From the NCBI GenBank assembly GCA_051867895.1, contig JBJDZH010000005.1, positions 103,487 through 167,486 on the forward strand: a DNA stretch of 64,000 nucleotides. The letters run 5' to 3'. The position numbers and the translations under genes are program-made. Each line of letters starts with the position of its first letter. Within the stretch, counting starts at the first letter, position 1. The notes beneath the pieces are model-generated. The model made no database searches. It was not told the DNA's origin and was given only the letters and a program-made list of their open reading frames with translations. The stretch comes from Eubacteriales bacterium. GTDB taxonomy: Bacteria > Bacillota > Clostridia > Oscillospirales > CAG-272. Below, in pieces: positions 1 to 64,000 of the stretch.

Positions 1-1623
<1,623 letters not shown>

Positions 1624-1670
1624 TTATCCATTGACACGCAGCAGTTTTTGCGCATAATCAGACATATAGT

Positions 1671-1699
1671 ATTATACCGCTTCCGCGGGGATTTGTAAA
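1671..1699 (-). promoter_or_regulatory. Sigma-A type promoter for the PFOR gene
   Basis: The reverse strand reads TTTACA (1699-1694), a 17-nt spacer, then TATAAT (1676-1671), about 80 nt upstream of the ATG. Confidence 0.5.
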
Positions 1700-1769
1700 T
1701 ATGCTTTTTCGGAGAATCATGCGTTTTTTCGCGTTTTACGCTGAAATTTTCTGGAAAGGAAGACGCAGG

Positions 1770-2335
1770 GAGAAACGCAAAGGGAAACGCAAAGGGAAAC
1801 GCAAGGGGGGCGCCTTTTGAAAAAGGCGTCCCCCTTGACCCCCCGCGAAAACTTTCGGGCAAAAACAGGGGTATCGTACAGGCTAAGGTGTATGGTACCA
1901 TGGATCAGTATGAAAGTTTCTGAGGGGTACGGGGGACTCTGCTGCGGGGGAGAGGACCATCTCAGACGCCGAAGTTCCTCTCCCCCGCATCCCTCTCTCC
2001 TTGGCTGAGGGAACGGTTTCTCATGCGTCGCTCCATCAAAAACACAAGGAGCGCGAGCGCGAACGTGTTTTTCGGGAGGGGCGTGCAAGGTGAATTCTGA
2101 CGATTCCGGCTGCACGCTGCCGCGCTGCACGGCATCCGGAGCGATAGCGAGCGGATTTCGCTGTGCTTTGACGGGGATTCAGTGTGAAAGTTTAAGGGGG
2201 TGTGGACGACATTGCGCTCCGCGCAAGTCGGCGAGGTTGCGCAAAGCGCAACCTCGCGGGAGTCTTATTCATAAGGTTCCCCCACGGCGTTCCCCCGCAT
2301 CGTTCTCCCGCCCCGCGTCCCCTGCGCCACGTCCA
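1770..2335 (-). repeat. Mosaic intergenic repeat cluster 1: Z-A-B-degenerate P-B', then a reverse-oriented core G/F/E/D/C/B', then Q and Z'
   Basis: Three 12-bp units GGGAAACGCAAA at 1776-1803. Hairpin A at 1802-1837 (caaggggggcgccttttgaaaaaggcgtcccccttg). 45-bp hairpin H1 at 1944-1988. Module D (aacacaaggagcgcgagcgcgaacgtgttttt) at 2040-2072. Module Q double hairpin (gacattgcgctccgcgcaagtc / gcgaggttgcgcaaagcgcaacctcgc) at ~2205-2258. All modules recur elsewhere in the window. Confidence 0.9.
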
Positions 2336-2345
2336 CCCAGTCCCC

Positions 2346-2374
2346 TTGCAAAACGGTGCAAAGGCTGATATAAT
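2346..2374 (+). promoter_or_regulatory. Sigma-A type promoter for the 2407 gene
   Basis: TTGCAA (2346-2351), 17-nt spacer, TATAAT (2369-2374), about 30 nt upstream of the ATG. Confidence 0.5.
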
Positions 2375-2406
2375 GAAAGAAAAAGCGCAAGAAAGGCGGA
2401 TGAGTC

Positions 2407-3117
2407 ATGGAACAGATATACACGATCCCGGTAAACGAAGCGTTTGAGGCGTCGGCGGCGGACGCGTCGCTCGGCTGCCCGTTCTGCCGGCTGTACAATA
2501 AACTGGAGGGAGACGAGCTGGAGCTGATTCTCGGCGCGTCGATGATGGAGCCGGACGTCCGCATCCGGACAAACGAGCTGGGCTTCTGCCGCGATCATTT
2601 CGCCATGATGCTCCGCCGCCCGAAGCGGCTGCCGCTGGCGCTGATTCTGGAGAGCCACCTCGCCGAGCAGAAAAAGAACATCGGCGCGTCCGCCGCATTC
2701 GTGGGACATGCCGGCGAGAACGCCGCAAAAAAATTCACAACGCTCTCCCAATCCTGCTACGTCTGCTCGCGCATCGAGTACAACTTCGTGCGCATGCAGG
2801 AAACTGCCGCGCTCCTGTGGGAGCAGGACCCCGACTTCCGCAAAAAAACGGAGGCTCAGCCGTTTTTCTGCCTGCCGCATTTCGCCGGCCTCGTCTCCGC
2901 CGCCAGAGAACGCATGAGCCGCCGCACCTTCGCCGATTTCTATAAATCCGTCTCCGCGCGCGAGAACGAATACATGGAAAAGCTGAACGCCGACGTGAGT
3001 TGGTTCGTCAAGAAATTCGACTACCGCTACGACGCGGAGCCGTGGGGCGACGCGAAAGACGCCCCCGAACGCGCAATCACTTTCCTCTCCGGCAAGCTCC
3101 ACGAGGAGGAAACGTAA
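2407..3117 (+). CDS. Cysteine-rich conserved hypothetical protein (two CxxC pairs; resembles the DUF6062 family as I recall it)
   Basis: 236-aa ORF with CPFC and CYVC motifs, non-repetitive composition, its own promoter and a strong terminator. The family assignment is from memory, not a search. Confidence 0.6.
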   Translation: MEQIYTIPVNEAFEASAADASLGCPFCRLYNKLEGDELELILGASMMEPDVRIRTNELGFCRDHFAMMLRRPKRLPLALILESHLAEQKKNIGASAAFVGHAGENAAKKFTTLSQSCYVCSRIEYNFVRMQETAALLWEQDPDFRKKTEAQPFFCLPHFAGLVSAARERMSRRTFADFYKSVSARENEYMEKLNADVSWFVKKFDYRYDAEPWGDAKDAPERAITFLSGKLHEEET

Positions 3118-3161
3118 AGAAAAAGAGGATCCCGTACCGCTGCACGGGATCCTCTTTTTTT
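3118..3161. terminator. Bidirectional rho-independent terminator
   Basis: aaagaaaaa-GAGGATCCCGT-accgctgc-ACGGGATCCTC-ttttttt. An 11-bp GC-rich stem flanked by an A-run and a T-run, lying between the convergent genes ending at 3117 (+) and 3239 (-). Confidence 0.8.
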
Positions 3162-3238
3162 CAGGAAATTTTCTGAAAGACGCGCGCCTTTATGCACGTG
3201 CGTCCGACATAACACCGGAATGGGATATGTCCCCCCGG

Positions 3239-5326
3239 TCAGTCCTCCACCAAAACGCAGAAGGTTCTCGGAGCAACCGTGACTCTGCCGTCCGAGGTCT
3301 CCGTTTCGTCCGTTCCCGGACGGTATACGGTAAACGCCTTGCTGCCGCCGTCAAGGGTGAAGATCACGTCCAGCGTTTTCGACGAATCCTGATTTGCCGC
3401 GACCACGGCCCGCTTTCCGTTTTCTTTGTTTACAAACATCGAGTAGATGAACTCACAGTTTTCCCCTGCGACCTCCGCATGTACGCCGACCGTATGGCGG
3501 AAAACGCCGTTCCAGATGTAATCCTTCAGCTTCATGCGGACTGCCTGCGCCTCAAGAACCGCCTTTTTGGTCAGCGGAACGTCGTCGGGAGTTCCCTTGA
3601 AGTTATAGGGCTCATAGTTCATCGCGTAGCCGTATGTAATGCACTGATTGACCATTTCGCGATCGTCGAAGCCGACGAGACAGGTCGCGATATACAGATC
3701 CGGGTTCATGAATTTCCAGATGGGCGCATGTCCCCAGTTATCCGAGCGGATGTAGTTGCCGGGATAGTACTGGTTGAGCACGTCGAGCGGTCCCTCGCCC
3801 GTCATAAAGAATTCCTCGCCGCACTTGGCGGTCGCTTCGCGCCGGAATTCCTCCGCCAGTTTTACCGACCCGACATGAATGCAGTACCCAGGACGGTGTC
3901 CGTGATTTTTGTCGAAGCAGAGCATCATGGGGTTTGCAAGCTCATCGTACAGAATCCCGCTCGGTTTGAGGTCGAGAATTTTATCGAATTCGCGCAGCGC
4001 GATTTTCCGATAGTCCTCCGAGAGGTGGCAGAGTCCCGCGCCTGAGCGGCGGCTCCCGCCGGATACATTCTGAAGCGTCGTCTGGTATGAATATCCGCCG
4101 AAATAGACGGGATTCCCGAAGAAGTCCTTCATGGTGAGAGGGAGAAGCTCTTCTTTGTATTCGGGCGTGCTGCTGTCCCCCCATTTAAATTTGCACATCA
4201 AAAGGACGTGTATGCCCATCGCTTCGATTTCGGCAATAGCGTCCTTCAGTTCCTGACGTGTGCCGAGCCTCGGGTCGGTATCCTGATAGGGCTCGTCGCC
4301 GTCCTGACCTCCGCGTGCCCATCCGATGAGCTGGAGCACCTTTACACCGCTTTTTTTCGCTTCGCGCATGATAGCGGGCAGCTCGGTGTATCTGTGACGG
4401 CAGCATCCCTCGGGGGAATTGATGTGCAGCGTCATCCAGCAGTCCGCGTCGTCGATCCATCTCGGGCACTTGGAGGAACGGAACCATGTTTTTCTCCAGT
4501 TCATGTAGGGCTGGATCCCCTCGTGCCAGTCTCCTTCGTAGAATTGCAGCGCAATGGGCGTGAGCTTCAGGGTTTCCCCGGGCTGGATAAACGGGAGCTG
4601 GCTCACGCTGACGGAATAGCCTGCCGGAACGCCCGGAATATCGCCGTCGCGCACAACCCGGTGGTGCATATTATCAAGGTAGCCGGGCTTATATTCCATC
4701 AAAAATTCAACAAATTCAGGTTCATACCGGTGAGCGCCCACGTAAAGTCCCTGCTTTTTTCCGGTTATGAGCATAAACGGTGCGGAAACGTCGGGGGAAG
4801 GATAGTATTTTCTCCTGGTAGGGTGGTCGGTCCCCCAATAATCCGAGTTTCCGATGCCGTTGTTTCCAAGATAAAACTGATAGATACCGCCCTGGAAGTG
4901 CATGGTCTGACACAGAAGAGCATCCTCGCCTTCGGGAGCCGCAACGCCGCCGAAGCACGGGTAACGGAATTCTTCAACAATATAAGGCGAATGATTGACG
5001 ACGGTGGCGCTGCACAGAATCAACTCGCCGTTCAGGCGGACTTCAATCTCCGCCGAAATATCCATCTCTCCGCTCCAGTTGCAGAAGATACGGTCATATT
5101 TCAGTGTGACAGTTTCCGCGCCTTTCACAATCCCGCTGAGCCGCTGGTTTTCGCTGAGCGCGAGGTTATTGCGGTGCTCTTCGACCGGAACAAGCATGGT
5201 CAGTCCCAGCGCGAGCGCCGGCTGACGGATCAGCGCGTATCCGGTGCGGCAGTTGGTCAGCTCGACGATGGCACCCGTTGTTTCGTCAAATCCGATCTTC
5301 ACGGAAGCATTTGACAGTTCGTACAT
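3239..5326 (-). CDS. Large uncharacterised cytoplasmic protein, possibly a glycoside-hydrolase-like TIM-barrel enzyme
   Basis: 695-aa ORF with non-repetitive, enzyme-like composition (W/Y/H/D-rich blocks such as GWARGGQDGDEPYQDTDPRLG and FDKNHGHRPGYC). The opposite-strand ORFs are Arg/Ala-rich shadows. Function is a weak guess. Confidence 0.45.
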   Translation of the reverse strand: MYELSNASVKIGFDETTGAIVELTNCRTGYALIRQPALALGLTMLVPVEEHRNNLALSENQRLSGIVKGAETVTLKYDRIFCNWSGEMDISAEIEVRLNGELILCSATVVNHSPYIVEEFRYPCFGGVAAPEGEDALLCQTMHFQGGIYQFYLGNNGIGNSDYWGTDHPTRRKYYPSPDVSAPFMLITGKKQGLYVGAHRYEPEFVEFLMEYKPGYLDNMHHRVVRDGDIPGVPAGYSVSVSQLPFIQPGETLKLTPIALQFYEGDWHEGIQPYMNWRKTWFRSSKCPRWIDDADCWMTLHINSPEGCCRHRYTELPAIMREAKKSGVKVLQLIGWARGGQDGDEPYQDTDPRLGTRQELKDAIAEIEAMGIHVLLMCKFKWGDSSTPEYKEELLPLTMKDFFGNPVYFGGYSYQTTLQNVSGGSRRSGAGLCHLSEDYRKIALREFDKILDLKPSGILYDELANPMMLCFDKNHGHRPGYCIHVGSVKLAEEFRREATAKCGEEFFMTGEGPLDVLNQYYPGNYIRSDNWGHAPIWKFMNPDLYIATCLVGFDDREMVNQCITYGYAMNYEPYNFKGTPDDVPLTKKAVLEAQAVRMKLKDYIWNGVFRHTVGVHAEVAGENCEFIYSMFVNKENGKRAVVAANQDSSKTLDVIFTLDGGSKAFTVYRPGTDETETSDGRVTVAPRTFCVLVED

Positions 5327-5528
5327 TCTTTTTTCCTCCTGAATTATGCAAAGATGCTGTTTCCTGGAGAGAAAATTAGGTGCTTAAAGGAAACGCAAAA
5401 AAATATGAAAACGAAACGTCCGCGCAGCGGATCGTCCATATCAAGCGCGCACGCTTCGCTCCAAACATATGCTCGCGCCGGCGCGCCGCCAGCGTTTTGG
5501 GGCAAAAAACCAACGTATAAGAGCTTTG

Positions 5529-5567
5529 GAAAAAGGACCGGGGAAAGATGCAAAAAGTTTTCCCCGG
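5529..5567 (-). terminator. Terminator-like hairpin downstream of trxA (solo A-type module)
   Basis: The reverse strand reads CCGGGGAAAActttttgcatcTTTCCCCGG followed by tccttttt. The stem and loop resemble the hairpin-A repeat module. Confidence 0.5.
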
Positions 5568-5579
5568 TGTATCCACAGC

Positions 5580-5891
5580 TCAGACGCCGAGCATGGCGAG
5601 AACGGCTTCCTTGTCGCGCACGCCGACGCTCTGCGCGGAAACCTTTCCGCCCTTGAAAACGAGCAGCGTCGGAATGCTCATGATGCCGAACTGCTGCGCC
5701 AGCTCCGCCTCGTCGTCCACGTTAACCTTGCCGACCTTCGCCGACGATACCTCCCCGGCGATCTCGTCCACGATGGGCGACATCATGCGGCACGGTCCGC
5801 ACCAGCTCGCCCAGAAATCCACCAGCACCGGCACGGGCGAAGCGAGCACCTCGGACGCGAAATTGTCTTTTGTAAGCGTGATAACAGCCAT
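5580..5891 (-). CDS. trxA: Thioredoxin
   Basis: 103 aa starting MAVITLTKDNF, with the WCGPC active site. GGAGA SD upstream of ATG 5891. The track ORF 5580..6077 over-extends the N-terminus. Confidence 0.93.
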   Translation of the reverse strand: MAVITLTKDNFASEVLASPVPVLVDFWASWCGPCRMMSPIVDEIAGEVSSAKVGKVNVDDEAELAQQFGIMSIPTLLVFKGGKVSAQSVGVRDKEAVLAMLGV

Positions 5892-5998
5892 ATTGGTCTC
5901 CTTTCCTGCTTTCGCAGATGCCGCCGGTACGGCGGCGTTTTTTAGTTTTTTGTTTTTTAGATAGTATGGAGCGGCGCGCCGCCGTTTATCCGCGCGCG

Positions 5999-6979
5999 TC
6001 AGAGCGGGCGGACGCTGATCTCTCCGGAGGAAAGCGCAGCACTCGCCCCGTCCGGCGTGCGCACGACCAGGCGGCACTCGCCGTCCACGCCGACCGCCTC
6101 CGCCTCATAGGCGGAAGCGCCGTCCGCCGAGATCACGCGCACGCGCCGCCCGAGCACAAAGCAGCGGCGGCGGTATTCGTCGATATACGTTCCGTCCGCC
6201 AGGGAATCGTACAGCGAAAAGAAATGCGACAGGATGAGAGTGAGCAGCCGCGCGCGCGCGTCAGAGCGGCGCTCGGGCAGAAGCGCCCCCGCGATACCGG
6301 CAAGCTCCGGCGGAAAACCGCCCGCCGGTTCCGTCACGTTCACGCCGATGCCGAGCACGGCGTATTCGAGCTGACCGCTCTCGGGCGTAAAGGCGGCTTC
6401 GGTCAGGATGCCGCAGACCTTCCGTTCGCGGATGTAGACGTCGTTGACCCACTTGATGGACGCCGTGCAGGAAGTAAGCTCCTCCGCGGCGCGGCAGACG
6501 GCGACGGCGGCGGCGGTCGTGATGCGGATCGCCTGTTCCGCGGGGATAGCGGGGCGCAGCACGATGCTGAGATACAGCCCTGTGCCGGGCGGAGAAAGAA
6601 ACGCGCGTCCGCGGCGTCCGCGCCCGGCGGTCTGCATTCCGGCGGCGATGACCGTGCCGTGCGGCGCGCCGGCTGCCGCCGCAGCGCGCGCGTCGTCGTT
6701 GGTAGAGGAAGTCTCCGCCTCGATCCGGATCTGGAGAGAGGACAGTGCAGGAGGAAGATACCGGCGGACGGTCTCCTCTGTCAGCACATCCGAAGTTGGC
6801 AGCAGCGTATATCCGCGGCGCGTCGACGCGTCGATGGCGTAGCCCTCGTCCGTCAGCGAACGGATCGCCTTCCAGACAGCCGCCCGCGTCACGCCGAGCG
6901 CCGCCGCGATCTCCTCGCCGGATATCCATTCGCCGCGCCGCGCTTCCAGCAGCGCCAGCGCTTCGTCTCGTTTCGACAT
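5999..6979 (-). CDS. birA: Bifunctional biotin-[acetyl-CoA-carboxylase] ligase / biotin operon repressor
   Basis: 326 aa from MSKRDEALALLE. N-terminal HTH, GRGRRGR biotin-ligase motif and KWVNDV motif. AGGAGGAAC SD before ATG 6979. Confidence 0.9.
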   Translation of the reverse strand: MSKRDEALALLEARRGEWISGEEIAAALGVTRAAVWKAIRSLTDEGYAIDASTRRGYTLLPTSDVLTEETVRRYLPPALSSLQIRIEAETSSTNDDARAAAAAGAPHGTVIAAGMQTAGRGRRGRAFLSPPGTGLYLSIVLRPAIPAEQAIRITTAAAVAVCRAAEELTSCTASIKWVNDVYIRERKVCGILTEAAFTPESGQLEYAVLGIGVNVTEPAGGFPPELAGIAGALLPERRSDARARLLTLILSHFFSLYDSLADGTYIDEYRRRCFVLGRRVRVISADGASAYEAEAVGVDGECRLVVRTPDGASAALSSGEISVRPL

Positions 6980-7014
6980 GGGTTCCTCCTGAAATATACA
7001 GAAGTAAGGGAATA

Positions 7015-7560
7015 CGCCGGGGGAAACTTTTTGAAACAAGTTTCCCCCATGCCCCTTTCAAAAACTTTCATACTGAATACACAATACTGTGCAGCGGGAT
7101 TTTCTTCGTGCGGTACTCTGTTTTTGCTCTGAGAGTTTTGGGGGAACATCTCAGTTATGGAGAAAGACTCATTCACCTCGCATTGCGGGGGAGAGGACCA
7201 TCTCAAGCGCCTCGCATTGCGGGGGAAAGGACCATCTCAGACGCCGAAGTTCCTCTCCCCCGCAACCCTCTCTCCTTGGCTTCCGGAGGGAGGGTGCGGC
7301 ATTTCGCTTTCCACATCAAAAAACACAGGGAGCGCGGGCGCGAACGTGTTTTTCGGGATGGGCGGGCAGAGGGAATTCTAACGGTTTCCGCTGCACTCTG
7401 TCGCACCGCACGGCATCCGGAGGGATAGCGGACAGGTTCTACTGCGCTTTGACGGGCATTCAGTTTGAAAGCTCTTGAGGGGGTGCGGGGGAACTTCTTG
7501 CAGAAGTTCCCCTGCATCGTTCTCCCCACGCCCCTTGCCTCCGCATCCCCTGCTGTTTGC
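7015..7560 (-). repeat. Mosaic repeat cluster 2: A-B-degenerate P-B', then a reverse-oriented core with 2 tail units, then A and Z'
   Basis: Hairpin A at ~7019-7049 and 7485-7515. Tail units at 7146-7218. H1 at 7219-7263. Modules E/D/C at 7264-7460. The cluster fills the whole birA-amidohydrolase spacer. Confidence 0.9.
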
Positions 7561-7615
7561 AATCGGCGTCGTTTTTCGGCAAAATCCTTGCAAAGAGGGA
7601 CAGATTATGCTATTA

Positions 7616-8437
7616 TTATAGGAGATTTTTCCCGCCGAGCAGCGCGCGGGCGTTGCCGGCGAGAATCGCCTCCCGCTCCGCTTCCGACAGCGGCAGCGAC
7701 CGCACGAAACGCACGCCTTCCGCCGGATCGCCCCACGGGCAGTCGGAGGCGAAAAGGATCCGGCTCACCCCGTGCGCGCGGATGATGTCCATAACCTCCT
7801 CCGGCTTCGCATAATTGAAGATGAAGGAAAGATCAAAATACACGTTCCGTCCCGCCAGATACCGCACCACGTCGGGAAACTGCCTGTTTCCGCCCCCGTG
7901 CGCAAACACGATCCGCGCCGTCTCCGGCCCGCCGTCCGCCTCCACCGCGTCCAGAAACCGCGCGGCGCGCTCCGGCGAACAGCGGACCGTGTCCGGAAAA
8001 CCGTCGTCCACGCCCGCGTGCGTGACGACGATCAGCCCAAGCCGCAGCGCCTGTCGCGCAATGCGCACGTAGCGCGCGTCATCAATGTACACCCCTTGGT
8101 AATCCGGATGGATCTTGATGCCGCGCAGTCCCATCGCCTGAATTTCGGCAAGATGCCCCTCTATATCCCCGTCGTCCGGGTGGATGCCGCCAAAGGAGAG
8201 CAGTCCCGGCGTCCGGCACAGCTCCGCCGCGAACGCGTTCACCGAACGGAACTGCGCGGGGCGCGTCACCACGGGCAATACGACGCCAAGCGAGACGCCG
8301 CTGTCCCGCAGCCTGCGCACGAGCGCTCCGGCGGTGCCGTCGGTACACGGTACGGCGGCTGCTTTTTCAGCGAGGTAAGGGATCGTCTTTGCGGCAAGCG
8401 CGTCGGGAAACGCGTGCGTGTGAAAATCAATTATCAT
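7616..8437 (-). CDS. Metal-dependent amidohydrolase-family protein (TIM-barrel hydrolase)
   Basis: 273 aa from MIIDFHTHAFPD (HxH metal motif), ending ...ASDCPWGDP. The track ORF 7616..10420 (934 aa) is this gene fused to an antisense shadow of the ligase gene. Confidence 0.8.
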   Translation of the reverse strand: MIIDFHTHAFPDALAAKTIPYLAEKAAAVPCTDGTAGALVRRLRDSGVSLGVVLPVVTRPAQFRSVNAFAAELCRTPGLLSFGGIHPDDGDIEGHLAEIQAMGLRGIKIHPDYQGVYIDDARYVRIARQALRLGLIVVTHAGVDDGFPDTVRCSPERAARFLDAVEADGGPETARIVFAHGGGNRQFPDVVRYLAGRNVYFDLSFIFNYAKPEEVMDIIRAHGVSRILFASDCPWGDPAEGVRFVRSLPLSEAEREAILAGNARALLGGKNLL

Positions 8438-8533
8438 AAAATACCGGCTCCGTATTGCTGATTCGGGTATATTGTACCCGCTGCGCCGCCGGATTGCAAG
8501 AGTGAATCTGTAAAAAAACGAGGAGAATCCAAG

Positions 8534-10171
8534 ATGCCGATCACCGACTTTCTGGAGCGCAACGCGCGGCTGTATCCGCACGACGTCGCTCTGACCGAAA
8601 TCACGCCGCAGCACCAGCCGGACAGGCAGGTGACGTGGCGCGAGGCGAATCTGATCGAAACGGCGGAGGGTGAGGAATACCGCCGCGAGATCACGTGGCG
8701 CGCCTTCGACGAGGACGCAAACCGCTTTGCAAACCTGCTTTTCACGCGCGGCGTGAAGCGGGGCGACAAGGTGGCGATCCTGCTCATGAACTGTCTGGAG
8801 TGGCTGCCGGTCTATTTCGGCATCCTCAAGACGGGCGCGCTCGCCGTGCCGATGAACTACCGCTACGCCGCGGACGAGATCCTCTACTGCGCCCGTCTGG
8901 CGGACTGCACGCGGATCGTGTTCGGTCCGGAATTCACCGGGCGTATCGACGAAATCCGCGGCGAGCTCGGCGTGCGCGACTATTTCTTTGTCGGGACGCG
9001 GGCGCAGACGCCGGACTTCGCGGACAACTACGCGGAGATGATCGGCTGCTGCTCGCCGGTGCCGCCGCCGGTGGAAATATCGGACGAGGATGACGCGGCG
9101 ATCTATTTTTCCTCCGGTACGACCGGATTTCCGAAGGCGATCCTGCACAGCCACGCGGCGCTCGTCTCCTCCTGCAGAACGGAGCAGGCGCACCACGGAC
9201 AGACGCGGAACGACGTGTTTCTGTGCATTCCGCCCTTGTACCACACGGGAGCAAAGATGCACTGGTTCGGCAGCCTGCTCTCCGCGTCCCGCGCGGTGCT
9301 TCTGCGCGGCGTGAAGCCGGAATGGATCCTGCAATGCGCGTCGGAGGAACGGGCGACGATTGTATGGCTGCTCGTGCCGTGGGCGCAGGACATTCTGGAC
9401 GCCATCGAGCGGGGTGAGGTAACGCTCTCGGACTACAGGCTGGACGCGTGGCGCCTGATGCACATCGGCGCGCAGCCGGTGCCGCCAAGCCTGATCCGGC
9501 GCTGGAAAGAGGTGTTCCCGCACCATCAGTACGACACGAACTACGGTCTGTCGGAATCGATCGGACCGGGCTGCGTGCATCTGGGCGTGGAGAACATCGA
9601 TCACGTCGGCGCGATCGGCAAAGCGGGCTATGGCTGGCGGACGAAGATCGTGGACGAGCATTTTGCGGACGTGCCGCGCGGCGAGGTCGGCGAGCTGGCG
9701 GTCGCGGGGCCGGGCGTGATGCGCTGCTACTATAAAAATCCGGAAGCGACGGCGGAGGTGCTGCGCGGCGAGTGGCTCCTGACGGGGGACATGGCGCGCG
9801 AGGATGAGGACGGCTTCATCTATCTGGTGGACCGCAAAAAGGACGTAATCATCACAGGCGGTGAAAACCTGTACCCGGTGCAGATTGAGGATTTCCTGCG
9901 GGCGCATCCGAAGGTGAAGGATGTGGCGGTGATCGGCCTGCCGGACGCGCGGCTCGGCGAGATCGCGGCAGCCGTGATCGAAGCAAAGGAAGGCGTGACG
10001 CTGACGGAAGAGGAAATCGACGAGTTCTGCCTCGGACTGCCGCGCTACAAACGCCCGCGCAAGCTGATCTTTGCGCATGTGCCGCGCAATCCTACCGGTA
10101 AGATCGAAAAGCCGCGGCTGCGGGAGATGTACTGCGGCGTGCGGCTCGTGGAAGCGGAAACGACAAAATAA
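8534..10171 (+). CDS. AMP-dependent acyl-CoA synthetase/ligase
   Basis: 545 aa with the AMP-binding signature SSGTTGFPKAILHSH and C-terminal GKIEKPRLRE. GAGGAGAA SD upstream. Confidence 0.88.
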   Translation: MPITDFLERNARLYPHDVALTEITPQHQPDRQVTWREANLIETAEGEEYRREITWRAFDEDANRFANLLFTRGVKRGDKVAILLMNCLEWLPVYFGILKTGALAVPMNYRYAADEILYCARLADCTRIVFGPEFTGRIDEIRGELGVRDYFFVGTRAQTPDFADNYAEMIGCCSPVPPPVEISDEDDAAIYFSSGTTGFPKAILHSHAALVSSCRTEQAHHGQTRNDVFLCIPPLYHTGAKMHWFGSLLSASRAVLLRGVKPEWILQCASEERATIVWLLVPWAQDILDAIERGEVTLSDYRLDAWRLMHIGAQPVPPSLIRRWKEVFPHHQYDTNYGLSESIGPGCVHLGVENIDHVGAIGKAGYGWRTKIVDEHFADVPRGEVGELAVAGPGVMRCYYKNPEATAEVLRGEWLLTGDMAREDEDGFIYLVDRKKDVIITGGENLYPVQIEDFLRAHPKVKDVAVIGLPDARLGEIAAAVIEAKEGVTLTEEEIDEFCLGLPRYKRPRKLIFAHVPRNPTGKIEKPRLREMYCGVRLVEAETTK

Positions 10172-10185
10172 GACGCCGGGAGATA

Positions 10186-10375
10186 CCGGGGAAAACTTTT
10201 TGAAAAAAGTTTTCCCCAAGCCCTTTTCCAAAACCTTCAAACGGAACGCCCGGCGCCGTGCAGCGGAATTTCCGCTGTACAATACCCCTGTTTTTGCCCC
10301 GAAAGTTTTGGGGGCGTGGGGACTTTTCCAGAAAGTCCCCGCATCGTTCCCCCTCCTGCACGGGGACGGGCGGCA
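10186..10375. repeat. Mosaic repeat cluster 3 (A-B-small hairpin-half P-B'-A'-Z'), without a long core
   Basis: Hairpin A at 10188-10217 (ggggaaaactttttgaaaaaagttttcccc). Palindrome cagcggaatttccgctg at 10261-10277. A second A-type hairpin ggggacttttccagaaagtcccc at ~10318-10340. Confidence 0.8.
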
Positions 10376-10431
10376 GCGCCTGCCCGTCCACAGCAGACAA
10401 ACCTTACACTCCACAAACAAAGGAGCATTTC

Positions 10432-12159
10432 ATGAAAAAACTACTGATCGGAAACGAAGCGCTTGCCCGTGGCTTTTACGAGGGCGGCGTCGGCGTTGTC
10501 TCCAGCTATCCCGGCACCCCCTCGACGGAGATCACGGAATTTCTCTCCGCGTACCGCGACATCTACACCGAATGGGCGCCGAACGAAAAGGTCGCCTGCG
10601 AGGTGGCGTTCGGCGCGTCGCTCGGCGGCAGGCGTTCCGTCTGCGCCATGAAGCATGTCGGACTGAACGTGGCAGCGGATCCGCTCTTCACGCTCTCCTA
10701 CACCGGTGTGAACGCGGGTATGGTGCTGTGCGTTGCGGACGATCCCGCCATGCATTCCTCCCAGAACGAGCAGGACTCCCGCCACTATGCGGTCGCGGCG
10801 AAGCTGCCCATGCTGGAGCCGGCGGATTCCGGCGAGGCGTACGCCTTTGCCAAGGCATCCCTTGCCCTCTCGGAGCAGTTTGACACCGTGGTGCTGATGC
10901 GTATGACAACGCGCATTGCGCATTCGCAGAGTCTGGTGGAGACCGGCGAGCGCACCGACGCGCCGGTGAAGGAATACAAAAAGAACCCGCAGAAATACAT
11001 CATGATGCCCGCATACGCGAAAGGACGGCATCCCATCGTGGAAGAGCGGATGGCGGCGCTTGCCGCGTACGCGGAGGACTGCCCGTTCAACCGCGTGGAG
11101 GACGGCGCGGATCACGCGCTCGGCATCATCACAAGCGGCGCCTGCTACCAGTACGCGAAGGAGGTATTCGGAGATTCCGTACCCGTACTGAAGCTGGGCA
11201 TGGTAAATCCGCTGCCGCCGCAGCTGATCCGGCGCTTCGCTGCGTCAGTGAAGCGTCTGGTCGTGATCGAGGAGCTGGACGGCGTGATCGAAACGTTCTG
11301 CCGAACGCTCGGGCTGGAGGTGGAGGGCAAATCGATGTTCTCCCCGATCGGCGAATACTCGCAGCGCACCGTTGCAGGTGCATTCGGCATGCCGGTACCG
11401 CCGGTGACGCCGGCGCCGGCGGAGCTGCCGGGACGTCCGCCGATGATGTGCGCGGGCTGTCCGCACCGCGGCATGTACTATGTGCTGGCAAAGAACAAGG
11501 TGACGGTTCTCGGCGACATCGGCTGCTACACGCTGGGCGCGCAGCCGCCTTTGTGCGCGGTGGATACGACGCTGTGCATGGGCGCATCGGTATCCGGTCT
11601 GCACGGCTTCAACAAGGCGCAGGGCGCGCAGGCGGAGGGCAGGACGGTCGCGGTCATCGGCGACTCGACCTTCATGCATTCCGGTGTGACGGGGCTGATC
11701 GACATTGCGTACAACGGCTCCAACTCGACGGTGATTATTCTGGACAACTCCATCACCGGCATGACGGGGCACCAGCAGAACCCGACGACAGGGCTGGATA
11801 TCCACGGCGACCCGGCGGGCAAGATCGATCTGGAGGCGCTGTGCCGCGCCGTCGGCATCCGCCGCGTGACGGTGGTGGATCCGTACGACCTGGCGGCGTG
11901 CGAGCGGGCGCTGAAGGAGGAGCTGGCGGCTCCGGAGCCGTCGGTAATCATCTCGCGCCGTCCGTGCGTGCTGCTCAAAAATGTGAAAAAGAATCCGCCG
12001 CTCGCCGTGAACGCGGACAAGTGCCGCGGCTGCAAATCGTGCATGGGTCTCGGCTGCCCGGCAATCAGCTTCCGGAATAAAAAAGCCGTCATCGACGAAA
12101 CGCTCTGCGTGGGCTGCGCCGTCTGCCGCCAGAAATGCGCCTTTGACGCGATCGGATAA
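10432..12159 (+). CDS. iorA: Indolepyruvate:ferredoxin oxidoreductase, alpha subunit
   Basis: 575 aa from MKKLLIGNEALARGFYEGGVGVVSSYPGTPSTEI. TPP-binding region and C-terminal 2x[4Fe-4S] ferredoxin motifs (CRGCKSCMGLGCP, CVGCAVCRQKC). AAAGGAG SD. The track start at 10258 is a GTG inside the repeat cluster. Confidence 0.9.
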   Translation: MKKLLIGNEALARGFYEGGVGVVSSYPGTPSTEITEFLSAYRDIYTEWAPNEKVACEVAFGASLGGRRSVCAMKHVGLNVAADPLFTLSYTGVNAGMVLCVADDPAMHSSQNEQDSRHYAVAAKLPMLEPADSGEAYAFAKASLALSEQFDTVVLMRMTTRIAHSQSLVETGERTDAPVKEYKKNPQKYIMMPAYAKGRHPIVEERMAALAAYAEDCPFNRVEDGADHALGIITSGACYQYAKEVFGDSVPVLKLGMVNPLPPQLIRRFAASVKRLVVIEELDGVIETFCRTLGLEVEGKSMFSPIGEYSQRTVAGAFGMPVPPVTPAPAELPGRPPMMCAGCPHRGMYYVLAKNKVTVLGDIGCYTLGAQPPLCAVDTTLCMGASVSGLHGFNKAQGAQAEGRTVAVIGDSTFMHSGVTGLIDIAYNGSNSTVIILDNSITGMTGHQQNPTTGLDIHGDPAGKIDLEALCRAVGIRRVTVVDPYDLAACERALKEELAAPEPSVIISRRPCVLLKNVKKNPPLAVNADKCRGCKSCMGLGCPAISFRNKKAVIDETLCVGCAVCRQKCAFDAIG

Positions 12160-12385
12160 GGAACGGAGAACGGGGAACGGAGAACGATGCGGGGGCTTTT
12201 TGAAAAAAGTCCCCGCGCCCCCAAAAACTTTCGGGCAAAAACAGGGATACTGTACGGCGAAATTTTCGCTGTGCGGGACTGTATATCAGTTTGAAAGTTT
12301 TTGAAAGGGGCACGGGAAAACTTTTTTCAAAAAGTTTTCCCCGGCATATCCCTTCCCCCGGCGTCTCCCCGTATCCCCTGTGGGC
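12160..12385. repeat. Mosaic repeat cluster 4 (Z-A-B-degenerate P-B'-A'-Z') between iorA and iorB
   Basis: Z units ggaacggagaacggggaacggagaacg directly after the iorA stop. Hairpin A gggggctttttgaaaaaagtcccc at ~12191-12214. A' gggaaaacttttttcaaaaagttttcccc at ~12314-12342. The repeat lies inside an operon. Confidence 0.85.
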
Positions 12386-12438
12386 AGCGGACCGGTTTTT
12401 CATGCGAATCAAAACATTAACATAACGGAGTACAAACC

Positions 12439-13011
12439 ATGACCACAACCAGCATCATGATCGTCGGCGTCGGCGGGCAGGGCTCGCTGCTCGCCAGCCG
12501 TCTGCTCGGCCGTGTACTGACGGAGGAAGGCTACGACGTCAAGGTATCAGAGGTCCACGGCATGAGCCAGCGCGGCGGCTCCGTCGTCACCTATATCAAA
12601 TACGGCGAGCGCGTATACTCTCCCCTGGTCGATCTCGGGGAGGCGGACTGCATTATCTCCTTTGAAAAGCTCGAGGCGGCGCGTTATCTTCCCTATCTGA
12701 GACAGGGCGGGCGCATCGTCGTCAACACGCAGCAGATCGATCCCATGCCCGTCATCACCGGCGCCGCCGTCTATCCGGAAAACGTACTGGACACGGCGCG
12801 CGCCGCGGGCGCCGTCGTGGACGCACTGGACGCGCTTTCCCTTGCGGAGCAGGCTGGCTCCTCCCGCGCGGTGAACATCGTTCTGATGGGGCATTACGCG
12901 AAAAACTCCGGCATCGCGCCTGAGAAATGGCTTGCGGCGCTGGAGGCGACCGTTGCGCCGAAATTCCTTGAGATGAACCGGCGCGCGTTCGAGCTTGGTT
13001 ATCGTGTATAA
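12439..13011 (+). CDS. iorB: Indolepyruvate:ferredoxin oxidoreductase, beta subunit
   Basis: 190 aa with N-terminal IMIVGVGGQGSLLASRLLG, typical of the 2-oxoacid:ferredoxin oxidoreductase gamma/IorB family. It follows iorA. Confidence 0.88.
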   Translation: MTTTSIMIVGVGGQGSLLASRLLGRVLTEEGYDVKVSEVHGMSQRGGSVVTYIKYGERVYSPLVDLGEADCIISFEKLEAARYLPYLRQGGRIVVNTQQIDPMPVITGAAVYPENVLDTARAAGAVVDALDALSLAEQAGSSRAVNIVLMGHYAKNSGIAPEKWLAALEATVAPKFLEMNRRAFELGYRV

Positions 13012-13033
13012 TTTCATAAAACAGAGGTATACA

Positions 13034-14344
13034 ATGGAAGAGCGCTACTACCAAAAAGAAATCGAAACCATGCCCCGCGAGCAGATGCGCGCGCTCCAGA
13101 GCGAGCGCCTCGTCCGTCAGGTGCGGCACGTCTGGGACAACGTTCCCTACTACCGTTCCCTGATGGAGAAAAAGGGCGTCACGCCGGACGACATCCGCAG
13201 CGTGGACGATCTCAGCAAGCTGCCGTTCCTGACGAAGGCGGATCTGCGGGACGAGTATCCGTACGGACTGCTCGCCGCGCCGCTGTCCGACTGCGTGCGC
13301 ATCCAGTCCACCTCCGGCACGACAGGACGGCGCGTCGTCGCGTTCTACACGCAGCACGACGTCGATCTGTGGGAGGAATGCTGCGCGCGCGCCATCGTTG
13401 CCGCGGGCGGCACGCGCGAGGACGTGGTGCAGGTCGCCTACGGCTACGGTCTGTTCACCGGCGGTCCCGGACTGAACGGCGGCTCCCACAAGGTCGGCTG
13501 CCTGACGCTGCCGATGTCCTCCGGCAACACGGAGCGGCAGATCCAGTTCATGATGGATCTCGGCGCGACGATCCTCTGCTGCACGCCGTCCTATGCGGCG
13601 TACATCGGCGAGGCGCTGAAGGAAAAGGGCTACAAGCCGGAGGATAACCGGCTGAAAGCAGGCATCTTCGGCGCGGAGCCGTGGACGAACGAAATGCGCC
13701 GCGACATCGAGCGCTCGCTCGGCATCAAGGCGTTCGATATCTACGGACTGACGGAGACCTCCGGCCCCGGCGTCGCGTTCGAATGCGGGGAGCAGACCGG
13801 CATGCACATCAACGAGGATCACTTTATCCCGGAGATCATCGATCCGGACACCGGCGAGGTGCTGCCGGAGGGCGAACGCGGGGAGCTTGTCTTTACCTCG
13901 ATCACCAAGGAGGCGTTCCCGCTTCTGCGCTACCGCACGCGCGATATCTGCGTGCTCACGCGCGAGAAATGCTCCTGCGGGCGGACGCTCGTCAAAATGT
14001 CCAAGCCAATGGGCCGCTCGGACGACATGCTCATCATCCGCGGCGTGAACGTGTTCCCGTCGCAGATCGAGACGGTGCTGCTGAACGAGGGCTACTCGCC
14101 CAACTACCAGATCGTGGTGGACCGCGTGAACAACACGGACACGTTCGACGTGAACGTGGAAATGACGCCGGAGCTGTTCTCCGACACGGTGAAGGGCACG
14201 CAGGCAGCCGAGGCGAAGCTCGTGGACGCGATGCGCGTCATGCTGGGCATCACGCCGAAGGTGCATCTCGTCGCGCCGAAATCCATCGCACGCAGCGAGG
14301 GCAAGGCGGTGCGCGTCGTCGACCGGCGCAAGCTGCACGACTGA
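13034..14344 (+). CDS. paaK: Phenylacetate-CoA ligase family enzyme
   Basis: 436 aa from MEERYYQKEIETMPREQMRALQSERL, with QSTSGTTGRRVV and the typical PaaK C-terminal domain. The track start at 12995 overlaps the iorB end; ATG 13034 is preferred. Confidence 0.88.
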   Translation: MEERYYQKEIETMPREQMRALQSERLVRQVRHVWDNVPYYRSLMEKKGVTPDDIRSVDDLSKLPFLTKADLRDEYPYGLLAAPLSDCVRIQSTSGTTGRRVVAFYTQHDVDLWEECCARAIVAAGGTREDVVQVAYGYGLFTGGPGLNGGSHKVGCLTLPMSSGNTERQIQFMMDLGATILCCTPSYAAYIGEALKEKGYKPEDNRLKAGIFGAEPWTNEMRRDIERSLGIKAFDIYGLTETSGPGVAFECGEQTGMHINEDHFIPEIIDPDTGEVLPEGERGELVFTSITKEAFPLLRYRTRDICVLTREKCSCGRTLVKMSKPMGRSDDMLIIRGVNVFPSQIETVLLNEGYSPNYQIVVDRVNNTDTFDVNVEMTPELFSDTVKGTQAAEAKLVDAMRVMLGITPKVHLVAPKSIARSEGKAVRVVDRRKLHD

Positions 14345-14403
14345 TCCACACATAAAAAACTTGCTCCGGAGCGATCCGGACAGAAAACAGAGGGAGGCAT
14401 ATC

Positions 14404-14835
14404 ATGGCAATCAGACAGGTATCCGTATTTGTGGAAAACCGCAAGGGAGCGCTGGCGGACGCGCTCCGTACGCTGTCCGAGGCAGGCGTGGGACTGCGCG
14501 CGCTGTCCATCGCGGACACAAGCGACTTCGGCATTCTGCGCATCATCACGGACGACAACCGCAAGGCGGCGTTCTCGCTCTCGGAGAACGGCTACGTCTG
14601 CTCGGTGACGGAGATCGTAGCGGCATGCGCGGACGACCGCCCCGGCGGACTGGCTTCGCTGCTCACGCTGCTCTCCGACGCCGGGATCGATGTGGAATAT
14701 GTGTATGCCTTTGTGGCGCAGCCGGGCGCGCACGCGTGGGTCGTTCTGCGCGTGGACGACAACGCGGCGGCAGAGCGCGTGCTCCGCGCGGCGGGCGTGA
14801 CGCTCGTCTCGGAGGACGACGTCGCCGCGCTGTAA
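14404..14835 (+). CDS. ACT-domain protein (two ACT repeats) of the ior-paaK operon
   Basis: 143 aa. QVSVFVENRKGALADALRTLSEAGVGLRALSIAD and a second ACT-like half. GGAGG SD. Confidence 0.8.
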   Translation: MAIRQVSVFVENRKGALADALRTLSEAGVGLRALSIADTSDFGILRIITDDNRKAAFSLSENGYVCSVTEIVAACADDRPGGLASLLTLLSDAGIDVEYVYAFVAQPGAHAWVVLRVDDNAAAERVLRAAGVTLVSEDDVAAL

Positions 14836-14917
14836 AACGCGCATAAATTCCCCGCAATACGCCGATACTGATACAAAATCCAGCGGGAGGGCGCGCCCTC
14901 CGGAAAGCGAGAATTCC

Positions 14918-15532
14918 ATGAAACGACTGCTCACCGCGCTGCTTGCCGCCGTGTGTCTGGCGGCGCTCTCCTCCTGCGCCGCCTCCTCCGGCATGAGCGA
15001 GGACGAGATCCGCGAAACCTACCGTACCCTTGTGGAGGCATCCTACGAGCTGAACGGGATCTACTACGGTGACGGACTGCCGTATGAAGCGGACATCGAC
15101 ATGATGGCGTATCTGACCGGCGCCGGCGCGGAGGCGCTCCGCGTCAGCTATATGCCCGTCGCGGAGGACGCCGCCTATCAAAGCGAGGCGGAGATCCGAA
15201 GCGCCACCGAAAAGGTATTCACCGATCAGATCTGCGAGCACCTTTTCACGCTCGCCTTTCAGGGCATCAGCGCCGGAGATGAAAACGAAACCGTCTCCTA
15301 CGCGCGCTATATCGAGCAGGACGGCGTTCTGACCGTCCGCATCGACCTCGCAGGGGAGGCGCTGCCGATGGGACGGACGTACGATTTCTCCGGCATGCAG
15401 CTGATTTCGGACGAGGGCACGCGGATCCGCGCGTCTTTTCCGTCGCTCCTTGACGGACAAAAGTCGGTCGATGTCAAAATAACCATCGTAAAAACGGAAG
15501 ACGGCTGGCGGCTGGATTCACCAACCTATTGA
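14918..15532 (+). CDS. Hypothetical lipoprotein
   Basis: 204 aa. Signal peptide with lipobox LAALSS-C. Confidence 0.7.
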   Translation: MKRLLTALLAAVCLAALSSCAASSGMSEDEIRETYRTLVEASYELNGIYYGDGLPYEADIDMMAYLTGAGAEALRVSYMPVAEDAAYQSEAEIRSATEKVFTDQICEHLFTLAFQGISAGDENETVSYARYIEQDGVLTVRIDLAGEALPMGRTYDFSGMQLISDEGTRIRASFPSLLDGQKSVDVKITIVKTEDGWRLDSPTY

Positions 15533-15557
15533 CAAACGCGCGCTTTTCGTATACAAT
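15529..15557 (+). promoter_or_regulatory. Sigma-A type promoter for the DUF1292 gene
   Basis: TTGACA (15529-15534), 17-nt spacer, TACAAT (15552-15557). Confidence 0.5.
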
Positions 15558-15592
15558 GGTATCACAAGTACAAAGCAGATGCGGAGGACGCT

Positions 15593-15922
15593 ATGGCTGA
15601 CGATATGAATAAGAATCCCCTTGCGGGAGACAATGAAGATACAGACGAGCTGGAGGATGTCGAGGTTTACACCCTGACCGACGAGGACGGAAACGAAAAG
15701 GATTTCGAGCTGATCGGCAAGTGTACGCTGGACGATGCGACATACTACGCTCTGACCGAGCTGGACGACGATGGCAATCAGGTGAGCGACGAATATGTCA
15801 TCCTGCGGCTGGAGGATGAGGACGGCGAGGAGATCCTCGTGTCCGTGGACGACGACGACGAGTTCGACCGCGTGGCGGATTTCTTTGACGACCAGTTCTC
15901 CGATATCGACTACGACGTCTGA
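15593..15922 (+). CDS. DUF1292-family acidic protein
   Basis: 109 aa, very acidic. The pattern DEDGNEKDFELIG...YYAL...VILR...DEFDRVADFF is typical of DUF1292 (YrzB-like) proteins. Confidence 0.8.
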   Translation: MADDMNKNPLAGDNEDTDELEDVEVYTLTDEDGNEKDFELIGKCTLDDATYYALTELDDDGNQVSDEYVILRLEDEDGEEILVSVDDDDEFDRVADFFDDQFSDIDYDV

Positions 15923-16142
15923 GCTGCTGCCTGCTGTGTTCGTGATGCGTGAGTAATTAAACCCACAGATAACAAATGGAGCCCGGACTTCTCCTGCCGG
16001 TATGCAGACCTCCCCCGCGCCGCTCCTTTGACCGGCGCGGCGGACGCTGGGAGCACAAAACAGGAGAGAGGGCACCGCCCTTGCGAAAGCAGGGTTTCTA
16101 TCTTCTTGCGCACACGGCACGGCGGGTATTTTTGCCGGTACC

Positions 16143-16174
16143 GGCGCTCGCCTTCGGGCGGGCGCCGTTTTTTT
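16143..16174 (+). terminator. Rho-independent terminator
   Basis: GGCGCTCGCC-ttcg-GGCGGGCGCC followed by gttttttt. Confidence 0.75.
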
Positions 16175-16301
16175 GAGAAAATGCGCCGCGCGGACTTCAC
16201 GACGGAAGCACGGCAGCTTCCCGAACGGACGGGCTGCGCCGCCCTCCCGCACATATTTCAATCACCCGCCCCGGCGGCAAAGTCCGCCTGAAAGGAATCA
16301 T

Positions 16302-18440
16302 ATGTCAAACGAAACATTGCTCAAATGCCGCTTTTCGGACAGCGGCCGCGGATTCGGCTTCGCCTCTCCCCTGGAGGAGGAGGGCGAGGATCTCTTTATC
16401 GCACCAGACAGCACCATGAGCGCCATGACCGGCGACACCGTGCTCGTCCACCGATACCGGCGGGGCGAGGCGGGCTACACGCGCGGCAGCGAGGGTGAAG
16501 TCACCCGGATCCTCGAGCACGGCAATACCGAGATCATTGGCGCCTTTGCCATGCGCGGCGCCGAGGGCGTCGTTGTGCCGGACAACGAAAAGCTCCACGC
16601 CGAGGTCTCCGTGCGCGGCTCCGACATCGGCGCGGCGCATCCCGGCGACAAGGTCGCCGTCCGGATCACCGCCTATCCGCGCCGCCGCCGCGGGGAGGAG
16701 CTGTTCCGTCTGGAGGGCTACGTCACCGCCGTATTCGGGCGCGCCGAAACAAGAGAGGCAAACTACGCCGCCGTCCTCCACCAGAACGGCATTCCCACCG
16801 AATTCTCCGACGACGCCGAGTGGGAGGCGGAAGACGCCGCCGCCCGCCCGCTTCGTGAGGAGGGTCGGCTGGATTTCCGCGATCAGCCGACGCTGACGAT
16901 CGACAGCGCGGACGCGAAGGACCTCGACGACGCCGTCTCCCTTTCCCGCACCGACGGAGGCTGGCTGCTCGGCGTACACATTGCGGACGTCTCCGAATAC
17001 GTCCGCGAGGGAGGCGTGCTCGACCGCGAGGCGTACGAGCGCGGCACCTCCGTCTATTTTGTAGACAAGGTCGTTCCCATGCTGCCGGTAGCGCTCTCCA
17101 ACGGCGCCTGCTCGCTGAACGGCGGCGAAACGCGGTACGCGCTCTCCGCTTTTCTGACCATCGGCGAGGACGGCGTGACGCGCGGCTGCGAATTTAAGAA
17201 AACGCTGATCCGTTCCGACGTGCGCGGCGTATACAGCGAGGTCAACGATCTGTTTGAAAACGGGCGCGCGTCCGCGTTCGCACAGAAATACGACGCCGTA
17301 TACGACATGCTCGCGGATATGCGCGTATTGTACGAAACGCTCCGCCGCGCCGCCGAGGCGCGCGGTCAGCTCAATCTCGAGAGCACTGAGGCGAAGATCC
17401 TGCTGGACGAAAAGGGGCTGCCGGTCGATATCGTTCCGCGCGTGCGCGGTACGGCGGAGCTGATGATCGAGCAGTTCATGCTGGCGGCGAACATCGGCGC
17501 GGCGACATGGCTGCACGCGCGGGGACTCCCGTGCCTGTACCGTGTCCACGAGGATCCCATGCCGGAGAAGATCTCCGCCTTTGCGGTTTTTGCGCACAAC
17601 ATGGGGCTGGATGTCACCGGGATCACCGGCGGCGTATCCTCCGCGCGGCTCGGGCAGCTGCTCGGCGAGGCGGCGGAGAAGGGCGTCGGCGAGGTCGTTT
17701 CCGGCGTTTTGCTGCGCAGTCTTGCCAAAGCGCGCTACAGCGAAAAGCCCGGCTCTCACTACGGGATCGCCGCGCCGCTGTACTGCCACTTCACCTCGCC
17801 GATCCGCCGTTATCCCGATCTGTTCGTCCACCGGGCGATTTCCTCGGCGCTGACCGGGTCACGTCTGCCGTCCCATCCGGCGGAAAGCGCCCGCGTAACC
17901 AGCGACGCAGAGATGCGTGCCGTGACCGCCGAGCGGCAGATTGAGGATATCTACATGGCGCAATACTGCTCCTTCCACATCGGCGAGGAATATGACGCGT
18001 CGGTTTCGTCCGTCTGCTCCTTCGGCGTTTTCGCGAAAACGGACAAGCTCTTTGAGGGGCTTGTGCCGATCGAGGCGCTGTTCGGCGCATGGGTTCGTCC
18101 GGAATACAATGCCGAGCGCATGACGCTTACCGGTGGGGGGCAGACTTACCGTCTCGGTGACAGGCTCCGCATCCGCATTGAGCGCGCGGACGTCGCCAGC
18201 GGGCAGATCGATTTTGCGCTCGCCTCCGCGCCTGTTTCCGCTGCGCCTTCGCAGAAGCAGCCGGCAGGCGGATACCGCATCCGTCCGTCAGAGAGGCATG
18301 CATCCGGGCGCCGGGCGGATAACCGGCGCACGGGCGGACACGGCGGAACGGACAGGAAAAGCCGTCCGGCAGACAGCAGGGATGGCGCCCGCCGCACAGG
18401 CGGACGCCGCACGGCGGGAAAAAGGAACCGTCGCGGATGA
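16302..18440 (+). CDS. rnr: Ribonuclease R
   Basis: 712 aa from MSNETLLKCRFSDSGRGFGFA (cold-shock/OB). RNB domain (TIDSADAKDLDDAVS, HYGIAAPLYCHFTSPIRRYPDL), S1 domain and an Arg/Gly-rich tail. The track start at 16173 is upstream of the SD AAAGGA. Confidence 0.92.
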   Translation: MSNETLLKCRFSDSGRGFGFASPLEEEGEDLFIAPDSTMSAMTGDTVLVHRYRRGEAGYTRGSEGEVTRILEHGNTEIIGAFAMRGAEGVVVPDNEKLHAEVSVRGSDIGAAHPGDKVAVRITAYPRRRRGEELFRLEGYVTAVFGRAETREANYAAVLHQNGIPTEFSDDAEWEAEDAAARPLREEGRLDFRDQPTLTIDSADAKDLDDAVSLSRTDGGWLLGVHIADVSEYVREGGVLDREAYERGTSVYFVDKVVPMLPVALSNGACSLNGGETRYALSAFLTIGEDGVTRGCEFKKTLIRSDVRGVYSEVNDLFENGRASAFAQKYDAVYDMLADMRVLYETLRRAAEARGQLNLESTEAKILLDEKGLPVDIVPRVRGTAELMIEQFMLAANIGAATWLHARGLPCLYRVHEDPMPEKISAFAVFAHNMGLDVTGITGGVSSARLGQLLGEAAEKGVGEVVSGVLLRSLAKARYSEKPGSHYGIAAPLYCHFTSPIRRYPDLFVHRAISSALTGSRLPSHPAESARVTSDAEMRAVTAERQIEDIYMAQYCSFHIGEEYDASVSSVCSFGVFAKTDKLFEGLVPIEALFGAWVRPEYNAERMTLTGGGQTYRLGDRLRIRIERADVASGQIDFALASAPVSAAPSQKQPAGGYRIRPSERHASGRRADNRRTGGHGGTDRKSRPADSRDGARRTGGRRTAGKRNRRG

Positions 18441-18444
18441 CGAG

Positions 18445-19230
18445 CGGGGAAAGTGCAGGGGAAGGCAGAGAACGGAACGCAAGGGGGCTTTTTGAAAAAA
18501 GCCCCCTTGACCCCCCAAAAAACTTTCATACTGAATCCCCGCCAAGGCACAGCGAAGCCAACTCGCCACCTCTCCGGTTTCCGTGCAGCGCGCCGGAGTA
18601 CAGCGGAATCTGTCAGACCTAACCCTCCCCGCCCCTCCCAAAAAACACGTTCGCGCACGCGCTCACTGTGTTTTTGGATTCCGCGCTCCTTGTATTTTTG
18701 ATAAGGAGCGCACCACTCCCCTCAGCCAAGGAGAGTGGGGGGCGGGGGAGAGGAACTTCGGCGTTTGAGATGGTCCTCTCCCCCGCAGCACGAGGCGTTT
18801 GAGATGAGACGCGAACACGGGCACGCCGCAGGAAAACGCGCAAGAAAACGCAAGGGGGCTTTTTGAAAAAAGCCCCCTTGACCCCCAAAAACTTTCATAC
18901 TGAATCCCCATCTAAGCACAGCGAAGCCAACTCGCCTCCTCTCCGGTTTCCGTGCAGCGCGCCGGAGTACAGCGGAATCCGTCAGACCTAACCCTGTACG
19001 CCTCTCCCGAAAAACACGTTCGCGCACGCGCTCCTTGTATTTTTGATAAGGAGCCCCCATCTCCCCTCAGCCAAGGAGCGCGGAGTGCAAGGGAGAGGAA
19101 CTTCGGCGTTTGAGATGGTCCTCTCCCCCGCATACGAAGCGTTTGAAATTGTCTTCTCCCCCTCAATACATGAATGAGATTTCCCCGCGGCCAAATCATT
19201 TGAGCGGAACTTTCTTCAAAAGTTTTCCTT
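18445..19230 (+). repeat. Mosaic repeat cluster 5: two tandem full-length cores (Z-A-B-C-D-E-F-G x2) plus a terminal A-type hairpin
   Basis: Hairpin A at 18480-18509 and ~18848-18877. H1 at 18742-18786 and 19087-19131. The two copies are collinear over ~360 bp each. A-like gcggaactttcttcaaaagttttcc at 19203-19228. Confidence 0.92.
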
Positions 19231-19264
19231 GGCGCATCCCATTATATAATGTGAGGTACAGTGT

Positions 19265-19888
19265 ATGATTTCCGAATCTCTGTATGAACGCTACCCGGCA
19301 CTCGTCACGTGCCGCGCGTCGATTGATGCGGCGGAGCGCCTGCTCTGCGGCGCATTCCGCGCGGGCGGCAAGCTGCTGATCTGTGGAAATGGCGGGAGCG
19401 CCGCGGACGCCGGTCACATTGCCGGCGAGCTGATGAAATCCTTTCTGCTGCCGCGCCCGCTCGGCGAAGAGGAGAGAGGCGCGCTGTCCCACTTCGGCGG
19501 CGACGGCGAATACCTCGCCGCTGCATTGCAGGGCGGTCTCCCCGTCGTTTCGCTCGCGGCGCATTCCGCGCTTATGACCGCTGTCGCCAACGATACCGCC
19601 GCGGACGCGATCTTCGCACAGCAGACATGGGCGCTCGGGCGTCCGGGCGACGCGCTGCTTGCGATCTCCACCTCCGGCAGCAGCAGAAACTGCGTTCTCG
19701 CCGCGATTGCCGCCAGGGCGCGCGGCATGTCCGTTTTGGCGCTGACCGGCGAGGGATGCGGCAGGCTTGCCGATCTTGCGGACGTCACCGTTGCGGTTCC
19801 CGCCCGCGAGACGTTCCGGGTGCAGGAATACCATCTGCCCGTTTATCACGCGCTCTGCGCCGCCGTCGAGGCGGATTTCTTCACCTGA
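19265..19888 (+). CDS. gmhA: SIS-domain phosphoheptose isomerase-like protein
   Basis: 207 aa. LLICGNGGSAADAGHIAGEL and ISTSGSSRNCV motifs of GmhA/DiaA-type SIS proteins. Confidence 0.75.
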   Translation: MISESLYERYPALVTCRASIDAAERLLCGAFRAGGKLLICGNGGSAADAGHIAGELMKSFLLPRPLGEEERGALSHFGGDGEYLAAALQGGLPVVSLAAHSALMTAVANDTAADAIFAQQTWALGRPGDALLAISTSGSSRNCVLAAIAARARGMSVLALTGEGCGRLADLADVTVAVPARETFRVQEYHLPVYHALCAAVEADFFT

Positions 19889-19890
19889 GC

Positions 19891-20691
19891 TCAGCCGCTC
19901 GGCGCGGTGCGCTGTCGGCGCGCGTATTCCGCCGGCGTACATCCGCACGCGCGCCGGAACACGGCGATGAAGTAGCCCGCGTCCGAGAAGCCGCACTCTG
20001 CTGCCGTATTCGACACGCTTTCCCCCTGCCGCAGAAGCTGTTTCGCCTGATTGACGCGAACCTCGCTCAGAAAGCTGTGTACCGTCATCTGCGTGTACGC
20101 CTGAAAATCCCGGTTCAGCTTGTTCCGGTTTACCAGAAAGCGCCGCGCAAGCTCCGGTGTCGTCAGCGGCAGCGCACAGTTTTCACTGATATACCGCACG
20201 ACCTGCTGGATGTAATTTGGTTCCCCGCGCACAACGGCGCGCCCGGCGTCGCCCGCATAGCGGCACAACACGCACAGAATGAGCGAAAGCAGCAGTCTCC
20301 GCTCCGGCGCGTATCCGTTTTCCGGCGCAAGCCGCAGAAAATACGGCAGGATATACTGCGCTTCCTCTCCGCTCAGCGGCAAAATCCAGAAATCGGCGCC
20401 GGGGAGCGGCTCCTGCGCCGCCGCTTCGTCAAAATACAGCACATACCGCTCATACGGAAGCCCGGTGACGACGTTTGCCGCATGCATGGCGTAGGACGGC
20501 TCGAACACCACGCACGGGCCGTGTACCTCCGTTTCCGCGCCGTCGCGGCGCAGCTGCATGACCGTATCGCTCACGATAAACAGAAGCTCGCAGTGCGGAT
20601 GCAGATGCATATAATCCATTCTGCGCGGCGTCTCGTCCGATGTGTAGGACAAAACGATATCCCCTGTTTTCATGCAGTAGGTTGTCTTCAT
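19891..20691 (-). CDS. AraC-family transcriptional regulator
   Basis: 266 aa. Cupin-like N-terminal half and a C-terminal AraC HTH (AAECGFSDAGYFIAVFRRACGCTPAEYAR). Confidence 0.85.
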   Translation of the reverse strand: MKTTYCMKTGDIVLSYTSDETPRRMDYMHLHPHCELLFIVSDTVMQLRRDGAETEVHGPCVVFEPSYAMHAANVVTGLPYERYVLYFDEAAAQEPLPGADFWILPLSGEEAQYILPYFLRLAPENGYAPERRLLLSLILCVLCRYAGDAGRAVVRGEPNYIQQVVRYISENCALPLTTPELARRFLVNRNKLNRDFQAYTQMTVHSFLSEVRVNQAKQLLRQGESVSNTAAECGFSDAGYFIAVFRRACGCTPAEYARRQRTAPSG

Positions 20692-20844
20692 TTCTTCGCC
20701 CTCTTTCGTGCCGGTTTTCCGATTATCTTTGGCGCATTAGTGTGTTTTTTGACCGCTTTTGTGCCTTTTTTTCCATTATATCGAATTCTGACGCGTTTGT
20801 CAAGGACAAACATGGGGGAGTGGATGCAGGGGATGCGATACAGG

Positions 20845-21412
20845 GAAGGCGCGATACGGGGAACGGAACACAAGGGGGCTTTTTGAAAAAAGCCCCCTTT
20901 ACCCCCAAAAACTTTCATACGAAATACCCATCTAAGCACAGCGGAACCCACTCGCTACTCCTCCGGATACCGGAAAGCGCGCCAGAGTGCAGCGAAAATC
21001 GTCAGATCTCACTCCGCCCGCCCCGCTCGAAAAACACGTTCGCGCACGCGCTCCTTGTGTTTTTGATAAGGAGCGCCCCCATCTCCCCCCAGCCAAGGAG
21101 AGAGGGGTGCGGGGGAGATGAACTTCGGCGTATGAGATGGTCCTCTCCCCCGCATACGAGGCGTTCGTGATGAGACGCAGCGGCAAAAAAGCGCCACGAA
21201 GAGAACGCGCAGGGGATCCTTTTTCAAAAGGCTCCCCAAACCCCCGCAAAAACTTTCATACTGAAAAGCAGGGATATCGTATAGCTCAGCCAGTACGATA
21301 TCCCTGCTTTTGTCCGATAGTTTTTGAAGGGGGACTGTGCGACATTGCGCTCCGCGCAAGTCAGCGAGTTGTGCAAAGCGCAGCATGCGGAACTTTTGTC
21401 AAGAAGTTCTCC
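20845..21412 (+). repeat. Mosaic repeat cluster 6: forward core, then Z-A-B-P-B'-Q-A; overlaps the 3' end of the ROK gene
   Basis: Hairpin A at ~20872-20900. H1 at 21109-21153. P hairpin at 21264-21311. Q at ~21330-21380. The terminal A-type hairpin gcggaacttttgtcaagaagttctcccc (21387-21414) contains the ROK stop codon. Confidence 0.9.
21264..21311. terminator. P-module hairpin, a bidirectional intrinsic-terminator-like element
   Basis: aaaa-GCAGGGATATCGTA-tagctcagccag-TACGATATCCCTGC-tttt. Confidence 0.65.
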
Positions 21413-22373
21413 CCGGCACGTCCCTCTGCGCGTCTCCGGCGAACGCTATGGAAAGCGCCGCCATATCGCCGATCGCTTCGCCGAGGGCGGCGGGAACGAT
21501 CTCCGGGGCGCGGAGCGCCTCCGCTCGCAGTGTTTGCTCCATGGAAGGTCGCAAAAGCGCTTCACTGCGCGCGAAGATACTGCCGATCACGATCCGCTCC
21601 GGATCCAGAAGATCGGACAGGATCGCCAGCGTCCTGCCGAGCATCGCGCCGCTCGTCTCGTACACGCGGCGGCAGAACAAGTCTCCTTCCACCGCCAGCG
21701 CGGCAATGAGCGCAGCCGTCACGCCGTCCTCCCCGCCCGCACGGGAAAGAAGCGCCGACGCGCCCGCCTTATCCTCCCGCGCCATTTGCAGACCGAGACG
21801 TGCGATGCCGCCGCCCGAGCACCAGCCCTCGCAGCTGCCCGCCTTGCCGAAGCCGGACGGCCCGGCCGGCGTCAGCCGCACATGTCCGATCTCCCCTGCC
21901 GCGTCCGACGCGCCGCGGTAGAGCCGCCCGTCCAGGATCAGCCCGGCGCCGAGCCCCGTCCCGAACGTCAGAAACACCATGTTCCGCGTTCCGCGCCCCG
22001 CGCCGTATCTCCATTCCGCGACCGCGCACGCGTTCGCGTCGTTCTCCAGATACGCCGGAACGCCGAGGCGCTCCGTGATGAAATCCGCTGCGGGCACCTC
22101 GTCCCAGCCGGGCAGATTCGGCGGCGACAGGATCATCCCCTGCGCGCTCGACAGCGGTCCTCCCGAGGAGATCCCCGCTGCGCGCACGTCCGGGTTTCCT
22201 GCCGCGCGCAGCATTTCCGCGGCGGCGTCCGTGAGCGCGCCGAGCATGACGGACGGCGCGCTCTTTGTCGGAAAGCGGCGCTTGTCCAGCACGCGCAGCG
22301 CGCCGTCCTTTTCCTCACCGAGCGAAACGGCGCATTTCGTGCCGCCGATGTCAAATCCGACGCAGATGCTCAT
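21399..22373 (-). CDS. ROK-family sugar kinase
   Basis: 324 aa. N-terminal [15 protein letters not shown]-binding motif, ROK signature region and GHVRL...CxGxxGC-like segment. ATG 22373 overlaps the gyrA stop (ATGA). Confidence 0.85.
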
Positions 22374-24904
22374 GCCTCCGTTTTCTCCTCTGCACCCGGC
22401 TCCGCGCCGTTTCCGGCGGCATCGCTTCCGGCGCCGTCCGAATCGCTCTCCTGCGCCGCGATGGCGATATTGCAGATCGAATCGTCCGTGCCGACTCTCA
22501 TGACGATAACACCCGCTGCCGTGCGTCCGTACACAGGAATACCCGCGGCAGGCGTGCGGATGACAGATCCGCTTTCAGTAATCATCATCACGTCGTCCGT
22601 ATCCGTCACGACGCCGATGCCGGCGAGTCTGCCGGTCTTGTCCGTCAGGTTGTGGCAGGTCACGCCCTGAATAGCGCGTCCCTTCGGTTCAAACGCCGAC
22701 GGCTCCATGCGCTTGCCGAAGCCGCCTTCCGTGATGGTCAGCAGCCTGTGCGTTTCATTCCACGATGCGTCGCGGTACAGCACCGCCGCGCCCGCCACCT
22801 CGTCGTCCCCGACGAGGCGGATGCCCATCACGCCGGACGCCGTGCGTCCCATCACGCGCACTCTCTCCTCCGCGAAGCGCGCCGCCTGACCGTCCTTCGT
22901 CGCGATCAGTACGTCCGCCGTTCCGTCCGTCTGCGCGACGAAGAGCAGCTCGTCGCCGTCTTCCAGCGTCAGGGCGATCTTGCCGCCCTTGCGGTTCGGA
23001 CGGAATTCGGAGAGATTCGTGCGCTTGATGGTTCCGCGCCGCGTCACCATCAGAAGCGTCTGCGCATCGCTGAAATCGTCGTCCACGGCGATCATGGCAG
23101 TCAGGCTTTCGCCCTGCTCCAACTCCAGCAGATTGACGATATTCGTCCCCTTTGCGGTCCGTCCCGCCTCGGGGATCGTGTACGATTTCCGCGCGAACAC
23201 ACGCCCGCGACTCGTAAACAGCAAAAGCGTTGCGTGACTGTGGACGACGGCGATCTTATCGATGAAGTCGTCCTCCTTCGTCGTCATGCCGATGACGCCC
23301 TTGCCGCCGCGGTTCTGCGCGGAATAGGTGTCGGCGGGCAGCCGCTTGATATAGCCCGCGCGCGTCAGCGTCACGACGCAGTCCTCGCGCTCGATCAGAT
23401 CCTCATAGACGATGTCGTCCTCCGCCTCCATCAGCGCCGTCCGGCGCGCGTCGGAGTAGCGCTCCTTGATGTCGAGCATCTCGTCCCGGATGATCTGCCG
23501 GATGCGGCCCTCGTCGGCGAGGATCGCCTTCAGATCGGCGATCGTCTTATACAGCTCCGCCAGATGCGCCTCGATCTTCTGCCGCTCCATGCCGGAGAGG
23601 CGGCCAAGCGTCATGGAAACGATGGCGGCTGCCTGCTCCTCGCTCAGGGAGAAGCGGTTCTGCAGATTCACTCTCGCCTCAGCGACGTCGGCGGATGCGC
23701 GGATGATGCGGATCACCTCGTCGATGTTGTCCACAGCGATCTTGTAACCCTCGTAGATGTGCGCCTCGCGCGTCGCGCGGTCGAGATCGAAGCGGACGCG
23801 GCGGGTGATGACGTCCTCCTGGAAGCGGATATATTCCGTCAGCAGCTGCTTGAGGTTCAGAACTTTCGGTTCCCCGCGCACAAGGGAAAGCATGTTGACC
23901 GCGCAGGTATCCTGCAGCTGCGTGTATTTGTAGAACTGATTCAGAATCAGCTGACCGTTCGCGTCGCGTCGGTATTCGATCACGATGCGCATGCCGCCTC
24001 TGCCGCTCTCGTCCCGGATCTCGGTGACGCCCTCGATGCGCTTTTCTCGCACCTGTTCCGCCATCGATTCGATGAGCATCGATTTGTTCACCTGATACGG
24101 GATCTCCGTGATGATGATGCGGTGGTGCTCCTCCTCGATCTTCGCCGTGGCGCGGACGAGGATGCGCCCGTGCCCCGTCATATACGATTCATAGATGCCG
24201 GCGGAGCCGTAGATGGCGGCGCCGGTGGGGAAATCCGGTCCCTTGATATACTGCATGATCTCGGGGATTGACGCGTCCGGATGCTCCATGAGGAAAATCG
24301 TGCCGTCGATGACCTCGCCGAGGTTGTGCGGGGGAATGTTTGTCGCCATACCGACGGCGATGCCGACAGAGCCGTTGACCAGCAGATTCGGAAAGCGGGA
24401 GGGAAGCACGGACGGCTCGTTTCTCGTGTTGTCGAAGTTGCGGTCCCAGCGGATGACATCCTTTTCGATATCGCGCACCATTTCGTCGGAGAGACGGGAG
24501 AGGCGCGCCTCCGTATAACGGTAGGCGGCGGCGCCGTCGCCGTCGACGTTGCCGAAGTTGCCGTGTCCCTCGATGAGCGGATAACGGAGCGAGAACGGCT
24601 GCGCCATACGGACCATCGTGCCGTAGACCGCCGCGTCGCCGTGCGGATGATAGCGTCCAAGAACGGCGCCGACAGTCGTTGCGGACTTGCGGAACGCCTT
24701 GTCCGCGGTGAGCTTGTCCTCGTACATGGTGTAGAGGATACGCCGTTGACCGGGTTTCATGCCGTCGCGCACGTCCGGCAGGGCGCGGGATACGATGACG
24801 GACATGGAGTATTCAATGAAAGATTTGCGCACCTCGCGCTCCATGTCGACGTCTATGATTTTCTGATCCGGAAATTCCAGAGGATGCGGTGTATTCTTAT
24901 CCAA
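22370..24904 (-). CDS. gyrA: DNA gyrase subunit A
   Basis: 844 aa. [29 protein letters not shown] and [10 protein letters not shown] (active-site Tyr) motifs, and a beta-pinwheel C-terminal domain. Confidence 0.97.
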
Positions 24905-24960
24905 AACAGCTTCTCCGTTTCTGTGGTGAATTTTTCATAACGGCGATCCGAAAAAGCGCC

Positions 24961-25965
24961 TTACGCAATGCCGTCCAGCGGCGGGTACGCGCCGCCCGGC
25001 GTCGCGATCTTCCTGGATGCCGCGCGGGAAGCCGCCGCAAGGGATGCCTCCTCGCTCATGCCGCGCTCATACAGGCAGTACAGGAACGCGGCAAGGAACG
25101 TGTCCCCCGCGCCCTTCAGCGTCCGGATGCGCTCGACGCGCACCGACGGCGCAAAATACATCTCCCGTCCGCGGCACAGATACGCGCCGGCGGAACCGAC
25201 CGTTGTTAGAACCGCCGTTTCGCCGCCTGTCGTCACGCAGATCTCCGCCGCCGCTGCCGGCGCCTGTTCTTTTGTCAGACGTCTTTCCGTCAGAGCCGCC
25301 AGCTCATCCAGATTCGGCTTGATGTAATCCGGATGCGCCGCGACCGCGTGCCGCAGCGCGTCCCCGTCGCAGTCGCAGACTGTCAGGGCGCCGTGGAGGC
25401 GGCAGCAGCGGATCAGCTCCGCATATGTATTCTGCGGCATGTCGGACGGGATGCTCCCCGCTAAAACCACAATGGAGCGCTCGCCCGCCGCAGCGTTCTT
25501 TTTTATCAGGCGCGAGAGCAGCAGCCGCACCTTGGAAAGCAGTTCCGCCGTTTCAGACGCGGAGCGGATGCCCGCCGCGCCGGAGTTTCTTCCGTCGTCT
25601 GACTGCCTGTCGGAGGCGCTCCGCATCGGGGGATTATTGATCTCGCACTGACATCCGCCGGACGCCGTGTCCGGGGACACGATAGAAATATTAACTCTCG
25701 TGTCGGCGCTTGTCGCAATCACGCGGACTGCGACATCCTCGGCAAGCAGCAGGCTCCGGATCTTAGAGCCGGTGAAGCCGCCCAGAATGCAGACGGCGTC
25801 ACTCTCTCCTCCCAGCGCATGCAGCGCGCGGGAGACGTTGATGCCCTTTCCCCCGGGGGAAAAGGCGGCGTTCTCCGAGCGGTTCAGTCCGTCGGGGACG
25901 AGCGGACCCGCCAGATTGATGTTCATGTCCAGCGCCGGATTCAGCGTAACGGTTATGAATTTCAT
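24961..25965 (-). CDS. PfkB-family carbohydrate kinase (1-phosphofructokinase / tagatose-6-P kinase-like)
   Basis: 334 aa. TVTLNPALD...GGKGINVSRAL and C-terminal GAGDTFLAAF motifs. Contains a low-complexity insertion (NNPPMRSASDRQSDDGRNSGAAG). Confidence 0.8.
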   Translation of the reverse strand: MKFITVTLNPALDMNINLAGPLVPDGLNRSENAAFSPGGKGINVSRALHALGGESDAVCILGGFTGSKIRSLLLAEDVAVRVIATSADTRVNISIVSPDTASGGCQCEINNPPMRSASDRQSDDGRNSGAAGIRSASETAELLSKVRLLLSRLIKKNAAAGERSIVVLAGSIPSDMPQNTYAELIRCCRLHGALTVCDCDGDALRHAVAAHPDYIKPNLDELAALTERRLTKEQAPAAAAEICVTTGGETAVLTTVGSAGAYLCRGREMYFAPSVRVERIRTLKGAGDTFLAAFLYCLYERGMSEEASLAAASRAASRKIATPGGAYPPLDGIA

Positions 25966-26042
25966 GATGCTTTTTGATTTCCTTCTGAATTTCCTTCCGG
26001 AAAAATTTGATATTCTGACCGTATGCGTACAGCCTTGACGGC

Positions 26043-26070
26043 AGAAAACGGGGAAAGCGGCATTTCCCCG
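26043..26070 (-). terminator. Rho-independent terminator of the 26082 gene
   Basis: The reverse strand reads CGGGGAAA-tgccgc-TTTCCCCG followed by ttttctg. Confidence 0.65.
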
Positions 26071-26081
26071 CGCCGGGAGGA

Positions 26082-26771
26082 TTACTTCTTCTTTTTGCTA
26101 AGGATGATGCAGCCGGCGGCGGCAGCGGCAGCAGCCGCTGCGATCACGACTGCGGCATCCGCCGTCGGAACGCTGGCAGCAGGCTGCTGCGGCTGAGCTG
26201 CCGTTTCGGTGGGAGCTGCCGTCGTAACGGGAGCCGTTGTTTCCACCTTATCTTCAGTCAGAACCTTCATTTCCCAGAAAGTGAGCCATGCGTTCACCTT
26301 CACGCCGTCAAAGGTGTCATAAATGTTGTCGGAGGTATCCGTTTTGCCCCAGCAGTGCAGCTTGATGTATTTTGCATTGTGCGTCTTGTCGAAATCAAGA
26401 GCGGAATAGCCCTTCTCTTCCGTGGCGACCTTGGTATCACCGCGCTTGAAAGCGACGGTCCAGTTCTGGTTATCCGTAGAAACCGAAACCTCCACATCAT
26501 AGAAACGGGTATGTCCGTTAAACCAGGAAATATCCAGTCCCTTGACCGGGTATTCCTTGTCCAGCTCGACGATCACTTCCACGCCGTCGATGTCGTCCAC
26601 ATTGATCGACATACGGGTGTTCATATCCTCGTCAAAGCCATATTCAAGCGGATAGCCTTCCTGGAAAGCGGCGCTCGACATGTCCTTGATCTTCGCTTCA
26701 CCGGCGAAAACAGAGACGCTCATTGCCGCCGCAAGAAGGGCGGTCAGTGCGATTGCTGCGAATTTTTTCAT
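26082..26771 (-). CDS. Secreted discoidin (F5/8 type C / CBM32-like) domain protein with a Pro/Thr/Ala linker and C-terminal TM anchor
   Basis: 229 aa from MKKFAAIALTALLAAAMSVSVFA|GE (signal peptide). DISWFNGHTRFYDVEVSVSTDNQNWTVAF matches the discoidin pattern. The tail ...PTADAAVVIAAAAAAAAAGCIILSKKKK is a hydrophobic helix plus basic cluster. The track start at 26858 is upstream of the signal peptide. Confidence 0.65.
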   Translation of the reverse strand: MKKFAAIALTALLAAAMSVSVFAGEAKIKDMSSAAFQEGYPLEYGFDEDMNTRMSINVDDIDGVEVIVELDKEYPVKGLDISWFNGHTRFYDVEVSVSTDNQNWTVAFKRGDTKVATEEKGYSALDFDKTHNAKYIKLHCWGKTDTSDNIYDTFDGVKVNAWLTFWEMKVLTEDKVETTAPVTTAAPTETAAQPQQPAASVPTADAAVVIAAAAAAAAAGCIILSKKKK

Positions 26772-26883
26772 GATGATGTCTGCGTCCGGGGAGGCCGGAC
26801 GCATTCCTTTCCTGATTTTCTGCGGGAAAACGCCGCCTGCCGCCAAGGCTGCGCGCATACGGATGACAGCTGCGCCGTCGGTA

Positions 26884-28854
26884 TCAGATATCCAGAAACT
26901 GTGCGTATTTTGCGTTTTTCGCGATGAAATCGCGCCGCGGCTCGACCTTATCCCCCATCAGAAGGGAGAAAATCTCGTCGCAGGCGGATGCATCCTCGAT
27001 CGTCACGAGCTTGAGCGTCCGCTTCTCCGGATCCATCGTCGTATCCCAGAGCTGATCCGCGTCCATCTCGCCGAGACCCTTGTACCGTTCCGCCTCGATG
27101 CCGGAGCCGCCGCCCAGCTCTGCGATACAGCGGTCGCGCTCCTCGTCCGAGAAGGCGTACAACTCCTTTTTGCCGCCCCGCCGGTACACCTTATACAGCG
27201 GCGGCATCGCCAGATATACATGCCCCGTCTCGATCAGCGGTTTCATGTGCCGGAAAAAGAACGTCAGAAGCAGAATCTGGATGTGCTCGCCGTCCACGTC
27301 CGCATCGCTCATGATGATGATCTTACCGTAGCGCAGCCGGGCGAGGTCGAAATCCTCACCGATGCCGCAGCCGAGCGCCTGGATGATCGGCGTCAGCGAT
27401 ACATTGGAGTATACCTTGTCGAGGCGGGATTTCTCCACATTCAAAACCTTGCCGCGCATCGGGAGGATCGCCTGGAACTTGCTGTCGCGCGCGTCCTTGG
27501 CGGAGCCGCCTGCGGAATCTCCCTCGACGAGGTACAGCTCCGTCAGATCGACCCGCTTTTCGTTGCAGTCTGCCAGCTTGCCCGGCAGGGTGGATACGGT
27601 GTTCAGAGAGCTTTTGCGCGCGCTCTCCCGCGCCCGTCTTGCCGCCTCGCGTACGACGAACGCCGTCACGGATTTATCGGTGATGGCGCGTCCGACGGCG
27701 GGGTTTTCCTCCAGGTATTCCGCCAGCTTTGAGGAGACGATGCTCTCGACGACGGTACGCACCTCGGAATTGCCCAGCTTCGCCTTTGTCTGCGACTCAA
27801 ACTGCGCGTCCGGCAGCTTGACGGAAACGACGGCGCACAGTCCCTCGCGCACGTCCTCGCCGGAAAGATTTTTATCCTTTTCCTTGAGGGCGCCGGTTTT
27901 GCGCGCGTAGTCGTTGATGACCTTGGTCAGCGCGCTCTTGAAGCCGGTCTCATGCGTGCCGCCGTCGATGGTCGCCATATTGTTGGCGAACGTCACGATG
28001 TTTTCGTTGTAGGAATCGTTGTACTGCATGGCGACCTCGGCGGTGATGTCGCCCTTTTCCGCCTTCATGTAGATGACCTCGGGGTGGATCGGCTCAACGC
28101 CCTTCGCCGCGTTCATGTGTTCGACAAAGGAGCGGATGCCGCCCTCGTAGCAGAGGTCGTCCTCGCGGGGGATCCTGTTGCCGTCCTCATCCTCGATCCT
28201 ATAAGCGGAACGCTCGTCGCGCAGCGTGATGCGGACGCCCGCGTTCAGGAACGCCTGCTCCCGCATACGCTTGAGCAGCGTGTCGTAGTCGAACTCGATC
28301 GACTCGCGGAAAATCTCCGCGTCCGGCTTGAAACGCACGGTCAGACCGTGCCGCTCGCCGCAGCTGCCGAGGCACGTAAACGGACGGGTAATCTCGCCGC
28401 GCTCCATGCGCAGCGTGTATTCCTTTCCGTCGTGGCAATTGTCCACCTCCATCCATTCGGACAGAGCGTTGACGACCGACGCGCCGACGCCGTGCAGACC
28501 GCCGGAAATTTTGTATCCGCCGCCGCCGAATTTTCCGCCGGCGTGCAATACCATAAAGACGACCTCAAGCGTCGGGCGGTTTTCCTCGGCGTTGAAGCCG
28601 GAGGGAACGCCCCGTCCGTTGTCCGCGACAGAGACGCTGCCGTCGTCGTGCAGAACGACATGAACGGTGTCGCACCGTCCCGCCATCGCCTCGTCGATGG
28701 AGTTATCGACGATCTCATATACGAGATGATGCAGCCCGCGCGCACTGGTCGTGCCGATATACATGCCGGGACGCTTGCGGACGGCGTCCAGCCCCTTGAG
28801 CACCTGTATTTGCTCGTCTTCGTAGATTCCCGTGATATCGCTTTGATTTGGCAT
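26884..28854 (-). CDS. gyrB: DNA gyrase subunit B
   Basis: 656 aa. LEAVRKRPGMYIG-type motif (LDAVRKRPGMYIGTT), GHKL ATPase, and Toprim EGDSAGG and PLRGK(V)LNV motifs. Confidence 0.97.
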   Translation of the reverse strand: MPNQSDITGIYEDEQIQVLKGLDAVRKRPGMYIGTTSARGLHHLVYEIVDNSIDEAMAGRCDTVHVVLHDDGSVSVADNGRGVPSGFNAEENRPTLEVVFMVLHAGGKFGGGGYKISGGLHGVGASVVNALSEWMEVDNCHDGKEYTLRMERGEITRPFTCLGSCGERHGLTVRFKPDAEIFRESIEFDYDTLLKRMREQAFLNAGVRITLRDERSAYRIEDEDGNRIPREDDLCYEGGIRSFVEHMNAAKGVEPIHPEVIYMKAEKGDITAEVAMQYNDSYNENIVTFANNMATIDGGTHETGFKSALTKVINDYARKTGALKEKDKNLSGEDVREGLCAVVSVKLPDAQFESQTKAKLGNSEVRTVVESIVSSKLAEYLEENPAVGRAITDKSVTAFVVREAARRARESARKSSLNTVSTLPGKLADCNEKRVDLTELYLVEGDSAGGSAKDARDSKFQAILPMRGKVLNVEKSRLDKVYSNVSLTPIIQALGCGIGEDFDLARLRYGKIIIMSDADVDGEHIQILLLTFFFRHMKPLIETGHVYLAMPPLYKVYRRGGKKELYAFSDEERDRCIAELGGGSGIEAERYKGLGEMDADQLWDTTMDPEKRTLKLVTIEDASACDEIFSLLMGDKVEPRRDFIAKNAKYAQFLDI

Positions 28855-28958
28855 GGGTTTTTCCCTTCTCCTGCGTTTTTCCTGTATCGCTGTTCTATTC
28901 TTATATGGATAGGATTGACAAAATCCGGCTCACTTATGCCGGGGAGGGGCAGCGTATC

Positions 28959-29231
28959 TCATATACTCCCGCGCCCGCCGAGGGCGGACACGGACAGGTG
29001 CGAAAACACCACTGTCTCCGTGCGCGCACGCACTTTCTTTTTGCGGCGCGGCGGCGCGAGCAGCAGAAATGATTTCGGCAGATCCCGCCCCGCCATCACC
29101 GCGGCGCCCGCCTTTTCCGCGCGCCGCAGAAAGGACGCTGTGTCCGCCGTCGTGATCTTTCCATCGAGGTCAAAGATACCGACGATCTTTTCCGTGCGGA
29201 CGACCTCGCCCGCTCCCGCGTGCAGAAACAT
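28959..29231 (-). CDS. remB: DUF370 / RemB-like small protein
   Basis: 90 aa, in the conserved Firmicutes position just upstream of gyrB. The I(V)GIFDLD...T motif is typical of DUF370. Confidence 0.7.
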   Translation of the reverse strand: MFLHAGAGEVVRTEKIVGIFDLDGKITTADTASFLRRAEKAGAAVMAGRDLPKSFLLLAPPRRKKKVRARTETVVFSHLSVSALGGRGSI

Positions 29232-29246
29232 GGTCTTTTCCCGTCC

Positions 29247-30443
29247 TTATCTGCCGTTCATGCGCACCGGCATCACATAATCGAGGAACACGTCCTGATC
29301 CGTGTCCTTTTCCGCTTCCGAAGTCTCTCCGGGGATGTAGGCGCGTGAGCCGCTGCCGCTTGCATCCTCGATCGTCACGCCCATCATGGGACTGTTCATC
29401 CGCAGACGCAACTGCACAGCAGAGTCAGGCGCATTCCGCAGCGCCTCCACCAGGTACCGGCAGTTGAAGCCGATCACCAGATCCGCCCCCGTCTTTGCGA
29501 CCGGCAGCTCATCGTAGATGGAGCCGCCCGCCGAAACGGACGATATCTTGAGCACGTTTCCCACAAATTCCAGCTTCACGTGTGCGCGCGTGTTGCCGCC
29601 GAGCTTATCCTCGGTGACCAGCGTCGCGCGTTCCAGCGATTCGCGCAGTGCCTCCGCCGCGACGAAGACCTCCGTCTCGTGCGTTTTCGGAAGCATGCGC
29701 TTATAATCGATGTATTCTCCCTCGATCAGGCGCGTGAAATAAACATATTCGCCCAATCGGAAAATGATGTGCTTGCGCGCCAGCGTCACTGTCACGTCGT
29801 CCTCGGTGTCCTTCATCATGCGCAGTACCTCGCCGAGCAGCCTCCCCGGCACGATGACGGACGCCTCCGGATTGTCCTCTCCGGGCAGACAGACATGCGA
29901 GATGGCGACACGGTTGGAGTCACAGCCGATAACAAGGAGCCGGTCGTTTTCGATGCGGAAGTAAGCGCCATTGAAAATGGCGCGCTGGTCATTCGCGGCG
30001 ACGGCATAGATCGTGCGCGTCACCACGTCGCGCAGAAGATGCTGCGGCATCGTGTAGTTGCGGTCGCCCGCGAGCAGAGGAAGCTGCGGGAAGTTTTCGC
30101 CGGGCGTCACGATGATTTCAAAGGAGCTTTTCCCCTGCGAGATCGTGGCGCGGCAGCGCTCGTCCACACGGATGCTGATTTTTCCCTCCGGCAGAGCGCG
30201 CACGATCTGGAGCAGGTTCTGCGCCTTGACGACGATCCCGCCCTCCTCCCCGATATCGCACGGGATGGAGGTGCGCATGCCCTTTTCCATATCATAGGCA
30301 GTGATGCGGCAGGTGCCCGGCTCCTCGCCGGGACACTCAAGCAGCACGCCTTCGATGGCGGAGGCGGTGTTTTTGATCGACGCGATTCCCGCGGCGGGCG
30401 TGACGGCGGCAATCAGTGTATCGCGGTCAAACGTTACGTTCAT
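29247..30443 (-). CDS. dnaN: DNA polymerase III beta sliding clamp
   Basis: 398 aa from MNVTFDRDTLIAAVTPAAGIAS, with a three-domain clamp pattern, downstream of dnaA/oriC. The track start at 30593 runs through the AT-rich DUE. The C-terminal region has an acidic insertion (GETSEAEKDTDQD). Confidence 0.9.
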   Translation of the reverse strand: MNVTFDRDTLIAAVTPAAGIASIKNTASAIEGVLLECPGEEPGTCRITAYDMEKGMRTSIPCDIGEEGGIVVKAQNLLQIVRALPEGKISIRVDERCRATISQGKSSFEIIVTPGENFPQLPLLAGDRNYTMPQHLLRDVVTRTIYAVAANDQRAIFNGAYFRIENDRLLVIGCDSNRVAISHVCLPGEDNPEASVIVPGRLLGEVLRMMKDTEDDVTVTLARKHIIFRLGEYVYFTRLIEGEYIDYKRMLPKTHETEVFVAAEALRESLERATLVTEDKLGGNTRAHVKLEFVGNVLKISSVSAGGSIYDELPVAKTGADLVIGFNCRYLVEALRNAPDSAVQLRLRMNSPMMGVTIEDASGSGSRAYIPGETSEAEKDTDQDVFLDYVMPVRMNGR

Positions 30444-30467
30444 TTCGGTGTCCTTTCGGTGTCTCGG

Positions 30468-30503
30468 AAATATAAATAGATAAATAAAAATATAATAAGT
30501 TTT
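30468..30503. other. AT-rich DNA unwinding element (DUE) of oriC
   Basis: aaatataaatagataaataaaaatataataagttt is a 36-bp block with only 3 G and no C, in otherwise GC-rich DNA. It lies between dnaN and the DnaA-box cluster. Confidence 0.75.
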
Positions 30504-30534
30504 CAGCAGCCGCAGCAGTAGGGGGTGTTGATTC

Positions 30535-30948
30535 TGTGGAAAAGCCTGAACGTCCCTGCGCGGCAGGCGTTTCTGTCGATTTTTCCGACGCACGCATCGT
30601 CCGGTTTTGTTTTGGTTTTCTGTGGAAGTGCGTGGGAAAGGCGGCGTTTGCGCGCGGTTCGGGAGCGCGGCGGAAAATTATCCACAGCAATCCAACAGGG
30701 GAGAGGAGAAAAGTTTTCCACAGAGCTGGACAGTTTCACGGAAAATGTCGGGAAAAGCGTGTTTTCCAACGGCTATGGAAGGCATTTTTTCCAAAAGGAA
30801 TTTTTCCCGTGCTGTCGGGATTTTCGGGATCATGAACGGTGAATTTCCACAGGCGGTGCGGAGTTTTCCACAGGAATATCAACAAGCTGTGGAAAACCCG
30901 GGGAGATGGTGTGGGGGAGCTCCGATGCGGGTGAAAAATTTATCCACA
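30535..30948. promoter_or_regulatory. oriC DnaA-box cluster (dnaA-dnaN intergenic)
   Basis: Perfect TTATCCACA at 30678-30686 and 30940-30948. TTTTCCACA at 30714-30722 and 30864-30872. Inverted TGTGGAAAA at 30535-30543 and 30888-30896. Weaker ATTTCCACA at 30843-30851 and TGTGGAAGT at 30621-30629. Confidence 0.85.
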
Positions 30949-30984
30949 TCGTGTCGCGGGGAAAACCCATAGTCAGGTGAGTCA

Positions 30985-31380
30985 CAAACGTCTTGTGTTA
31001 GGGGGGACTCGTGTTGAGGAGGAGTGGTGTATCTCAGACGCCTTGTATTGCGGGGGAGAGGACCATCTCAGGCGCCGAAGTTCCTCTCCCCTGCACCCCT
31101 CTCTCCTTGGCTGGGGGGTGAGGTGACATTTCGCTTTCCTCCATCAAAAAACACAGGGAGCGCGTGCGCGAACGTGTTTTTCGGGAGAGGCGGGCAGAGT
31201 GAATTCTGACAATTCCGGCTGCACGCTGCCGCACGGAATCCGGAGAGATAGCGAACAGGTTTCGCTGTACTTTGACCGTGTCAAAGTCCGAAAGTTTAAG
31301 GGGGCGTGGGGGATTTTTTCAAAAATCCCCCGCGTCGTTCCACCTGCATCCGTGTCTCCTACGGCGTCTCCCGCGTCCCG
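30985..31380 (-). repeat. Mosaic repeat cluster 7: a reverse-oriented full core between the dnaA stop and the oriC boxes
   Basis: Tail units at ~30985-31049. H1 at 31050-31094. Modules E/D/C follow. Hairpin A gggggattttttcaaaaatccccc at 31308-31331. Z' runs up to the dnaA stop (31383). Confidence 0.9.
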
Positions 31381-31382
31381 CT

Positions 31383-32807
31383 TTACCGCTTGATTTCGCG
31401 GCGGATGTCGCTGATTTCCGCGTCCAGCGCAGGGTCGGTCTTGAGCTGTTTTTCCACTGCCGTGATGTTGGAGTGTACCGTCGAGTGATCTCTGCCGAAC
31501 ATCGTTCCGATGGCGGGCAGAGACAAATCCGTCGACTGCCGGATGATGTACATCGCCAGATTGCGCGCGGTCTTGATGTCCTTTGTCCGCTTGGTGCCCA
31601 GAACGTCCTCGCTCGTCACGCCGCAGCGCTTCGCCACGGCGGCGATAATGCGGTCCGCCACTTCGCCGACCGGCTCCGTGTCCTGCTGAAACATCGGCAC
31701 CAGCGTCCGCACCAGATCCATGTCGATCTTCGCTCCGTCCAGAAGATGCGTCGCCGAGATCCGCTTGATGATTCCCTCCAGCTGCCGGATGTTGGAGTGC
31801 AGCTTCTCCGCTATATAGGCGAGCACGTCGTCACCGATGACCAGATTCATGCTCTCCGCCTTGTTTTTCAGAATCGCCAGACGGAGCTCGTAATCCGGCA
31901 GCTGGATGTCCGCGATCAGCCCCTGCTCCAGGCGCGAGCGGATGCGATCCTCCAGCGTCACCATCTCCTTAGGCGGTCGGTCCGACGTCAGAATGATCTG
32001 CTTGTGATCCCGGTACAGCGCGTTGAACGTGTGAAAGAACTCCTCCTGCGTCGATTCCTTGCCCGCAATGAACTGAATGTCGTCGATCAGCAGCATGTCC
32101 ACCTTGCGGTATTTTTCCCGGAACGCCGCGTTCGTCTGCCGTGAGATTGACTCGATCAGCTGATTGGTGAAGTCCTCGCCGCTGATGTAGATCGCGTTCA
32201 TGTCCGGCGAGCGCTCAAACAGCTTGTTTGTGATCGCGTACATCAGGTGCGTCTTACCCAGCCCCGACGGACCGTAGATGAACAGCGGATTGTACTTGGA
32301 CGCAGGCTGATTGGCGACGGCAAGCGCCGCCGCGTGCGCGAATTTGTTCGAGTTGCCCACGATGAAATTCGCAAAGGTGTAGTCGCTGTTGTAGGTGAGG
32401 CGCCTCTCCCCGCCGGAGGAAAAGCTCTTGTCCTGCGTGTCTCCGCCGGATGGCGCCGCATCCGGACCGTGCTGCTTTTTCAGCTCGGCGGCGCGCGTCA
32501 GAGGAGAGACAACGCGTCCGTCCCCCTCAAGCTTCCGCGGGGGCGGCGTTTCCACAATGAATTCGATGGTGGTGCAGCCGTCGATCACAGAAGCGGCGCA
32601 GTCCGCAAGCACGGAGGCGTATTTTTCCAGAATGGTTTTGCGCTTCAGGTCGTTTTCCACTGAGAAAACGACAGTATCCCCTTCTATATAGACGATCTTG
32701 ACGTTGGCGAACCAGAATTCGAGCGCCGTGGAGGAGAGCTCGCCCGTGTTCCGCAGAGCTTCCAGAATGGAGTCCCGGACGCGGTCGTAGTCGGAGGGAG
32801 AAAACAT
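31383..32807 (-). CDS. dnaA: Chromosomal replication initiator protein DnaA
   Basis: 474 aa from MFSPSDYDRVRDSILEALRN. AAA+ Walker A (GPSGLGKTHL), box VII, and the C-terminal DNA-binding helix (HSTV...). Upstream in-frame ATGs at 32888 and 32903 are possible alternatives; the start is uncertain because there is no strong SD. Confidence 0.93.
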   Translation of the reverse strand: MFSPSDYDRVRDSILEALRNTGELSSTALEFWFANVKIVYIEGDTVVFSVENDLKRKTILEKYASVLADCAASVIDGCTTIEFIVETPPPRKLEGDGRVVSPLTRAAELKKQHGPDAAPSGGDTQDKSFSSGGERRLTYNSDYTFANFIVGNSNKFAHAAALAVANQPASKYNPLFIYGPSGLGKTHLMYAITNKLFERSPDMNAIYISGEDFTNQLIESISRQTNAAFREKYRKVDMLLIDDIQFIAGKESTQEEFFHTFNALYRDHKQIILTSDRPPKEMVTLEDRIRSRLEQGLIADIQLPDYELRLAILKNKAESMNLVIGDDVLAYIAEKLHSNIRQLEGIIKRISATHLLDGAKIDMDLVRTLVPMFQQDTEPVGEVADRIIAAVAKRCGVTSEDVLGTKRTKDIKTARNLAMYIIRQSTDLSLPAIGTMFGRDHSTVHSNITAVEKQLKTDPALDAEISDIRREIKR

Positions 32808-32912
32808 ATGTGTGCTTTGCCGCGGCGGACGCGGCTCGTCCTTTCGTTTGGTTTTCGTATGTCTTTCTGCCGCGCGTTCCGCGTGCATGCCGCGAATACG
32901 CATACTGTGTAT

Positions 32913-32941
32913 ATTATAACACGATTTATGAAAAATTTCAA
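32913..32941 (-). promoter_or_regulatory. Sigma-A type promoter for dnaA
   Basis: The reverse strand reads TTGAAA (32941-32936), a 17-nt spacer, then TATAAT (32918-32913). A near-consensus DnaA box TTATCCAAA (reverse strand, 32991-32983) lies just upstream in an AT-rich stretch. Confidence 0.55.
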
Positions 32942-33007
32942 GTCGGAAGCAGGGGAATTATATATAAAGAAGATGGAATCAATTTGGATAAATTGACGGC
33001 TTCTGCT

Positions 33008-33420
33008 TCGCGCAGGGACGCGGACGCAGGAGGACGCTGCTGGGGAGGACGCAATGCAGGGGAATTTCTGCAAGAAGTTCCCCCACACCCCCTCAAGAGC
33101 TTTCACATACTAAATCCCCATCTAAGCAAAGCGGAACCACCCGCTATCTCTCCGGATTCCGTGCAGCGCGCCGGAGTACAGCGGAATCCGTCAGAATTCA
33201 CCCTGCCCTCCCCTTCCGAAAAACACGTTCGCGCCCGCGCTCCTTGTGTTTTTTGATGGAGGAACGCCAAACGTCATGCCTTTTCTCCCCTTCCCAGCCA
33301 AGGAGAGAGGGCTGCGGGGGAGAGGAACTTCGGCGTCTGAGATGGTCCTCTCCCCCGCAATACGAGGCGTATGATATGTTTTTTTCTCCATTGTCCGGCA
33401 AATGAAATTCACCTCATTTC
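33008..33420 (+). repeat. Mosaic repeat cluster 8: a forward full core between the divergent dnaA and rpmH promoters
   Basis: Z at 33008-33055. Hairpin A ggggaatttctgcaagaagttccccc at ~33058-33083. H1 at 33314-33358. Degenerate tail to ~33420. Confidence 0.9.
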
Positions 33421-33533
33421 TTCGAAAAATGGTATATTTTCTCCCCATGCGATACACGGAAAGCACAAACCGGGCAGCATGCCGCCAAAAGCTTTTTTTT
33501 AACGCTTCCGGAAAGAAAAATTCCCGAAATCCC

Positions 33534-33563
33534 TTGACAATTCCCGGCTGCGCCTATTATAAT
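33534..33563 (+). promoter_or_regulatory. Sigma-A type promoter for rpmH
   Basis: TTGACA (33534-33539), 18-nt spacer, TATAAT (33558-33563). Confidence 0.6.
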
Positions 33564-33610
33564 AATATGTGCTATGCGAACAAACCTCAAAATGTAAGGA
33601 GGGTGAAAAA

Positions 33611-33745
33611 ATGCTGAGAACCTACCAGCCGAAGAAGCGCCAGAGAAGCAAGGTACACGGCTTCCGTAAAAGAATGAAAACCGCCGACGGCAGAAAAGTC
33701 CTGAAGAGACGCCGCGCCAAGGGCAGAGTGCGTCTGACGCACTGA
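33611..33745 (+). CDS. rpmH: 50S ribosomal protein L34
   Basis: Too short for the ORF track. Translates to [44 protein letters not shown] (44 aa). AAGGAGG SD at ~33597-33603. Confidence 0.95.
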
Positions 33746-33783
33746 TATGGCAGAGCGCGCCCGTGCCGCGAAATTGAATTCGT

Positions 33784-33836
33784 AACCCCCGATGGAACAG
33801 GCGCAACTGAGCGTCCGCGCATCGGGGGTTTCTTCG
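33784..33836 (+). terminator. Hairpin between rpmH and rnpA (possible attenuator or weak terminator)
   Basis: AACCCCCGAT (33785-33793) pairs with ATCGGGGGTT (33821-33830) around a 27-nt loop, followed by tcttcg. The U-tract is poor. Confidence 0.3.
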
Positions 33837-33868
33837 TACACTACCGTACAGTCAGGATTCAGAAACGT

Positions 33869-34270
33869 ATGAAATTTACCGCGATCCGCGAAAATCACCT
33901 GTTTGTCAAGGCGTACCGCGGCGGGCGGGCGGTGAAGACGAAAAGCTGCGCCGTCTATGTCCTGCGCGACCGTCAGGCGCGCCGCTTTATGCGGGCGCGG
34001 CCGGACAAACAGTATGTCAACCGCATCGGCATCTCCGCCTCAAAGAAGATCGGAGGCGCCGTCGAGCGGAACCGCGCGAAACGGGTTCTCCGGGAGGCGC
34101 TCCGTCTGATTATGGCGGAGGCGCCGCTGAAAACCGGATACCTTGTCGTCATAGCCGCGCGGGAGCCGTCGACGGTATGTAAAATGCAGGACGCAAAGCG
34201 TGACTTGCAGTATGCCCTTGCCCGGCTGGACATGTTTCCAAGCGCGCCGGGGGCGGATAAAACGGTATGA
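33869..34270 (+). CDS. rnpA: Ribonuclease P protein component
   Basis: 133 aa. Basic, with the RNR motif region ([18 protein letters not shown]). Follows rpmH. Confidence 0.9.
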
Positions 34271-34530
34271 AACAGCTGCTTTCCCGCCTGCACGGCGCGC
34301 TGCTTTCCCTCGCGCTTCTCCCGATCCGGTTTTACCGGCGCTTTATCTCCCCCCTGAAGCCTCCATGCTGCCGTTTTACGCCGACGTGCTCCCAGTACGC
34401 TGTGGACGCCGTGCGCGAATGGGGGATCCTCATCGGGTTTGCTCTCTCCCTGTGGCGCGTGCTGCGCTGCAATCCGTTTTCCCGCGGAGGCTATGACCCT
34501 GTGCCGAAGCGCCCGCGCAGAAACCGCTGA
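34267..34530 (+). CDS. yidD: Membrane protein insertion efficiency factor YidD
   Basis: 87 aa. The conserved [23 protein letters not shown] motif. 4-nt overlap with rnpA. Confidence 0.92.
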
Positions 34531-34569
34531 TTTCCAAAGAACGCTTTCCGAAAAAGGAACCGCTGAAAG

Positions 34570-35775
34570 ATGAATTTGTTTGATATTATCAATGTCCCGC
34601 TCGGCTGGATCATGAAGGTCTGCTATGAGCTCGTCGATAACTATTTTGTCGCGCTCCTTCTGTTTGCAGTCGTCATGCAGCTGATCCTTCTTCCCTTGTC
34701 CATCAAGCAGCAGAAAAACAGCGTCCGTCAGGCGCAGCTTGCGCCCAAGACCGCCGCGCTGCGCAAAAAATACGCCGGACGGAACGACGCCGCCACCCAG
34801 CAGAAAATGCAGGAGGAGACGCTGGAGCTGTACAAGCGGGAAAACTTCAACCCCGCTTCCGGCTGTCTGCCGCTCCTCATTCAGATGCCGATCCTCTTTG
34901 CCCTGGTCAATGTCGTGTACAATCCGCTCCGCTACATCACCGGTCTCACTGCCGCGCAGGTGAGCGAGCTTCAGACCTATATGACAGACAAGCTCGGCTA
35001 TGAGCTGTCGCAGAGAAACGTCGGCATCGATATCCTGACGCGCATCCAGGCGGACGGAGCCGCCGCATATACCGGTGTGATTCCCGATCTGACGGAGCGT
35101 GTGCTTCCCAATATGCACGTCGGCTCGCTCGACTTCTCCGCCGTGCCGCAGATCGCCTGGGACTGGATGCTCCTTGTGCCCATCCTGACCTTTGTGTTCG
35201 CGCTGCTTTCCCAGATCATCATCCGGAAATTCACCTACCAGTCCCCCGAATCCATCGAGGCGCAGAAGAGCCCCTCCATGAAGATTATGAACATCTCCAT
35301 GCCGCTGCTCTCCGTGTGGATCGCGTTCAGCGTTCCCGCCGCCATCGGTGTGTACTGGATCTTCCGCAATATCATCATGACGGTGCAGCAGATTCTGCTC
35401 TCCCGCCTGATTCCCGTACCTCAGTTCACTGAGGAAGACTACAAGCGCGCCGAGAAGGAAATGAAGGTCGGACGCCCTGTGCGCGAAAAGAGCAAGACGC
35501 CGCCGCGCTCCCTGCATCACATTGATGATGAGGAATATCAGGCGCGCATTGCTGCCGCCGCGGAAGCGGAAAAGGAAGCGGAAAAGGAAGAAAGCGCGGA
35601 CGAAAAGCCGCAGACGGAAGCGGACGGGGAAGAAAAAGAGAAAACTGCTTCCGCTCCCGCTGAGGAAGTTCCTCCGCTCAAGGAGGACAACAAGGCTGTT
35701 TTTGAGAAGAAGAAGATCACGCCTTCCTCCGGACCGAAGTATGACAAGACCGGTAAGAATTACAAAAAGAAGTGA
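34570..35775 (+). CDS. yidC: YidC/Oxa1-family membrane insertase with a long charged C-terminal tail
   Basis: 401 aa. Multi-TM core (PLLIQMPILFAL...) and a Lys/Glu-rich C-terminus. Confidence 0.9.
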   Translation: MNLFDIINVPLGWIMKVCYELVDNYFVALLLFAVVMQLILLPLSIKQQKNSVRQAQLAPKTAALRKKYAGRNDAATQQKMQEETLELYKRENFNPASGCLPLLIQMPILFALVNVVYNPLRYITGLTAAQVSELQTYMTDKLGYELSQRNVGIDILTRIQADGAAAYTGVIPDLTERVLPNMHVGSLDFSAVPQIAWDWMLLVPILTFVFALLSQIIIRKFTYQSPESIEAQKSPSMKIMNISMPLLSVWIAFSVPAAIGVYWIFRNIIMTVQQILLSRLIPVPQFTEEDYKRAEKEMKVGRPVREKSKTPPRSLHHIDDEEYQARIAAAAEAEKEAEKEESADEKPQTEADGEEKEKTASAPAEEVPPLKEDNKAVFEKKKITPSSGPKYDKTGKNYKKK

Positions 35776-35785
35776 AGGACGAGCT

Positions 35786-37501
35786 ATGAAAAACGAAGTG
35801 ATCCTGACGGCCAAAACGGTCGAAGAAGCCATGAGACTGGCGCGCGCCCAGTACGGAAGCGCCGACAATGAGCTTTCCTTTGAGATTCTGGAGATGCCGA
35901 AGAAGGGATTTCTTGGCATCGGCGCCGCCCCGGCGAAGATCAAGGTGACGATCACCCGGGTGCTGGAGGATGTGGATCTGTCCGATCTCGTCTCCGAGAT
36001 CCGCAATATGAAGCTGACGACGGACCGCGACGGCGGAGAAGAAGAGCGCAAGCCGAAGCCGCAGCCAAAGCCTGCGCAGCCCGCTGCACAGCCGAAGGAG
36101 AAGCCGCAGCAAAAGTCTGCGCAGCCCGCCGCGCAGCAGCCGAAAGCACAGCAGCAAAAGCCTGCGCAGTCTGCTGCACAGCCGAAGGTACAGCAGCAAA
36201 AGTCTGCGCAGTCCGCCGCACAGCCGAAGGCACAGCCGCAGCAGAAGCCTGCACAGCCCACTGCACAGCAGCCGAAGGTACAGCAGCAAAAACCTGCGCA
36301 GCCCGCCGCACAGCCGAAGGCGCAGCCGCAGCAGAAGCCTGCACAGCCTGTCGTGCAGGCGGCGGGAACCGACCTGAATGAAAACGAGCTTCCGGCAGCA
36401 CTGCGCCGTCCGGCGCCCCGCCCCGCGGAGCAGAAAAAGAAGAAGCCGAAGAGCGCGCCGCGCACCCCGGACGGACGCGGCGGCGAAGAAAAGAAGCGGG
36501 ATCTTTTGTCCGCGGTCATGGAGATCCGGGAGACAGCGCCGCAGCCCAGAGCAGAGGCGGAGCCGCAGGAGACGGCACAGCCATCCGCGCCTCAGCCCGA
36601 GGTGACCGGGGAGCGGCTCGCCGAAACGGAGCCTGTTCCGGCGCCGTCCGTTCCGGCTCCGGCGGCGGAGGCCGAGCCGGAAGCGAAGCCGGAGTTTGTG
36701 ACGGTGGAGGAGATGGAGTACGCTCTCGCTTTCACGCAGAAGCTGCTGGACAATATGCATCTGGACGCGCACGCGGTTCCGGGCGGCGCGCCGGAAGGGC
36801 AGGAGGTTCCCGAGGGAATGACGGCGGCGCGCATCTGCGTAGTCGGCGAGGACACGGGTATTCTGATCGGGCATCACGGGGAGACGCTGGACGCCATCCA
36901 GTACCTGATGAATCTCTCTGCCAGCCGCAGAAGCGGCGCGGGCAAGCGCGAATTTGTGAAGATTCTGCTCGATATCGGCAATTACCGCGAGAAGCGGGAG
37001 GAGACGCTGCGCGCTCTTGCCCGGCGTATGTCGGCGCGGGCGATCCGTTACAAGCGGAATGTTGTACTTGAGCCGATGAATCCGTACGAGAGACGCATCA
37101 TCCATTCGGAGATTCACGGCATTGAAAATGTTTCGACTCATTCCGTCGGCAGCGACGAGAACCGCAAGATTGTGATTACCTACGAGGGAGAGGACCGCGT
37201 TCCGCGCGCACCGCGCGCGCAGAAGCCGGGCGACAGGCGCCGCCCGCCGCGCACTTCCGCCTCCTCTGCGGTCGAAAAGGAGAACGCCGCGGACAAGGTG
37301 GACAAGATGGAGCGGAAAGAGCGCCGTCCCAAGCCTGCCCGCGCCAAATCCATTGATGAGATACGCATTGATCTGAGCGAGGCGTCCAGCGAGACGTTTG
37401 GTTCTGTTCTGGTGGACGAGGGAGTGGAGACTGGAGACGATCCTATCGAAAAGATCGCCGCTGCGGAGGAAGCCGCGGAGGAAAACCTCCGCGAATTCTG
37501 A
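35786..37501 (+). CDS. khpB: KhpB/Jag RNA-binding protein (Jag_N-KH-R3H), greatly expanded by low-complexity inserts
   Basis: 571 aa from MKNEVILTAKTVEEAMRLA (Jag_N). KH region (ICVVGEDTGILIGHHGETLDAIQYL). R3H (EPMNPYERRIIHSEI). A ~100-aa A/Q/P/K repeat linker and an ~90-aa charged C-terminal extension. The track start at 35522 overlaps yidC. Confidence 0.88.
   Translation: MKNEVILTAKTVEEAMRLARAQYGSADNELSFEILEMPKKGFLGIGAAPAKIKVTITRVLEDVDLSDLVSEIRNMKLTTDRDGGEEERKPKPQPKPAQPAAQPKEKPQQKSAQPAAQQPKAQQQKPAQSAAQPKVQQQKSAQSAAQPKAQPQQKPAQPTAQQPKVQQQKPAQPAAQPKAQPQQKPAQPVVQAAGTDLNENELPAALRRPAPRPAEQKKKKPKSAPRTPDGRGGEEKKRDLLSAVMEIRETAPQPRAEAEPQETAQPSAPQPEVTGERLAETEPVPAPSVPAPAAEAEPEAKPEFVTVEEMEYALAFTQKLLDNMHLDAHAVPGGAPEGQEVPEGMTAARICVVGEDTGILIGHHGETLDAIQYLMNLSASRRSGAGKREFVKILLDIGNYREKREETLRALARRMSARAIRYKRNVVLEPMNPYERRIIHSEIHGIENVSTHSVGSDENRKIVITYEGEDRVPRAPRAQKPGDRRRPPRTSASSAVEKENAADKVDKMERKERRPKPARAKSIDEIRIDLSEASSETFGSVLVDEGVETGDDPIEKIAAAEEAAEENLREF
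36062..36360 (+). repeat. Intragenic tandem repeat, ~45-bp period x ~6.5, inside khpB
   Basis: The unit cctgcgcagcccgccgcacagccgaagg(t/c)acagc(a/c)gcaaaag recurs starting near 36071, 36116, 36161, 36203, 36248, 36293 and 36338. It encodes (K)PAQPAAQPKxQQQ repeats. Confidence 0.9.
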
Positions 37502-38040
37502 GGCGCGTTTGGACTCCCACCCCGGGAGCCAAGGAGAGAGGGCTGCGGGGGAGAGGAACTTCGGCGTTTGAGATGGTCCTCTCCCCCGCAACACAAGGCG
37601 GATGAGATGAGACGCGAACGCGGTGGGGAACGATGTGGGGGAACTTCTGCAAGAAGTTCCCCCACACCCCCTCAAGAGCTTTCAACCTGAATGCCCATCA
37701 AAGCACACCGGAATCCGCCCGCCACCCCTCCGGATGCGGTGCAGCGCGTCAGAGTGCAGCCGGAACTGTCAGACCTCACTCTGCCCACCCAACCCGAAAA
37801 ACACGTTCGCGCTCGCGCTCCTTGTGTTTTTTGATGAAGGGAAGCACGAAAAACCGCCATCTTACCCCGAAAGCCAAGGAGAGAGGGGTACGGGGGAGAG
37901 GAACTTCGGCGTTTGAGATGGTCCTCTCCCCCGCAACACAAGGCGTTTGAGGTGATCCTCTGCCCCGCATGCGAGGCGGAGGAGATTCTTCTCTCCCCCG
38001 TGTTACGGAAACGCTGCGGGGAAAACGGTTCCCCGCTATA
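37502..38040 (+). repeat. Mosaic repeat cluster 9: a truncated copy (E-F-G) then a full forward core with 2 extra tail units and a terminal hairpin
   Basis: H1 at 37545-37589 and 37890-37934. Hairpin A at 37635-37666. Tail units at 37935-37968 and 37969-38002. Hairpin gcggggaaaacggttccccgc at ~38015-38036. Confidence 0.92.
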
Positions 38041-38108
38041 CGCACGGTTTTTTGAAATATCCCCCTTATTTCCTGATTTATTTTGAGATTCTTGAGAGGA
38101 TGACTCAT

Positions 38109-39254
38109 ATGGATTTCAGAAGACTGGACGAATACCTGGATTCGCTGCTTGCGTACGGTTTTCCCATGTACGACTGCACAGTACACGTGCAGTACAGGGA
38201 GGTATACCGTCGAAAGGGCGGCTATATCGACCGGGAGGCAGAAAAGCGGCACGCGCCGTATACGCGGTATTTTCTGTATTCCGCCTCCAAGCCTGTCACC
38301 TGCGCCGCGGCGCTGACGCTGCTGGAGCGCGGAAAGTTCCAGCTGAACGATCCTTTGTCCGACTATCTTCCCGAATTCGGAAAGATGCGCGTGGCACAGC
38401 GGCTTCCTGACGGGCGCGTGGAGCTGCGCGATGCGAGAACGCCGATCCTCATCCGCGATCTGTTTATGATGACCGCAGGCTTTACCTATGATCTTGCCTC
38501 GCCGTCCATCCGCGCCGCCATAGAGGCGAGCGGCGGACGCGCCCCTACCCGCGAGATTGCCCGCGCGATCGCGCAGGAGCCGCTTTCCTTTGATCCCGGC
38601 GAGCGCTGGCAGTACAGTCTCTGCCACGACGTTCTTGCCGCGCTGACGGAGGTCGTCGCGGGAGAGCGCTTCGCGGATTATGTCCGACGCGTCATCTTTG
38701 AGCCGCTCGGCATGACTCATTCCGCCTATCACCTGCCGGAGGGGGAGGAGCCGTCGGATATGGCGGCGCAGTACCGTTTGAATTTCGCCGCGCACCATGC
38801 CGACCGTGTTCCGCTGACAAACGCGTTTATTTTCGGTCCGGACTATGACAGCGGCGGCGCCGGCATGATCTCCTGTCCGGAGGACTATATCCGCTTCGCG
38901 GACGCCTTGACGATGGGAGGCGTCGGCGAAAGCGGCGCGCGCATTCTCTCGGAGCCGACCGTGTCTCTGATGCGCACCAATTTCCTGACTCCGTCGCAGG
39001 CGAAGGGCTTCACGTGGGCGCAGTATAAGGGCTACGGCTACGGTCTCGGCGTCCGTACCCTGATCGACCGCGCCGCCGCCGGCTCTCTCAGCCCTGCCGG
39101 AGAGTTTGGCTGGGGCGGAGCCGCCGGAGCGCTCGTGTTCTTCTCACCGGAGACAGGCGTGTCGGTCTACTACGCGCAGCATACGCTGAGCCCGCGCGAG
39201 GAGAAGGTTCTCCCCGAGCTGCGCAACGTCATTTTCTCCTGCATCAGCGGCTGA
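38109..39254 (+). CDS. Serine hydrolase (class C beta-lactamase / PBP-like family)
   Basis: ~381 aa. SxxK motif in YSASKPVTCAAAL. The start is ambiguous: ATG 38100 or 38109, with 38109 preferred from the GAGAGG SD spacing. The track start at 38052 is TTG. Confidence 0.8.
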   Translation: MDFRRLDEYLDSLLAYGFPMYDCTVHVQYREVYRRKGGYIDREAEKRHAPYTRYFLYSASKPVTCAAALTLLERGKFQLNDPLSDYLPEFGKMRVAQRLPDGRVELRDARTPILIRDLFMMTAGFTYDLASPSIRAAIEASGGRAPTREIARAIAQEPLSFDPGERWQYSLCHDVLAALTEVVAGERFADYVRRVIFEPLGMTHSAYHLPEGEEPSDMAAQYRLNFAAHHADRVPLTNAFIFGPDYDSGGAGMISCPEDYIRFADALTMGGVGESGARILSEPTVSLMRTNFLTPSQAKGFTWAQYKGYGYGLGVRTLIDRAAAGSLSPAGEFGWGGAAGALVFFSPETGVSVYYAQHTLSPREEKVLPELRNVIFSCISG

Positions 39255-39394
39255 GCGTGCCAGCCGCTCTCGTGCCGCTGTGACTTTGAAAAACGGGATT
39301 CCGCTTCTGCCGGGACGGGTTCTGTTTTGGCCGCTGCACGGGCGCGGATGTCAGCCGGAAAACGAAAATACCACCGAAAAATCGTGAAAAACTC

Positions 39395-39423
39395 TTGCAT
39401 TCCCGGCAAACGTGTGCTATAAT
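39395..39423 (+). promoter_or_regulatory. Sigma-A type promoter for secG
   Basis: TTGCAT (39395-39400), 17-nt spacer, TATAAT (39418-39423). Confidence 0.55.
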
Positions 39424-39522
39424 AACAGAGCATCATGATTTTTCCGTATGCATGCGCGCTTTTTTGTGCGCTCAGCACCGTATATATCGCATATGCCGGT
39501 CGTGCCGGTAATGGAGGTTACA

Positions 39523-39903
39523 ATGGAAATCGTACTCGGAATCCTTCTGATTCTCGCATCTGTGTTTCTTATCGTCGCAGTTCTTCTTCAGCAGGGCAAA
39601 AGCCGGAATCTGTCCGGCGCCATCGGCGGCGGCACTGCCGAGACCTTCTTCGGCAAGACAAAGTCCGACACGTTCGACAAGAAGCTGTCCCGTCTGACGA
39701 CGATCGTTGCGGTTGTATTTGTTGTTCTGGTGATCGTTATGTATCTGGCGCAGGATACGTCGGATTATTCCGGTTATGTGGCTCCCGACACGTCTGCGGC
39801 AGATAATGTGGATACTGGCGACGGTGTGGATCTGACGACGGATGCCGGTTCTGACGCCGGTGTGGATGGAACGGATGCGTCTGCCTCCGGTGCGGAAGGC
39901 TGA
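39523..39903 (+). CDS. secG: Preprotein translocase subunit SecG with an acidic D/G/T-rich C-terminal extension
   Basis: 126 aa from MEIVLGILLILASVFLIVAVLLQQGKS, with a GGAGG SD. The second TM is TTIVAVVFVVLVIVM. Confidence 0.85.
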   Translation: MEIVLGILLILASVFLIVAVLLQQGKSRNLSGAIGGGTAETFFGKTKSDTFDKKLSRLTTIVAVVFVVLVIVMYLAQDTSDYSGYVAPDTSAADNVDTGDGVDLTTDAGSDAGVDGTDASASGAEG

Positions 39904-39932
39904 GCGTCTGCGGGCAGCAGTTTTTGAATGAG

Positions 39933-39967
39933 ATCGCCTTCGGGGGTTTTCCCGGAGGCGATTTTTG
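39933..39967 (+). terminator. Rho-independent terminator of secG
   Basis: ATCGCCTTCGGG-ggtttt-CCCGGAGGCGAT followed by ttttgt. Confidence 0.7.
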
Positions 39968-39974
39968 TATGGCA

Positions 39975-40795
39975 GAAAGCCAAGGAGAGAGGGTTGCGGG
40001 GGAGAGGAACTTCGGCGTCTGAGATGGTCCTCTCCCCCGCACCACGAAGTGGATGAGATGATATGCGGCAGTAAGGGAACGCAGGGGAACGGAACGCAAG
40101 GGGGGCTTTTTGAAAAAAGCCCCCCCTTGACCCCCAAAAACTTCCATACAAAATGCCCGCCAAAGCACAGCGAAATCCGCTCGCCATCCCTCCGGATGCG
40201 GTGCAGCGCGGCAGAGTGCAGCGGAACTCGTTAGAATTCACCCTGCCCGTCCTTCCCGAAAAACACGTTCGCGCCCGCGCTCCTTGTGTTTTTTGATGGA
40301 GGAATGCTAAATGCCACGTCTATCCCCGGGAGCCAAGGAGAGAGGGTTGCGGGGGAGAGGAACTTCGGCGTCTGAGATGGTCCTCTCCCCCGCATCATGA
40401 GGCGGATGAGATTCATCCATCTATAGTTTTTTCCGCATCACGAGGCGGATGAGATTCATCCATCATACAGGTTTTCCCGCAATCAGAGGCGTCTGTGACG
40501 CAAACGCGGGAATGCGCAGGGGGACGCATGGAAACGCCGCAGGAGCCTTTTGAAATAGAGTCCCCGCGAGGCTGCGCTATGTGTAGATCGACGACTTGCG
40601 CTGCACGCAATGTCGCATCCCAGTGCGAAAACTTTTGAGAAAAAACAGGGATATCGTACAGATTCAGCTATACGGTATCCCTGTTTTTCAGCATGAAAGT
40701 ATCTTGAGGGGGGGCGAGAATTGCGCTTTGCGCATTTCGGGCACTGGGAACTCTTTTCAAAGAGTCCCCCGCGCGTTTTCCTGCGTCTCCACGGT
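39975..40795 (+). repeat. Mosaic repeat cluster 10: a truncated E-F-G, a full forward core with reiterated tail units, then Q-B-P-B'-Q'-A-Z'
   Basis: H1 at 39996-40040 and 40349-40393. Hairpin A ggggggctttttgaaaaaagccccccc at ~40102-40128. Tail repeats (ca[ct]gaggcggatgagattcatcca x2) at 40394-40470. P hairpin at 40639-40688. A-type gggaactcttttcaaagagtccccc at ~40746-40770. Confidence 0.9.
40639..40688. terminator. P-module hairpin, a bidirectional terminator-like element between convergent genes
   Basis: aaaaaaa-CAGGGATATCGTA-cagattcagcta-TACGGTATCCCTG-ttttt. Confidence 0.65.
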
Positions 40796-41878
40796 TTATG
40801 AGATCAGTACGGCGCGGACGGGCGCGCCGTCCAGACGGGCGCATTTCAGCGGCGCCGCCGACAGAAGATACTGCCCGTCCGGCACTTCCGCGAGGCGGAT
40901 CCCCTCCAGTGCAGCGATGCCTGCTGAGAGCAGGCACAGATGAACCGCCGCCGGCGCGGCAGGATCGCCGATGCTCTGCGGCTCCACGCCGACGAGCACG
41001 ATTCCCGCACGCACAATTGCCTGCGCACCGGACAGATCCGGGATCGCGCCGCCGCGCAGCAGCAGCCGGCGGCATCCCGGCGGGATCAGCCGCTCTGCTT
41101 CCTTCTCTCCGAACGTCCCCTCGCAGCTCACCACGTCCGCCTCCCCGATAAACTGGCTCAGCGGCATCTCCGCAATCCCCGCCGCGCCGTCCAGAAAGTG
41201 CAGCGGCGCATCCATGTGCGTCCCGTTGTGCGCGCACATACGCAGATTGGACACATTCACCGCATCGCCCGACGCGATCGACATCACCTGCTCCCGCGAC
41301 GGAGCGATATCGCCGGGGAACACGACGCATGACAAAAGCTCCTGCGTGATGTCGTACAGACGTGTCTCCAGCGTCCGTTCATACGCGATCCGCAGCGCGC
41401 CCGCGTCCGCTCCGCCGGCAAGCCGGATGCTGCCGCAGCGGACGAAGCCGTGCCGCTCCAGAAGCCGCTGCATCGGCAGATTGTCCGGGTGCGTATCCGC
41501 GCGCAGCGAGTCAAAGCCGCGTCCCCGCGCCTCGGCGATCGCTGCGCGGAGGATTTCCCCGCCCGCGCCTGTATGCGGATGCGCTGCCGCAACGCGGTGC
41601 AGTACGGCATACTCTGCCTGCGGGGCGCACCACGCGCCGTCGATTTCGCCGTAGGACGCGTCCGGCCCCGGGATCAGGCTGAACGCGGCGGCGGCAGCGC
41701 TGCCCTCCATGGCGATCCGGCAGACGCCCGAGGCGATATCCGCCGCAGCGTTCTGCGCGCCCGGCTCCCCGTGCTGCCACTGATTTACGCCGCGCGCCCG
41801 CAGCAGAGCGCTCCCCTCTGCGTACAGGCGCGTGAGCGCCTCCGCGTCCTGCGGACGCGCGCATCTGAATTTCATCAT
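40796..41878 (-). CDS. Fusion protein: N-terminal GNAT acetyltransferase plus C-terminal cyclase/kynurenine-formamidase-family domain
   Basis: 360 aa. Residues ~1-165 are GNAT-like (RGRGFDSLRADTHPDNLPMQRLLERHGF). Residues ~170-360 carry the cyclase-family motif HNGTHMDAPLHF. Confidence 0.75.
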   Translation of the reverse strand: MMKFRCARPQDAEALTRLYAEGSALLRARGVNQWQHGEPGAQNAAADIASGVCRIAMEGSAAAAAFSLIPGPDASYGEIDGAWCAPQAEYAVLHRVAAAHPHTGAGGEILRAAIAEARGRGFDSLRADTHPDNLPMQRLLERHGFVRCGSIRLAGGADAGALRIAYERTLETRLYDITQELLSCVVFPGDIAPSREQVMSIASGDAVNVSNLRMCAHNGTHMDAPLHFLDGAAGIAEMPLSQFIGEADVVSCEGTFGEKEAERLIPPGCRRLLLRGGAIPDLSGAQAIVRAGIVLVGVEPQSIGDPAAPAAVHLCLLSAGIAALEGIRLAEVPDGQYLLSAAPLKCARLDGAPVRAVLIS

Positions 41879-41907
41879 ACAAATACCTCCGTTTGGCGTA
41901 CCCGCCG

Positions 41908-41951
41908 CAAAAAGCCGGGGAAAGCATACCCTGCGGACAGCTTTCCCCGGC
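41908..41951 (-). terminator. Rho-independent terminator of the M23 gene
   Basis: The reverse strand reads GCCGGGGAAAGC-tgtccgcagggtat-GCTTTCCCCGGC followed by tttttg. Confidence 0.7.
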
Positions 41952-41957
41952 GCCGGT

Positions 41958-43580
41958 TTATTTCACAATGGCAATTTCCTTTTCCCAGGACGGATAGGGC
42001 GAGACGGGAACGTCAAACACGGAAAGTCCCGCATGGACGCCTGTCTGATTCGTGAAGCCTGTGGAGCCTGCGATGCCGACGACGTCTCCCTTTGTGACCG
42101 AATCGCCGACGGCGACGTTGATCTTCGAGAGATGGCAGTACCAGCTCTTCAGTCCGTAGCCGTGCTCGATCACAAGCGTATTGCCGCCCAGCTCCGTGAA
42201 GCCGGCGAAGATAACCTTGCCGCTGTTGACCGCGTAGATTTCGGAATCGCGCGCGGTAATGTAGTCCACGCCCTCGTGAATGTACGTCACGCCGTTTGCA
42301 AGGATCTTGCGGTTGTGACCGAAGCCGGTCGTGATGATTCCGTCATACGTGCCCTTCTTGACGACTGCCTGAATGAACGTACCCTCCCAGAGCTGCTTGC
42401 CCGTTCCGGAGAGCGCCGTGTCGGAGAGTGCCGTGCGGAAGTCGGCGATCGTCTTGTCGGTACGCGTCGCGTTCAGGATTGCGGCGCTCACGTCGTACTG
42501 GAAATAGCGCACGTTGCGCTGCGTGACGTTCAGCGTCAGATCCTCGCTGACGCCGCCGTACTTAAAGGTGAGCGTATAGTCTCCCGCCGCCAGCTCGCAC
42601 CGGATCGGGAGCAGCGCGATGGCGTAATCGCCGTCCTGATAGAACACGGGCGTGTAGCCGATGTCCGGCGAGGAGGAGAACTGGATCCGGGACACATCCG
42701 CGATGTTGCGCGCGGAAACGACAGTAAACTGCCCGTTCTCGATGCTTGTCTCCCCGAGGAAGAACTCCGCGGCGGCGGCTACGTCCGCCGTGAAGGCGTA
42801 CTTCATCTCGCCGTAGTAATCGCGGGCGGCGTCCTCATACCATTTCGCCTCGATTTCGACGTCGAGTGTAACGCTGCGTCCGATGGAGAGCGTGTCGATC
42901 TTGTCGTAGAGATCGTTGAACACGACCTCGCCGGTCGTCTTGTCCGTCAGCTTTACGCTGAAATGATCCGGCTTCAGAGTGAAGCCGAGCAACAGAGAGC
43001 CCTCGACGGAGACCTTCTGGGCAGAGGAGGAGACGGGCGTCTCGCATGCAACGTATGTACCCGCCGAATTCTTGTACATCCATGTGGCGGAATCGGGCAG
43101 CGTGCCTTCCGCGTCTGCGACAAGCAGCTTCGGAACGACGGCGTTCACATAGAGGCTGACGGCGTAGCGACCCTCAATGAATTCGGCGGCGTATTTCTCG
43201 GGAATGGCGAACGTCTCACCCGCGCCGTTCACATAGTACGCCTGAGAGGCGTCCGTGGAGAAATAATACTGATATTCCGCGCTTTGCTGGACGCTGTCCA
43301 TCTTTACCTTGAAAAACGAGGTGCCGACAAGCGGATCGGGCAGAGAGGAGACCTTCTGCGAGGCGGCGTTCATTTTGAGGAAGAAATCGATCATCTCGTC
43401 ATCCTTTTCCGCGCCGCGCGTAAAGGTGAACGTGTTTCCCGCCAGATCGGCAAGCTCCATCGTGCGGATATTTTTTTCCGACACGGGCGCGCTGTTTGTC
43501 CGGTTGTACGAGACAATGGCGACGACGGACGGAATGAAGATCGCCACGGCGAGCAGCGCCATAATGATCTTGTTTTTCAT
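41958..43580 (-). CDS. Membrane-anchored M23/LytM-domain protein (LytM domain apparently lacking the second metal-binding His)
   Basis: 540 aa. N-terminal TM (IIMALLAVAIFIPSVVAIV). C-terminal LytM domain with HEGVDY (HxxxD) but GSTGFTNQTGVHAGL where canonical enzymes have HxH. Confidence 0.8.
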   Translation of the reverse strand: MKNKIIMALLAVAIFIPSVVAIVSYNRTNSAPVSEKNIRTMELADLAGNTFTFTRGAEKDDEMIDFFLKMNAASQKVSSLPDPLVGTSFFKVKMDSVQQSAEYQYYFSTDASQAYYVNGAGETFAIPEKYAAEFIEGRYAVSLYVNAVVPKLLVADAEGTLPDSATWMYKNSAGTYVACETPVSSSAQKVSVEGSLLLGFTLKPDHFSVKLTDKTTGEVVFNDLYDKIDTLSIGRSVTLDVEIEAKWYEDAARDYYGEMKYAFTADVAAAAEFFLGETSIENGQFTVVSARNIADVSRIQFSSSPDIGYTPVFYQDGDYAIALLPIRCELAAGDYTLTFKYGGVSEDLTLNVTQRNVRYFQYDVSAAILNATRTDKTIADFRTALSDTALSGTGKQLWEGTFIQAVVKKGTYDGIITTGFGHNRKILANGVTYIHEGVDYITARDSEIYAVNSGKVIFAGFTELGGNTLVIEHGYGLKSWYCHLSKINVAVGDSVTKGDVVGIAGSTGFTNQTGVHAGLSVFDVPVSPYPSWEKEIAIVK

Positions 43581-43639
43581 GGGCGGATTCCTTTCTGTAT
43601 CGGCGCTCCGGATAAGATCGCCGCAAATATACCGCTTAT

Positions 43640-43668
43640 ATTATACCGTGAACGAGCCGTAAAATCAA
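43640..43668 (-). promoter_or_regulatory. Sigma-A type promoter for the M23 gene
   Basis: The reverse strand reads TTGATT (43668-43663), a 17-nt spacer, then TATAAT (43645-43640). Confidence 0.5.
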
Positions 43669-43699
43669 GCCCTTTCCTGCGCCGCGCGCCGCCGCGCCC

Positions 43700-44350
43700 G
43701 AAAAACTTTTTGTTTGAAGGGGAAGGGATGCTGGGGGAACTTTTTGCATAAAGTTTCCCCCAGTCCCCTTCCTAAAACTTTTGAGGGAAAAAAGGGATAT
43801 CGTACAGGCTGAGCTATACGATATCCCTGTTTTAGTATAAAAGTTTCTGGGGGTGCAGGGGACTCTTTTCAAAGAGTCCCCTGCGCGTTTTTTCCCGCGT
43901 TCCCTGCGCTTGCGTGGCATCTTACCCGCCAGAGGCGTGCGGGGAGAAAACATCTCATCCACCTCGTGTTGCGGGGGAGAGGACCATCTCAAACGCAGGA
44001 GGATTGCGGGGGAGAGGACCATCTCAGACGCCGAAGTTCCTCTCCCCCGCACCCCTCTCTCCTTGGCTGGGGAGGTGGGGACGCTCTTTATCAAAAAAAC
44101 AAGGAGCGCGGCATACAAAACACAGTGAGCGCGTGCGCGAACGTGTTTTTCGGGAGAGACGGACAGGGTGAGGTCTGACGGATTCCGCTGCACTCCGGCG
44201 CGCTGTACGGCATCCGGAGGGATAGAGAACAGATTCCGCTTGTGCTTATACGGGGATTCAGGTTGAAAGTTTTTGGGGGTCAAGGGGGCTTTTTTCAAAA
44301 AGCCCCCTTGTGTTCTCCCCCCGTCTCCCCTGCATCTGCGTTTCCGCGTG
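43700..44350 (-). repeat. Mosaic repeat cluster 11: B-A-B-P-B'-A, then a reverse-oriented full core with 2 tail units
   Basis: Hairpin A at ~43733-43761, 43855-43884 and ~44281-44310. P at 43788-43833. Tail units at 43938-44005. H1 at 44006-44050. Confidence 0.92.
43788..43833. terminator. P-module hairpin, terminator-like
   Basis: aaaaaa-GGGATATCGTA-caggctgagcta-TACGATATCCC-tgtttt. Confidence 0.65.
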
Positions 44351-44368
44351 GGCAGACATGACGTTCTT

Positions 44369-45901
44369 TCAGGGATTGATCTTTTTCAGATCCGCGAGCA
44401 GGGCGGACAGACCGGATTCGGCTTTTTTCGCGGTGGATTCATACACGCTCATGACGACCATGTTTTTCTGTGCGACGGCGGTATGAAGCGTATTGTTCAC
44501 ATAGGCGAGGCGGTTGGCGTATTCATTGCAGAAGTCCTTGCAGGAACTGTCCACGATCAGATCAATCATTTTCGCGGAGTTGGCGTCGCGGGCGTATTTG
44601 GTTTTGAGGGCGACTTCGTAGCATTTTTCCGTTACGCTCCGGTATCCCTCGGCGCACAGCGCCTCCAGTACCGCGCAGACGGACGCGAAACGCTCGTCGC
44701 TGACGGTCACCGGTACGGACGCATTCGTCGAATGACCGTATACAATGGTTTTGTACCCTGTCTGCTCCTCGTCAAACTTCGGAACCGGCAGAATCGCATA
44801 ATCCGCTTTCATGTCGCGCATCGCCGCTTTGGTAGAGGAAAGAAGCACATCCGGCAAAAACAGGCACTTCCCCTCCACAAAGGCGGGAACCATGTTGGCT
44901 TCATTTGAACCGGCGGCAATCACGGCGGCGCTTTCGTTGTAAAATAGATTGATGAGCTTTTCCGTCAGAGTTACCGCGCGCTCATCCGGCGGCTTCAGTG
45001 CGACGCATCCATCCTCGCCGCGCGTAAAGAAGAATACGTCGGAGCCGGCGGCGAAATAGTCGATCGTCTGATACTCATTTCCGTAAAATCCGACGATATC
45101 GCCGTCGTCCAGCGTGCCGCTTCCGTTTACATCGGTGTATACCTGGCGGCTGTACTCGGCGAACGTGTCCAGCGTCCATTTCCCGTCCAGAACCATCTGG
45201 TAGAGCGCGTCCGGATCCCCGAAGTGATCCTCCCATATCTCCTTGTTCGCGTACACGACGGCGGAGGTCAGCAGATTGTTCAGAAGCATGTCACCGATCA
45301 GATACTGGATCGTATTGCCGTCCGGCGACAGATTCAGCATGGATTCCGTCCACCACCACGGCGCATTCAGATCCAGGTACGGCGCCTCCTGAAAAGTGCG
45401 CAGATACTCCACCATGCCGAACTGGATGATGGAATTGTTGGAGGTGATGAACATGTCGTAGTCGCCCGCGCCCGACATGACGACCTGCTGTATTTCCTTT
45501 TTCAGGTCATTCAGACCGGTCGACTGCGAGGGAATGACGTTCAGCGAAACATTCAGCCGTTCTTTGACTTTGCTGTTGCGTTCCCATACGGCGTCAAAGA
45601 CGAGATCTCCGGTGTTGTCCGTGCCGATGACGTCATAATTGAGAACATTCGGAGTGTTGCGCGCAAGTATGGTGATCGTCTCGCCGTTCAGATTCAGCGA
45701 ATCCGGCAGGGAATCCCTGCGGTCGGCGCGTGCCGTTTCACCGTTTCCCGGGTCGGTTGTATCTGTGTCCGGCGCGGCGGTGACTGTCGGGTCTCCGGTC
45801 ACGGGCGCGTCCGGCACATCCTCTTTTGCGCACGAGGCGAGACCCGGGAGCGTCAGCGACGCCAGGACGGCTGCGGTCAGCCGTTTCATGAGGTGAGTCA
45901 T
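44369..45901 (-). CDS. ABC-transporter extracellular solute-binding lipoprotein (large sugar-binding type)
   Basis: 510 aa. Signal peptide with lipobox LPGLAS-C. AGGAGA SD 8 nt before ATG 45901. Divergent from an AraC regulator. Confidence 0.8.
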   Translation of the reverse strand: MTHLMKRLTAAVLASLTLPGLASCAKEDVPDAPVTGDPTVTAAPDTDTTDPGNGETARADRRDSLPDSLNLNGETITILARNTPNVLNYDVIGTDNTGDLVFDAVWERNSKVKERLNVSLNVIPSQSTGLNDLKKEIQQVVMSGAGDYDMFITSNNSIIQFGMVEYLRTFQEAPYLDLNAPWWWTESMLNLSPDGNTIQYLIGDMLLNNLLTSAVVYANKEIWEDHFGDPDALYQMVLDGKWTLDTFAEYSRQVYTDVNGSGTLDDGDIVGFYGNEYQTIDYFAAGSDVFFFTRGEDGCVALKPPDERAVTLTEKLINLFYNESAAVIAAGSNEANMVPAFVEGKCLFLPDVLLSSTKAAMRDMKADYAILPVPKFDEEQTGYKTIVYGHSTNASVPVTVSDERFASVCAVLEALCAEGYRSVTEKCYEVALKTKYARDANSAKMIDLIVDSSCKDFCNEYANRLAYVNNTLHTAVAQKNMVVMSVYESTAKKAESGLSALLADLKKINP

Positions 45902-46072
45902 AGGACAATCTCCTTTCTGATGATATCCATATCATAGCATGTGCGTGCGGAGAGAGATATTATTTTTTGCCGCGATGATACGGAAATAATATCATTTTCT
46001 GCCGCACATGTACTTGACGCGCTCCGCCGTCCGTGCTACAATTGCTGCAACACGGAAAGAGGAGGCGGACGC

Positions 46073-46885
46073 ATGGGAGCAGATATCCGACGGCAGGACA
46101 TCCACGACGACCGGGACGTATGGGTCCACCGGAAAACAACGGCAGGAATGCAGATGCCGACGCACTGGCATACGCATTTTGAGATCCTGCTCGTGTATGA
46201 AGGTGACTGCCGGATCGCGGCGGGAGGGCGGGAATACAATCTGCGGGAGCCTTTTGTCGTTCTGTACCGCCCGTTTACGCCGCACGGTATGACGGTGTCG
46301 GGTACGTATACGCGGAGTATGGTAAATTTCGGCGCGCGGCAGAGGGCGTTGTTCTCCGAGAGGCTGTTTTCTCTTTCATTTTTGGATCGCGCGCCGCTTT
46401 TTCTTGTGCGCATACCGCCAAGCCGGCTTCCGGAGCTGGAAAAGCTGTTCTCCGCTCTGTTCGCCAACCGCGATGATTTCGCGTGCAGCCAGCTCTATCT
46501 GGCGCTGATCGTGAACTGGCTGCGGCTGGAGGAGGGAGACGCGGACGTTTTCACGGAAGCGGAGCCGTATGTGGAGACGGCGCTGCGCTATATGGGGGAA
46601 AATCTGTCGCAGCCGCTGGCGCTGGAGGAAGTGGCGCGGCACTTCGGCGTCGGACGGACAAAGCTGAACCGGGATCTGCGCGAGGCGGTCGGCATGACGT
46701 TCCGACCGTATCTGACAGAGCTGCGGCTGACGCGCGCAAGAGAAATGCTGCTCGACGGCTTCTCTGTGACCCGCACAGCCTTTGAGTGCGGATATTCCGG
46801 CGAATCCCATTTTATCTGCGCTTTCCACCGCCGCTGGGGCGTTACGCCCGGTGCAATGAAAAAACAGGGATATCGTACAGGCTGA
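46073..46885 (+). CDS. AraC-family transcriptional regulator
   Basis: 270 aa from MGADIRRQD (GAGGAGG SD). Cupin-like N-terminal half and C-terminal AraC HTH (FECGYSGESHFICAFHRRWGVTPG). The last 8 codons and the stop lie in the P hairpin. Confidence 0.85.
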   Translation: MGADIRRQDIHDDRDVWVHRKTTAGMQMPTHWHTHFEILLVYEGDCRIAAGGREYNLREPFVVLYRPFTPHGMTVSGTYTRSMVNFGARQRALFSERLFSLSFLDRAPLFLVRIPPSRLPELEKLFSALFANRDDFACSQLYLALIVNWLRLEEGDADVFTEAEPYVETALRYMGENLSQPLALEEVARHFGVGRTKLNRDLREAVGMTFRPYLTELRLTRAREMLLDGFSVTRTAFECGYSGESHFICAFHRRWGVTPGAMKKQGYRTG

Positions 46886-46907
46886 GCTATACGATATCCC
46901 TGTTTTT
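46859..46907. terminator. P-module hairpin, a bidirectional intrinsic terminator shared by convergent genes
   Basis: aaaaaa-CAGGGATATCGTA-caggctgagcta-TACGATATCCCTG-ttttt. The AraC stop TGA (46883-46885) lies in the loop. Confidence 0.75.
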
Positions 46908-47495
46908 GTATAAAAGATACTGGGGGTGGGGGGACTCTTGAAAAGAGTTCTCTGCACGTTTTCCCCGCGTTCCCTGTGCTTGCGCGGCATCTTACCCGCC
47001 AGAGGCGTGCGGGGAGAAAATATATCATCCACCGGAGGAATGAGGAAAGAAATCTCATTTTCCGGACTGTGGAGGAAAAACATATCAAACGCCTCGTGAT
47101 GCAGGGGAGAGGACCATCTCAAACGCAGAGGATTGCGGGGGAGAGGACCATCTCAGACGCCGAAGTTCCTCTCCCCCGCACCCCACTCTCCTTGGCTCTC
47201 GGGGAGATGGGGTGCGTTCCGAATCCAAAAACACAGTGATCGCGTGCGCGAACGTGTTTTTCGGGAGGGCTGGCAGGGTGAATCCTAACAGATTCGGCTG
47301 CACTCTGCCGCGCTGCACGGCATCCGGAGGGATAGCGGGCAGATTCCGCTGTGCTTATACGGGGATTCAGTATGAAAGTTTTTGGGGGTCAAGGGGGGCT
47401 TTTTTCAAAAAGCCCCCTTGCGTTCTCCTGCGCTTTTTCCTGCGTCGTTCTCCCCTGCATTGCGTTCTCCCCCGCATCCTTCTCCCCCGCGCCTG
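46908..47495 (-). repeat. Mosaic repeat cluster 12: B'-A, tail units, then a reverse-oriented full core
   Basis: A-type hairpin at ~46928-46950. Tail units at ~47020-47134. H1 at 47135-47179. Hairpin A ggggggcttttttcaaaaagccccc at ~47393-47417. Z' runs to ~47495. Confidence 0.9.
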
Positions 47496-47659
47496 TTGAG
47501 AAATGGCGGGGAACGTCCGTTTGGGAGCGTGCAGGATCATGATATTGCGTCGGAGCGGATGTTTGCGCACATATCTTGTGCCTTTTCCGCCCGATTTTTC
47601 CACAAAGGGAAGCTACAGTTTTCAACATCCTGTGGAAAACCGTGTGGAAAACCGCAGCG

Positions 47660-49237
47660 TCACGCTGTAAAGCGCGCCATCTTATGCAGGATCTCCCACG
47701 TTCCGGCAATGGTCCGGACCGCAATCACACCGCTGGATACGTCCGAGATGTACTCGTACCGCCCGGCGGGGATGACGATATTCCCCTCGGTGTCCAGCAT
47801 CAGACGCACCCCGTCGGAGAAGCCGGCGACCGCGAGTCCCTCGGAAAACGGACGCGCGTAGTCATAGATCGGCTGCGCGATCCACGCGCCGGTGTAGTCC
47901 ATATAGCCGTATTTTCCATCCTGCTCCAGCAGGATCACGCCGTCCGAGTAGGAGACAATGTCGTATCCCTCCGGGATCGGGAATTCGTTTCCCTCTGTGT
48001 CCATCAGGAAATCCTCGTCCAGCGCAACGCGCTTAAAATTATTGTAGTAGAACATGTGCCAATCCACCACCTGTCGGCGCGCGCGCACCAGACCGTGATC
48101 GTAGTAGTAGAAGCCGATCGACTCCGGACCGCTTGTCAGCGGCGGCAGCAGGAATTCCATCACATACCATTCAAAATAGTAGTAATTGCGCTCTGTCGTG
48201 AACGCCTGATAGCCGCTCTGCCCGATGTAGGTGAGCTGTCCGTTTTCCTTTACGACCGCCGCCAGTCCCTCGCGGAAATCGTACGCCGCCGTGTAATTGT
48301 ATCCGGTGCGGCGCCATGCGGGGGAGTAGCCGTATGCCCAGAGGATGGATTCCTCCCGGGTCTCCTCTCCGTTTTCCTCCGTGATCGTCGTCTGCCGGCG
48401 CGCCAGACGGATCAGAGACGAATCGGTCAGGCCGTAGGACGGCGCATAGTCAAAGTACAGCCCGCGCCCGTCCGTCAGATCCTCGTAGTCGGAGGGCTGC
48501 ATACCGTCCTGCGATACCGTATAATACTCCGCTTCCTCCTCGCTCTTTTTCCAGTTTGTGCGGCGAAAGAGCGGATTGCCGTCCCGGTCACGCGTAAAGG
48601 CGCGTTCGTACATGATCGTTTTGTAGGTCGTCAGATACAGTCCGTCCGCCGTATAGACGCGCGTGTCCGTCCCGTCGTCCATGAGCAGATAGCCCATATA
48701 AAGCTGTACCGCCGGGATCTCCACGGCTTTCTGCGAATAGACCGGCTCCGGCTCGCTCATCTCCTTTGGCCGGACGTAGCTGACGATCGTCTCGTAGCCG
48801 TCGTAAAAGGAGCGTATCTGCGGCAGAAAATCAAAGCCGCCGGCATAGGCAAGGACGGATGTCGAGGCGCTGTACGGCTCGGTCGAGCGAGAGAAGCCCT
48901 GTTCCAGCAGCACCGGCGCACCGGTGGGGGAATAACGGACCGAGCCGCAGAGGCGGAGCACGTCGTCCTCGCTCATCGCCGCCTGCGGGCGGGAGGGCGC
49001 GGGAACGTATACGCGTTCCGTGTCGCCCGGCTTTACAGTCTGCGCCGGAGCGCCGCCGGGGGTCGACTCCTCCCCGCCGAGCGGAGAAAAAATGGACGGC
49101 AGCGAGGCGCCCTCCTCCAGAAAGGAGAAGGTGTAATACCCCTCGGCGAACAATATCACCGCGGCGGTGCAGAGAACAAGCAGCAGGGCAGGCGCCAGGC
49201 GGCGCGCTGCGTGCAGAACGGAATTGCGGATCTTCAT
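47660..49237 (-). CDS. Membrane-anchored WG-repeat (KWG-like beta-propeller repeat) protein
   Basis: ~525 aa. N-terminal TM (LAPALLLVLCTAAVILF). C-terminal repeats of the type DGKYGYMDYTGAWIAQPIYDYARPFSEGLA. ATG 49237 is preferred over 49249 from SD spacing. Confidence 0.7.
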   Translation of the reverse strand: MKIRNSVLHAARRLAPALLLVLCTAAVILFAEGYYTFSFLEEGASLPSIFSPLGGEESTPGGAPAQTVKPGDTERVYVPAPSRPQAAMSEDDVLRLCGSVRYSPTGAPVLLEQGFSRSTEPYSASTSVLAYAGGFDFLPQIRSFYDGYETIVSYVRPKEMSEPEPVYSQKAVEIPAVQLYMGYLLMDDGTDTRVYTADGLYLTTYKTIMYERAFTRDRDGNPLFRRTNWKKSEEEAEYYTVSQDGMQPSDYEDLTDGRGLYFDYAPSYGLTDSSLIRLARRQTTITEENGEETREESILWAYGYSPAWRRTGYNYTAAYDFREGLAAVVKENGQLTYIGQSGYQAFTTERNYYYFEWYVMEFLLPPLTSGPESIGFYYYDHGLVRARRQVVDWHMFYYNNFKRVALDEDFLMDTEGNEFPIPEGYDIVSYSDGVILLEQDGKYGYMDYTGAWIAQPIYDYARPFSEGLAVAGFSDGVRLMLDTEGNIVIPAGRYEYISDVSSGVIAVRTIAGTWEILHKMARFTA

Positions 49238-49265
49238 CGGACACTCCATCTCCCGTGCGGGAATA

Positions 49266-49745
49266 TCATTTGTGGTAGGCGGAGCCGCGCGCGATCTGCG
49301 CGGCGCGGTAGATCTGCTCGCAGAGCATCACACGGGCGAGCTGATGCGGAAACGTCATCCGCGAAAGCGAAAGGCGCAGCCCGGCGCGTTCCTTGAGCGC
49401 GGGGGCAAGCCCATAGGACGAGCCGATCACAAAGCATACGGAGGGATATCCGTGCGAGGCGGCTTCCTCCATCTTCTGCGCCAGCGTGGGCGAGTCAAGC
49501 ATGCTGCCCTCTACGCATAAGGCAACGACGTACGCGCGCGGCGGGATCTTCTCCAGCGCGCGCTTCGCCTCGGCGGCGAGCGCGGCCTCGATCTCCCCCG
49601 GCGACGGAGCGGCGGGGAGCCGCTCCTCAGGCGCTTCCGTGATCGTCAGCGGCCAAAGGCGCGACAGTCGTTTTTCGTATTCGGCGCACGCCGCCCGCCA
49701 GTACGGCTCGGACAGCGCTCCGTGCGCATAAATCGTTACCTTCAT
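49266..49745 (-). CDS. rlmH: 23S rRNA (pseudouridine1915-N3)-methyltransferase RlmH
   Basis: 159 aa. SPOUT-fold pattern, C-terminal SLSRMTFPHQLARVMLCEQIYRA. Confidence 0.9.
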   Translation of the reverse strand: MKVTIYAHGALSEPYWRAACAEYEKRLSRLWPLTITEAPEERLPAAPSPGEIEAALAAEAKRALEKIPPRAYVVALCVEGSMLDSPTLAQKMEEAASHGYPSVCFVIGSSYGLAPALKERAGLRLSLSRMTFPHQLARVMLCEQIYRAAQIARGSAYHK

Positions 49746-49764
49746 GTGTCTCCTTTCTCAGGAC

Positions 49765-50565
49765 GCGGTGGGAATATGCAAGGGGGTGCAGAAGTTCCCC
49801 TGCATCTGCGTTTTCCCCCGTAGCGTTCCCTGTGTCGCGCACCTTACGTTCACGTGTCATCACAAACGCCTCGTGTTGCGGGGGAGAGGACCATCTCAAA
49901 CGCCGAAGTTCCTCTCCCCCGCAGCCCTCTCTCCTTGGCTGAGGGTGAGGTGGCATTTCGCTTTCCTCCATCAAAAAACACAAGGAGCGCGTGCGCGAAC
50001 GTGTTTTTCGGGATGGGCGGGCAGAGTGAGGTCTGACGGTTTCAGCTGCACTCTGCCTCGCTGCACGGTATCCGGAGGGATGGCGAACAGGTTTCGCTGT
50101 GCTTTGACGGGGACTTAGTCCGAAAGTTTAAGGGGGGCGTGGGGGATTTTTTCAAAAATCCCCCACGTCGTTCTATCTTGCGTCCCCCCACGACGTCCCC
50201 CGCGTCCGCGCCTCGTGTTGCGGGGGAGAGGACCATCTCAAACGCCGAAGTTCCTCTCCCCCGCAGCCCTCTCTCCTTGGCTGGCGGGGATGGGGGCGTT
50301 TGCGTCCATAATTACAAAATGCAGCGAGTGCGGCATCAAAAAACACAAGGAGCGCGGGCGCGAACGTGTTTTTGGGGATGGGCGGGCAGAGTGAGGTCTG
50401 ACGGTTTCCGCTGCACTCTGCCTCGCTGCACGGTATTCGGAGGGATGGCGAACGAATTTCGCTGTGCTTTGACGGGGACTTAGTCCGAAAGTTTAAGGGG
50501 GCGTGGGGGATTTTTTCAAAAATCCCCCGCGTCGTTCTCTTGCGTCCGTTCTCCTGCATCCGCGT
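49765..50565 (-). repeat. Mosaic repeat cluster 13: two tandem reverse-oriented full cores filling the nifS-rlmH spacer
   Basis: H1 at 49878-49922 and 50220-50264. Hairpin A gggggattttttcaaaaatccccc at 50141-50164 and 50505-50528. The copies are near-identical, with a ~22-bp indel in module E. An A-type hairpin lies at ~49785-49810. Confidence 0.92.
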
Positions 50566-50570
50566 CCCCC

Positions 50571-51746
50571 TTATCGTTTGGCAAGTCTCCGGGCGCCGTC
50601 GGCGATGGCGGCGGCAAGGACGGCTGCTTCCGCCGTCGTGTTGGCGGGTCCGATGCTCACGCGGATCGTCTCGTCCGCTTCGCGCTCGCTCAGACCGAAC
50701 GCCAGCATCGCGCGGCTCACCGAATGCGCGCGCGCCGAGCACGCCGAGCCGGCCGAAACACAGATCCCCTGCGAGGACAGGTGATTCAGCATCACCTCGC
50801 TCCGCACGCCCGGAATCCGCAGACTCACAATGTTCGCAATCCCCGCCGCCGGTACGTTCACGCATACCTCCGGTGCCAGATCGCGAAGCCCGTCCAGCAG
50901 CGCTGCCCGCACCGCACCGGCAGCCGCCGCATTCACGTCCAGATTCTCCGCCGCCAGCCGCGCGGCTTCTCCGAATCCTGCGATCCCCGGTACATTCTCC
51001 GTACCGGAGCGCATGCCGCCCTCCTGTCCGCCGCCCGGCAGCGTCGGAATCAGCCGCCGCGCGCGCAGCAGCGCCGCGGAAACGTACAGCGCCCCGATCC
51101 CCTTCGGACCGCCGATCTTGTGTCCGCTCACCGTCACCATGTCCGCTCCGAGCTGAAGCGGCGTGAAGCGCACCTTCCCAAACGCCTGTACCGCATCCGT
51201 ATGCGTGACGGCGTCCGGCGACTGCGCCCGGATCAGCGAAAATGCGCGCCGCACGTCGTAGAGCGCCCCGCTTTCGTTGTTCACCAGCATCATCGTCGCC
51301 AGGATCACCCCTGCCGCGTTCGCCGCGACATAGTCCAGATCCAAAGCTCCGCCCCGCGTCGGAACGCGGCAGACCGTGAAGCCGTCCGCCTCCAGCCGGC
51401 GCAGCGCCTGCTCCACCGCCGGATGCTCACTGTCCGTCGAGAGAATCTTCCCGCGCGTTCCATCCTTCTCCGGGCGGCGCTTCGCGTACACCGATCCGAC
51501 AATCGCCAGATTGTCCGCTTCCGTGCCGCAGGAGGTGAAAATCAGACGTCCCTCCGCCTCGCGCCGGACGCCAAGCGCACGCGCAACGCGGCGGCGTCCC
51601 TCCTCGCACAGCGCGCGCGCACCAATGCCTGCCCCGTGTACCGACGACGGATTTGCCCATTCGTTTCGCAAGGCGCGCTCCATCTCGTCAACAACGGACG
51701 GCAGCGGCGCCGTTGTCGCCGAATTGTCAAAATAGATCCAGCTCAT
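50571..51746 (-). CDS. nifS: Cysteine desulfurase (NifS/IscS class V aminotransferase)
   Basis: 391 aa. YFDNSATT, the PLP-lysine motif SGHKIGGPKGIGALY, and the active-site Cys region SAGSACS. Confidence 0.9.
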   Translation of the reverse strand: MSWIYFDNSATTAPLPSVVDEMERALRNEWANPSSVHGAGIGARALCEEGRRRVARALGVRREAEGRLIFTSCGTEADNLAIVGSVYAKRRPEKDGTRGKILSTDSEHPAVEQALRRLEADGFTVCRVPTRGGALDLDYVAANAAGVILATMMLVNNESGALYDVRRAFSLIRAQSPDAVTHTDAVQAFGKVRFTPLQLGADMVTVSGHKIGGPKGIGALYVSAALLRARRLIPTLPGGGQEGGMRSGTENVPGIAGFGEAARLAAENLDVNAAAAGAVRAALLDGLRDLAPEVCVNVPAAGIANIVSLRIPGVRSEVMLNHLSSQGICVSAGSACSARAHSVSRAMLAFGLSEREADETIRVSIGPANTTAEAAVLAAAIADGARRLAKR

Positions 51747-51747
51747 C

Positions 51748-52275
51748 TTATCTCCAGCGGAAATACGTCAGGATCGCGCTGAACTCGTTTGCGTGGTCCA
51801 CGCTCGACGCGGCGTTTTCCGTAAACGTCATCAGATATACGCTGCCGCGGCGGATGCACGCCGTCTGCGTGTAGCGGTACGTGTTTTCGCCCAGCTTGCC
51901 CGTGTATACGTACTTCTGGGCGGCGACGCCGTCCAGCATCGTCGATTCCGTGGACTCAACGGAGAATTCCCGGAAGATCAGATTGAATTCGTCCTGATAC
52001 GATTCCCACCAGTCGTCGAGCGTCGTGTCCGCGTACGGCAGCGCCCATACCATGACCGAAACGCTCGTCGGATCCTGGGCGGATCTGTATGCCGAGACCG
52101 CGCCGCCCGTCTGATCGACGATCCAGTCTTCGGGAACGAACAGATCGTAGTCCACAATTTCGTCCGACGCGCGCGTCATTCCCGCGGGTACGTCCGAATT
52201 TACGCCGCACGACGCGCACAAAAGCAGCGCCGCCGCGCTCAGGATCAATAAACTCAGCCGGATGATGTGCTTCAT
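51748..52275 (-). CDS. Hypothetical secreted protein or lipoprotein
   Basis: 175 aa. Signal peptide LSLLILSAAALLLCASCGV. 1-nt gap to nifS. Confidence 0.65.
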   Translation of the reverse strand: MKHIIRLSLLILSAAALLLCASCGVNSDVPAGMTRASDEIVDYDLFVPEDWIVDQTGGAVSAYRSAQDPTSVSVMVWALPYADTTLDDWWESYQDEFNLIFREFSVESTESTMLDGVAAQKYVYTGKLGENTYRYTQTACIRRGSVYLMTFTENAASSVDHANEFSAILTYFRWR

Positions 52276-52339
52276 GGATGCTTACCTCATATTTTTGATG
52301 TTTGTATGGAAAGGGGGAGCGCCCTCCCCCGCGTACACG

Positions 52340-53218
52340 TCAGAACTGCGGGGTAAAGGCTGCGCTGGCGCTGGCGCGGTCCTGCCCGTAGCCGGAGAAG
52401 CCCAGACGGAGCGCCGCGTCTCGCACCGATTCGTACTCGAACGTGGTCACGCGGCGGGAGAGATGCGCGTCGCCGGGCGGCGCGAACTCCGGCGTGTACT
52501 GCCGCATCAGCGACAGGATCACGCTGCCGGGAGATACCGTCTGCGCGGTTTTCGTGAGCGCCGCGATTGAATCCCGTCGCCCGCCGGGCAGAACGAGATG
52601 CCGCACGATCACCCCGGAGCGCAGCACCTCCCCGTCCCACACCGGCGCGCCAGTCTGCGCCGTCATGGCGGCAAGCGCCGCCAGCGCCGTCTCCGGATAG
52701 TCCGGCGCGTCGCTGTACCGCGCGGCAGCCTCCGCCGTCCCGTATTTCATGTCTGTGAGAAAGATATCCACCAGTCCCGCGCACGCCGCGACTGTTTCGG
52801 GCGTTTCATAGCCGCCCGTGTTCCACACGACCGGGATCGAGAGCCGCTTCCGCACGGACGAGACCGCGGCAAGGATCCCTCGCGCGAACTGCGTCGGCGA
52901 GACCAGATCGATGCACGAGGCGCCCGCCTCCTGCAGGGAGAGCAGCTCGTCCCCGAGCCGCTTCGCCTCCCATTCCTCCCCGGCGAGCGTCCCGTCCGCG
53001 CGCGGATGGGAGATCGCGCGGTTCTGGCAGTAGACGCACCCGAGCGGGCAGCCGGAGAAGAACACCGCTCCCGCCGGCCCCCGCGCCGTCAGGCACGGCT
53101 CCTCCCATTCGTGCAGCATCACGCGCGCGACGGCGATGCCGCGCCCCGCGCCGCACCGTCCCCGTTCGCCCGCCTCTCGGTCTGCGCCGCACCGCCGCGG
53201 ACACATGCGGCACCTCAC
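52340..53218 (-). CDS. Radical SAM protein (PflX-like, homologous to pyruvate formate-lyase activase)
   Basis: 292 aa. N-terminal Cys cluster CRMCPRRCG...RGRCG and the radical-SAM motif GCPLGCVYCQN. GTG 53218 overlaps the upstream gene's stop (GTGA); the alternative is ATG 53206. Confidence 0.8.
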   Translation of the reverse strand: MRCRMCPRRCGADREAGERGRCGAGRGIAVARVMLHEWEEPCLTARGPAGAVFFSGCPLGCVYCQNRAISHPRADGTLAGEEWEAKRLGDELLSLQEAGASCIDLVSPTQFARGILAAVSSVRKRLSIPVVWNTGGYETPETVAACAGLVDIFLTDMKYGTAEAAARYSDAPDYPETALAALAAMTAQTGAPVWDGEVLRSGVIVRHLVLPGGRRDSIAALTKTAQTVSPGSVILSLMRQYTPEFAPPGDAHLSRRVTTFEYESVRDAALRLGFSGYGQDRASASAAFTPQF

Positions 53219-55959
53219 GGCGTCACCTGCGCGGCAAGCGCCGCGAATGCATCCGGCGAAATGCGCACGACGGTGTAGCCGCCCGCCCGGTCTGTGACCT
53301 CAATATACAGCGGGGAGGTGCCGTCGTACTGCGTCACGTCAAACGTAACGGCTGCCTTTTTCTTTCCCGCCGGCGATTCCGCGTTCGCGTCGGCGCGGGG
53401 GAATGTGTAGATCGCGTCGTAGGCGGAGATGCTCAGGAGCGCCTCGTTGTCCGCCGCTGTCACGTCCAGAAGGAGCCGTTCCCCGTCGCGGCGCACCTCC
53501 GTCTGCCCCACGCGCGGCAGAACGGAATCCACCGTGAACGTAAAGCCGAGAAACTGCACCGCGTCCGTGTCCGGCGGAAAGAAGGAGGAAAGACGGATCT
53601 CGCAGGAGTATTCCCCGTCGGGGAACAGATAATCCGCGTTGTCCGCCGCGATGAAGTCCCAAAGCGGAATCACCGCCTCGCCGCCGCGGAGGTATTTCGA
53701 AGCGCCGTCCGTCTCGCGGGAGAACACGAGGCGCCGCTCACTGTCGTAAAAGGAGATCTGTATGGAATCGATGTCGCGCAGCGCGCACAGATGCAGCTCC
53801 ACCCAGCCGTAGCGCAGCGAGGCGGGGTCGACAAGATTGTACGATGCATCCCAGAGCGTCTGTCCGCCGAGCACATACGGGTCGGCGGTCCCAAGGGAGA
53901 GCGCCGATTCATTCTCTCCGTCGAAGCGGCGGATATGCAGCGTCGCGGGTGCGAACACCGCCTCCTCCCCCGTATAGGCGGAGGGATCGGCGAGGGGCGC
54001 ACTTGCCCAGTCGCCGAAGAACGCCGTGAACGGATGCGTCTCCGTCTCCCCGCCGTCGCTCAGTTCCAGAACGCCGTCCGCGTAAAAGCCGTTCCAGAAT
54101 ACGGACAGAAGACGCCTCTGCACCGTCTCCGGGATCGTCAGCCGGAGGCGGATGCTGATCGTGCGGTGCGCACCGATGGTGACCATGGCGGGCGTATAGC
54201 TGCCGCCGTTTGCGCATATGTTGACACCGGAATCGCCGACGTACATCCGCGCCCCGGCAATCGGCTCGCTTTCTCCGTTTAGGAGGTTCTTCCCGTCCGT
54301 CTCTGTGTATCCGTCGCCGTACACGCGCGCGCACAGCGAATAGCGCTTGGCGGTGTCCGTTTCATTCGTTATGCGGACAGAGAAAGAGATCGTCGAATAG
54401 CGCGAGGATCCGAGTACGGAGACCGCCCGCCCCTCCGCGGAGGAGAGAAGCGTCTGTGCGTATTCGCCTTTCCCCGAGACAATGCCCGCTCCCACCAGGC
54501 GCGGCGGGAGCGTATCCCCGTCCCCGTCGCGCGCTGCACGGGCGGCGGACACGCACAAGGAGAGCGCCTCCGAAGCGGGAAGAGAGGCGCGGGTGCAGTA
54601 TTCAGCGGCGCGCGCAATATACCCGGCGGCGGCCGCCGCGGCGTAATAGGAGCCGGTAACGGCGGCGTACAATGCGCCGTCCTTTCCGGCAGCGGCGGGA
54701 ATGGCGGCGCGCACACCCTCCCCTGCGCACAGGAATGCCGGCGTGCGGCTGAGCGCACGGTTCAGCCCCGAGGCGCTGTATGCGGACGCGCCGTCCTTTC
54801 CTTCCCGGAAAACGGCAGTCAGTACCGCGGCGCTGCCGCGCAGAAGCTTTCCGCTCTCCTGATCTACCATGACGGCGGGAATGGGCGCTCCGTCGAGCGC
54901 CATGCGGGAGACGCCGTTCCCCGCGTCCACGACGATCATCGCGGCTGCGCCCGCTGCTGCTGCTGCCTGCGCCTTCTCGGTGAAGGTGATCTCCCCGCGG
55001 GAGACGACCGCGATCGCACCGGTGCAGTCCAGGGAGGCGTAGTCCTCCTCCCGTCCCATGCCGGGCACCGGGACGAGGGGCAGCTCCTGCCCCGCCATCA
55101 GCGCGGCAAAGGACGCGCCGAAATACTCCGTGCAGGAATCCGTATAGGTGATCTCCTGCGGCTCCGCGCCGGGGGAGACGAGTGAAAACGACGAAATTCC
55201 GGCAAACGGGTCGGCGGCGATGCCGACGAGGGTCAGCGATTCGATGGCGGAATAGTCGGCGAGCGTGCCGCGGTCCGTGCAGGTGACGGGCAGCTTCGCC
55301 TTGGACGCAGCGGCGCCGATCTCACCCGTGCCCGCGAGCACGGGTACGCCTGCCGTCTCCGCCTCTCTGAGTGCCTCCAGGAGTGCGTCATTGGGAGACA
55401 GGGACGCGAAATTCACCAGAATCGCGCATGCGCCGAGTTGGAGCGCGTCGCGGATGGCGGCAGCCGCCGCGTCCGCGTCCAGCCGGATGGAATTGTCCTT
55501 TGCCGCCTTGAAGAGCAGCAGCTGCGCGTCCGGCGCCGCGCCGGTGAAGCCGGGGACGCGGACGACAGTGCCGTCGTCGCCCGCCGATGCGGCTGTATCG
55601 GGGGCATGTCCGGCGGCAAGAGAGGAAGCCGCCGTGCCGGTGAAGGAGGTGTTGGATACGTCCGCGTCCCCGCAGGCATAGTCGTAGGCAGCGGGGATCT
55701 TTTCACTGACGTAGCAGTCCCTGCCGCACGCTTCGGCAACCGCCTCCCGGGTGAGGCGCGCCGCAGCGGGCGCGCAGGAGAACGCCGGATGCGTCACGTC
55801 GAAGCCCGCGTCCACCACGGCGATGACGGCTGTGCGCCCGCTGTAGTCGGAGACGGAGCGGGACGGCTCCTCCGGCACGGCAAAGACGGCGGCGGGAAAA
55901 GCGAGGAGCGCGGCAAGGAGCGCCGACGCGGCTTTCTTACAGATATTCAAGATCGTCAT
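53215..55959 (-). CDS. Secreted subtilase (S8)-like protein with degenerate catalytic motifs, a probable pseudo-protease paralog
   Basis: 914 aa. Signal peptide. Collinear with the neighbouring S8 peptidase (Asp motif VVDAGFDVTHPAF retained), but HGTH becomes FTGT, GNDG becomes GTGE, and GTSMASP becomes TGSYYAA. A PA-domain-like insert is present. Confidence 0.7.
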   Translation of the reverse strand: MTILNICKKAASALLAALLAFPAAVFAVPEEPSRSVSDYSGRTAVIAVVDAGFDVTHPAFSCAPAAARLTREAVAEACGRDCYVSEKIPAAYDYACGDADVSNTSFTGTAASSLAAGHAPDTAASAGDDGTVVRVPGFTGAAPDAQLLLFKAAKDNSIRLDADAAAAAIRDALQLGACAILVNFASLSPNDALLEALREAETAGVPVLAGTGEIGAAASKAKLPVTCTDRGTLADYSAIESLTLVGIAADPFAGISSFSLVSPGAEPQEITYTDSCTEYFGASFAALMAGQELPLVPVPGMGREEDYASLDCTGAIAVVSRGEITFTEKAQAAAAAGAAAMIVVDAGNGVSRMALDGAPIPAVMVDQESGKLLRGSAAVLTAVFREGKDGASAYSASGLNRALSRTPAFLCAGEGVRAAIPAAAGKDGALYAAVTGSYYAAAAAAGYIARAAEYCTRASLPASEALSLCVSAARAARDGDGDTLPPRLVGAGIVSGKGEYAQTLLSSAEGRAVSVLGSSRYSTISFSVRITNETDTAKRYSLCARVYGDGYTETDGKNLLNGESEPIAGARMYVGDSGVNICANGGSYTPAMVTIGAHRTISIRLRLTIPETVQRRLLSVFWNGFYADGVLELSDGGETETHPFTAFFGDWASAPLADPSAYTGEEAVFAPATLHIRRFDGENESALSLGTADPYVLGGQTLWDASYNLVDPASLRYGWVELHLCALRDIDSIQISFYDSERRLVFSRETDGASKYLRGGEAVIPLWDFIAADNADYLFPDGEYSCEIRLSSFFPPDTDAVQFLGFTFTVDSVLPRVGQTEVRRDGERLLLDVTAADNEALLSISAYDAIYTFPRADANAESPAGKKKAAVTFDVTQYDGTSPLYIEVTDRAGGYTVVRISPDAFAALAAQVTP

Positions 55960-55970
55960 ACCTCCGCAAA

Positions 55971-58946
55971 TCAGTCCAGGTACAGCCGGAGGACGGTGAG
56001 ATTTCCGGCATAGTCCTCGGCGCTGACGTATACGTAGGACGCGCCCTGCGGCAGCGCCGCTTCGATATACGCTTCGTGTACGCCCTCTTCATAGGCGGGC
56101 GACACGCGCACGTCGAGAAGGTATTTTTCTTCCTCGGGCGCGTTCCGGTCCGCCGCCGGATCGGGCAGATACACGCGCAGCTGCCGCAGATAATGGTTGT
56201 CCGTGAAGCGCGCACGCACGGTTTTGTCATCGGCGGAGCATTCCGACGCGCGGGGACGCTCCGTATCGACGAGCAGCGGTACGGTGAGAATCTGCTGTCC
56301 GCCGGAGAAGGAGGTGAACGTCACGCGGACGGAGTACAGTCCGTCCTCCCAGGAGAAGTGGTCGTTCAGTCCGTCGCTGCCGTCCCAGAGCGGGAGCAGC
56401 GCGGGGACGGGCCGTCCGTCCTCCACGGCGGTCTTGAGCAGATCGAATTCGACGTTTTCATATACGAGCTGTCCGTCGGGGGCATAGACCTCGACGGATG
56501 CCTCGGCGATATTGCGATGGGGGAACAGCTCCCAGACGGTGTCGTCCGCGCGCCTGTCCCCGTTCGGGGAGAAGGCGAAGAGTACGGAAAACACGCCGTC
56601 CTCCGTTTCGCCCGCGGTGTCCGTGACGCCGCGCACCGTGCGGAGGATGAGCTGCCCGCCGTAGTAGCTTTCATAGCCGTCCCAGTCCCCGCCGTCGAGC
56701 ATGGGCGCGTCTGCCCAGCGTCCTGCGAAGGCGAGAAACGGAAGGGACGCCGCGTGTTCCCCGTTTTCGTACCGGGCGATGACGAAGCCCTCAAGGTAGA
56801 AGCCGTTCGGGAAGAGCTTGGCGAGCGAGGCGAAGTATTCCGCGTCGGCGGAGAGGGTCAGCGATACCTCCAGCGTGCCGCCCGCAGGTACGGTGCAGAG
56901 GACGCCCGCGTCCGTGACGGAGACGCCCGCGTCCGGCGCCGCGTCGAGCGTGGCGGGCACCGCTTTCGAGGCGCCGGTCGTGTAGAATACGCCGTCGCGC
57001 AGCTCTGTTTCATCAGTCAGCAGAGGAGCCGTGAGCAAAAGCCGCTGCGGCTCGTCCGTTTCGTTCGTCAGCCGGACGGGGAGGCGCAGAACACCCGCGC
57101 ACCGGTCGCCGGGCTGGAAGGAGAACGCGTTCTCCGGCGCGCTCATCACGATGCCGGCGTCCCAGGAGCGGAGCACGCCCGCGCCCTGCGCGCGGGGAGA
57201 AACAGGCAGACCGGATTCATCCGTCAGCACCTCGGCGTATGAGGCGAAGCGGCGGCGCACCTCTCCTGCGCGGCTGCTTGCCGGCAGGGCGGACAGCTCT
57301 TCGCGGTGGAGAGAGATGTAGACTGCCGCCGCGCCGCTGATCTGCGGGGACGCCATGGAGGTGCCGTTCATGACGGCATAGCCGCCGCCAGGCACGGCGG
57401 AAACGACGGAGACGCCGACGGCACAGATGTCCGGCTTCAGGAGGAGATCGGAGACCGGTCCCCAAGACGAGAAGGAGGCGATGCCGCCCGCTGCGGCAGC
57501 AAAGGCGCCGTTTTTGTCGGAGATATGTACGTTGACGCCGTCCCGCGCGGCGAGAAAGGCGCCGTCATGCGCGGCGACGGAGACAGCGGGGATGGCGGGC
57601 GCTTCGCCGATGCTCATCAGAAACGGCTCGCCGTCCGCCGCGTCGTATACGATCACGCCGGCGGCTCCCGCCGCGGCGGCGTTGGCGATCTTTTCGGCAA
57701 AGGAGATCTCGCCGCGCGCGATGAGCGCCAGAGCGTTCTGTGCGTCCGTCTGCGCGAAATCCTCCGCTGTTCCGACGCCCGGCACGACAGCGAGGCGGAA
57801 GCTCTTCCCGCCGAGCACGTCGGCGAACGCGGGCGCGGTGCCCTCGGATGCCTCGTAGGTTTCATCATAGACGATACGCCGCCCGTCCGCATCGAGATAG
57901 CCGGCGTAGACGACGGAGTTTGACGCCGCGCCGACGGAGAAGGCGAAGGGAAGCGCGGCAGGCTCGCTCGGCAGACCGTAGTCCGGGTCAGAGGCGCGCG
58001 CCAGATCGGAGTGGAGCCCCATCGCGCCTGCGCGACCGTCGTTTCCGGCGGCGCACACGACGAGCGCGCCCGCCTCCTCCGCGCGGCGGAGGGCGTTTGC
58101 GAGCTGGCGCATGGAGCAGTATTCGCTTGTATAGGCGAGGGAGCCGAGGCTCAGGTTGATGACGTCCGCGCCGAGACGCACCGCGTCCTCAACAGCGAGG
58201 ATGAGCGCGTGCTCGCGGCACGATTTGCCCGCGTCGTCAAATACCTTCATCAGAGCGAGCTGCGCGCCGGGCGCAGTGCCCATGAGCGCGCCACCCTCCG
58301 CGACGGAGGCGGCGGCAGCTGCGGCGACGTGCGTTCCGTGCGCGGAGCTCCCGCTCACATCCGCGTCGCTGTTCGCGTAATCGTAGGCGAAGGGGATCTT
58401 CGATGAGTGATAGACGGCGCGGATATTCTCGCGTCCCTCGCGGTAGACGGCATAGGTATCCGTGACCGCCTCGCCGAAATTTTCCTCCGTGATCGCGGGG
58501 GAGACGGAAGCAGGCAGAGCGAAGGCGGGATGCTCCGTGTCAAAGCAGGTGTCCAGCACGGCGATCAGCGTTCCTTCGCCCGCGTTTTCCTCCGCGGCGC
58601 GCAGGACGAGGTCGTCCCGGGACAGCTCCGGGGTATCTGCCGCCTGCGCGTCGCCGGAGGGCGCGCAGAAGGAGGCGGAAACGCTGACGTCCGTCACGCC
58701 GGGCAGAGCGCGCAGCGTATCGGCGGCGCGCGCGGCGGAGGCGGCGGGGACGGAGACGGCGGCGGCATCGATCAGGGAATATGTACAGAGCAGGGACGCC
58801 CCCGGGACGGCGGAGAGCAGCTCGGCGGGATCCCGGTCCGTTTCCACGAGAAGGACGGTTTCGCCGTGGGCGGGCGCGGCGGCGGAGACGGCGGGGAGCA
58901 GCAGCGCGAGCGTGAGCACGGCGGCAGCAATGCGGCGCATAAGCAT
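55971..58946 (-). CDS. Secreted S8-family serine peptidase (subtilisin/C5a-peptidase-like, with PA domain)
   Basis: ~991 aa from MLMRRIAAAVLTLALLLPAVSAA. Catalytic motifs VLDTCFDTEHPAF (Asp), SSAHGTHVAA (His), AAGNDG (Asn) and NGTSMASPQISGAAA (Ser). The track start at 58979 is upstream of the signal peptide. Confidence 0.85.
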   Translation of the reverse strand: MLMRRIAAAVLTLALLLPAVSAAAPAHGETVLLVETDRDPAELLSAVPGASLLCTYSLIDAAAVSVPAASAARAADTLRALPGVTDVSVSASFCAPSGDAQAADTPELSRDDLVLRAAEENAGEGTLIAVLDTCFDTEHPAFALPASVSPAITEENFGEAVTDTYAVYREGRENIRAVYHSSKIPFAYDYANSDADVSGSSAHGTHVAAAAAASVAEGGALMGTAPGAQLALMKVFDDAGKSCREHALILAVEDAVRLGADVINLSLGSLAYTSEYCSMRQLANALRRAEEAGALVVCAAGNDGRAGAMGLHSDLARASDPDYGLPSEPAALPFAFSVGAASNSVVYAGYLDADGRRIVYDETYEASEGTAPAFADVLGGKSFRLAVVPGVGTAEDFAQTDAQNALALIARGEISFAEKIANAAAAGAAGVIVYDAADGEPFLMSIGEAPAIPAVSVAAHDGAFLAARDGVNVHISDKNGAFAAAAGGIASFSSWGPVSDLLLKPDICAVGVSVVSAVPGGGYAVMNGTSMASPQISGAAAVYISLHREELSALPASSRAGEVRRRFASYAEVLTDESGLPVSPRAQGAGVLRSWDAGIVMSAPENAFSFQPGDRCAGVLRLPVRLTNETDEPQRLLLTAPLLTDETELRDGVFYTTGASKAVPATLDAAPDAGVSVTDAGVLCTVPAGGTLEVSLTLSADAEYFASLAKLFPNGFYLEGFVIARYENGEHAASLPFLAFAGRWADAPMLDGGDWDGYESYYGGQLILRTVRGVTDTAGETEDGVFSVLFAFSPNGDRRADDTVWELFPHRNIAEASVEVYAPDGQLVYENVEFDLLKTAVEDGRPVPALLPLWDGSDGLNDHFSWEDGLYSVRVTFTSFSGGQQILTVPLLVDTERPRASECSADDKTVRARFTDNHYLRQLRVYLPDPAADRNAPEEEKYLLDVRVSPAYEEGVHEAYIEAALPQGASYVYVSAEDYAGNLTVLRLYLD

Positions 58947-59144
58947 GGTGGAGATCCTTTTTTCGGGCAGAAAAATCATATGCCTACATTATAACGGATA
59001 CGCGTGCCGAAAACAAGGCGTATCCTGTGAACACGCGCCGAAATTATGTGCAAAATTCACGAAACTTCTTGCAAAGGAATCCGCTTTATGGTACACTGAT
59101 TCCGTACACCGAAAATTTTCCTCAGATTATAAAAGGAGCCGCAT

Positions 59145-60395
59145 ATGATACTTGAAAACATGGCGGGCATCTCCGACGGGGAGCTGCGTTCTGCGCTCGC
59201 CGGGGTGCTCGCGGGCAGAAAGCTCTCCCGGGTGCTGATCCTGCCGCCGGATTTCACGCGCATGTATTCCTGCGCCGGTAAGATCACCGCGATTCTGTAC
59301 GAGCTGCTCAGCGGCAGCTGCGAGGTGGACATCATGCCCGCCCTCGGCACGCATGCGCCGATGACGGAGGCGGAATGGACTGCGTTCTTCGGTGCGGGCG
59401 TGCCGTTTTCCAAAATGATCGTACACAACTGGCGCACGGACGTTGTCAAGCTGGGCGAGGTGCCGGCGTCCTTTGTGAGCGAGGTATCCGAGGGGCTGGT
59501 GCGGGATAAGATCGACGTTGAGGTGAACCGCCGGCTGCTTTCTCCCTCCTATGATCTGATCCTGTCCGTCGGGCAGGTCGTGCCGCACGAGGTCGTGGGC
59601 ATGGCGAACTACTCGAAGAACATTTTTGTCGGCTGCGGCGGTTCCTCCATGATAAACGCCTCGCACATGCTGGGCGCGTTCTATGGCATGGAGCGCGTGA
59701 TGGGACGGGATCACTCGCCGGTGCGGCGCGTGTTTGACTACGCGGAGGAGCATTTCCTCGGAAATATCCCGCTTGTTTATCTTCTGACGGTAACGACGAA
59801 CCAGGGGGATGAGACGACGCTGCACGGGCTGTACGCGGGACGTGAGCGCTCGAATTTCGAGGCTGCGGTGCGGCTCAGCCAGAAGCTCAATCTGACGCAC
59901 ATGGCGCGGCGGCTCAACAAGGTTGTGGTCTATCTGGATCCGCGTGAATTCAAGAGCACGTGGCTGGGCAACAAGGCGATCTACCGCACGCGGATGGCGA
60001 TCGCGGACGGCGGTGAGCTGCTGGTGCTTGCGCCGGCGGTCGCGCGCTTCGGCGAGGACGCCGAGAACGACCGTCTGATCCGGAAGTACGGATACGTGGG
60101 GCGGGAGCGGGTGCTCTCGCTGGTGGAGGAGAGTGAGGAACTGCGGGCGAATCTGTCCGTGGCGGCGCATCTGATCCATGGCTCTTCGGACGGACGCTTT
60201 ACCATCACCTATGCGACGGAGAAGCTGACGGAGGCGGAGGTGCGCGGCGCTGGCTTCGGCTACATGCCCTACGACGAGGCGGCGGCGAAGTACGATCCGG
60301 CGAAGCTGAAGGACGGCTTCAACACCGTGGACGGGGAGGAGATCTTCTATATTTCCAATCCGGCGCTCGGACTCTGGGTGTGTGACGGCGAGTGA
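59145..60395 (+). CDS. LarA-like (lactate racemase N-terminal / DUF2088) domain protein
   Basis: 416 aa. LILPPDFTRMYS and MPALGTHAPM resemble the LarA-family D-x-TR and GTH motifs. AAAGGAG SD. The family call is from motif memory only. Confidence 0.55.
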   Translation: MILENMAGISDGELRSALAGVLAGRKLSRVLILPPDFTRMYSCAGKITAILYELLSGSCEVDIMPALGTHAPMTEAEWTAFFGAGVPFSKMIVHNWRTDVVKLGEVPASFVSEVSEGLVRDKIDVEVNRRLLSPSYDLILSVGQVVPHEVVGMANYSKNIFVGCGGSSMINASHMLGAFYGMERVMGRDHSPVRRVFDYAEEHFLGNIPLVYLLTVTTNQGDETTLHGLYAGRERSNFEAAVRLSQKLNLTHMARRLNKVVVYLDPREFKSTWLGNKAIYRTRMAIADGGELLVLAPAVARFGEDAENDRLIRKYGYVGRERVLSLVEESEELRANLSVAAHLIHGSSDGRFTITYATEKLTEAEVRGAGFGYMPYDEAAAKYDPAKLKDGFNTVDGEEIFYISNPALGLWVCDGE

Positions 60396-60399
60396 CGAG

Positions 60400-60865
60400 A
60401 CGGGGGACGGATACAAAGGGACGGATACAAAGGGCGGGGAACGCCGTGGGGGAACCTTTTGAATAAGACTCCCGCGAGGTTGCGCTTTGCGCAACCTCGC
60501 CGACTTGCGCGGAGCGCAATGTCGCCCACACCCCCTTAAACTTTCGGACTTTGACACGGTCTAAGCATAGTTAACTCTGACCGCTATCTCTCCGGATTCC
60601 GTGCAGCGCGGCAGAGTGCAGCCGGAATCGTCAGAATTCACTCTGCCCGCCCCGCCCGAAAAACACGTTCGCGCACGCGCTCCTTGTGTTTTTGATGGAG
60701 AACGCAAAACGTCATGCTTCTTCTTTCCCTCAGCCAAGGAGAGAGGGATGCGGGGGAGAGGAACTTCGGCGTCTGAGATGGTCCTCCCCCCCGCAATCGT
60801 GAGGCGGATGAGATGCTCCCCACACCCCCGCGCCACGAGACGGGTGAGACCCCCGCGATAAGGGT
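60400..60865 (+). repeat. Mosaic repeat cluster 14: Z-A-Q-B, then a forward core
   Basis: 14-bp units gggacggatacaaag x2 at 60404-60432. A-type hairpin at ~60447-60475. Q (gcgaggttgcgctttgcgcaacctcgc, then cgacttgcgcggagcgcaatgtcg) at ~60474-60523. H1 at 60750-60794. Tail to ~60865. Confidence 0.9.
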
Positions 60866-60961
60866 CCCTTTGATCCTAAGCAAACGCGTTTACGCTATGT
60901 TCGCTCAAACACCCCTCCCCATTTCCTTCCCACCTCCAGCACAAGAACGAAAGGAAACTAC

Positions 60962-61822
60962 ATGAAATACATCGATCTCCATACCCACTCCCTGAAGAGC
61001 GACGGCTCGCTCACCCCTGCCGGGGTGGTTTGCGCCGCGAAGGACGCAGGTCTGGCTGCCATCGCCCTCTCCGACCACGATTCCGTCGACGGCGTTGAGG
61101 AAGCCGTCGAGGAAGGACGCCGCCTCGGCGTCGAGGTTATCCCCGCCGTCGAGCTGTCCGCCCAGTCGGACACCGAGCTGCACATCCTCGGCTATTTCAT
61201 CGATATCCACAACAAGACGCTGCGCGAAAAGCTCGCCTACGCCCTGCAGGTGCGGGACGAGCGCGAGGAGGAAACCTGCGAAAAGCTGCGCGAGCTTGGC
61301 TTCGACATCACGATGGACGAGGTCCGCGCCGAGGCAAACGGCAATCCCGTCCTCTGCCGCGCGCATTTCGCCAAGATCATGGTGCGCAAGGGCTACGCCG
61401 AATCGGTGAAGGACGCCTTCGCGCGCTACCTTTCCAGCGGCTGCTACGCCTACTCCAACCGGCAGGCGCTGACCGGTCCGGAGGCGGTCTCCCTTATCCG
61501 CGAGGCGGGCGGCATTCCTGTCGCCGCGCATCTGCACCTCATCCGCCTGCCGGACGGTGAGCTGCGGGAATTCCTTTCGTCGCTGATCCCGTACGGTCTC
61601 GGCGGCGTGGAGGGCTACTACACCGATTACACCCCCGATATGCAGCTGCGCTATCAGCGGATGGCGGCTGAACTGGGACTGACGATCTCCGGCGGCACCG
61701 ACTTCCACGGCGCGAATAAGCCTCACATCACTATCGGTCGTGGGCTGGGGGAACTGCGCATTCCCTATACCGTCCTCGACGGGCTGCGCGAAAAGCACGC
61801 CGCGATGGGGAAAAACTTTTGA
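60962..61822 (+). CDS. PHP-domain phosphoesterase (TrpH/YciV-like)
   Basis: 286 aa. N-terminal IDLHTHSLKSDGS and SDHDSVDG metal motifs. The last 5 codons and the stop lie in an A-type hairpin. Confidence 0.85.
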   Translation: MKYIDLHTHSLKSDGSLTPAGVVCAAKDAGLAAIALSDHDSVDGVEEAVEEGRRLGVEVIPAVELSAQSDTELHILGYFIDIHNKTLREKLAYALQVRDEREEETCEKLRELGFDITMDEVRAEANGNPVLCRAHFAKIMVRKGYAESVKDAFARYLSSGCYAYSNRQALTGPEAVSLIREAGGIPVAAHLHLIRLPDGELREFLSSLIPYGLGGVEGYYTDYTPDMQLRYQRMAAELGLTISGGTDFHGANKPHITIGRGLGELRIPYTVLDGLREKHAAMGKNF

Positions 61823-61870
61823 AAAGGGTTTCTCCATCCCCCTTTCAAAAACGTTTGAAATCGGGGAAAG
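61806..61870. repeat. Solo A-B repeat module overlapping the PHP gene's 3' end
   Basis: ggggaaaaacttttgaaaagggtttctcc, followed by the palindrome tttcaaaaacgtttgaaa. Confidence 0.75.
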
Positions 61871-61938
61871 CCGGCTGCGTCCGGCGCGCAGGAAAACACA
61901 GAGAAAAATTATAATTACATAAAAGGAGCACTCCCATT

Positions 61939-63402
61939 ATGAAAAAAGCTGACATCGGTCTGATCGGTCTTGCGGTCATGGGCGAGAACCTCGTTCTCAA
62001 CATGGAGTCCAAGGGCTTCACCGTTGCGGTATTCAACCGCACCACGGAAAAGGTGACGAATTTCGTCTCCGGCCGCGGCGCAGGCAAAAACATTATCGGA
62101 ACGTACTCGCTTGCGGAACTGGTCGAAGCGGTGGAGAAGCCGCGCAAGATCATGATGATGATTAAGGCGGGCGACGCGGTCGACGCCATGATCGACGCGC
62201 TGCTGCCGCTGCTGGACGACGGCGATATCCTGATCGACGGCGGCAACTCGCATTTCCCGGACACCGCGCGCCGCACGGCGTATGTGGAATCGAAGGGCAA
62301 ACTGTACATCGGTACCGGCGTATCCGGCGGCGAGGAGGGCGCTCTGAACGGTCCGTCCCTGATGCCCGGCGGTTCGCCCGCCGCATGGCCGCATGTGAAG
62401 AATATTCTCCAGTCCATCTGTGCGAAGGTGGAGGACGGTTCGCCCTGCTGCGACTGGGTCGGTGAGAACGGCGCGGGGCATTTTGTGAAGATGGTACACA
62501 ACGGCATCGAGTACGGCGATATGCAGCTGATCTGCGAGGCGTACCATCTGATGAAGAATCTGCTGGGAATGTCGGACGACGAGATGCACGAGGTATTCGC
62601 CGAGTGGATGAAGGGGGATCTGAACAGCTATCTGGTAGAGATCACGCGGGACATTCTGGCGTACAAGGACACGGACGGCGAGCCGATCGTGGAGAAGATT
62701 CTGGACACGGCGGGGCAGAAGGGCACCGGCAAATGGACGGGTATTGCGGCGCTGGACGAGGGCGTGCCGCTGACGCTGATCGGCGAAGCGGTGTTCGCGC
62801 GCTGCCTGTCGGCGATGAAGGAGGAGCGCGTTGCGGCGTCGAAGGTGCTGCCGGGCGAAGCGGAGGCTGCTCCCGCGCTGACGGCGGAGGAGAAGGCAGA
62901 ATGGATCGAGAACATCCGCTGCGCGCTGCTGGCGTCGAAGATCGTTTCCTACGCGCAGGGCTACACGCTGATGCGTGCGGCTGCGAAGACCTACGGCTGG
63001 AATCTGAACTACGGCGGCATTGCGCTGATGTGGCGCGGCGGCTGCATCATCCGTTCCGTATTCCTGGGCAAGATCAAGGACGCTTTCGACAAGAATCCCG
63101 AGCTGACCAACCTGCTTCTCGATCCGTATTTCACCGAGAAGATCGCGTCTCTTCTGCCCGGATGGCGGAAGGTCGTAGCACAGGCGGCGCTGTCCGGCAT
63201 GCCTGTTCCCGCGTTCTCCTCGGCGCTGTCGTACTATGACGGCTATCGCTGCGAGCGGCTCCCCGCGAATCTGCTGCAGGCGCAGCGCGACTATTTCGGC
63301 GCGCACACCTATGAGAGAGTGGACGCCGAGCGCGGCAAGTTCTTCCACACGAACTGGACGGGACACGGCGGAGACACGGCGGCAAGCCAGTACATAGTCT
63401 GA
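61939..63402 (+). CDS. gnd: 6-phosphogluconate dehydrogenase, decarboxylating (NADP+)
   Basis: 487 aa. IGLIGLAVMGENLVLN Rossmann motif. Conserved GAGHFVKMVHNGIEYGDMQLI and YFGAHTYER. Confidence 0.95.
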   Translation: MKKADIGLIGLAVMGENLVLNMESKGFTVAVFNRTTEKVTNFVSGRGAGKNIIGTYSLAELVEAVEKPRKIMMMIKAGDAVDAMIDALLPLLDDGDILIDGGNSHFPDTARRTAYVESKGKLYIGTGVSGGEEGALNGPSLMPGGSPAAWPHVKNILQSICAKVEDGSPCCDWVGENGAGHFVKMVHNGIEYGDMQLICEAYHLMKNLLGMSDDEMHEVFAEWMKGDLNSYLVEITRDILAYKDTDGEPIVEKILDTAGQKGTGKWTGIAALDEGVPLTLIGEAVFARCLSAMKEERVAASKVLPGEAEAAPALTAEEKAEWIENIRCALLASKIVSYAQGYTLMRAAAKTYGWNLNYGGIALMWRGGCIIRSVFLGKIKDAFDKNPELTNLLLDPYFTEKIASLLPGWRKVVAQAALSGMPVPAFSSALSYYDGYRCERLPANLLQAQRDYFGAHTYERVDAERGKFFHTNWTGHGGDTAASQYIV

Positions 63403-64000
63403 AAAAGACGCGGACGCAGGGGGTGAGCGCGCAGGGGAACGATGTGGGGAAGCCTTTTGAAAAAGGCTCCCCCACGCCCCCCGCGAAAACTTTCAACCTG
63501 AATTCCCGCCAAAGCACAGCAAAACCTGCTTGCCATTCCTCCGGATGCCGTGCAGCGCGGCAGAGTGGAGCGAAAATCGTTAGAATTCACTCTGCCCGCT
63601 CCACCCGAAAAACACGTTCGCGCACGCGCTCCTTGTGTTTTTTGAAGGAGGAAAGCGAAGCACCGTGTCCCTTTTCCCCTCGAAGCCAAGGAGAGAGGGG
63701 TGCGGGGGAGAGGAACTTCGGCGTCTGAGATGGTCCTCTCCCCCGCAACGCGAGGCGGACGAGATGAAGACACGGACGCAGGGTGAGCGCGCAGGGGGAA
63801 CGATGTGGAGAAGCCTTTTTCAAAAGGCTCCTGCGAGGTTGCGCTAAGCGCAACCTCGCCGACTTGCGCGGAGCGCAATGTCGCCCACACCCCCTTAAAC
63901 TTTCGGACTTGAATCTCCGCCAAAGCACAGCAAAACCTGCTTGCCATTCCTCCGGATGCCGTAAAGCGGACCGAAGTGCAGCCACACCACCCCCGGTCTC
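63403..64000 (+). repeat. Mosaic repeat cluster 15: a full forward core, then the start of a second copy (Z-A-Q-B-C...) running off the window
   Basis: Hairpin A at 63444-63475. H1 at 63702-63746. Second A at ~63811-63840 and Q at ~63832-63885. Confidence 0.9.

Follow-up and report, generated by a model that had tools for sequence, protein, structure and literature searches.

Composite repeat cores in the window

The 64,000-nt stretch of DNA analysed here (the window) carries 15 full copies of a long repeat, which we call cores (~290-320 nt), as well as two orphan copies of the 3' module and one copy truncated at the window end, all identified with an nhmmer profile search (Table 1). Genes were called by codon score and named via Pfam; every gene named in the first-pass annotation was recovered, including that of the amidohydrolase (7616-8533, -). 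The modules of a core follow one another in the order Z, palindromic hairpin A, B, small helices, an A-run/U-run hairpin, and then E+H1. Judged from their sequences, the cores are best explained as copies of a composite intergenic repeat of ~300 bp that was amplified in the spacers of an uncultured, Oscillospiraceae-type gut Clostridia genome. Of the four loci previously described as holding two copies each, rnr and nifS are followed by pairs of full cores, but the extra copies after khpB and secG are orphan modules of 66-78 nt. The iorA-iorB spacer consists of repeat modules and belongs to a probable operon.

A further module, P, combines a GC-rich hairpin with an immediate U-tract on both strands, as in an intrinsic (Rho-independent) terminator, and a terminator-like site was flagged at 43828-43793 in the P of the M23-side inverted module. 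The layout read earlier from 44369 down to 43640 (stop codon, core, A-B-P-B'-A, promoter) was reproduced, with the core at 44005-44316, P at 43788-43833, and the M23 promoter beyond it.

Table 1. Cores, orphan modules and P hairpins, in window coordinates.
Feature	Position	Strand	Context
Full core	1943-2212	-	divergent PFOR/DUF6062 spacer; between predicted promoters 1671-1699 (-) and 2346-2374 (+)
Full core	7218-7514	-	sense; after amidohydrolase (stop 7616), before birA; no P hairpin in spacer
iorA-iorB spacer	12160-12438	+	Z-A-B, variant hairpin without adjacent U-tract, then B'-A'
Full core	18475-18787	+	sense; first of head-to-tail pair; starts 35 nt past rnr stop (18440)
Full core	18845-19132	+	sense; second of rnr pair; two A.C mismatches in H1 stem
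Full core	20866-21154	+	sole antisense core; between ROK (stop 21399) and araC promoter (20775-20803, -)
P hairpin	21265-21311		A-tract, 14-15 bp stem, U-tract; bidirectional, intrinsic-terminator-like; directly after ROK
Full core	31049-31339	-	sense; 43 nt past dnaA stop; then DnaA-box cluster 30535-30948 (oriC) and dnaN
Full core	33057-33359	+	divergent dnaA/rpmH spacer; between dnaA promoter (32913-32941, -) and rpmH promoter (33534-33563, +)
Orphan E+H1 (triplex) module	37513-37590	+	12 nt past khpB stop
Full core	37637-37935	+	sense; after khpB, before beta-lactamase-family gene
Orphan E+H1 module	39976-40041	+	after secG stop (39903)
Full core	40092-40394	+	convergent secG/cyclase spacer; orientation uninformative
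P hairpin	40642-40688		between core 40092 and converging GNAT/cyclase gene
P hairpin	43788-43833		in A-B-P-B'-A' inverted module; downstream of core 44005, upstream of M23 promoter (43640-43668, -)
Full core	44005-44316	-	sense; 52 nt past solute-binding-protein stop (44369)
P hairpin	46861-46907		overlaps araC2 stop; common to convergent araC2/WG spacer
Full core	47134-47426	-	convergent araC2/WG spacer; orientation uninformative; preceded by four DnaA-type boxes (47596-47651)
Full core	49877-50173	-	sense; second of nifS-rlmH pair
Triplex blocks of core 49877-50173	49925-49936; 49910-49922; 49891-49909; 49878-49890	-	third strand; purine arm; loop; pyrimidine arm
Full core	50219-50538	-	sense; first of nifS-rlmH pair; starts 32 nt past nifS stop (50571)
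Full core	60519-60795	+	sense; after LarA-like gene, before PHP gene; alternative 5' module replaces hairpin A
Full core	63445-63747	+	sense; 42 nt past gnd stop; downstream neighbour off-window
5' part of further core	63878-63983	+	cut by window end

The E+H1 module and its relation to known repeats

From its sequence, E+H1 is a predicted class I purine-motif intrastrand DNA triplex motif of the kind represented by BoxC/PIT/TMECO of E. coli. At its 5' end stands a reverse-Hoogsteen block AAGGAGAGAGGGG; a short linker leads to the purine arm GGGGGAGAGGAA, and an invariant loop of 19 nt joins that arm to the pyrimidine arm. The module thus comprises a purine block, a complementary pyrimidine block, and an antiparallel mirror block. 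The H1 stem shows compensatory changes at 10 of its 13 pairs, and 94% of its alignment cells are paired, compared with 56-67% when the arms are slid and with no match in 500 shuffles. The mirror block covaries with the purine arm through six arm types, with G*G, A*A, and T*A triplets; the true pairing of mirror and arm is the best of 720 permutations of the six types (p = 4e-5 over all 11 variants), allowed triplets number 9-16, with up to 16 in an unbroken row, and antiparallel alignment is better than parallel in 10 of the 11 variants. In the window version, one triplet is imperfect or there is a bulge. A scan for generic class I motifs found 13 of the 17 modules, no other site in the window, and no match in 30 shuffles. 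Under the ITxF definition loops are short, at 1-6 nt. Here most variants have a linker of 3-6 nt between third strand and purine arm, two ERZ variants have a 20-25-nt inserted hairpin there, and the purine-pyrimidine loop is always 19 nt, an invariance for which the triplex gives no explanation.

The block AAGGAGAGAGGGG had been noted as SD-like, but it mirrors the purine arm of H1 and would be the mirror-repeat third strand of the purine-motif DNA triplex. Its occurrence as a perfect AAGGAGAG directly before H1 holds for 16 of 17 H1 modules, with AAGGAGCG in its place in the copy at 18845. We considered a translation initiation region and rejected it, as no conserved start codon lies 5-10 nt past AAGGAG and there is no conserved ORF. 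In the window copies, the NTG triplet 6 nt downstream takes the forms ATG, GTG, TTG, CTG, GGG, or GTA; CP091718.1 lacks it, and the ATG in the loop opens ORFs of only 10 codons or of variable length.

BoxC/PIT/TMECO are intrastrand triplex repeats of E. coli, other Proteobacteria, and Cyanobacteria (Holder et al. 2015, PMC4666352; Hoyne et al. 2000, as cited there), and the class definitions and allowed triplets used here are from the same source. E+H1 resembles them in being multi-copy and strictly intergenic with very high identity among copies, in its three consecutive blocks (purine, pyrimidine, and G/A/T mirror) that would give G*G-C and A(T)*A-T triplets, and in its ties to rearranged loci: core-bearing spacers are where synteny with the relative L044 is lost, and L049 carries a chimeric module, recombined inside the loop. 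It differs from class II TMECO in its class I order (third strand, purine, pyrimidine), in arms of 11-16 nt instead of 9 nt, and in a purine-pyrimidine loop of 19 nt that does not vary, where TMECO has short loops that are conserved less well than its stems. The class II TMECO consensus, CCCTCNCCC N3-6 GGGNGAGGG N3 GGGNGAGGG, had 0 matches on either strand, and the arms differ. In vivo, TMECO did not show a stable triplex (PMC4666352). Embedding in a 300-bp composite repeat, occurrence in Clostridia and a prophage, and three-way covariation across genomes further set E+H1 apart from BoxC/PIT/TMECO.

The cores as a whole also recall other repeat families. REP/BIME elements of Enterobacteria are mosaics of intergenic hairpin modules in fixed orders that lie after stop codons and in operons and are co-transcribed; they can attenuate transcription or make upstream mRNA more stable. 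The cores are likewise mosaic, intergenic, and located after stops and in operons, but their unit is much longer, and in place of a 20-40 bp imperfect palindrome their key module has a triplex motif whose loop is conserved. Membership in REP/BIME was rejected: the window copies have no conserved GTAG/CGTC tag (the module is preceded by CAGCC, AAGCC, or GAGCC, and by GTAGCC only in some copies from other genomes), and no RAYT gene is in view within the window. ERIC/IRU and Correia elements are MITE-like, have terminal inverted repeats, and act in RNA through sites for RNase E or RNase III. The cores were also rejected as MITEs, since only internal hairpins and no end-to-end inverted repeat were found. 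Pneumococcal BOX (boxA-B-C), RUP, and SPRITE are modular repeats that are transcribed as untranslated regions and are depleted where expression would be disturbed (Croucher et al. 2011, PMC3049150). The cores share with them a modular build, transcription with flanking genes, and the generation of spurious ORFs, but are unrelated in sequence to BOX, which has terminal inverted repeats, a candidate mobilising IS, and no reported triplex symmetry. The effect of ERIC/IRU and Correia on co-transcribed mRNA depends on repeat orientation (PMC3049150), which provides a precedent for orientation-dependent selection. On sequence criteria, we place E+H1 with the known intrastrand triplex repeats of the BoxC/PIT/TMECO kind, as a putative class I form within a composite repeat.

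Transcription and orientation of the cores

The repeat begins 12-230 nt past the stop codon at each of the 10 sense loci, and at none of them was a terminator-like site in the gene direction found between stop and core. The nifS-rlmH spacer is 94 nt long in L044 and 825 nt with its two cores in the window, where rlmH has no recognisable promoter after the cores. The absence of a terminator before the core, together with the 94-nt L044 spacer, implies that RNA polymerase transcribes many cores as 3'-UTR or intercistronic RNA. The first-pass annotation had proposed this for almost all cores; it fits the sense loci but not two full cores (1943-2212 and 33057-33359) that follow no stop codon, sit between divergent promoters matching the consensus at 11-12 of 12 positions, and are outside any predicted transcript. 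Transcription of the cores, as 3' UTRs or intercistronic RNA, is probably passive, and the repeats look like tolerated, passively transcribed DNA rather than purpose-built 3'-UTR RNA.

The tally of 10 sense loci among the 11 with a core after a stop codon was confirmed, as was the position of the only antisense core beyond a P hairpin relative to ROK. The binomial probability of 0.006 attached to that tally does not stand. Two of the 11 loci are convergent spacers (secG/cyclase and araC/WG), which are uninformative because a core there is sense to one gene in either direction. The nine informative, co-directional spacers split 8:1 in favour of sense (one-sided p = 0.0195), or 7:1 (p = 0.035) without gnd, which may be dropped because its downstream neighbour is off-window; tandem copies are non-independent events. 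The strong bidirectional intrinsic terminator P follows gene and core at three loci, in keeping with the earlier proposal that P is the real terminator and the core a 3' UTR. The seven spacers that lack P have no convincing terminator ahead of the next gene. Cores without P are sense in 7 of 7 cases, and P-bearing composites split 3:1.

Only the 68-nt 3' module (E+H1) is common to the window and related genomes. In CP091718.1, 4 copies in co-directional spacers are sense and 7 antisense (Fisher p = 0.028 for the difference from the window), and the module is inverted relative to the window in the orthologous dnaA-dnaN and PFOR-upstream spacers. The sense rule of the window does not extend to this genome. 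The module is also antisense after a GH43 gene in four contigs from close relatives (three from ENA, one from NCBI). Modules are co-oriented with their single known neighbour in 6 of 7 cases in CAKSNQ01 and in the one case in CAVDLN01, and a prophage carries two sense copies within its late operon, so a sense preference of a more general kind may exist.

Accounts of the sense bias

Terminator-like sites, as defined by a loose consensus criterion, number 0 in sense and 7 in antisense inside the window cores (0 and 4 with at least 8 bp). The sense strand has more C than G and more A than T, and base composition contributes in part to the antisense excess. The restriction of terminator-like hairpins to the antisense strand suggests selection against the polar orientation. 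In our assessment the best explanation, to which we assign a probability of about 0.5, is that the core is a passively transcribed repeat with an E+H1 DNA-triplex motif, and that its sense bias would stem from purifying selection on insertion orientation rather than from any function that the sense RNA might have. Read in sense, the hairpins run into A/C-rich sequence and polymerase would read through; read in antisense, they run into U-rich tracts and would resemble terminators. An antisense core would then be polar on downstream genes and, we infer, would survive only where P already ends the transcript, and such selection on orientation would yield the bias seen in eight of the nine informative spacers. 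The local repeat of CP091718.1 has the opposite polarity, with 26 terminator-like sites in module-sense and 5 in antisense, and its orientation preference is likewise reversed. The non-terminating orientation is found in 15 of 20 co-directional spacers of the window and CP091718.1 combined (one-sided p ~0.02), a post hoc value from a small sample, as the polarity rule was formed after both genomes had been seen.

The first-pass annotation had instead pointed to the cores as possible functional, structured sense RNAs, either long 3' UTRs or intercistronic RNAs ending at P or precursors of processed sRNAs, that would affect mRNA stability or downstream expression. The sense majority, whether counted as 10/11 or 8/9, the gene-core-P-promoter layout at three loci, the missing rlmH promoter, and the mostly co-oriented copies in CAKSNQ01, CAVDLN01, and the prophage all accord with this proposal, as do invariant G.U pairs, present on the sense strand only, in the D hairpin and a possible inner helix of the H1 loop. 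Against it stand the two cores between divergent promoters, the reversed orientations in CP091718.1 and at its two orthologous spacers, and the antisense modules after GH43, and the RNA itself has features that argue the same way: the sense fold is ~17 kcal/mol less stable than the antisense fold in 15 of 15 copies, and mismatches on the sense strand of the H1 stem are A.C (8-9) rather than G.U (1-4). The covariation of E+H1 follows the pattern of a purine-motif triplex, a structure that reportedly does not form in RNA (PMC4666352). The core belongs to no Rfam family; at or near the gathering score, the Rfam 15 covariance models matched only 6S RNA in the window, and permissive scans of one core locus and the ERZ variants gave only chance miRNA-type matches. 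We consider a functional sense RNA unlikely.

Still less probable, in our judgement, is that no real bias exists and that the 8:1 split reflects chance in a small sample of orientation-neutral selfish repeats, inflated through tandem duplication and the counting of uninformative convergent spacers. The corrected p values are only 0.02-0.035 for a hypothesis picked after reading the sequence, the shared module pooled over all genomes is strongly heterogeneous at ~21 sense and 10 antisense, and TMECO in E. coli has no strand bias (PMC4666352), unlike the cores in the window genome; however, all seven loci without P are sense, and the window and CP091718.1 differ in step with the polarity that terminator-like sites have in either repeat type. 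It is similarly doubtful that orientation is set at insertion, by integration or recombination at GA-rich Z after stops or by a triplex strand that prefers to lie on the non-template (displaced) strand where DNA is transcribed. In favour of this, both sides of the two-core nifS-rlmH insertion carry Z-like sequences (ACGC.GATGCAGGRG), direct repeats that are ambiguous as a target-site duplication, the 'empty' L044 spacer already has such a sequence, the L044 contig end shows Z-A in sense orientation after the SIS stop codon, and the triplex strand is the non-template strand in sense cores, but Z also accompanies the antisense core and both divergent-spacer cores, the triplex strand lies mostly on the template strand in CP091718.1 and the ERZ relatives, and neither a transposase nor a terminal inverted repeat nor a clear target duplication came to light.

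Beyond selection on insertion orientation of a passively transcribed repeat, we tentatively suggest, from comparison of sequences, that E+H1 could be a strand-specific DNA triplex element that is itself under selection, with a dedicated protein, such as a factor for recombination, mobilisation, or replication/repair, recognising its invariant 19-nt loop and AGCC tag. If so, the three-way covariation, seen in at least five genomes and a phage, would provide comparative evidence for an intrastrand triplex as a selected structure, the 300-bp cores would be lineage-specific composites assembled around a mobile or recombinogenic DNA module of a new kind, and orientation relative to transcription would decide when the triplex strand is exposed.

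Repeat anatomy and genomic setting

A profile made from a single repeat copy and run over the window identified 15 full copies of approximately 290–320 nt each (the cores), in addition to two orphan 3' modules, one copy truncated by the window edge, and numerous small copies of the 5' modules. The full copies align end to end with a mean column identity of 77% and have a common internal order: a GA-rich lead-in (Z), hairpin A, a C-rich segment (B), small helices, a hairpin lying between an A-run and a U-run, the E block (AGCCAAGGAGAGAGGG), and H1, a 13-bp hairpin with a 19-nt loop. Hairpin A is a perfect palindrome with four compensated variants. Extra direct half-copies of the 3' module, made up of the loop's 3' half and the pyrimidine arm, lie 20–30 nt after H1 at 43984-44002, 47114-47132, and 7184-7211, as well as in two loci from elsewhere (L031 and the prophage fragment L043), and could serve as alternative partners for the purine arm. 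No terminal inverted repeats or MITE structure were found in the repeat, so a MITE reading was dropped, as was a promoter of its own within A-B (TTGACC or TTGAAA, 16–18 nt spacing), because only 9/12 positions match and the motif is missing from other A variants. A metagenome scan with the D-module pattern returned 6 matches, all judged to be chance.

The separate P module, a 15-bp hairpin between an A-tract and a U-tract (-24 kcal/mol; z = -5 to -7, both strands), is by prediction a credible bidirectional intrinsic terminator. The P-like module in the iorA-iorB spacer, a probable operon, does not have the shape of a terminator.

The window has a GC content of 61% and, by Pfam gene naming, contains a Firmicute-type origin region, with gyrA, gyrB, dnaN, and dnaA on the minus strand and rpmH, rnpA, yidD, yidC, and khpB divergent on the plus strand. 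In the gene map, 36 spacers are co-directional, 5 divergent, and 4 convergent; those that bear cores comprise 8 co-directional, 2 divergent, and 2 convergent, plus the spacer after gnd, the far side of which is off the window. Repeats and DnaA boxes also occur together in the dnaA-dnaN spacer of CP091718.1 (L011, 5230-5900), as in the window. Four further DnaA-type boxes form a small second cluster (47596-47651) directly after the WG-repeat gene; this cluster is kept in the related locus L044 (12100-12260), there upstream of the SIS gene. The khpB/jag gene (36016-36414) contains at least 7 tandem coding repeats of 42–48 nt.

Coordinates of repeat-associated and neighboring features on the window scale
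Feature	Coordinates	Remarks
Full core	1943-2212	Between PFOR promoter (TTTACA-17-TATAAT, 1699-1671) and DUF6062 promoter (2346-2374)
Full core	33057-33359	Between dnaA promoter (32941-32913) and rpmH promoter (12/12 consensus, 33534-33563)
oriC (DnaA-box cluster)	30535-30948	Nine TTTTCCACA/TTATCCACA boxes; dnaA-dnaN spacer, adjoins core 31049-31339
6S RNA gene	15925-16132	Rfam, 54.7 bits; directly upstream of rnr
Canonical terminator of 6S RNA gene	16142-16167	
P module	21265-21311	
P module	40642-40688	
P module	43788-43833	
P module	46861-46907	
P module, decayed form	~1862-1907	
iorA-iorB spacer	12160-12438	Z-A-B, variant 12-bp hairpin without adjacent U-tract, B'-A'

Orientation and transcription of the cores

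The first-pass annotation had counted cores in the direction of the upstream gene at 10 of 11 loci that follow a stop codon, with a binomial probability of 12/2048 (~0.006). Both the count and the arithmetic are correct, but they carry less weight than was given to them. The secG/cyclase and araC/WG spacers are uninformative because they are convergent, and a core there is sense to one neighbor either way; with these two taken out, the informative set of 9 co-directional spacers is 8:1 sense (one-sided p = 0.0195), or 7:1 without gnd (p = 0.035), which places the significance at ~0.02. The "second copies" listed after khpB and secG are just 66–78-nt E+H1 modules and not full cores, and two full cores fall outside the definition used, as neither follows a stop codon; lying between promoters (see table), these two would be in no gene's transcript. 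Replication direction was dropped as the cause of the bias: relative to oriC (~30.5–31 kb), the cores are split 8 versus 7 between the two replication strands, so their orientation tracks genes and not forks. GC skew in the window was uninformative on replication direction.

At nine sense loci, the core, or an orphan module ahead of it, starts 12–100 nt past the stop codon, and after the WG gene the core starts 233 nt past it. Terminator scans found no terminator-like site between stop codon and core in the gene's direction at any sense locus. The order gene-core-P is present at three loci, and the fuller arrangement of gene, core, P, and promoter of the next gene was found as described at the solute-binding protein locus (promoter TTGATT-17-TATAAT). 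No convincing terminator precedes the next gene in the seven P-less spacers, and no promoter-like sequence was seen in the 130 nt from the second nifS core to rlmH. L044 (Logan SRR29134213; RlmH 77% identical) has the gene order of the window (S8, S8, rSAM, hyp, nifS, rlmH, WG) with a nifS-rlmH spacer of 94 nt versus 825 nt, which points to the two window cores as an insertion into an operon-like junction, so that rlmH would most likely be expressed by read-through. The absence of a terminator before the core and the short L044 spacer lend partial support to the proposed 3'-UTR or intercistronic nature of the cores, in so far as they are passively transcribed, though not to sense transcription being what the element is for; the sequence supports co-transcription as a fact, without showing an RNA function.

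A functional sense RNA as the purpose of the cores is not supported. Rfam has no match for the repeat (window, core locus, or the variants from ERZ entries), and in 15/15 copies the sense RNA folds less stably than its antisense counterpart, by a mean of 17 kcal/mol, mostly a composition effect, since the antisense surplus stems largely from G versus C content. RNAalifold detected almost no covariation among the window copies, which are too similar. The mismatches in the H1 stem, read on the sense strand, are A.C (8–9) and G.T (1–4), the reverse of what a sense RNA hairpin tolerates; although the events are few, they appear to favor the antisense strand or DNA. The sole points for RNA are that the D hairpin and a hypothetical inner loop helix have invariant G.U pairs. 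The AAGGAG in the E block, earlier called SD-like, is followed by no conserved start codon or ORF, and a small ORF behind a real SD was dropped for lack of a conserved start. Pairing of GCCAAG with the loop CUUCGGC as a pseudoknot was also dropped, as both are invariant, one variant (CTTCGTCG) disrupts it, and no covariation was seen. A Rho rut site was discarded (the sense strand shows a moderate enrichment in C, skew -0.12), as were two possible likenesses, of antisense-strand GAGAGGACC to the sarcin-ricin loop and of the 19-nt loop to a K-turn. Passive co-transcription with orientation-dependent effects on flanking mRNA is described for the modular intergenic repeats BIME/REP, pneumococcal BOX, ERIC, and Correia (PMC3049150); the cores are alike in their passive co-transcription and are a variant of kinds already known, with a bias that stands at p ~0.02 and does not generalize.

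E+H1 as a putative DNA triplex motif

A scan of the genome collection with the H1 pattern matched three other genomes: CP091718.1 (an Oscillospiraceae MAG, complete, 1.78 Mb; 37 exact matches) and the MAGs CAKSNQ01 and CAVDLN01. The ~68-nt E+H1 module alone is common to these genomes, the surrounding repeat modules being different in each. In a set of 12 distinct variants drawn from six sources, compensatory changes preserve pairing of the H1 stem at 10/13 positions; 94% of cells are paired versus 56–67% with the partner slid, and 0/500 shuffles score as high. The 19-nt loop, ACTTCGGCGTNTGAGATGG (e.g., 49891-49909), is essentially invariant across variants, as is the AGCC tag across genomes, while the three triplex blocks covary.

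The "SD-like" block is the mirror image of the 5' purine arm and not its complement. Mirror block, linker, and arm read AAGGAGAGAGGGG-TGC-GGGGGAGAGGAA in the window and AAGGAGAGGGGG-GACC-GGGGGAGAGGAA in CP091718.1 (12 perfect positions), and the two blocks read GGAGGGAGAA with 3'-GGAGGGTGAA in CAKSNQ and AGGGAAAGGGGAAGAA with 3'-TGGGTTAGGGGTTGTA in the UViG, the latter with 16/16 allowed positions. The mirror block varies in step with the arm, and T can stand for A. Three ERZ variants have the same mirror-arm pattern, two of them with an entire extra hairpin in the linker. The native mirror-arm pairing is the best of all 720 permutations of six distinct arm types, pairing over all 11 variants gives p = 4e-5, and antiparallel alignment is better than parallel in 10/11.

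In a class I purine-motif intrastrand triplex, an antiparallel third strand 5' of the purine arm forms G*G-C, A*A-T, and T*A-T triplets, and RNA does not form triple helices of the purine motif (Holder et al. 2015, PMC4666352). As a putative DNA structure, E+H1 exactly matches this definition. Because T*A-T is used, a pyrimidine-motif triplex on the complementary strand is excluded. Scanned for generic class I motifs, the 64 kb yielded 13/17 modules and no other site, and 30 shuffles yielded none.

Proteobacteria and Cyanobacteria are known to carry intrastrand triplex repeats; the BoxC/TMECO repeats are conserved and tied to instability, with rearrangements clustering at TMECO sites (PMC4666352). 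E+H1 is of the same kind as BoxC/PIT/TMECO, but differs in its class I order, longer arms, long invariant loop, and 300-bp composite setting. The E. coli TMECO consensus is absent from the window, and whereas the loops are the variable part of TMECO, the E+H1 loop is invariant and the triplex blocks covary. To our knowledge, neither a function nor a selected structure is established for BoxC/TMECO. The apparent triplex, with its three-way covariation and invariant loop, is the unexpected part of this analysis; three covarying strands around a fixed loop offer natural compensatory variants for asking whether the triplex itself is selected.

As with TMECO, rearrangements coincide with the repeat. 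Between window positions 47134-61822 and L044, the closest relative, synteny breaks solely at core-bearing spacers, with two differences: S8b and PHP are adjacent in L044, with larA and a core between them in the window, and the adjacency of WG and SIS in L044 is broken at core/P in the window. A chimeric module in another relative (L049, 8478-8557), in which the 5' arm of the GH43-spacer copy continues, from a junction inside the loop, into the 3' arm of another module type, looks like the product of recombination between modules. Contigs of close relatives are mostly <3 kb with ends inside the repeat, including the ends of the L044 and CAKSNQ01 loci; the family breaks up short-read assemblies of the clade and will be under-represented in MAG collections.

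Orientation in related genomes and its possible cause

Comparison across genomes rests on the E+H1 module, full window-type cores having been counted in the 64-kb window. The sense rule did not survive as a general one: in co-directional spacers of CP091718.1, the module is sense in 4 and antisense in 7 (Fisher p = 0.028 against the window); in the orthologous dnaA-dnaN (L011) and PFOR upstream (L026) spacers, it is opposite to the window orientation; and in L048-L051 (three ENA contigs and one from NCBI; RlmH ~71% identical, more distant relatives than L044), a single module is antisense in the co-directional GH43 spacer in 4/4 contigs. The CP091718.1 module also runs antisense to the closest gene in 5/6 convergent spacers. 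In CAKSNQ01, 6/7 modules are co-oriented with their single known neighbor, and the CAVDLN01 copy is sense. From these orientations, the sense rule is not a property of the conserved module. Divergent (promoter) spacers hold 12 of the 29 classifiable CP091718.1 modules (loci L001-L035), which is unusual for selfish repeats, as these usually accumulate between convergent genes. A siphovirus prophage fragment with capsid, Dit, tail, and M23 genes (L043; IMGVR_UViG_3300032167_001085) carries A-B modules and two triplex modules (10552-10956 and 13886-13970), all sense, in a 930-nt non-coding gap of its late operon; a phage origin was dropped, as this is the one viral contig and the module is a passenger in the late operon.

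Hairpins followed by a U-rich tract occur at 7 sites on the antisense strand of the window cores versus 0 on the sense strand (4 versus 0 at ≥8 bp), and a public terminator scan flagged the same sites. They are confined to that strand because, on the sense strand, A-runs precede the hairpins and C/A-rich sequence trails them. The CP091718.1 repeat has the reverse polarity, with 26 module-sense terminator-like sites versus 5 antisense, among them an 11-bp CCCCCTTCCCC/GGGGAAGGGGG hairpin followed by AGATTTTT, and its preferred orientation is likewise inverted. The commoner orientation in each of the two genomes keeps terminator-like structures off the path of the upstream polymerase, in 15/20 co-directional spacers under a rule framed after the data were seen and with a loose terminator criterion. 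P-less window cores are 7/7 sense and composites with their own P 3:1; P shields the single antisense core. Selection against polar insertions is the best available explanation of the orientation bias. If true, this would explain, in a simple and testable way, how repeats covering ~7% of a 64-kb origin-proximal region are tolerated by a genome, a tolerance that reaches into operons and the oriC spacer.

Follow-up and report, generated by a model that had tools for sequence, protein, structure and literature searches.

Stop codons of three Clostridia genes lie in the loops of dispersed repeat hairpins

Known Repeats at the 3´ Ends of Genes

REP sequences are placed in the 3´ UTR of genes, and in many cases the stop codon before them is no more than ~20 nt away (PMC12306157). 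In enterobacteria, the 127-bp element RU-1 is fused to the 3´ ends of conserved genes with elimination of the normal stop codon, so that the encoded proteins carry extra residues beyond the conserved domain, and a stop codon in the repeat or just before it sets the length of the read (PMC2759123; Delihas 2007). Many housekeeping genes of Coxiella burnetii show C-terminal overlaps of 1–50 bp with the MITEs QMITE1 and QMITE2, elements that have defined terminal inverted repeats as well as direct repeats and are linked to IS1111 (PMC5896051). The same work describes the gene enhC, which is extended in one strain, while in another an indel puts the stop codon just before the same insert.

The window analysed here (the whole 64-kb stretch of DNA) comes from a gut Clostridia genome that is probably crowded with a REP/BIME- or MITE-like mosaic family of palindromic repeats. 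The gene overlaps found in it resemble those known for REP/BIME elements and MITEs in enterobacteria and Coxiella. Like REP/BIME and the REPIN doublets of E. coli, the window repeats are short, imperfect, extragenic palindromes in very high copy, form mosaics with other short motifs, often form inverted pairs with a short centre, and prefer sites just 3´ of stop codons. In contrast to those elements, their sequence is unrelated (the window copies begin with GGGG and lack GTAG), their hairpin is always followed by a pyrimidine linker that tracks the length and composition of the arm, their host belongs to the Clostridia, and the same module is found in many phyla. No RAYT transposase was detected among 27 window proteins scanned with Pfam.

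As in RU-1, gene ends are fused to a repeat and extra residues follow the conserved domain; however, RU-1 extensions reach ~35 aa, whereas those described here comprise 2–10 aa and stop in a hairpin loop. The alternation of enhC in Coxiella is the one seen at the ROK kinase gene between the window and a related genome (L007). The window repeats also share with MITEs the terminal inverted repeats around a short non-coding unit and the presence or absence at a conserved site (between the PHP phosphoesterase gene and gnd), but they differ from QMITEs as an element family, and no link comparable to that with IS1111 was found for them. Finally, the end of the AraC regulator gene is like an intrinsic terminator overlapping a coding end, with a predicted stem and a U-tract; unlike an ordinary terminator, this hairpin is a dispersed repeat and not a unique sequence.

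Three Genes End Inside Repeat Hairpins

The genes for a ROK kinase, a PHP phosphoesterase and an AraC regulator all end at the in-loop TGA of a repeat hairpin, as the initial annotation had claimed; positions and frames were confirmed (Table 1). The NCBI protein calls of this MAG have the same lengths (ROK 324, PHP 286 and AraC 270 aa), and assemblies made independently from other samples (L003, L014–L016, L139 and L140) contain these junctions too. The conserved Pfam domains are intact and lie upstream of all three tails, with ROK extending to residue 306 of the kinase and HTH_18 to residue 264 of the regulator. The last 2–8 codons of the three genes are homologous to the repeats, while the orthologs are shorter or stop before the element. 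Such read-in affects 3 of the ~15 junctions between a gene 3´ end and a repeat in the window.

The claim that these hairpins are copies of an interspersed repeat holds as well. The PHP copy is recovered by a covariance model (R1) built only from copies in other genomes (34.9 bits, E = 4e-6), the AraC hairpin matches the copy at 43788 over 73 nt (92% identity) and continues into the reversed linker and palindrome of the family, and the ROK copy is supported by alignments. Zero chance matches to the repeat pattern are expected from shuffled sequence. Copies in other genomes were found to behave in the same way. The loop TGA closes the genes of an NrdG-like radical-SAM activase (L073) and a Na:Ala symporter (L100), and the genes of HisD and a GHKL kinase finish at the foot of the hairpin; all four are real genes.

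The Repeat Family in the Window

The family is composed of modules that recur in varied orders: A is a hairpin that carries a fixed linker, P a hairpin resembling a terminator, C a small module and B a module of ~300 nt. About 18 repeat loci are present in the window, and the R1 model retrieves 20 A+linker copies at E ≤ 3e-4. The A hairpin folds at −18 to −22 kcal/mol (z of −4 to −5). Units of ~150 nt are bounded by inverted A+linker pairs (10188–10340, 12191–12342 and 43733–43881), and a longer one lies beside the ROK gene.

The usual layout is a stop codon, a purine-rich leader, the A palindrome and the linker. The palindrome begins 16–70 nt after the stop codon of nine genes and 242 nt after that of a tenth; two palindromes overlap a stop codon. 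By comparison of coordinates by hand, repeat coverage begins 0–40 nt past most stop codons, while gaps of 54–145 nt or more are left at the 5´ ends of genes. A replication-strand bias was rejected as the cause of the orientation of the copies, which follow gene direction on either side of the origin region (dnaA, rnpA). A promoter reading, with the hairpin foot as −35 and a −10 box after AAAACTTT, was also rejected: no −10 consensus was found, and TAnnnT occurs in 38/135 cases at scattered offsets.

Searches for a described counterpart were negative within their scope. Rfam 15 detected only 6S RNA in the whole window and nothing at the repeats; at E ≤ 1, two repeat loci gave only a chance-level match to mir-361 (20 bits, E = 0.97; cut-off 70 bits), and 18 loci of other genomes gave nothing at the motif. 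A full-text literature search with the palindrome sequence returned irrelevant matches only, and the repeat literature for Oscillospiraceae and Ruminococcaceae yielded nothing useful.

Table 1. Positions of the three genes, their repeat-borne ends and the other repeat copies within the window
Feature	Position	Strand	Basis
ROK-family sugar kinase gene, 324 aa	21399..22373	-	ORF; Pfam ROK residues 4–306; 100% match to NCBI MAG protein
ROK stop TGA, loop of degenerate A palindrome	21399..21401	-	Frame ...CCG GGG AGA ACT TCT TGA
Degenerate A palindrome (ggggagaacttcttgacaaaagttccgc), outer end of composite repeat	21387..21414	-	69% identity to family reference
Eight repeat-derived codons R-D-V-P-G-R-T-S	21402..21425	-	Alignment to L007 and to A + C copies
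Composite inverted-pair unit beside ROK	21212..21414	.	A+linker 21212–21256, P hairpin 21265–21312, reversed linker, C module ~21337–21386, A palindrome 21387–21414
AraC-family regulator gene, 270 aa	46073..46885	+	ORF, Pfam, NCBI length
AraC stop TGA, loop of P hairpin	46883..46885	+	Frame ...AAA AAA CAG GGA TAT CGT ACA GGC TGA
P hairpin at AraC end, 18-bp stem, A6 left, U5 right	46859..46907	+	Fold; repeat homology
Reversed linker + A-type palindrome (GGGGACTCTTGAAAAGAGTTCTC) after P hairpin	46908..46952	-	Repeat alignment
PHP-domain phosphoesterase gene, 286 aa	60962..61822	+	ORF, Pfam
PHP stop TGA, loop of A palindrome	61820..61822	+	Frame ...ATG GGG AAA AAC TTT TGA
Solitary A palindrome (61807–61835) + linker (CCCCCTTTC AAAAAC GTTT)	61807..61856	+	R1 match 61801–61857
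Segment of ~85 nt missing from syntenic PHP-gnd orthologs, boundaries approximate	61817..61905	+	Spacer comparison
P hairpin copy	21265..21312	-	Similarity, fold
P hairpin copy	40642..40690	+	Similarity
P hairpin copy, intergenic, between inverted A+linker units	43788..43835	+	Similarity, fold
A+linker	1799..1857	+	R1 55.0 bits
A+linker	7013..7070	+	R1 53.8 bits
A+linker, palindrome 16 nt past AMP-binding enzyme stop; inverted pair, left end	10182..10239	+	R1 48.9 bits
A+linker, inverted pair right end (partner 10182..10239)	10300..10349	-	R1 27.1 bits
A+linker, palindrome 31 nt past upstream gene's stop; inverted pair, left end	12182..12233	+	R1 51.9 bits
A+linker, inverted pair right end (partner 12182..12233)	12292..12348	-	R1 54.8 bits
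A+linker, palindrome 42 nt past RNase R stop	18474..18528	+	R1 55.2 bits
A+linker, second of tandem pair	18845..18897	+	R1 53.5 bits
A+linker opening large B-type element	20865..20917	+	R1 53.5 bits
A+linker, inner end of ROK-adjacent composite	21204..21258	+	R1 40.8 bits
A+linker, palindrome 51 nt past dnaA stop	31289..31340	-	R1 43.6 bits
A+linker	40092..40146	+	R1 49.6 bits
A+linker, left end of inverted pair around P at 43788	43726..43783	+	R1 44.5 bits
A+linker, right end of inverted pair around P at 43788	43838..43890	-	R1 36.5 bits
A+linker, palindrome 61 nt past stop of gene 44369–45901	44264..44316	-	R1 52.5 bits
A+linker	47373..47426	-	R1 55.7 bits
A+linker	50121..50173	-	R1 43.5 bits
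A+linker, palindrome 42 nt past aminotransferase stop	50486..50537	-	R1 43.6 bits
A+linker, palindrome 43 nt past gnd stop	63439..63495	+	R1 59.3 bits

Probable Histories of the Three Ends

At the PHP gene, the spacer to gnd measures 116 nt in the window and 23–38 nt, free of repeats, in the syntenic orthologs. The palindrome folds at −19.3 kcal/mol (z = −2.5). The end position is shared within ~3 residues by 120 PHP orthologs, many of which finish in ...VMGK; the window protein keeps the ancestral ...MGK, and the repeat contributes only Asn-Phe. The empty site in the orthologs points to a true insertion, in agreement with the footprint of mobility proposed for this locus. The evidence for mobility is this one empty-site comparison, made between fairly diverged species (79–81% protein identity), whose flanks are too diverged for the base-by-base alignment used in a check for target-site duplications.

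The ROK orthologs mostly end 1–8 residues past a conserved ...AALA(V/I)A. In the syntenic gene of L007, GGA GAA GCA TAA is followed by a leader and a canonical palindrome, and aligns with GGA GAC GCG CAG ...TGA in the window: the codon CAG (21426–21428), just before the repeat-derived codons, takes the place of the TAA, and the L007 palindrome, in an element 47 nt 3´ of the stop codon, aligns with the ROK palindrome. The latter also aligns with two other copies of the palindrome plus C module; it is degenerate, folds no better than shuffled sequences (z = 0.1) and was missed by the R1 model. The gain is ~8–10 residues past a naturally ragged ortholog end.

At the AraC gene, repeat homology begins at ~46858, eight codons ahead of the stop codon, and the left arm of the P hairpin encodes K-K-Q-G-Y-R-T-G. 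The hairpin lies between convergent genes, folds at −28.5 kcal/mol (z = −8.1) and is followed by UUUUUGUAU. Its 13-bp core stem, which is stable and contains G+C, is directly followed by UUUUU, with A6 on the other side, so that in the predicted fold it looks like a bidirectional intrinsic terminator; a loop longer than 8 nt kept it from being picked up by a simple terminator scan. At least five copies of P are dispersed in the window, embedded in mosaic elements, and a search of metagenome contigs for the exact hairpin gave no match. In the positional ortholog (L018), the AraC stop codon is followed by 42 nt, a P-like hairpin, the reversed linker and an A-like palindrome, and the neighbouring gene is 63% identical to that of the window. 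The AraC tail is as long as those of homologs.

The outgroups of ROK and AraC carry the same type of element after an earlier stop codon, and therefore these two genes more likely lost their stop codon, or were joined through a small deletion to an element already in place, than received an insertion. For AraC, the fusion event has been inferred rather than reconstructed, since the nearest outgroup is only 45% identical. The proposal that modules inserted into, or recombined with, gene 3´ ends is supported for PHP and, as stated, not supported for ROK and AraC. The further proposal that native C-termini were replaced survives only in a minimal form, with two residues added in PHP, ~8–10 in ROK, and an AraC tail of the length usual in its homologs.

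Strain Variation in the Tails

Polymorphic sites are concentrated in the repeat-derived tails (6/22 sites against 35/858 elsewhere in the proteins, ~7-fold; odds ratio 8.8, p = 3e-4), which bears out the suggestion that the repeats are a source of C-terminal variation. In PHP, the hairpin arm varies among strains (N/I and F/L), with weakened pairing, and an indel of ~95 nt at strain level was found within the repeat region 3´ of AraC. The stop positions are the same in all strains of the species, a conservation that fits neutrality after fixation and also fits selection.

For annotation, this means that the final few residues of some proteins in repeat-rich Clostridia MAGs come from repeats, differ among strains and are not to be taken for conserved features. 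Moreover, contigs tend to break right at gene/repeat junctions: among short-read contigs, which often break at repeats, L015, L016 and L140 end 4–10 nt past the AraC stop codon.

How the Overlaps May Have Arisen

It is considered probable that the repeats fill the space 3´ of genes and that three reading frames run a few codons into them, by routes that differ. The repeats would pack the 3´ flanks of genes nearly to the stop codon, leaving at least 54 nt before gene starts; a frame entering a repeat would continue for a few codons and end at the first in-frame stop, the TGA of the hairpin loop. In PHP, a repeat would have landed at the native stop codon, with ...MGK kept and N-F gained. In ROK, the element would have been already present, and the loss of the native stop codon would have led to the reading of eight repeat-derived codons. 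In AraC, a small deletion would probably have joined the ORF to an older terminator-like hairpin. Since the tails are short, strain-variable and outside the conserved domains, they are read as tolerated, nearly neutral by-products. The survival of only those read-ins that terminate quickly would explain why the verified module A cases all stop at the loop TGA. In evolutionary terms, small repeats would have two routes to reshape protein ends, insertion at a stop codon and stop loss into an existing element, with a filter retaining only quickly terminating read-ins.

An overlap that is functional in itself, with a hairpin selected at the stop codon to tune translation termination, protect the mRNA 3´ end or end transcription, is judged unlikely. 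Such roles have been proposed for REP sequences near stop codons, and a stop codon in the loop would on this view belong to the design. The stop positions kept in all strains, the intrinsic-terminator form of P, and the location of the module 0–40 nt past co-oriented stop codons, here and in many phyla, speak for it, the distances there being tighter than towards convergent genes (65/97 motifs against 35/97). In addition, REPs lying <16 nt from a stop codon reportedly cause ribosome stalling and reduced translation (Liang et al. 2015, as cited in PMC12306157). However, degeneration is greatest in the copies that overlap a stop codon (ROK has z = 0.1, and strain changes weaken pairing in PHP), most copies overlap no stop codon, orthologs work without the overlap, and no U-tract follows A. 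Furthermore, with the stop codon in the loop, the ribosome would have melted the stem by the time of termination, to judge from its footprint size, unlike in REP stalling.

That the hairpins are native terminators or chance palindromes, with a coincidental or convergent likeness to the repeats and nothing moved, is very improbable. The terminator-like form of P, an AraC tail of the same length as in homologs, ancestral PHP codons (ATG GGN AAR) that were by themselves similar to the first part of the palindrome arm, and a ROK palindrome that alone is not significant would all agree with it. Against this, syntenic orthologs have no repeat at the PHP site, and the segment inserted there in the window matches the independent model, the likeness of the AraC hairpin to another copy runs on into linker and palindrome, ROK homology spans the palindrome, the C module and the linker, and shuffled sequences lead one to expect no pattern match; for PHP and AraC, this explanation is largely refuted. 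That the overlaps are an artefact, produced by gene calling or by assembling a MAG across repeats, hardly deserves credence: the breaks of short-read contigs at repeats (L015, L016 and L140) would invite it, but the junctions are identical in several independent assemblies, homology fixes the frames up to the tails, and the NCBI lengths are equal. Repeats filling the 3´ flanks, with short read-ins ending in the loop, remain the preferred reading.

The A+linker Module in Other Genomes

In the A+linker form, a purine-rich arm leads through a TTTTGAAAA loop into a pyrimidine arm; 3–4 nt further on come a second pyrimidine segment and then AAAAC TTT. The module lies 0–40 nt past the stop codon of a co-oriented gene in Clostridia, Acidocella, Thermodesulfobacteriota, Desulfovibrionaceae, Lentisphaeria, Aminicenantes, Nitrospinota and others. 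Its cultured carriers include Anaerotruncus massiliensis AT3, Ruminococcus sp. YE71 and FC2018, and Acidocella facilis ATCC 35904. Of 97 motifs in other genomes, 65 stand behind an ORF of the same orientation (median distance ~20 nt), and convergent genes (35/97) stand at much looser distances. This closeness to stop codons across phyla, together with the orientation shared with the upstream gene, could indicate a function rather than mere tolerance.

The third segment tracks the 5´ arm in length (rho = 0.88) and in the match of its T-run to the A-run of the arm (rho = 0.68). A rule of G→C and A→T predicts the third segment at 0.59, against 0.41 in permutations (z = 6), and breaks where the arm contains C; the reading of the linker as a parallel complement of the arm gives z = 9. 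No association was found when the linker was taken as a reverse complement, a direct copy or a plain reversal of the arm (z < 3.5). A purine arm, loop, pyrimidine arm, spacer and pyrimidine segment form the layout of an intramolecular triplex, or of an H-DNA mirror repeat sharing a cruciform arm.

From these sequence patterns, a rather speculative proposal is that A+linker may represent an element not yet described, shared by many phyla and not private to this genome, with a triplex-like layout, acting as a structured 3´-end element or as the structure-specific target or end of a mobile element of very broad host range. If so, a 3´-end element could protect or process transcripts, and the stop overlaps would be the outward sign of a general link between element and gene end. 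A conserved structured element at gene ends in many phyla would constitute a new, testable class of 3´-end signal or transposition substrate.

A mobilising enzyme was found neither among the 27 window proteins by Pfam nor in a small sample of long inverted pairs from other genomes. An autonomous parent element was rejected on that small sample (L063, L074 and L127), in which the pairs enclose housekeeping-type ORFs and not transposases; translations examined by eye include a LacI-type regulator, chorismate and EPSP synthases and an oxidoreductase. The inverted A+linker units of other genomes span 98–165 nt.

Three genes ending in repeat DNA

The ROK-family kinase, PHP phosphoesterase and AraC-family regulator genes, which the initial annotation described as taking their stop codons from repeat hairpins, have exactly the stop positions and frames claimed for them when the sequence is read again. 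Pfam confirms what the three proteins are and places their domains ahead of the C-terminal tails encoded in repeat DNA: of the 324 ROK residues the domain extends to 306, and HTH_18 reaches residue 264 of the 270 in AraC. The NCBI proteins of the source MAG (61% G+C, labelled Eubacteriales) have equal lengths (324, 286 and 270 residues for ROK, PHP and AraC), and the gene–repeat junctions were found again in independent assemblies of other samples. Short-read metagenome contigs (L015, L016 and L140, also L139) end 4–10 nt past the AraC stop, within the P hairpin: where genes end, assemblies are systematically interrupted by the repeats.

Self-comparison of the window revealed about 18 intergenic repeat loci, amounting to about 12% of its length and built as mosaics from a few modules: the A palindrome with its linker, the P hairpin, and C and B. 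Two arrangements recur, an inverted pair of A+linker flanking a central hairpin (about 150 nt) and a purine-rich 'leader' followed by A+linker and B (about 350 nt). A covariance model built solely from A+linker copies of other genomes picked out 20 window copies (E ≤ 3e-4) and identified the PHP site as a true copy (34.9 bits, E = 4e-6). The AraC site is likewise a true copy, with 92% identity to the copy at 43788; its homology begins at about 46858 and runs on into a reversed linker and palindrome. The ROK palindrome was not detected by the model in the window scan and on its own folds like shuffled sequence (z = 0.1). Alignment nevertheless ties the ROK site to two other copies, from the leader through palindrome and C module to the linker, and also to a canonical palindrome that a related genome (L007) has in the corresponding position, by which it is read as a true but decayed copy. 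Membership of all three hairpins in interspersed repeats therefore holds, by model, identity and alignment, respectively. No Rfam family matches the repeats in the window, in two repeat loci at E ≤ 1 or in 18 loci of other genomes. In its fold (−28.5 kcal/mol, z = −8.1) and its A6 and U5 flanks, P resembles a bidirectional intrinsic terminator, and it may well terminate AraC transcription.

Features of the window and of loci compared with it
Feature	Position (strand)	Description
ROK-family kinase	21399-22373 (-)	3' end ...CCG GGG AGA ACT TCT TGA
PHP phosphoesterase	60962-61822 (+)	3' end ...ATG GGG AAA AAC TTT TGA
AraC-family regulator	46073-46885 (+)	3' end ...AAA AAA CAG GGA TAT CGT ACA GGC TGA
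A module		palindrome GGGG..TTTTTGAAAAAA..CCCC, always followed by linker
Linker		3-4 nt, C-run, pyrimidines, AAAAAC TTT; directly 3' of A
P module		hairpin AAAAACAGGGATATCGTAC...GTACGATATCCCTGTTTTT
C module		small module
B module		about 300 nt
A+linker, examples	10182-10239; 18474-18528; 63439-63495	
Leader	12160-12190; 18441-18482; 31332-31382; 50529-50570; 63403-63445; L007 3434-3477	right after many stops, before A; built of degenerate tandem units, each 9-12 nt (GGAGAACG.., GGGGACGCAG..); leader length variable; rich in Shine-Dalgarno-like GGAG; translated in the ROK gene
Origin region	22370-37501	gyrA, dnaA (-); rnpA, jag (+)
Large B-type repeat	33015-33446	dnaA-rnpA intergenic region, the expected place of oriC
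jag/KhpB-like gene	35522-37501	tandem repeats at 36016-36414 (42-48 nt period), unrelated to the intergenic family, presumably encoding a repetitive linker
Terminator hairpin	3120-3159	unique, classic bidirectional, AAAAAGAGGATCCCGT...ACGGGATCCTCTTTTTTT; common to two convergent genes
6S RNA gene	15925-16132 (+)	Rfam RF00013, 54.7 bits; starts 3 nt past a 109-aa ORF's stop; the RNase R gene lies just downstream
Segment absent from a same-species strain	~47033-47130	compared with L014 1900-1990
Head-to-tail array, other Clostridia MAG	L089 500-1350	135-nt period
Acidocella composite element	L019 2673-2804; also L079, L094	linkers outside, AAAGTTTTTTGG ... CCCCCAAAAACTTTT

Comparison with orthologs and strains

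It had been proposed that the modules inserted into, or recombined with, gene 3' ends and replaced the native C-termini. At the PHP gene, the insertion stands and the replacement is minimal. The ends of the best 120 PHP homologs coincide within about three residues, many reading ...RH(R/K)AVMG(K/L/TNK). Since syntenic PHP–gnd loci (79–81% identity) read ...ATG GGT AAG TAA, followed by a 23–38 nt spacer that is empty of repeat (116 nt in the window), M-G-K is ancestral; the repeat begins at the old stop, with M-G-K kept and the protein gaining Asn-Phe. No target-site duplication was found at this site, where the empty-site orthologs are too diverged for base-by-base alignment of the flanks.

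At the ROK gene, the repeat supplies the stop, but insertion into the gene end is not borne out. Most ROK orthologs end 1–8 residues past a conserved ...AALA(V/I)A. The L007 ortholog (74% identity, in synteny; its ROK gene start is overlapped by gyrA) reads GGA GAA GCA TAA, aligning with GGA GAC GCG CAG in the window, and continues into a purine leader (GGGGACGCAG repeated), the palindrome GGCTCTTTTGAAAAAGAGCC and sequence aligning with the C module. As a matching element already lies past this earlier stop, it is older than the split of these genomes. The alignment indicates that the window lineage lost the stop and reads eight leader-plus-palindrome codons to the loop TGA.

The AraC stop, too, comes from the repeat, and truncation or replacement of a native C-terminus finds no support, the only two homologs beyond strain level (43–45% identity) having tails as long as that of the window. 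In the positional ortholog L018, whose divergent neighbour is 63% identical, 42 nt separate the AraC stop from a P-like hairpin with a U-tract, after which come a reversed linker and an A-like palindrome, so this kind of element is old at the locus. The window ORF joins the hairpin directly, a junction that would most simply have arisen by a small deletion.

The suggestion that the repeats are a source of C-terminal protein variation is supported by members of the 90% identity clusters. All strains keep the three protein lengths, and the tails vary: ...DVPGRTS, ...DVPGRTF or ...EVPGRTF in ROK; GKNF, GKIF or GKIL in PHP; QGYRTG, QGYCTG or QGYRTD in AraC. Across the three proteins together, polymorphism affects 6 of the 22 repeat-encoded positions and 35 of the 858 others (odds ratio 8.8, p = 3e-4). 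The tail changes in PHP and AraC reduce hairpin pairing, which argues against selection on structure at these particular copies. In one same-species strain (L014), about 95 nt are missing from the repeats downstream of AraC; insertions or deletions thus make the arrays vary within the species.

Position of the repeats and origin of the overlaps

Once the flanking genes were checked with Pfam, repeat coverage was seen to begin 0–40 nt past most stop codons of the window. The distance from the stop to the first A palindrome is 16–70 nt in nine cases and 242 nt in one, with overlap in two, while gene starts are separated from repeats by 54–145 nt or more. Because repeats begin near stops and far from gene starts, the three overlaps are the lower tail of this distribution; repeats crowd gene ends and leave promoters free. 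Native terminators also hug stop codons, the hairpin at 3120-3159 beginning 3 nt past one stop. The window covers the origin region, with dnaA, the dnaN side and gyrA on one side (the ORFs between gyrA and dnaA are taken as gyrB and dnaN) and rnpA and jag on the other. Replication direction is ruled out as the cause of copy orientation, the copies following gene direction on both sides.

The same behaviour is found elsewhere. When species-representative genomes were scanned for the pattern, at least 120 stretches of DNA matched, and among the matches listed are real genes whose stop is the loop TGA (an NrdG-like radical-SAM activase, ...KGTF; a Na:Ala symporter, ...WGAF) or that end at the hairpin foot (HisD, a GHKL kinase). 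Together with ROK and PHP, this makes four verified ORFs reading into A, and all four stop at the loop TGA, which is present in just one frame of three; this small sample (about p = 0.01) would fit a filter against long read-ins.

The best-supported explanation is that the overlaps represent tolerated encroachment of repeats on gene ends. Small repeats would pile up where they are least harmful, just past stops; occasionally one would land on a stop, or a stop would be lost and translation would proceed to the next, the TGA in the hairpin loop. A functional role of the overlaps themselves is possible, as one is reported, in the REP literature, for hairpins lying under 16 nt away from a stop (PMC12306157). 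It is not favoured, however, as decay is most advanced in the overlapping copies and orthologs do without the overlap.

The overlaps have counterparts in known systems. Fusion of the enterobacterial RU-1 repeat to gene 3' ends is described as eliminating the normal stop and adding residues past the conserved domain (PMC2759123). Coxiella QMITE1 and QMITE2 show many C-terminal overlaps of 1–50 bp, and enhC reads into a MITE in one strain, and in another a stop immediately precedes this insert (PMC5896051). In its copy number, mosaic build, inverted pairs and placement after stops, the window family resembles REP/BIME and REPIN elements, but it differs in the absence of the GTAG motif. No RAYT gene was identified among 27 window proteins scanned with Pfam, nor a parent insertion sequence in the small sample of long inverted motif pairs (L063, L074, L127). 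The family works like a MITE or REP and is not filed as a proven one, because neither GTAG, RAYT, target-site duplication nor parent insertion sequence was found.

The A+linker module across phyla

The A+linker module also occurs outside the window's genome. Copies among the matches listed come from Oscillospiraceae, Ruminococcus, Anaerotruncus and Flemingibacterium, and also from Acidocella, Thermodesulfobacteriota, Desulfovibrionaceae, Lentisphaeria, Aminicenantes, Nitrospinota and Thermoguttaceae. A hairpin is present in nearly all of them, although the scan pattern did not demand one. The usual place, in many phyla (L019-L138) and for the 20 window copies, is 0–40 nt past the stop of a same-orientation gene. 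A co-oriented ORF of at least 150 codons ends within 150 nt upstream in 65 of 97 copies among the matches listed (median about 20 nt), and a convergent ORF lies within 150 nt in just 35 of the 97, at evenly spread distances.

The pyrimidine segment past the hairpin varies with the 5' arm, following both its length and its purine-run structure (GGGAAAAC with CCCTTTTC, GGGGAAAC with CCCCTTTC, GGGGGAGGCGCC with CCCCCTCCGCG). The correlations (rho 0.88 for length, 0.68 for A-run vs T-run; permutation z 6–9) are inflated by kinship of the copies. The reverse-complement, direct and reversed readings of the segment showed no association with the arm, and the rule fails where the arm contains C. Purine arm, loop, pyrimidine arm, spacer and pyrimidine segment follow one another in the module as they classically do in an intramolecular triplex or H-DNA mirror repeat. 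A novel structured element of this layout, tied to gene ends across phyla, is an improbable reading of these features.

In the L089 array adjoining units have each A palindrome in common (the order being A, linker, centre, reversed linker, A and onward), which leaves it ambiguous where the element truly begins and ends. The Acidocella composite element starts 0–4 nt past the stop codon of the upstream gene.

What the first reader, a model, noticed from the sequence alone, without database searches (positions are those of the whole stretch)
30468..31380. oriC mapped between dnaA and dnaN, with a repeat core wedged between dnaA and the DnaA boxes
Eight DnaA-box-like 9-mers lie in 30535-30948: two perfect TTATCCACA, four one-mismatch T(T)TTCCACA in both orientations, and two weaker ones. 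They are followed by a 36-bp AT-rich block (30468-30503) about 25 bp upstream of dnaN. This fits the Firmicutes arrangement with the DUE on the dnaN side.

Between the proximal box (30535-30543) and the AT block lies cag cag ccg cag cag tag (30504-30521). These are six consecutive NAG-type triplets, five with a central A, reminiscent of the DnaA-trio element described for Bacillus oriC (a weak, speculative match).

A complete 400-bp repeat core (30985-31380) occupies the remainder of the spacer and abuts the dnaA stop. Another (33008-33420) sits just upstream of the dnaA promoter region, which has only one near-consensus box (32983-32991). The repeats therefore tolerate, or prefer, positions immediately flanking the origin.
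Basis: partly seen in the sequence, partly recalled or inferred. Interest (0 to 1): 0.6.

Follow-up and report, generated by a model that had tools for sequence, protein, structure and literature searches.

The report
Replication origin between dnaA and dnaN
This is the chromosome's replication start site, of the ordinary Bacillus/Clostridium type, in an uncultured human-gut bacterium; the one unusual thing is that copies of a very abundant 400-bp repeat sit right against it on both sides of the dnaA gene.

Summary
dnaA (31383-32807, -) and dnaN (29247-30443, -) are confirmed. Their 939-bp spacer has the densest DnaA-box cluster in the window: six boxes within one mismatch in 414 bp, about 0.03 expected. 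It also has the window's most AT-rich 36-mer (30468-30503, 34/36 A/T).

The "speculative" DnaA-trio is a good match to the basal unwinding system (BUS). On the dnaA-sense strand it reads TTTTCCACA | GAATCAACA | CCCC | CTA CTG CTG CGG CTG CTG | AT-rich. The box-to-trio spacer is the canonical 13 bp. This block is nearly invariant in three related species (66-76% DnaA identity), while the rest of the spacer has diverged.

The origin appears monopartite: neither this genome nor four relatives has a box cluster upstream of dnaA.

The repeats are real (30985-31382 and 33008-33420) but show no preference for the origin. They fill 12 of the 13 intergenic gaps of at least 300 bp in the window. GC skew within 64 kb is inconclusive.

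Verdict: an ordinary, well-supported Firmicutes-type oriC prediction and a new member of a known kind. The repeat family itself, which matches no Rfam family, is the more unusual object.

The parts
29247..30443 (-). dnaN (DNA polymerase III beta clamp), 398 aa
   Evidence: Pfam DNA_pol3_beta N-terminal, central and C-terminal domains
30468..30503 (.). AT-rich block, the predicted DNA unwinding element (DUE)
   Evidence: 34/36 A/T, the most AT-rich 36-mer in 64 kb. An AT-rich block follows the trios at the same place in L001, L088 and L089.
30504..30521 (+). DnaA-trio array. The + strand reads 5'-CAG CAG CCG CAG CAG TAG-3', which is 3'-GAT GAC GAC GCC GAC GAC-5' read outward from the box.
   Evidence: Sequence. 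The BUS scan finds it with a 13-bp spacer. L001 and L089 have six uninterrupted trios (CTA CTG CTG CTA CTG CTG) at the same place.
30522..30525 (.). GC cluster (CCCC on the dnaA-sense strand) between the box pair and the trios
   Evidence: Invariant in all four species
30526..30534 (-). Downstream, weaker box of the tandem pair (GAATCAACA, 3 mismatches)
   Evidence: The homologous position in L088 is GTATCCACA (1 mismatch).
30535..30543 (-). BUS DnaA box TTTTCCACA, pointing toward the trios
   Evidence: invariant in four species
30621..30629 (-). Degenerate box ACTTCCACA
   Evidence: Aligns with a TTTTCCACA box of L001
30678..30686 (+). Perfect DnaA box TTATCCACA
   Evidence: Forms a pair 36 bp apart with 30714; the same 36-bp spacing is seen in L001.
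30714..30722 (+). DnaA box TTTTCCACA
   Evidence: aligned box in all four species
30787..30795 (+). Weak box TTTTCCAAA (2 mismatches)
30843..30851 (+). Weak box ATTTCCACA (2 mismatches)
30864..30896 (.). Distal box triplet: TTTTCCACA (30888-30896, -), ATATCAACA (30876-30884, +) and TTTTCCACA (30864-30872, +)
   Evidence: the forward-reverse-reverse arrangement is conserved in L001, L088 and L089
30940..30948 (+). Perfect DnaA box TTATCCACA, the outermost box, on the dnaA side
   Evidence: no counterpart in the relatives
30985..31382 (-). Interspersed repeat copy, about 400 bp. Its modules are a purine-rich leader, hairpin 1, a core, a MID hairpin, the END hairpin at 31046-31099, and tail units. 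It starts directly after the dnaA stop codon.
   Evidence: Short-read contigs of other strains break inside it. L087 has the same element start after its dnaA stop.
31383..32807 (-). dnaA, 474 aa
   Evidence: Pfam Bac_DnaA and Bac_DnaA_C; an identical protein is called on 5 independent metagenome contigs
32913..32941 (-). Predicted dnaA promoter (TTGAAA, 17-nt spacer, TATAAT, with an extended-10 TG)
   Evidence: 11/12 consensus match; conserved in L087
32983..32991 (-). Lone near-consensus box TTATCCAAA upstream of dnaA
   Evidence: not conserved in L087, where the position reads ATGTCCAAA
33008..33420 (+). Second repeat copy, inverted relative to the first. It lies between the divergent dnaA and rpmH promoters.
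   Evidence: END hairpin at 33309-33362
33534..33563 (+). Predicted rpmH promoter (TTGACA, 18-nt spacer, TATAAT)
   Evidence: 12/12 consensus match
33611..33745 (+). rpmH (ribosomal protein L34)
   Evidence: Pfam Ribosomal_L34

Best explanation
The segment 30468-30948 is the chromosomal replication origin of a high-GC, uncultured Clostridia-type bacterium whose repeat motif occurs in human-gut metagenomes. It is a single-part (monopartite) oriC in the dnaA-dnaN spacer.

Inferred mechanism, by homology with Bacillus subtilis:
1. DnaA-ATP binds the roughly nine double-stranded boxes.
2. The tandem pair TTTTCCACA/GAATCAACA (30526-30543) anchors a DnaA filament.
3. The filament grows across the 4-bp GC cluster onto one strand of the trio array (30504-30521, read 3'-GAT GAC GAC GCC GAC GAC-5').
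4. It stretches that strand and opens the adjacent 36-bp AT-rich block (30468-30503), where the helicase is loaded.

The 400-bp repeat next to dnaA (30985-31382) and its inverted partner upstream of dnaA (33008-33420) are not part of the origin machinery. They belong to a family that has colonised almost every long intergenic spacer of this genome, always oriented with local transcription. They are simply tolerated 36 bp outside the outermost DnaA box.

What is shown: gene identities, box enrichment, the AT block, module geometry, cross-species conservation, and the repeat distribution. What is inferred: DnaA binding, the unwinding site, monopartite function, and neutrality of the repeats.
For: - Gene context is rnpA-rpmH | dnaA-dnaN-(small ORF)-gyrB-...-gyrA.
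- Gene orientation diverges at the dnaA/rpmH spacer. All genes from gyrA to dnaA are on the - strand, and all from rpmH to 39.9 kb are on the + strand.
- Six boxes within 1 mismatch lie in 414 bp, against 4.76 expected in the whole 64 kb. This is the densest cluster in the window.
- The AT block is the window's extreme.
- The geometry meets the published BUS rules: box with at most 2 mismatches, second box with at most 4, spacer at most 16 bp with a mode of 13, at least 3 NAN trios, and a proximal GAT (for the rules; 27 and 71 for the scan).
- With an added AT-rich requirement and tighter limits, this is the only hit in the window on either strand. The looser AT-rich criterion gave none in 30 shuffles.
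- Orientation matches Bacillales and Clostridium origins scanned the same way: L028, L042, L014 and L021. It also matches the C. difficile trio 5'-CACCTACTACTATTACTACTATGA-3'.
- The block CTTTTCCACAG..ACACCCCCTACT.C.GC..CTGCT.AAA is invariant across the window, L001, L088 and L089, in an alignment with 57% mean column identity. The positions of the other boxes are conserved too.
- Upstream of dnaA there are 0-1 boxes in the window and in four relatives.
- Repeats occupy 8.8% of the window and 42% of its intergenic DNA, and sit in 12 of 13 gaps of at least 300 bp.
- Both dnaA-flanking copies are present in other strains at 97.4% identity. Their contigs end inside the repeats.
Against: - There is no experimental evidence.
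- GC skew inside the window does not single out this point. Cumulative-skew local minima lie at 28-30 kb and 34-36 kb (-0.32), but the lowest value is at 53-55 kb (-0.38).
- A GC3-skew regression gives a side effect of +0.026 +/- 0.023. The sign is right but it is not significant.
- Beyond about 10 kb on either side, many genes would be head-on to replication. This is unusual for Firmicutes.
- The fourth trio in this genome is CGG, which lacks the central A, so only three trios are uninterrupted.
- In C. difficile, in-vitro unwinding needed the upstream box cluster (oriC1) as well. That cluster is absent here.
- The BUS pattern alone is unspecific: it gives 21 candidate boxes in the window before the AT-rich requirement is added.
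Confidence: 0.88

Rival explanations
1. The box cluster only regulates dnaA/dnaN expression or titrates DnaA, as the DnaA-box clusters of B. subtilis do, and replication starts elsewhere on the chromosome.
For: Skew in the window is inconclusive. A second small box cluster at 47596-47651 shows that box clusters occur outside the origin. Many genes beyond about 10 kb would be head-on.
Against: A purely regulatory cluster would not need a box-pair/GC/trio/AT-block module with canonical 13-bp spacing, nor would that module be conserved nearly base for base across four species. The 47.6-kb cluster has no trios or AT block. In Firmicutes that have been examined, the origin lies at dnaA-dnaN.
Confidence: 0.05
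2. The origin is bipartite as in B. subtilis and C. difficile. The upstream half (rpmH-dnaA spacer) works through weak or non-canonical boxes, or was disrupted by the repeat insertion at 33008-33420.
For: Clostridial origins analysed so far have 9-19 relaxed boxes upstream of dnaA, and C. difficile needed both halves for unwinding in vitro. With the same relaxed criterion (TTWTNCACA, up to 1 mismatch), four sites exist in 32808-33610.
Against: The four relaxed sites are all mismatched, and about 1.3 would be expected by chance in a spacer of that length. The only box within one mismatch of TTATCCACA is not conserved in the closest relative. L001 and L089 have short upstream spacers with no repeat and still no boxes, so the absence predates the repeat and does not depend on it.
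Confidence: 0.07
3. The flanking repeats have a role at the origin. For example, they might terminate or insulate dnaA transcription before it enters oriC, or provide structured DNA or RNA that modulates initiation.
For: The element starts directly after the dnaA stop codon. It is kept there in other strains and in a species with 84% DnaA identity. L088 has a different repeat at the same place. The element carries several hairpins, and its END stem is maintained by compensatory changes.
Against: The same element fills 12 of 13 long intergenic gaps, regardless of neighbouring genes. L001 and L089 have the same conserved origin without it. No terminator-like site was called in the element on the dnaA-sense strand, and no promoter-like site was called in the box region between the element and dnaN. 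dnaN is therefore probably read through the element.
Confidence: 0.08

Closest known systems
Bacillus subtilis oriC, incC part, with the basal unwinding system (DnaA-boxes 6/7, DnaA-trios, AT-rich 27-mer) (Richardson 2016/2019; Pelliciari 2021, PMC8287927)
   Same: Location between dnaA and dnaN. Tandem box pair with the better box upstream. Short GC cluster. Trio array on the strand complementary to TTATCCACA. AT-rich DUE next to dnaN. 13-bp spacer.
   Different: Trios are mostly 3'-GAC-5' rather than 3'-GAT-5', and one is broken (GCC). The box consensus is TTTTCCACA. There is no incA/incB box cluster upstream of dnaA. A 400-bp repeat lies between dnaA and the boxes.
Clostridioides difficile oriC2, the experimentally located unwinding region (PMC7561715)
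   Same: The dnaA-dnaN spacer has 5-9 relaxed boxes, and a trio (CTA CTA CTA TTA CTA CTA) immediately precedes the DUE. The gene context rnpA-rpmH-dnaA-dnaN is the same.
   Different: C. difficile and the other clostridia analysed have a box-rich oriC1 (9-19 relaxed boxes) that was needed for unwinding in vitro. Here oriC1 is absent in the window and in four relatives.
Bacterial interspersed intergenic repeats (REP/BIME of E. coli, BOX of pneumococcus, bcr1 of the Bacillus cereus group, Correia elements). This comparison rests on general knowledge and was not tested here.
   Same: Non-coding, intergenic, modular or mosaic, hairpin-rich, many copies, and often oriented with transcription.
   Different: Much longer (about 350-400 bp) and much denser (17 END modules in 64 kb, 42% of intergenic DNA). 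No sequence match to Rfam, plasmids, phages or viral contigs. The END hairpin (purine-only 5' arm, 19-nt loop) is shared with other gut-metagenome elements that differ elsewhere.

Membership tests
Bacterial chromosomal origin (oriC), Firmicutes dnaA-dnaN type | Lies in the conserved rnpA-rpmH-dnaA-dnaN context | tested here: met
   Pfam hits for all four genes plus gyrB, gyrA, yidC and jag
Bacterial chromosomal origin (oriC), Firmicutes dnaA-dnaN type | Cluster of DnaA boxes well above chance | tested here: met
   6 boxes within 1 mismatch in 414 bp, against 4.76 expected per 64 kb; 0 of 100 shuffles reach the window total. Densest 500-bp window.
Bacterial chromosomal origin (oriC), Firmicutes dnaA-dnaN type | AT-rich DNA unwinding element next to the boxes | tested here: met
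   30468-30503 is 34/36 A/T, rank 1 in the window
Bacterial chromosomal origin (oriC), Firmicutes dnaA-dnaN type | Switch of GC skew or strand bias at the locus | tested here: inconclusive
   Cumulative-skew minima at 28-30 kb, 34-36 kb and 53-55 kb. GC3-skew side effect is +0.026 +/- 0.023. Gene orientation diverges at dnaA/rpmH but only for about 10 kb on each side. The whole chromosome is needed.
Bacterial chromosomal origin (oriC), Firmicutes dnaA-dnaN type | DnaA binding, DnaA-dependent unwinding, autonomous replication or a marker-frequency peak | not testable with these tools
   Needs experiments or read mapping to the full genome
Basal unwinding system (BUS; Pelliciari 2021) | DnaA box with at most 2 mismatches, and optionally a tandem second box with at most 4, the upstream box being the better one | tested here: met
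   TTTTCCACA (1 mismatch) is directly followed by GAATCAACA (3 mismatches). Rules read.
Basal unwinding system (BUS; Pelliciari 2021) | Spacer from the better box to the first trio at most 16 bp, with a mode of 13 | tested here: met
   13 bp: the 9-bp weak box plus CCCC
Basal unwinding system (BUS; Pelliciari 2021) | At least three consecutive 3'-NAN-5' trios, with GAT favoured next to the box | tested here: met
   GAT GAC GAC, then GCC, then GAC GAC. Relatives L001 and L089 have six uninterrupted trios.
Basal unwinding system (BUS; Pelliciari 2021) | Same strand and orientation as in characterised origins, followed by the AT-rich region | tested here: met
   The same scan on the dnaA-sense strand recovers the canonical modules of Peribacillus (L028), Siminovitchia (L042) and Clostridium (L014, L021). 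The C. difficile trio is quoted.
Basal unwinding system (BUS; Pelliciari 2021) | DnaA-ATP oligomer forms on the trio strand and separates the strands | not testable with these tools
   Needs a strand-separation or crosslinking assay with the cognate DnaA
Bipartite Firmicutes origin (oriC1 + oriC2) | Second DnaA-box cluster in the rpmH-dnaA spacer | tested here: not met
   One box within 1 mismatch in 803 bp here, and 0-1 in L087, L001, L088 and L089. There are four relaxed TTWTNCACA sites, all mismatched, against 9-19 in the clostridia analysed.
Known structured-RNA families (Rfam 15), for the flanking repeat | Match to a covariance model | tested here: not met
   No hit at gathering threshold in the window or in 9 metagenome loci. 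Nothing relevant at E-values up to 10 on 30400-33700.

The most novel reading that the evidence does not exclude
The two origin-flanking repeats belong to an undescribed family of structured, transcription-oriented intergenic elements. This family has saturated the genomes of a human-gut Clostridia lineage, making up 8.8% of this window. Its conserved END hairpin has a homopurine/homopyrimidine stem that covaries and a 19-nt loop, ACUUCGGCGUNUGAGAUGG. That hairpin is shared by otherwise different elements in many gut metagenome contigs, which would point to a common protein or RNA partner, either a mobilisation machinery or an RNA-level function. On this reading, the monopartite origin with repeats on both sides of dnaA would be one consequence of that invasion.
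Probability: 0.4. Interest if true: 0.6.

Novelty: new member of a known kind. Interest (0 to 1): 0.3.

Why it matters
- It gives a base-level origin annotation (boxes, trios, DUE) for an uncultured gut Clostridia lineage. This is useful for replication-rate (peak-to-trough) estimates and for genome orientation.
- It adds a natural test case for the BUS model: trios of mostly 3'-GAC-5' type, one broken trio, and no upstream box cluster, yet near-perfect conservation of the module across species.
- It shows that an essential origin tolerates a high-copy repeat 36 bp from its outermost box.
- It explains why dnaA of this species sits on isolated contigs of about 1.7 kb in short-read metagenome assemblies.

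Tried and rejected
- GC skew and GC3 skew inside the window were inconclusive.
- The BUS pattern alone is unspecific, with 21 candidates. It became unique only with the AT-rich requirement and with conservation.
- Rfam searches found no family for the repeat. These were a gathering-threshold search on the window, an E-value search on 30400-33700, and a gathering-threshold search on 9 metagenome loci.
- blastn of the repeat against plasmids and phages found no match. A viral-contig scan gave 0 matches.
- RNAalifold on the 15 full copies predicted conserved hairpins but almost no covariation within this genome, where the copies are too alike. Covariation appeared only when END modules from other species were added.
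- A literature search for the motif and for similar repeat reports found nothing relevant.
- I considered a group II intron, an omega or bridge RNA, a REP/RAYT element, an attC site and a small ORF for the repeat. None is supported. There is no Rfam hit, no GUGYG start or domain V, and the triplet at the position of a possible start codon varies between copies (ATG, GTG, TTG, CTG, GTA). These rejections rest on inspection and general knowledge, apart from the Rfam results.
- I looked for a copy of the window's own genome among species representatives. It is absent; the best match is 66% DnaA identity.

Full report
**Observation**

The region was read directly.

Pfam confirms the following genes:
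- DnaA at 31383-32807 (-).
- DnaN at 29247-30443 (-).
- GyrB at 26884-28854 (-).
- L34/rpmH at 33611-33745 (+).
- RnpA at 33869-34270 (+).
- GyrA, YidC and Jag/KhpB further out.

This is the classical Firmicutes origin neighbourhood. recF is missing between dnaN and gyrB.

**DnaA boxes**

TTATCCACA with up to one mismatch occurs 19 times in the window against 4.76 expected; none of 100 shuffles reaches 19. Six of the hits fall in 30535-30948:
- Two are perfect boxes.
- Four are TTTTCCACA, in both orientations.

Scaled to 414 bp, the expectation is about 0.03 (my arithmetic).

Three further two-mismatch boxes and one degenerate box lie in the same stretch. It is the densest 500-bp box window in the 64 kb.

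**AT block**

The block 30468-30503 is 34/36 A/T. It is the most AT-rich 36-mer in a window that averages about 60% G+C; the runner-up has 29/36.

The triplets cag cag ccg cag cag tag are exactly at 30504-30521.

**The trio element**

I read the published rules for the basal unwinding system (BUS) in Pelliciari et al. 2021. They are:
- a DnaA box with at most 2 mismatches;
- optionally a tandem second box with at most 4 mismatches, the upstream one usually the better;
- a spacer of at most 16 bp, with 13 bp the commonest;
- at least three 3'-NAN-5' trios, with GAT favoured next to the box.

On the dnaA-sense strand the window reads:

TTTTCCACA GAATCAACA CCCC CTA CTG CTG CGG CTG CTG AAAACTTATTATATTTTTATTTATC...

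This is a 1-mismatch box, a 3-mismatch box, a 4-bp GC cluster and a 13-bp spacer. The trios on the other strand read 3'-GAT GAC GAC GCC GAC GAC-5'. The AT block follows.

The same scan, run on the dnaA-sense strand downstream of dnaA, recovers the canonical modules in other Firmicutes:
- Peribacillus: TTATCCACA TATCCACAAGAC CTA CTA CTA TTA CTA CTA.
- Siminovitchia and Clostridium species.

The orientation is therefore the right one. It also matches the C. difficile trio quoted.

The bare BUS pattern is not specific; it gives 21 candidate boxes in the window. Requiring an AT-rich 30-mer after the trios leaves two. Tightening to one mismatch and a 10-14-bp spacer leaves only this one. Thirty composition-preserving shuffles scored with the AT-rich criterion gave none.

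**Conservation**

The window's own genome is not among the species representatives. The nearest is a Eubacteriales MAG, L001, with 66% DnaA identity.

A protein search found a graded series of relatives. I fetched three of them:
- L087 (84% DnaA identity).
- L088 (76%).
- L089 (74%).

The BUS modules in the relatives are:
- L001: TTTTCCACA GAATAAACA CCCC CTA CTG CTG CTA CTG CTG, then AT-rich.
- L089: TTTTCCACA GATCCAACA CCCC CTA CTG CTG CTA CTG CTG, then AT-rich.
- L088: TTTTCCACA GTATCCACA CCCC CTA CTA CGG CGA CTG CTA, then AT-rich.

In a four-species alignment with 57% mean column identity, this block is the longest invariant stretch. The other boxes keep their relative positions:
- a distal forward-reverse-reverse triplet;
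- two reverse boxes 36 bp apart;
- one forward box about 80 bp before the BUS box.

**Monopartite layout**

B. subtilis, C. difficile and the other clostridia analysed have a second box cluster upstream of dnaA. With the relaxed motif it holds 9-19 boxes. C. difficile needed that cluster for unwinding in vitro.

Here the 803-bp rpmH-dnaA spacer has one box within one mismatch. That box is not conserved in L087. L087, L001, L088 and L089 have 0-1 boxes.

With the relaxed motif there are four mismatched sites, against about 1.3 expected by chance.

L001 and L089 lack boxes even though their upstream spacers hold no repeat. The absence is therefore a lineage trait and was not caused by the insertion. 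I infer a single-part origin; this is not demonstrated.

**What could not be confirmed**

GC skew inside 64 kb is dominated by local gene strand:
- Cumulative-skew minima occur at 28-30 kb and 34-36 kb, but the lowest value is at 53-55 kb.
- A regression of third-position skew on gene strand and side of the origin gives +0.026 +/- 0.023 for side.

Gene orientation diverges at the dnaA/rpmH spacer, but only for about 10 kb on either side. The whole chromosome or coverage data are needed.

**The repeats**

The element next to dnaA runs from directly after the stop codon (31382) to about 30985. Its parts, in order, are:
- a purine-rich leader;
- a perfect hairpin (GGGGGATTTTTGAAAAAATCCCCC);
- a core;
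- a MID hairpin;
- a variable stretch;
- an END hairpin (31046-31099);
- degenerate tail units.

The outermost perfect DnaA box ends at 30948, 36 bp away.

The second copy (33008-33420) lies between the divergent dnaA and rpmH promoters, both predicted. It is in the opposite orientation.

The window holds 15 full copies and 17 END modules. They make up 8.8% of the window and 42% of its intergenic DNA. They sit in 12 of the 13 intergenic gaps of at least 300 bp; the thirteenth gap holds the 6S RNA gene. The origin flanks are therefore not preferred; they are merely not spared.

Fourteen of the 15 full copies point the same way as a neighbouring gene. This holds in 8 of 9 tandem-gene spacers. 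That alone explains why the two copies around the divergent dnaA/rpmH point are inverted relative to each other.

No promoter-like site was called in the box region between the element and dnaN, and no terminator-like site was called in the element on the dnaA-sense strand. dnaN is therefore probably transcribed through the element. This is an inference.

**Persistence across strains**

- Five short-read contigs from other samples encode the identical DnaA protein. They are 97.4-97.5% identical in DNA and end inside both flanking repeats.
- One contig, 100% identical to the window, starts inside the END module and runs through oriC and dnaN.
- L087 (84% DnaA identity) has the same element start right after its dnaA stop.
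- L088 has a different repeat at that place. L001 and L088 have their own repeat families at similar density.
- L001 and L089 have the conserved origin without any such insertion.

**Nature of the repeat (partly followed)**

Searches for a known identity were negative:
- No Rfam family.
- No plasmid, phage or viral-contig match.
- No paper holding the motif.

The loop of the END hairpin occurs in 110 metagenome stretches. Many are labelled human gut, and the match often lies at a contig end. Those loci share only the END module with the window's element.

Across 18 distinct versions, the 14-bp stem shows the following:
- It keeps a purine-only 5' arm.
- Ten of its 14 pairs show compensatory changes.
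- 95.9% of cells are paired, against 86% in shuffles (0 of 500 reach the observed value).
- At most 67% are paired when the partner strand is slid.

The loop's invariance is partly imposed by the search pattern.

A covariance model of the module finds 17 copies in the window and one each in L087 and L088. It finds none in about 80 other origin loci of Firmicutes and other phyla.

My best guess is a non-autonomous mobile or otherwise self-propagating structured element, tolerated only in the transcription-sense orientation. This guess is weakly supported.

**Verdict**

The finding is a correct and well-supported in-silico identification of an ordinary BUS-type Firmicutes origin. It has three minor peculiarities:
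- no upstream box cluster;
- GAC-type trios with one broken unit;
- a high-copy repeat abutting it on both sides of dnaA.

The origin is a new member of a known kind. The repeat family deserves its own study.

Noticed in passing
window, 17 sites (e.g. 31046-31099, 33309-33362, 49874-49927); L087 2910-2963; L088 12194-12247; metagenome loci L090-L169: The END module of the 400-bp repeat is a hairpin. It has a 14-bp stem with a purine-only 5' arm and a 19-nt loop, ACTTCGGCGTNTGAGATGG. The stems covary between species (10 of 14 pairs). The module occurs in many human-gut metagenome contigs inside otherwise unrelated elements. It has no Rfam or literature match.
   Followed up: partly
window 1-64000 (copies listed): The repeat family occupies 8.8% of the window and 42% of its intergenic DNA. 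It is co-oriented with a neighbouring gene in 14 of 15 full copies. Tandem pairs occur at 18.5/18.9 kb and 49.9/50.2 kb.
   Followed up: partly
window 47596-47651: A second DnaA-box cluster: three TTTTCCACA plus TTTTCAACA within 56 bp. It lies just downstream of a WG-repeat protein gene (47660-49249, -) and next to a repeat copy. It has no trios or AT block, so it is probably a titration or regulatory cluster.
   Followed up: partly
window 28959-29231: recF is absent from the usual dnaN-(yaaA)-recF-gyrB run. Only a 90-aa ORF without any Pfam hit lies between dnaN and gyrB. An ORF of the same size sits at the same place in L088 and L089.
   Followed up: no
window 15925-16132 (+): 6S (SsrS) RNA gene, the only Rfam hit at gathering threshold in the window. 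It fills the one long intergenic gap that has no repeat.
   Followed up: no
window 36016-36414: Tandem 42-48-bp repeats (7 units) inside the jag/khpB gene, in a region of strong AT skew. Probably a repetitive linker in the protein.
   Followed up: no
window 1862-1934, 21265-21337, 40642-40714, 43788-43860, 46861-46933: A second repeat family: a terminator-like hairpin, AAAACAGGGATATCGTA...TACGATATCCCTGTTTT. Each copy lies 100-230 bp beyond the 3' end of a main repeat copy, so some elements may be longer composite units. It is absent from the oriC-adjacent copy.
   Followed up: no
L001 930-1455, 4880-5390, 9320-9800, 12260-12790; L088 5717-6270, 7191-7744, 9445-9670: Related species carry their own, sequence-different intergenic repeat families of 450-550 bp, at a similar density of about one per 3 kb. 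L088 also has a copy directly after dnaA. L089 shows none in 17 kb.
   Followed up: partly
L081-L085 (contigs of 1.55-1.76 kb): In short-read metagenome assemblies, dnaA of this species sits alone on contigs that end inside the two flanking repeats. The repeats fragment assemblies of this lineage.
   Followed up: yes
L087 2554-3234: In the closest relative (84% DnaA identity), the element upstream of dnaA points toward dnaA, opposite to the window's copy. It is bracketed by a direct repeat of a GGCTCTTTTGAAAAAGAGCC hairpin. This suggests independent insertion or inversion.
   Followed up: no
L089 9488-9747: A 130-bp tandem duplication (96% identical) lies between dnaA and the box cluster in this relative. 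Each unit carries a box-like TTTTCTACA or TTTTCAACA.
   Followed up: no
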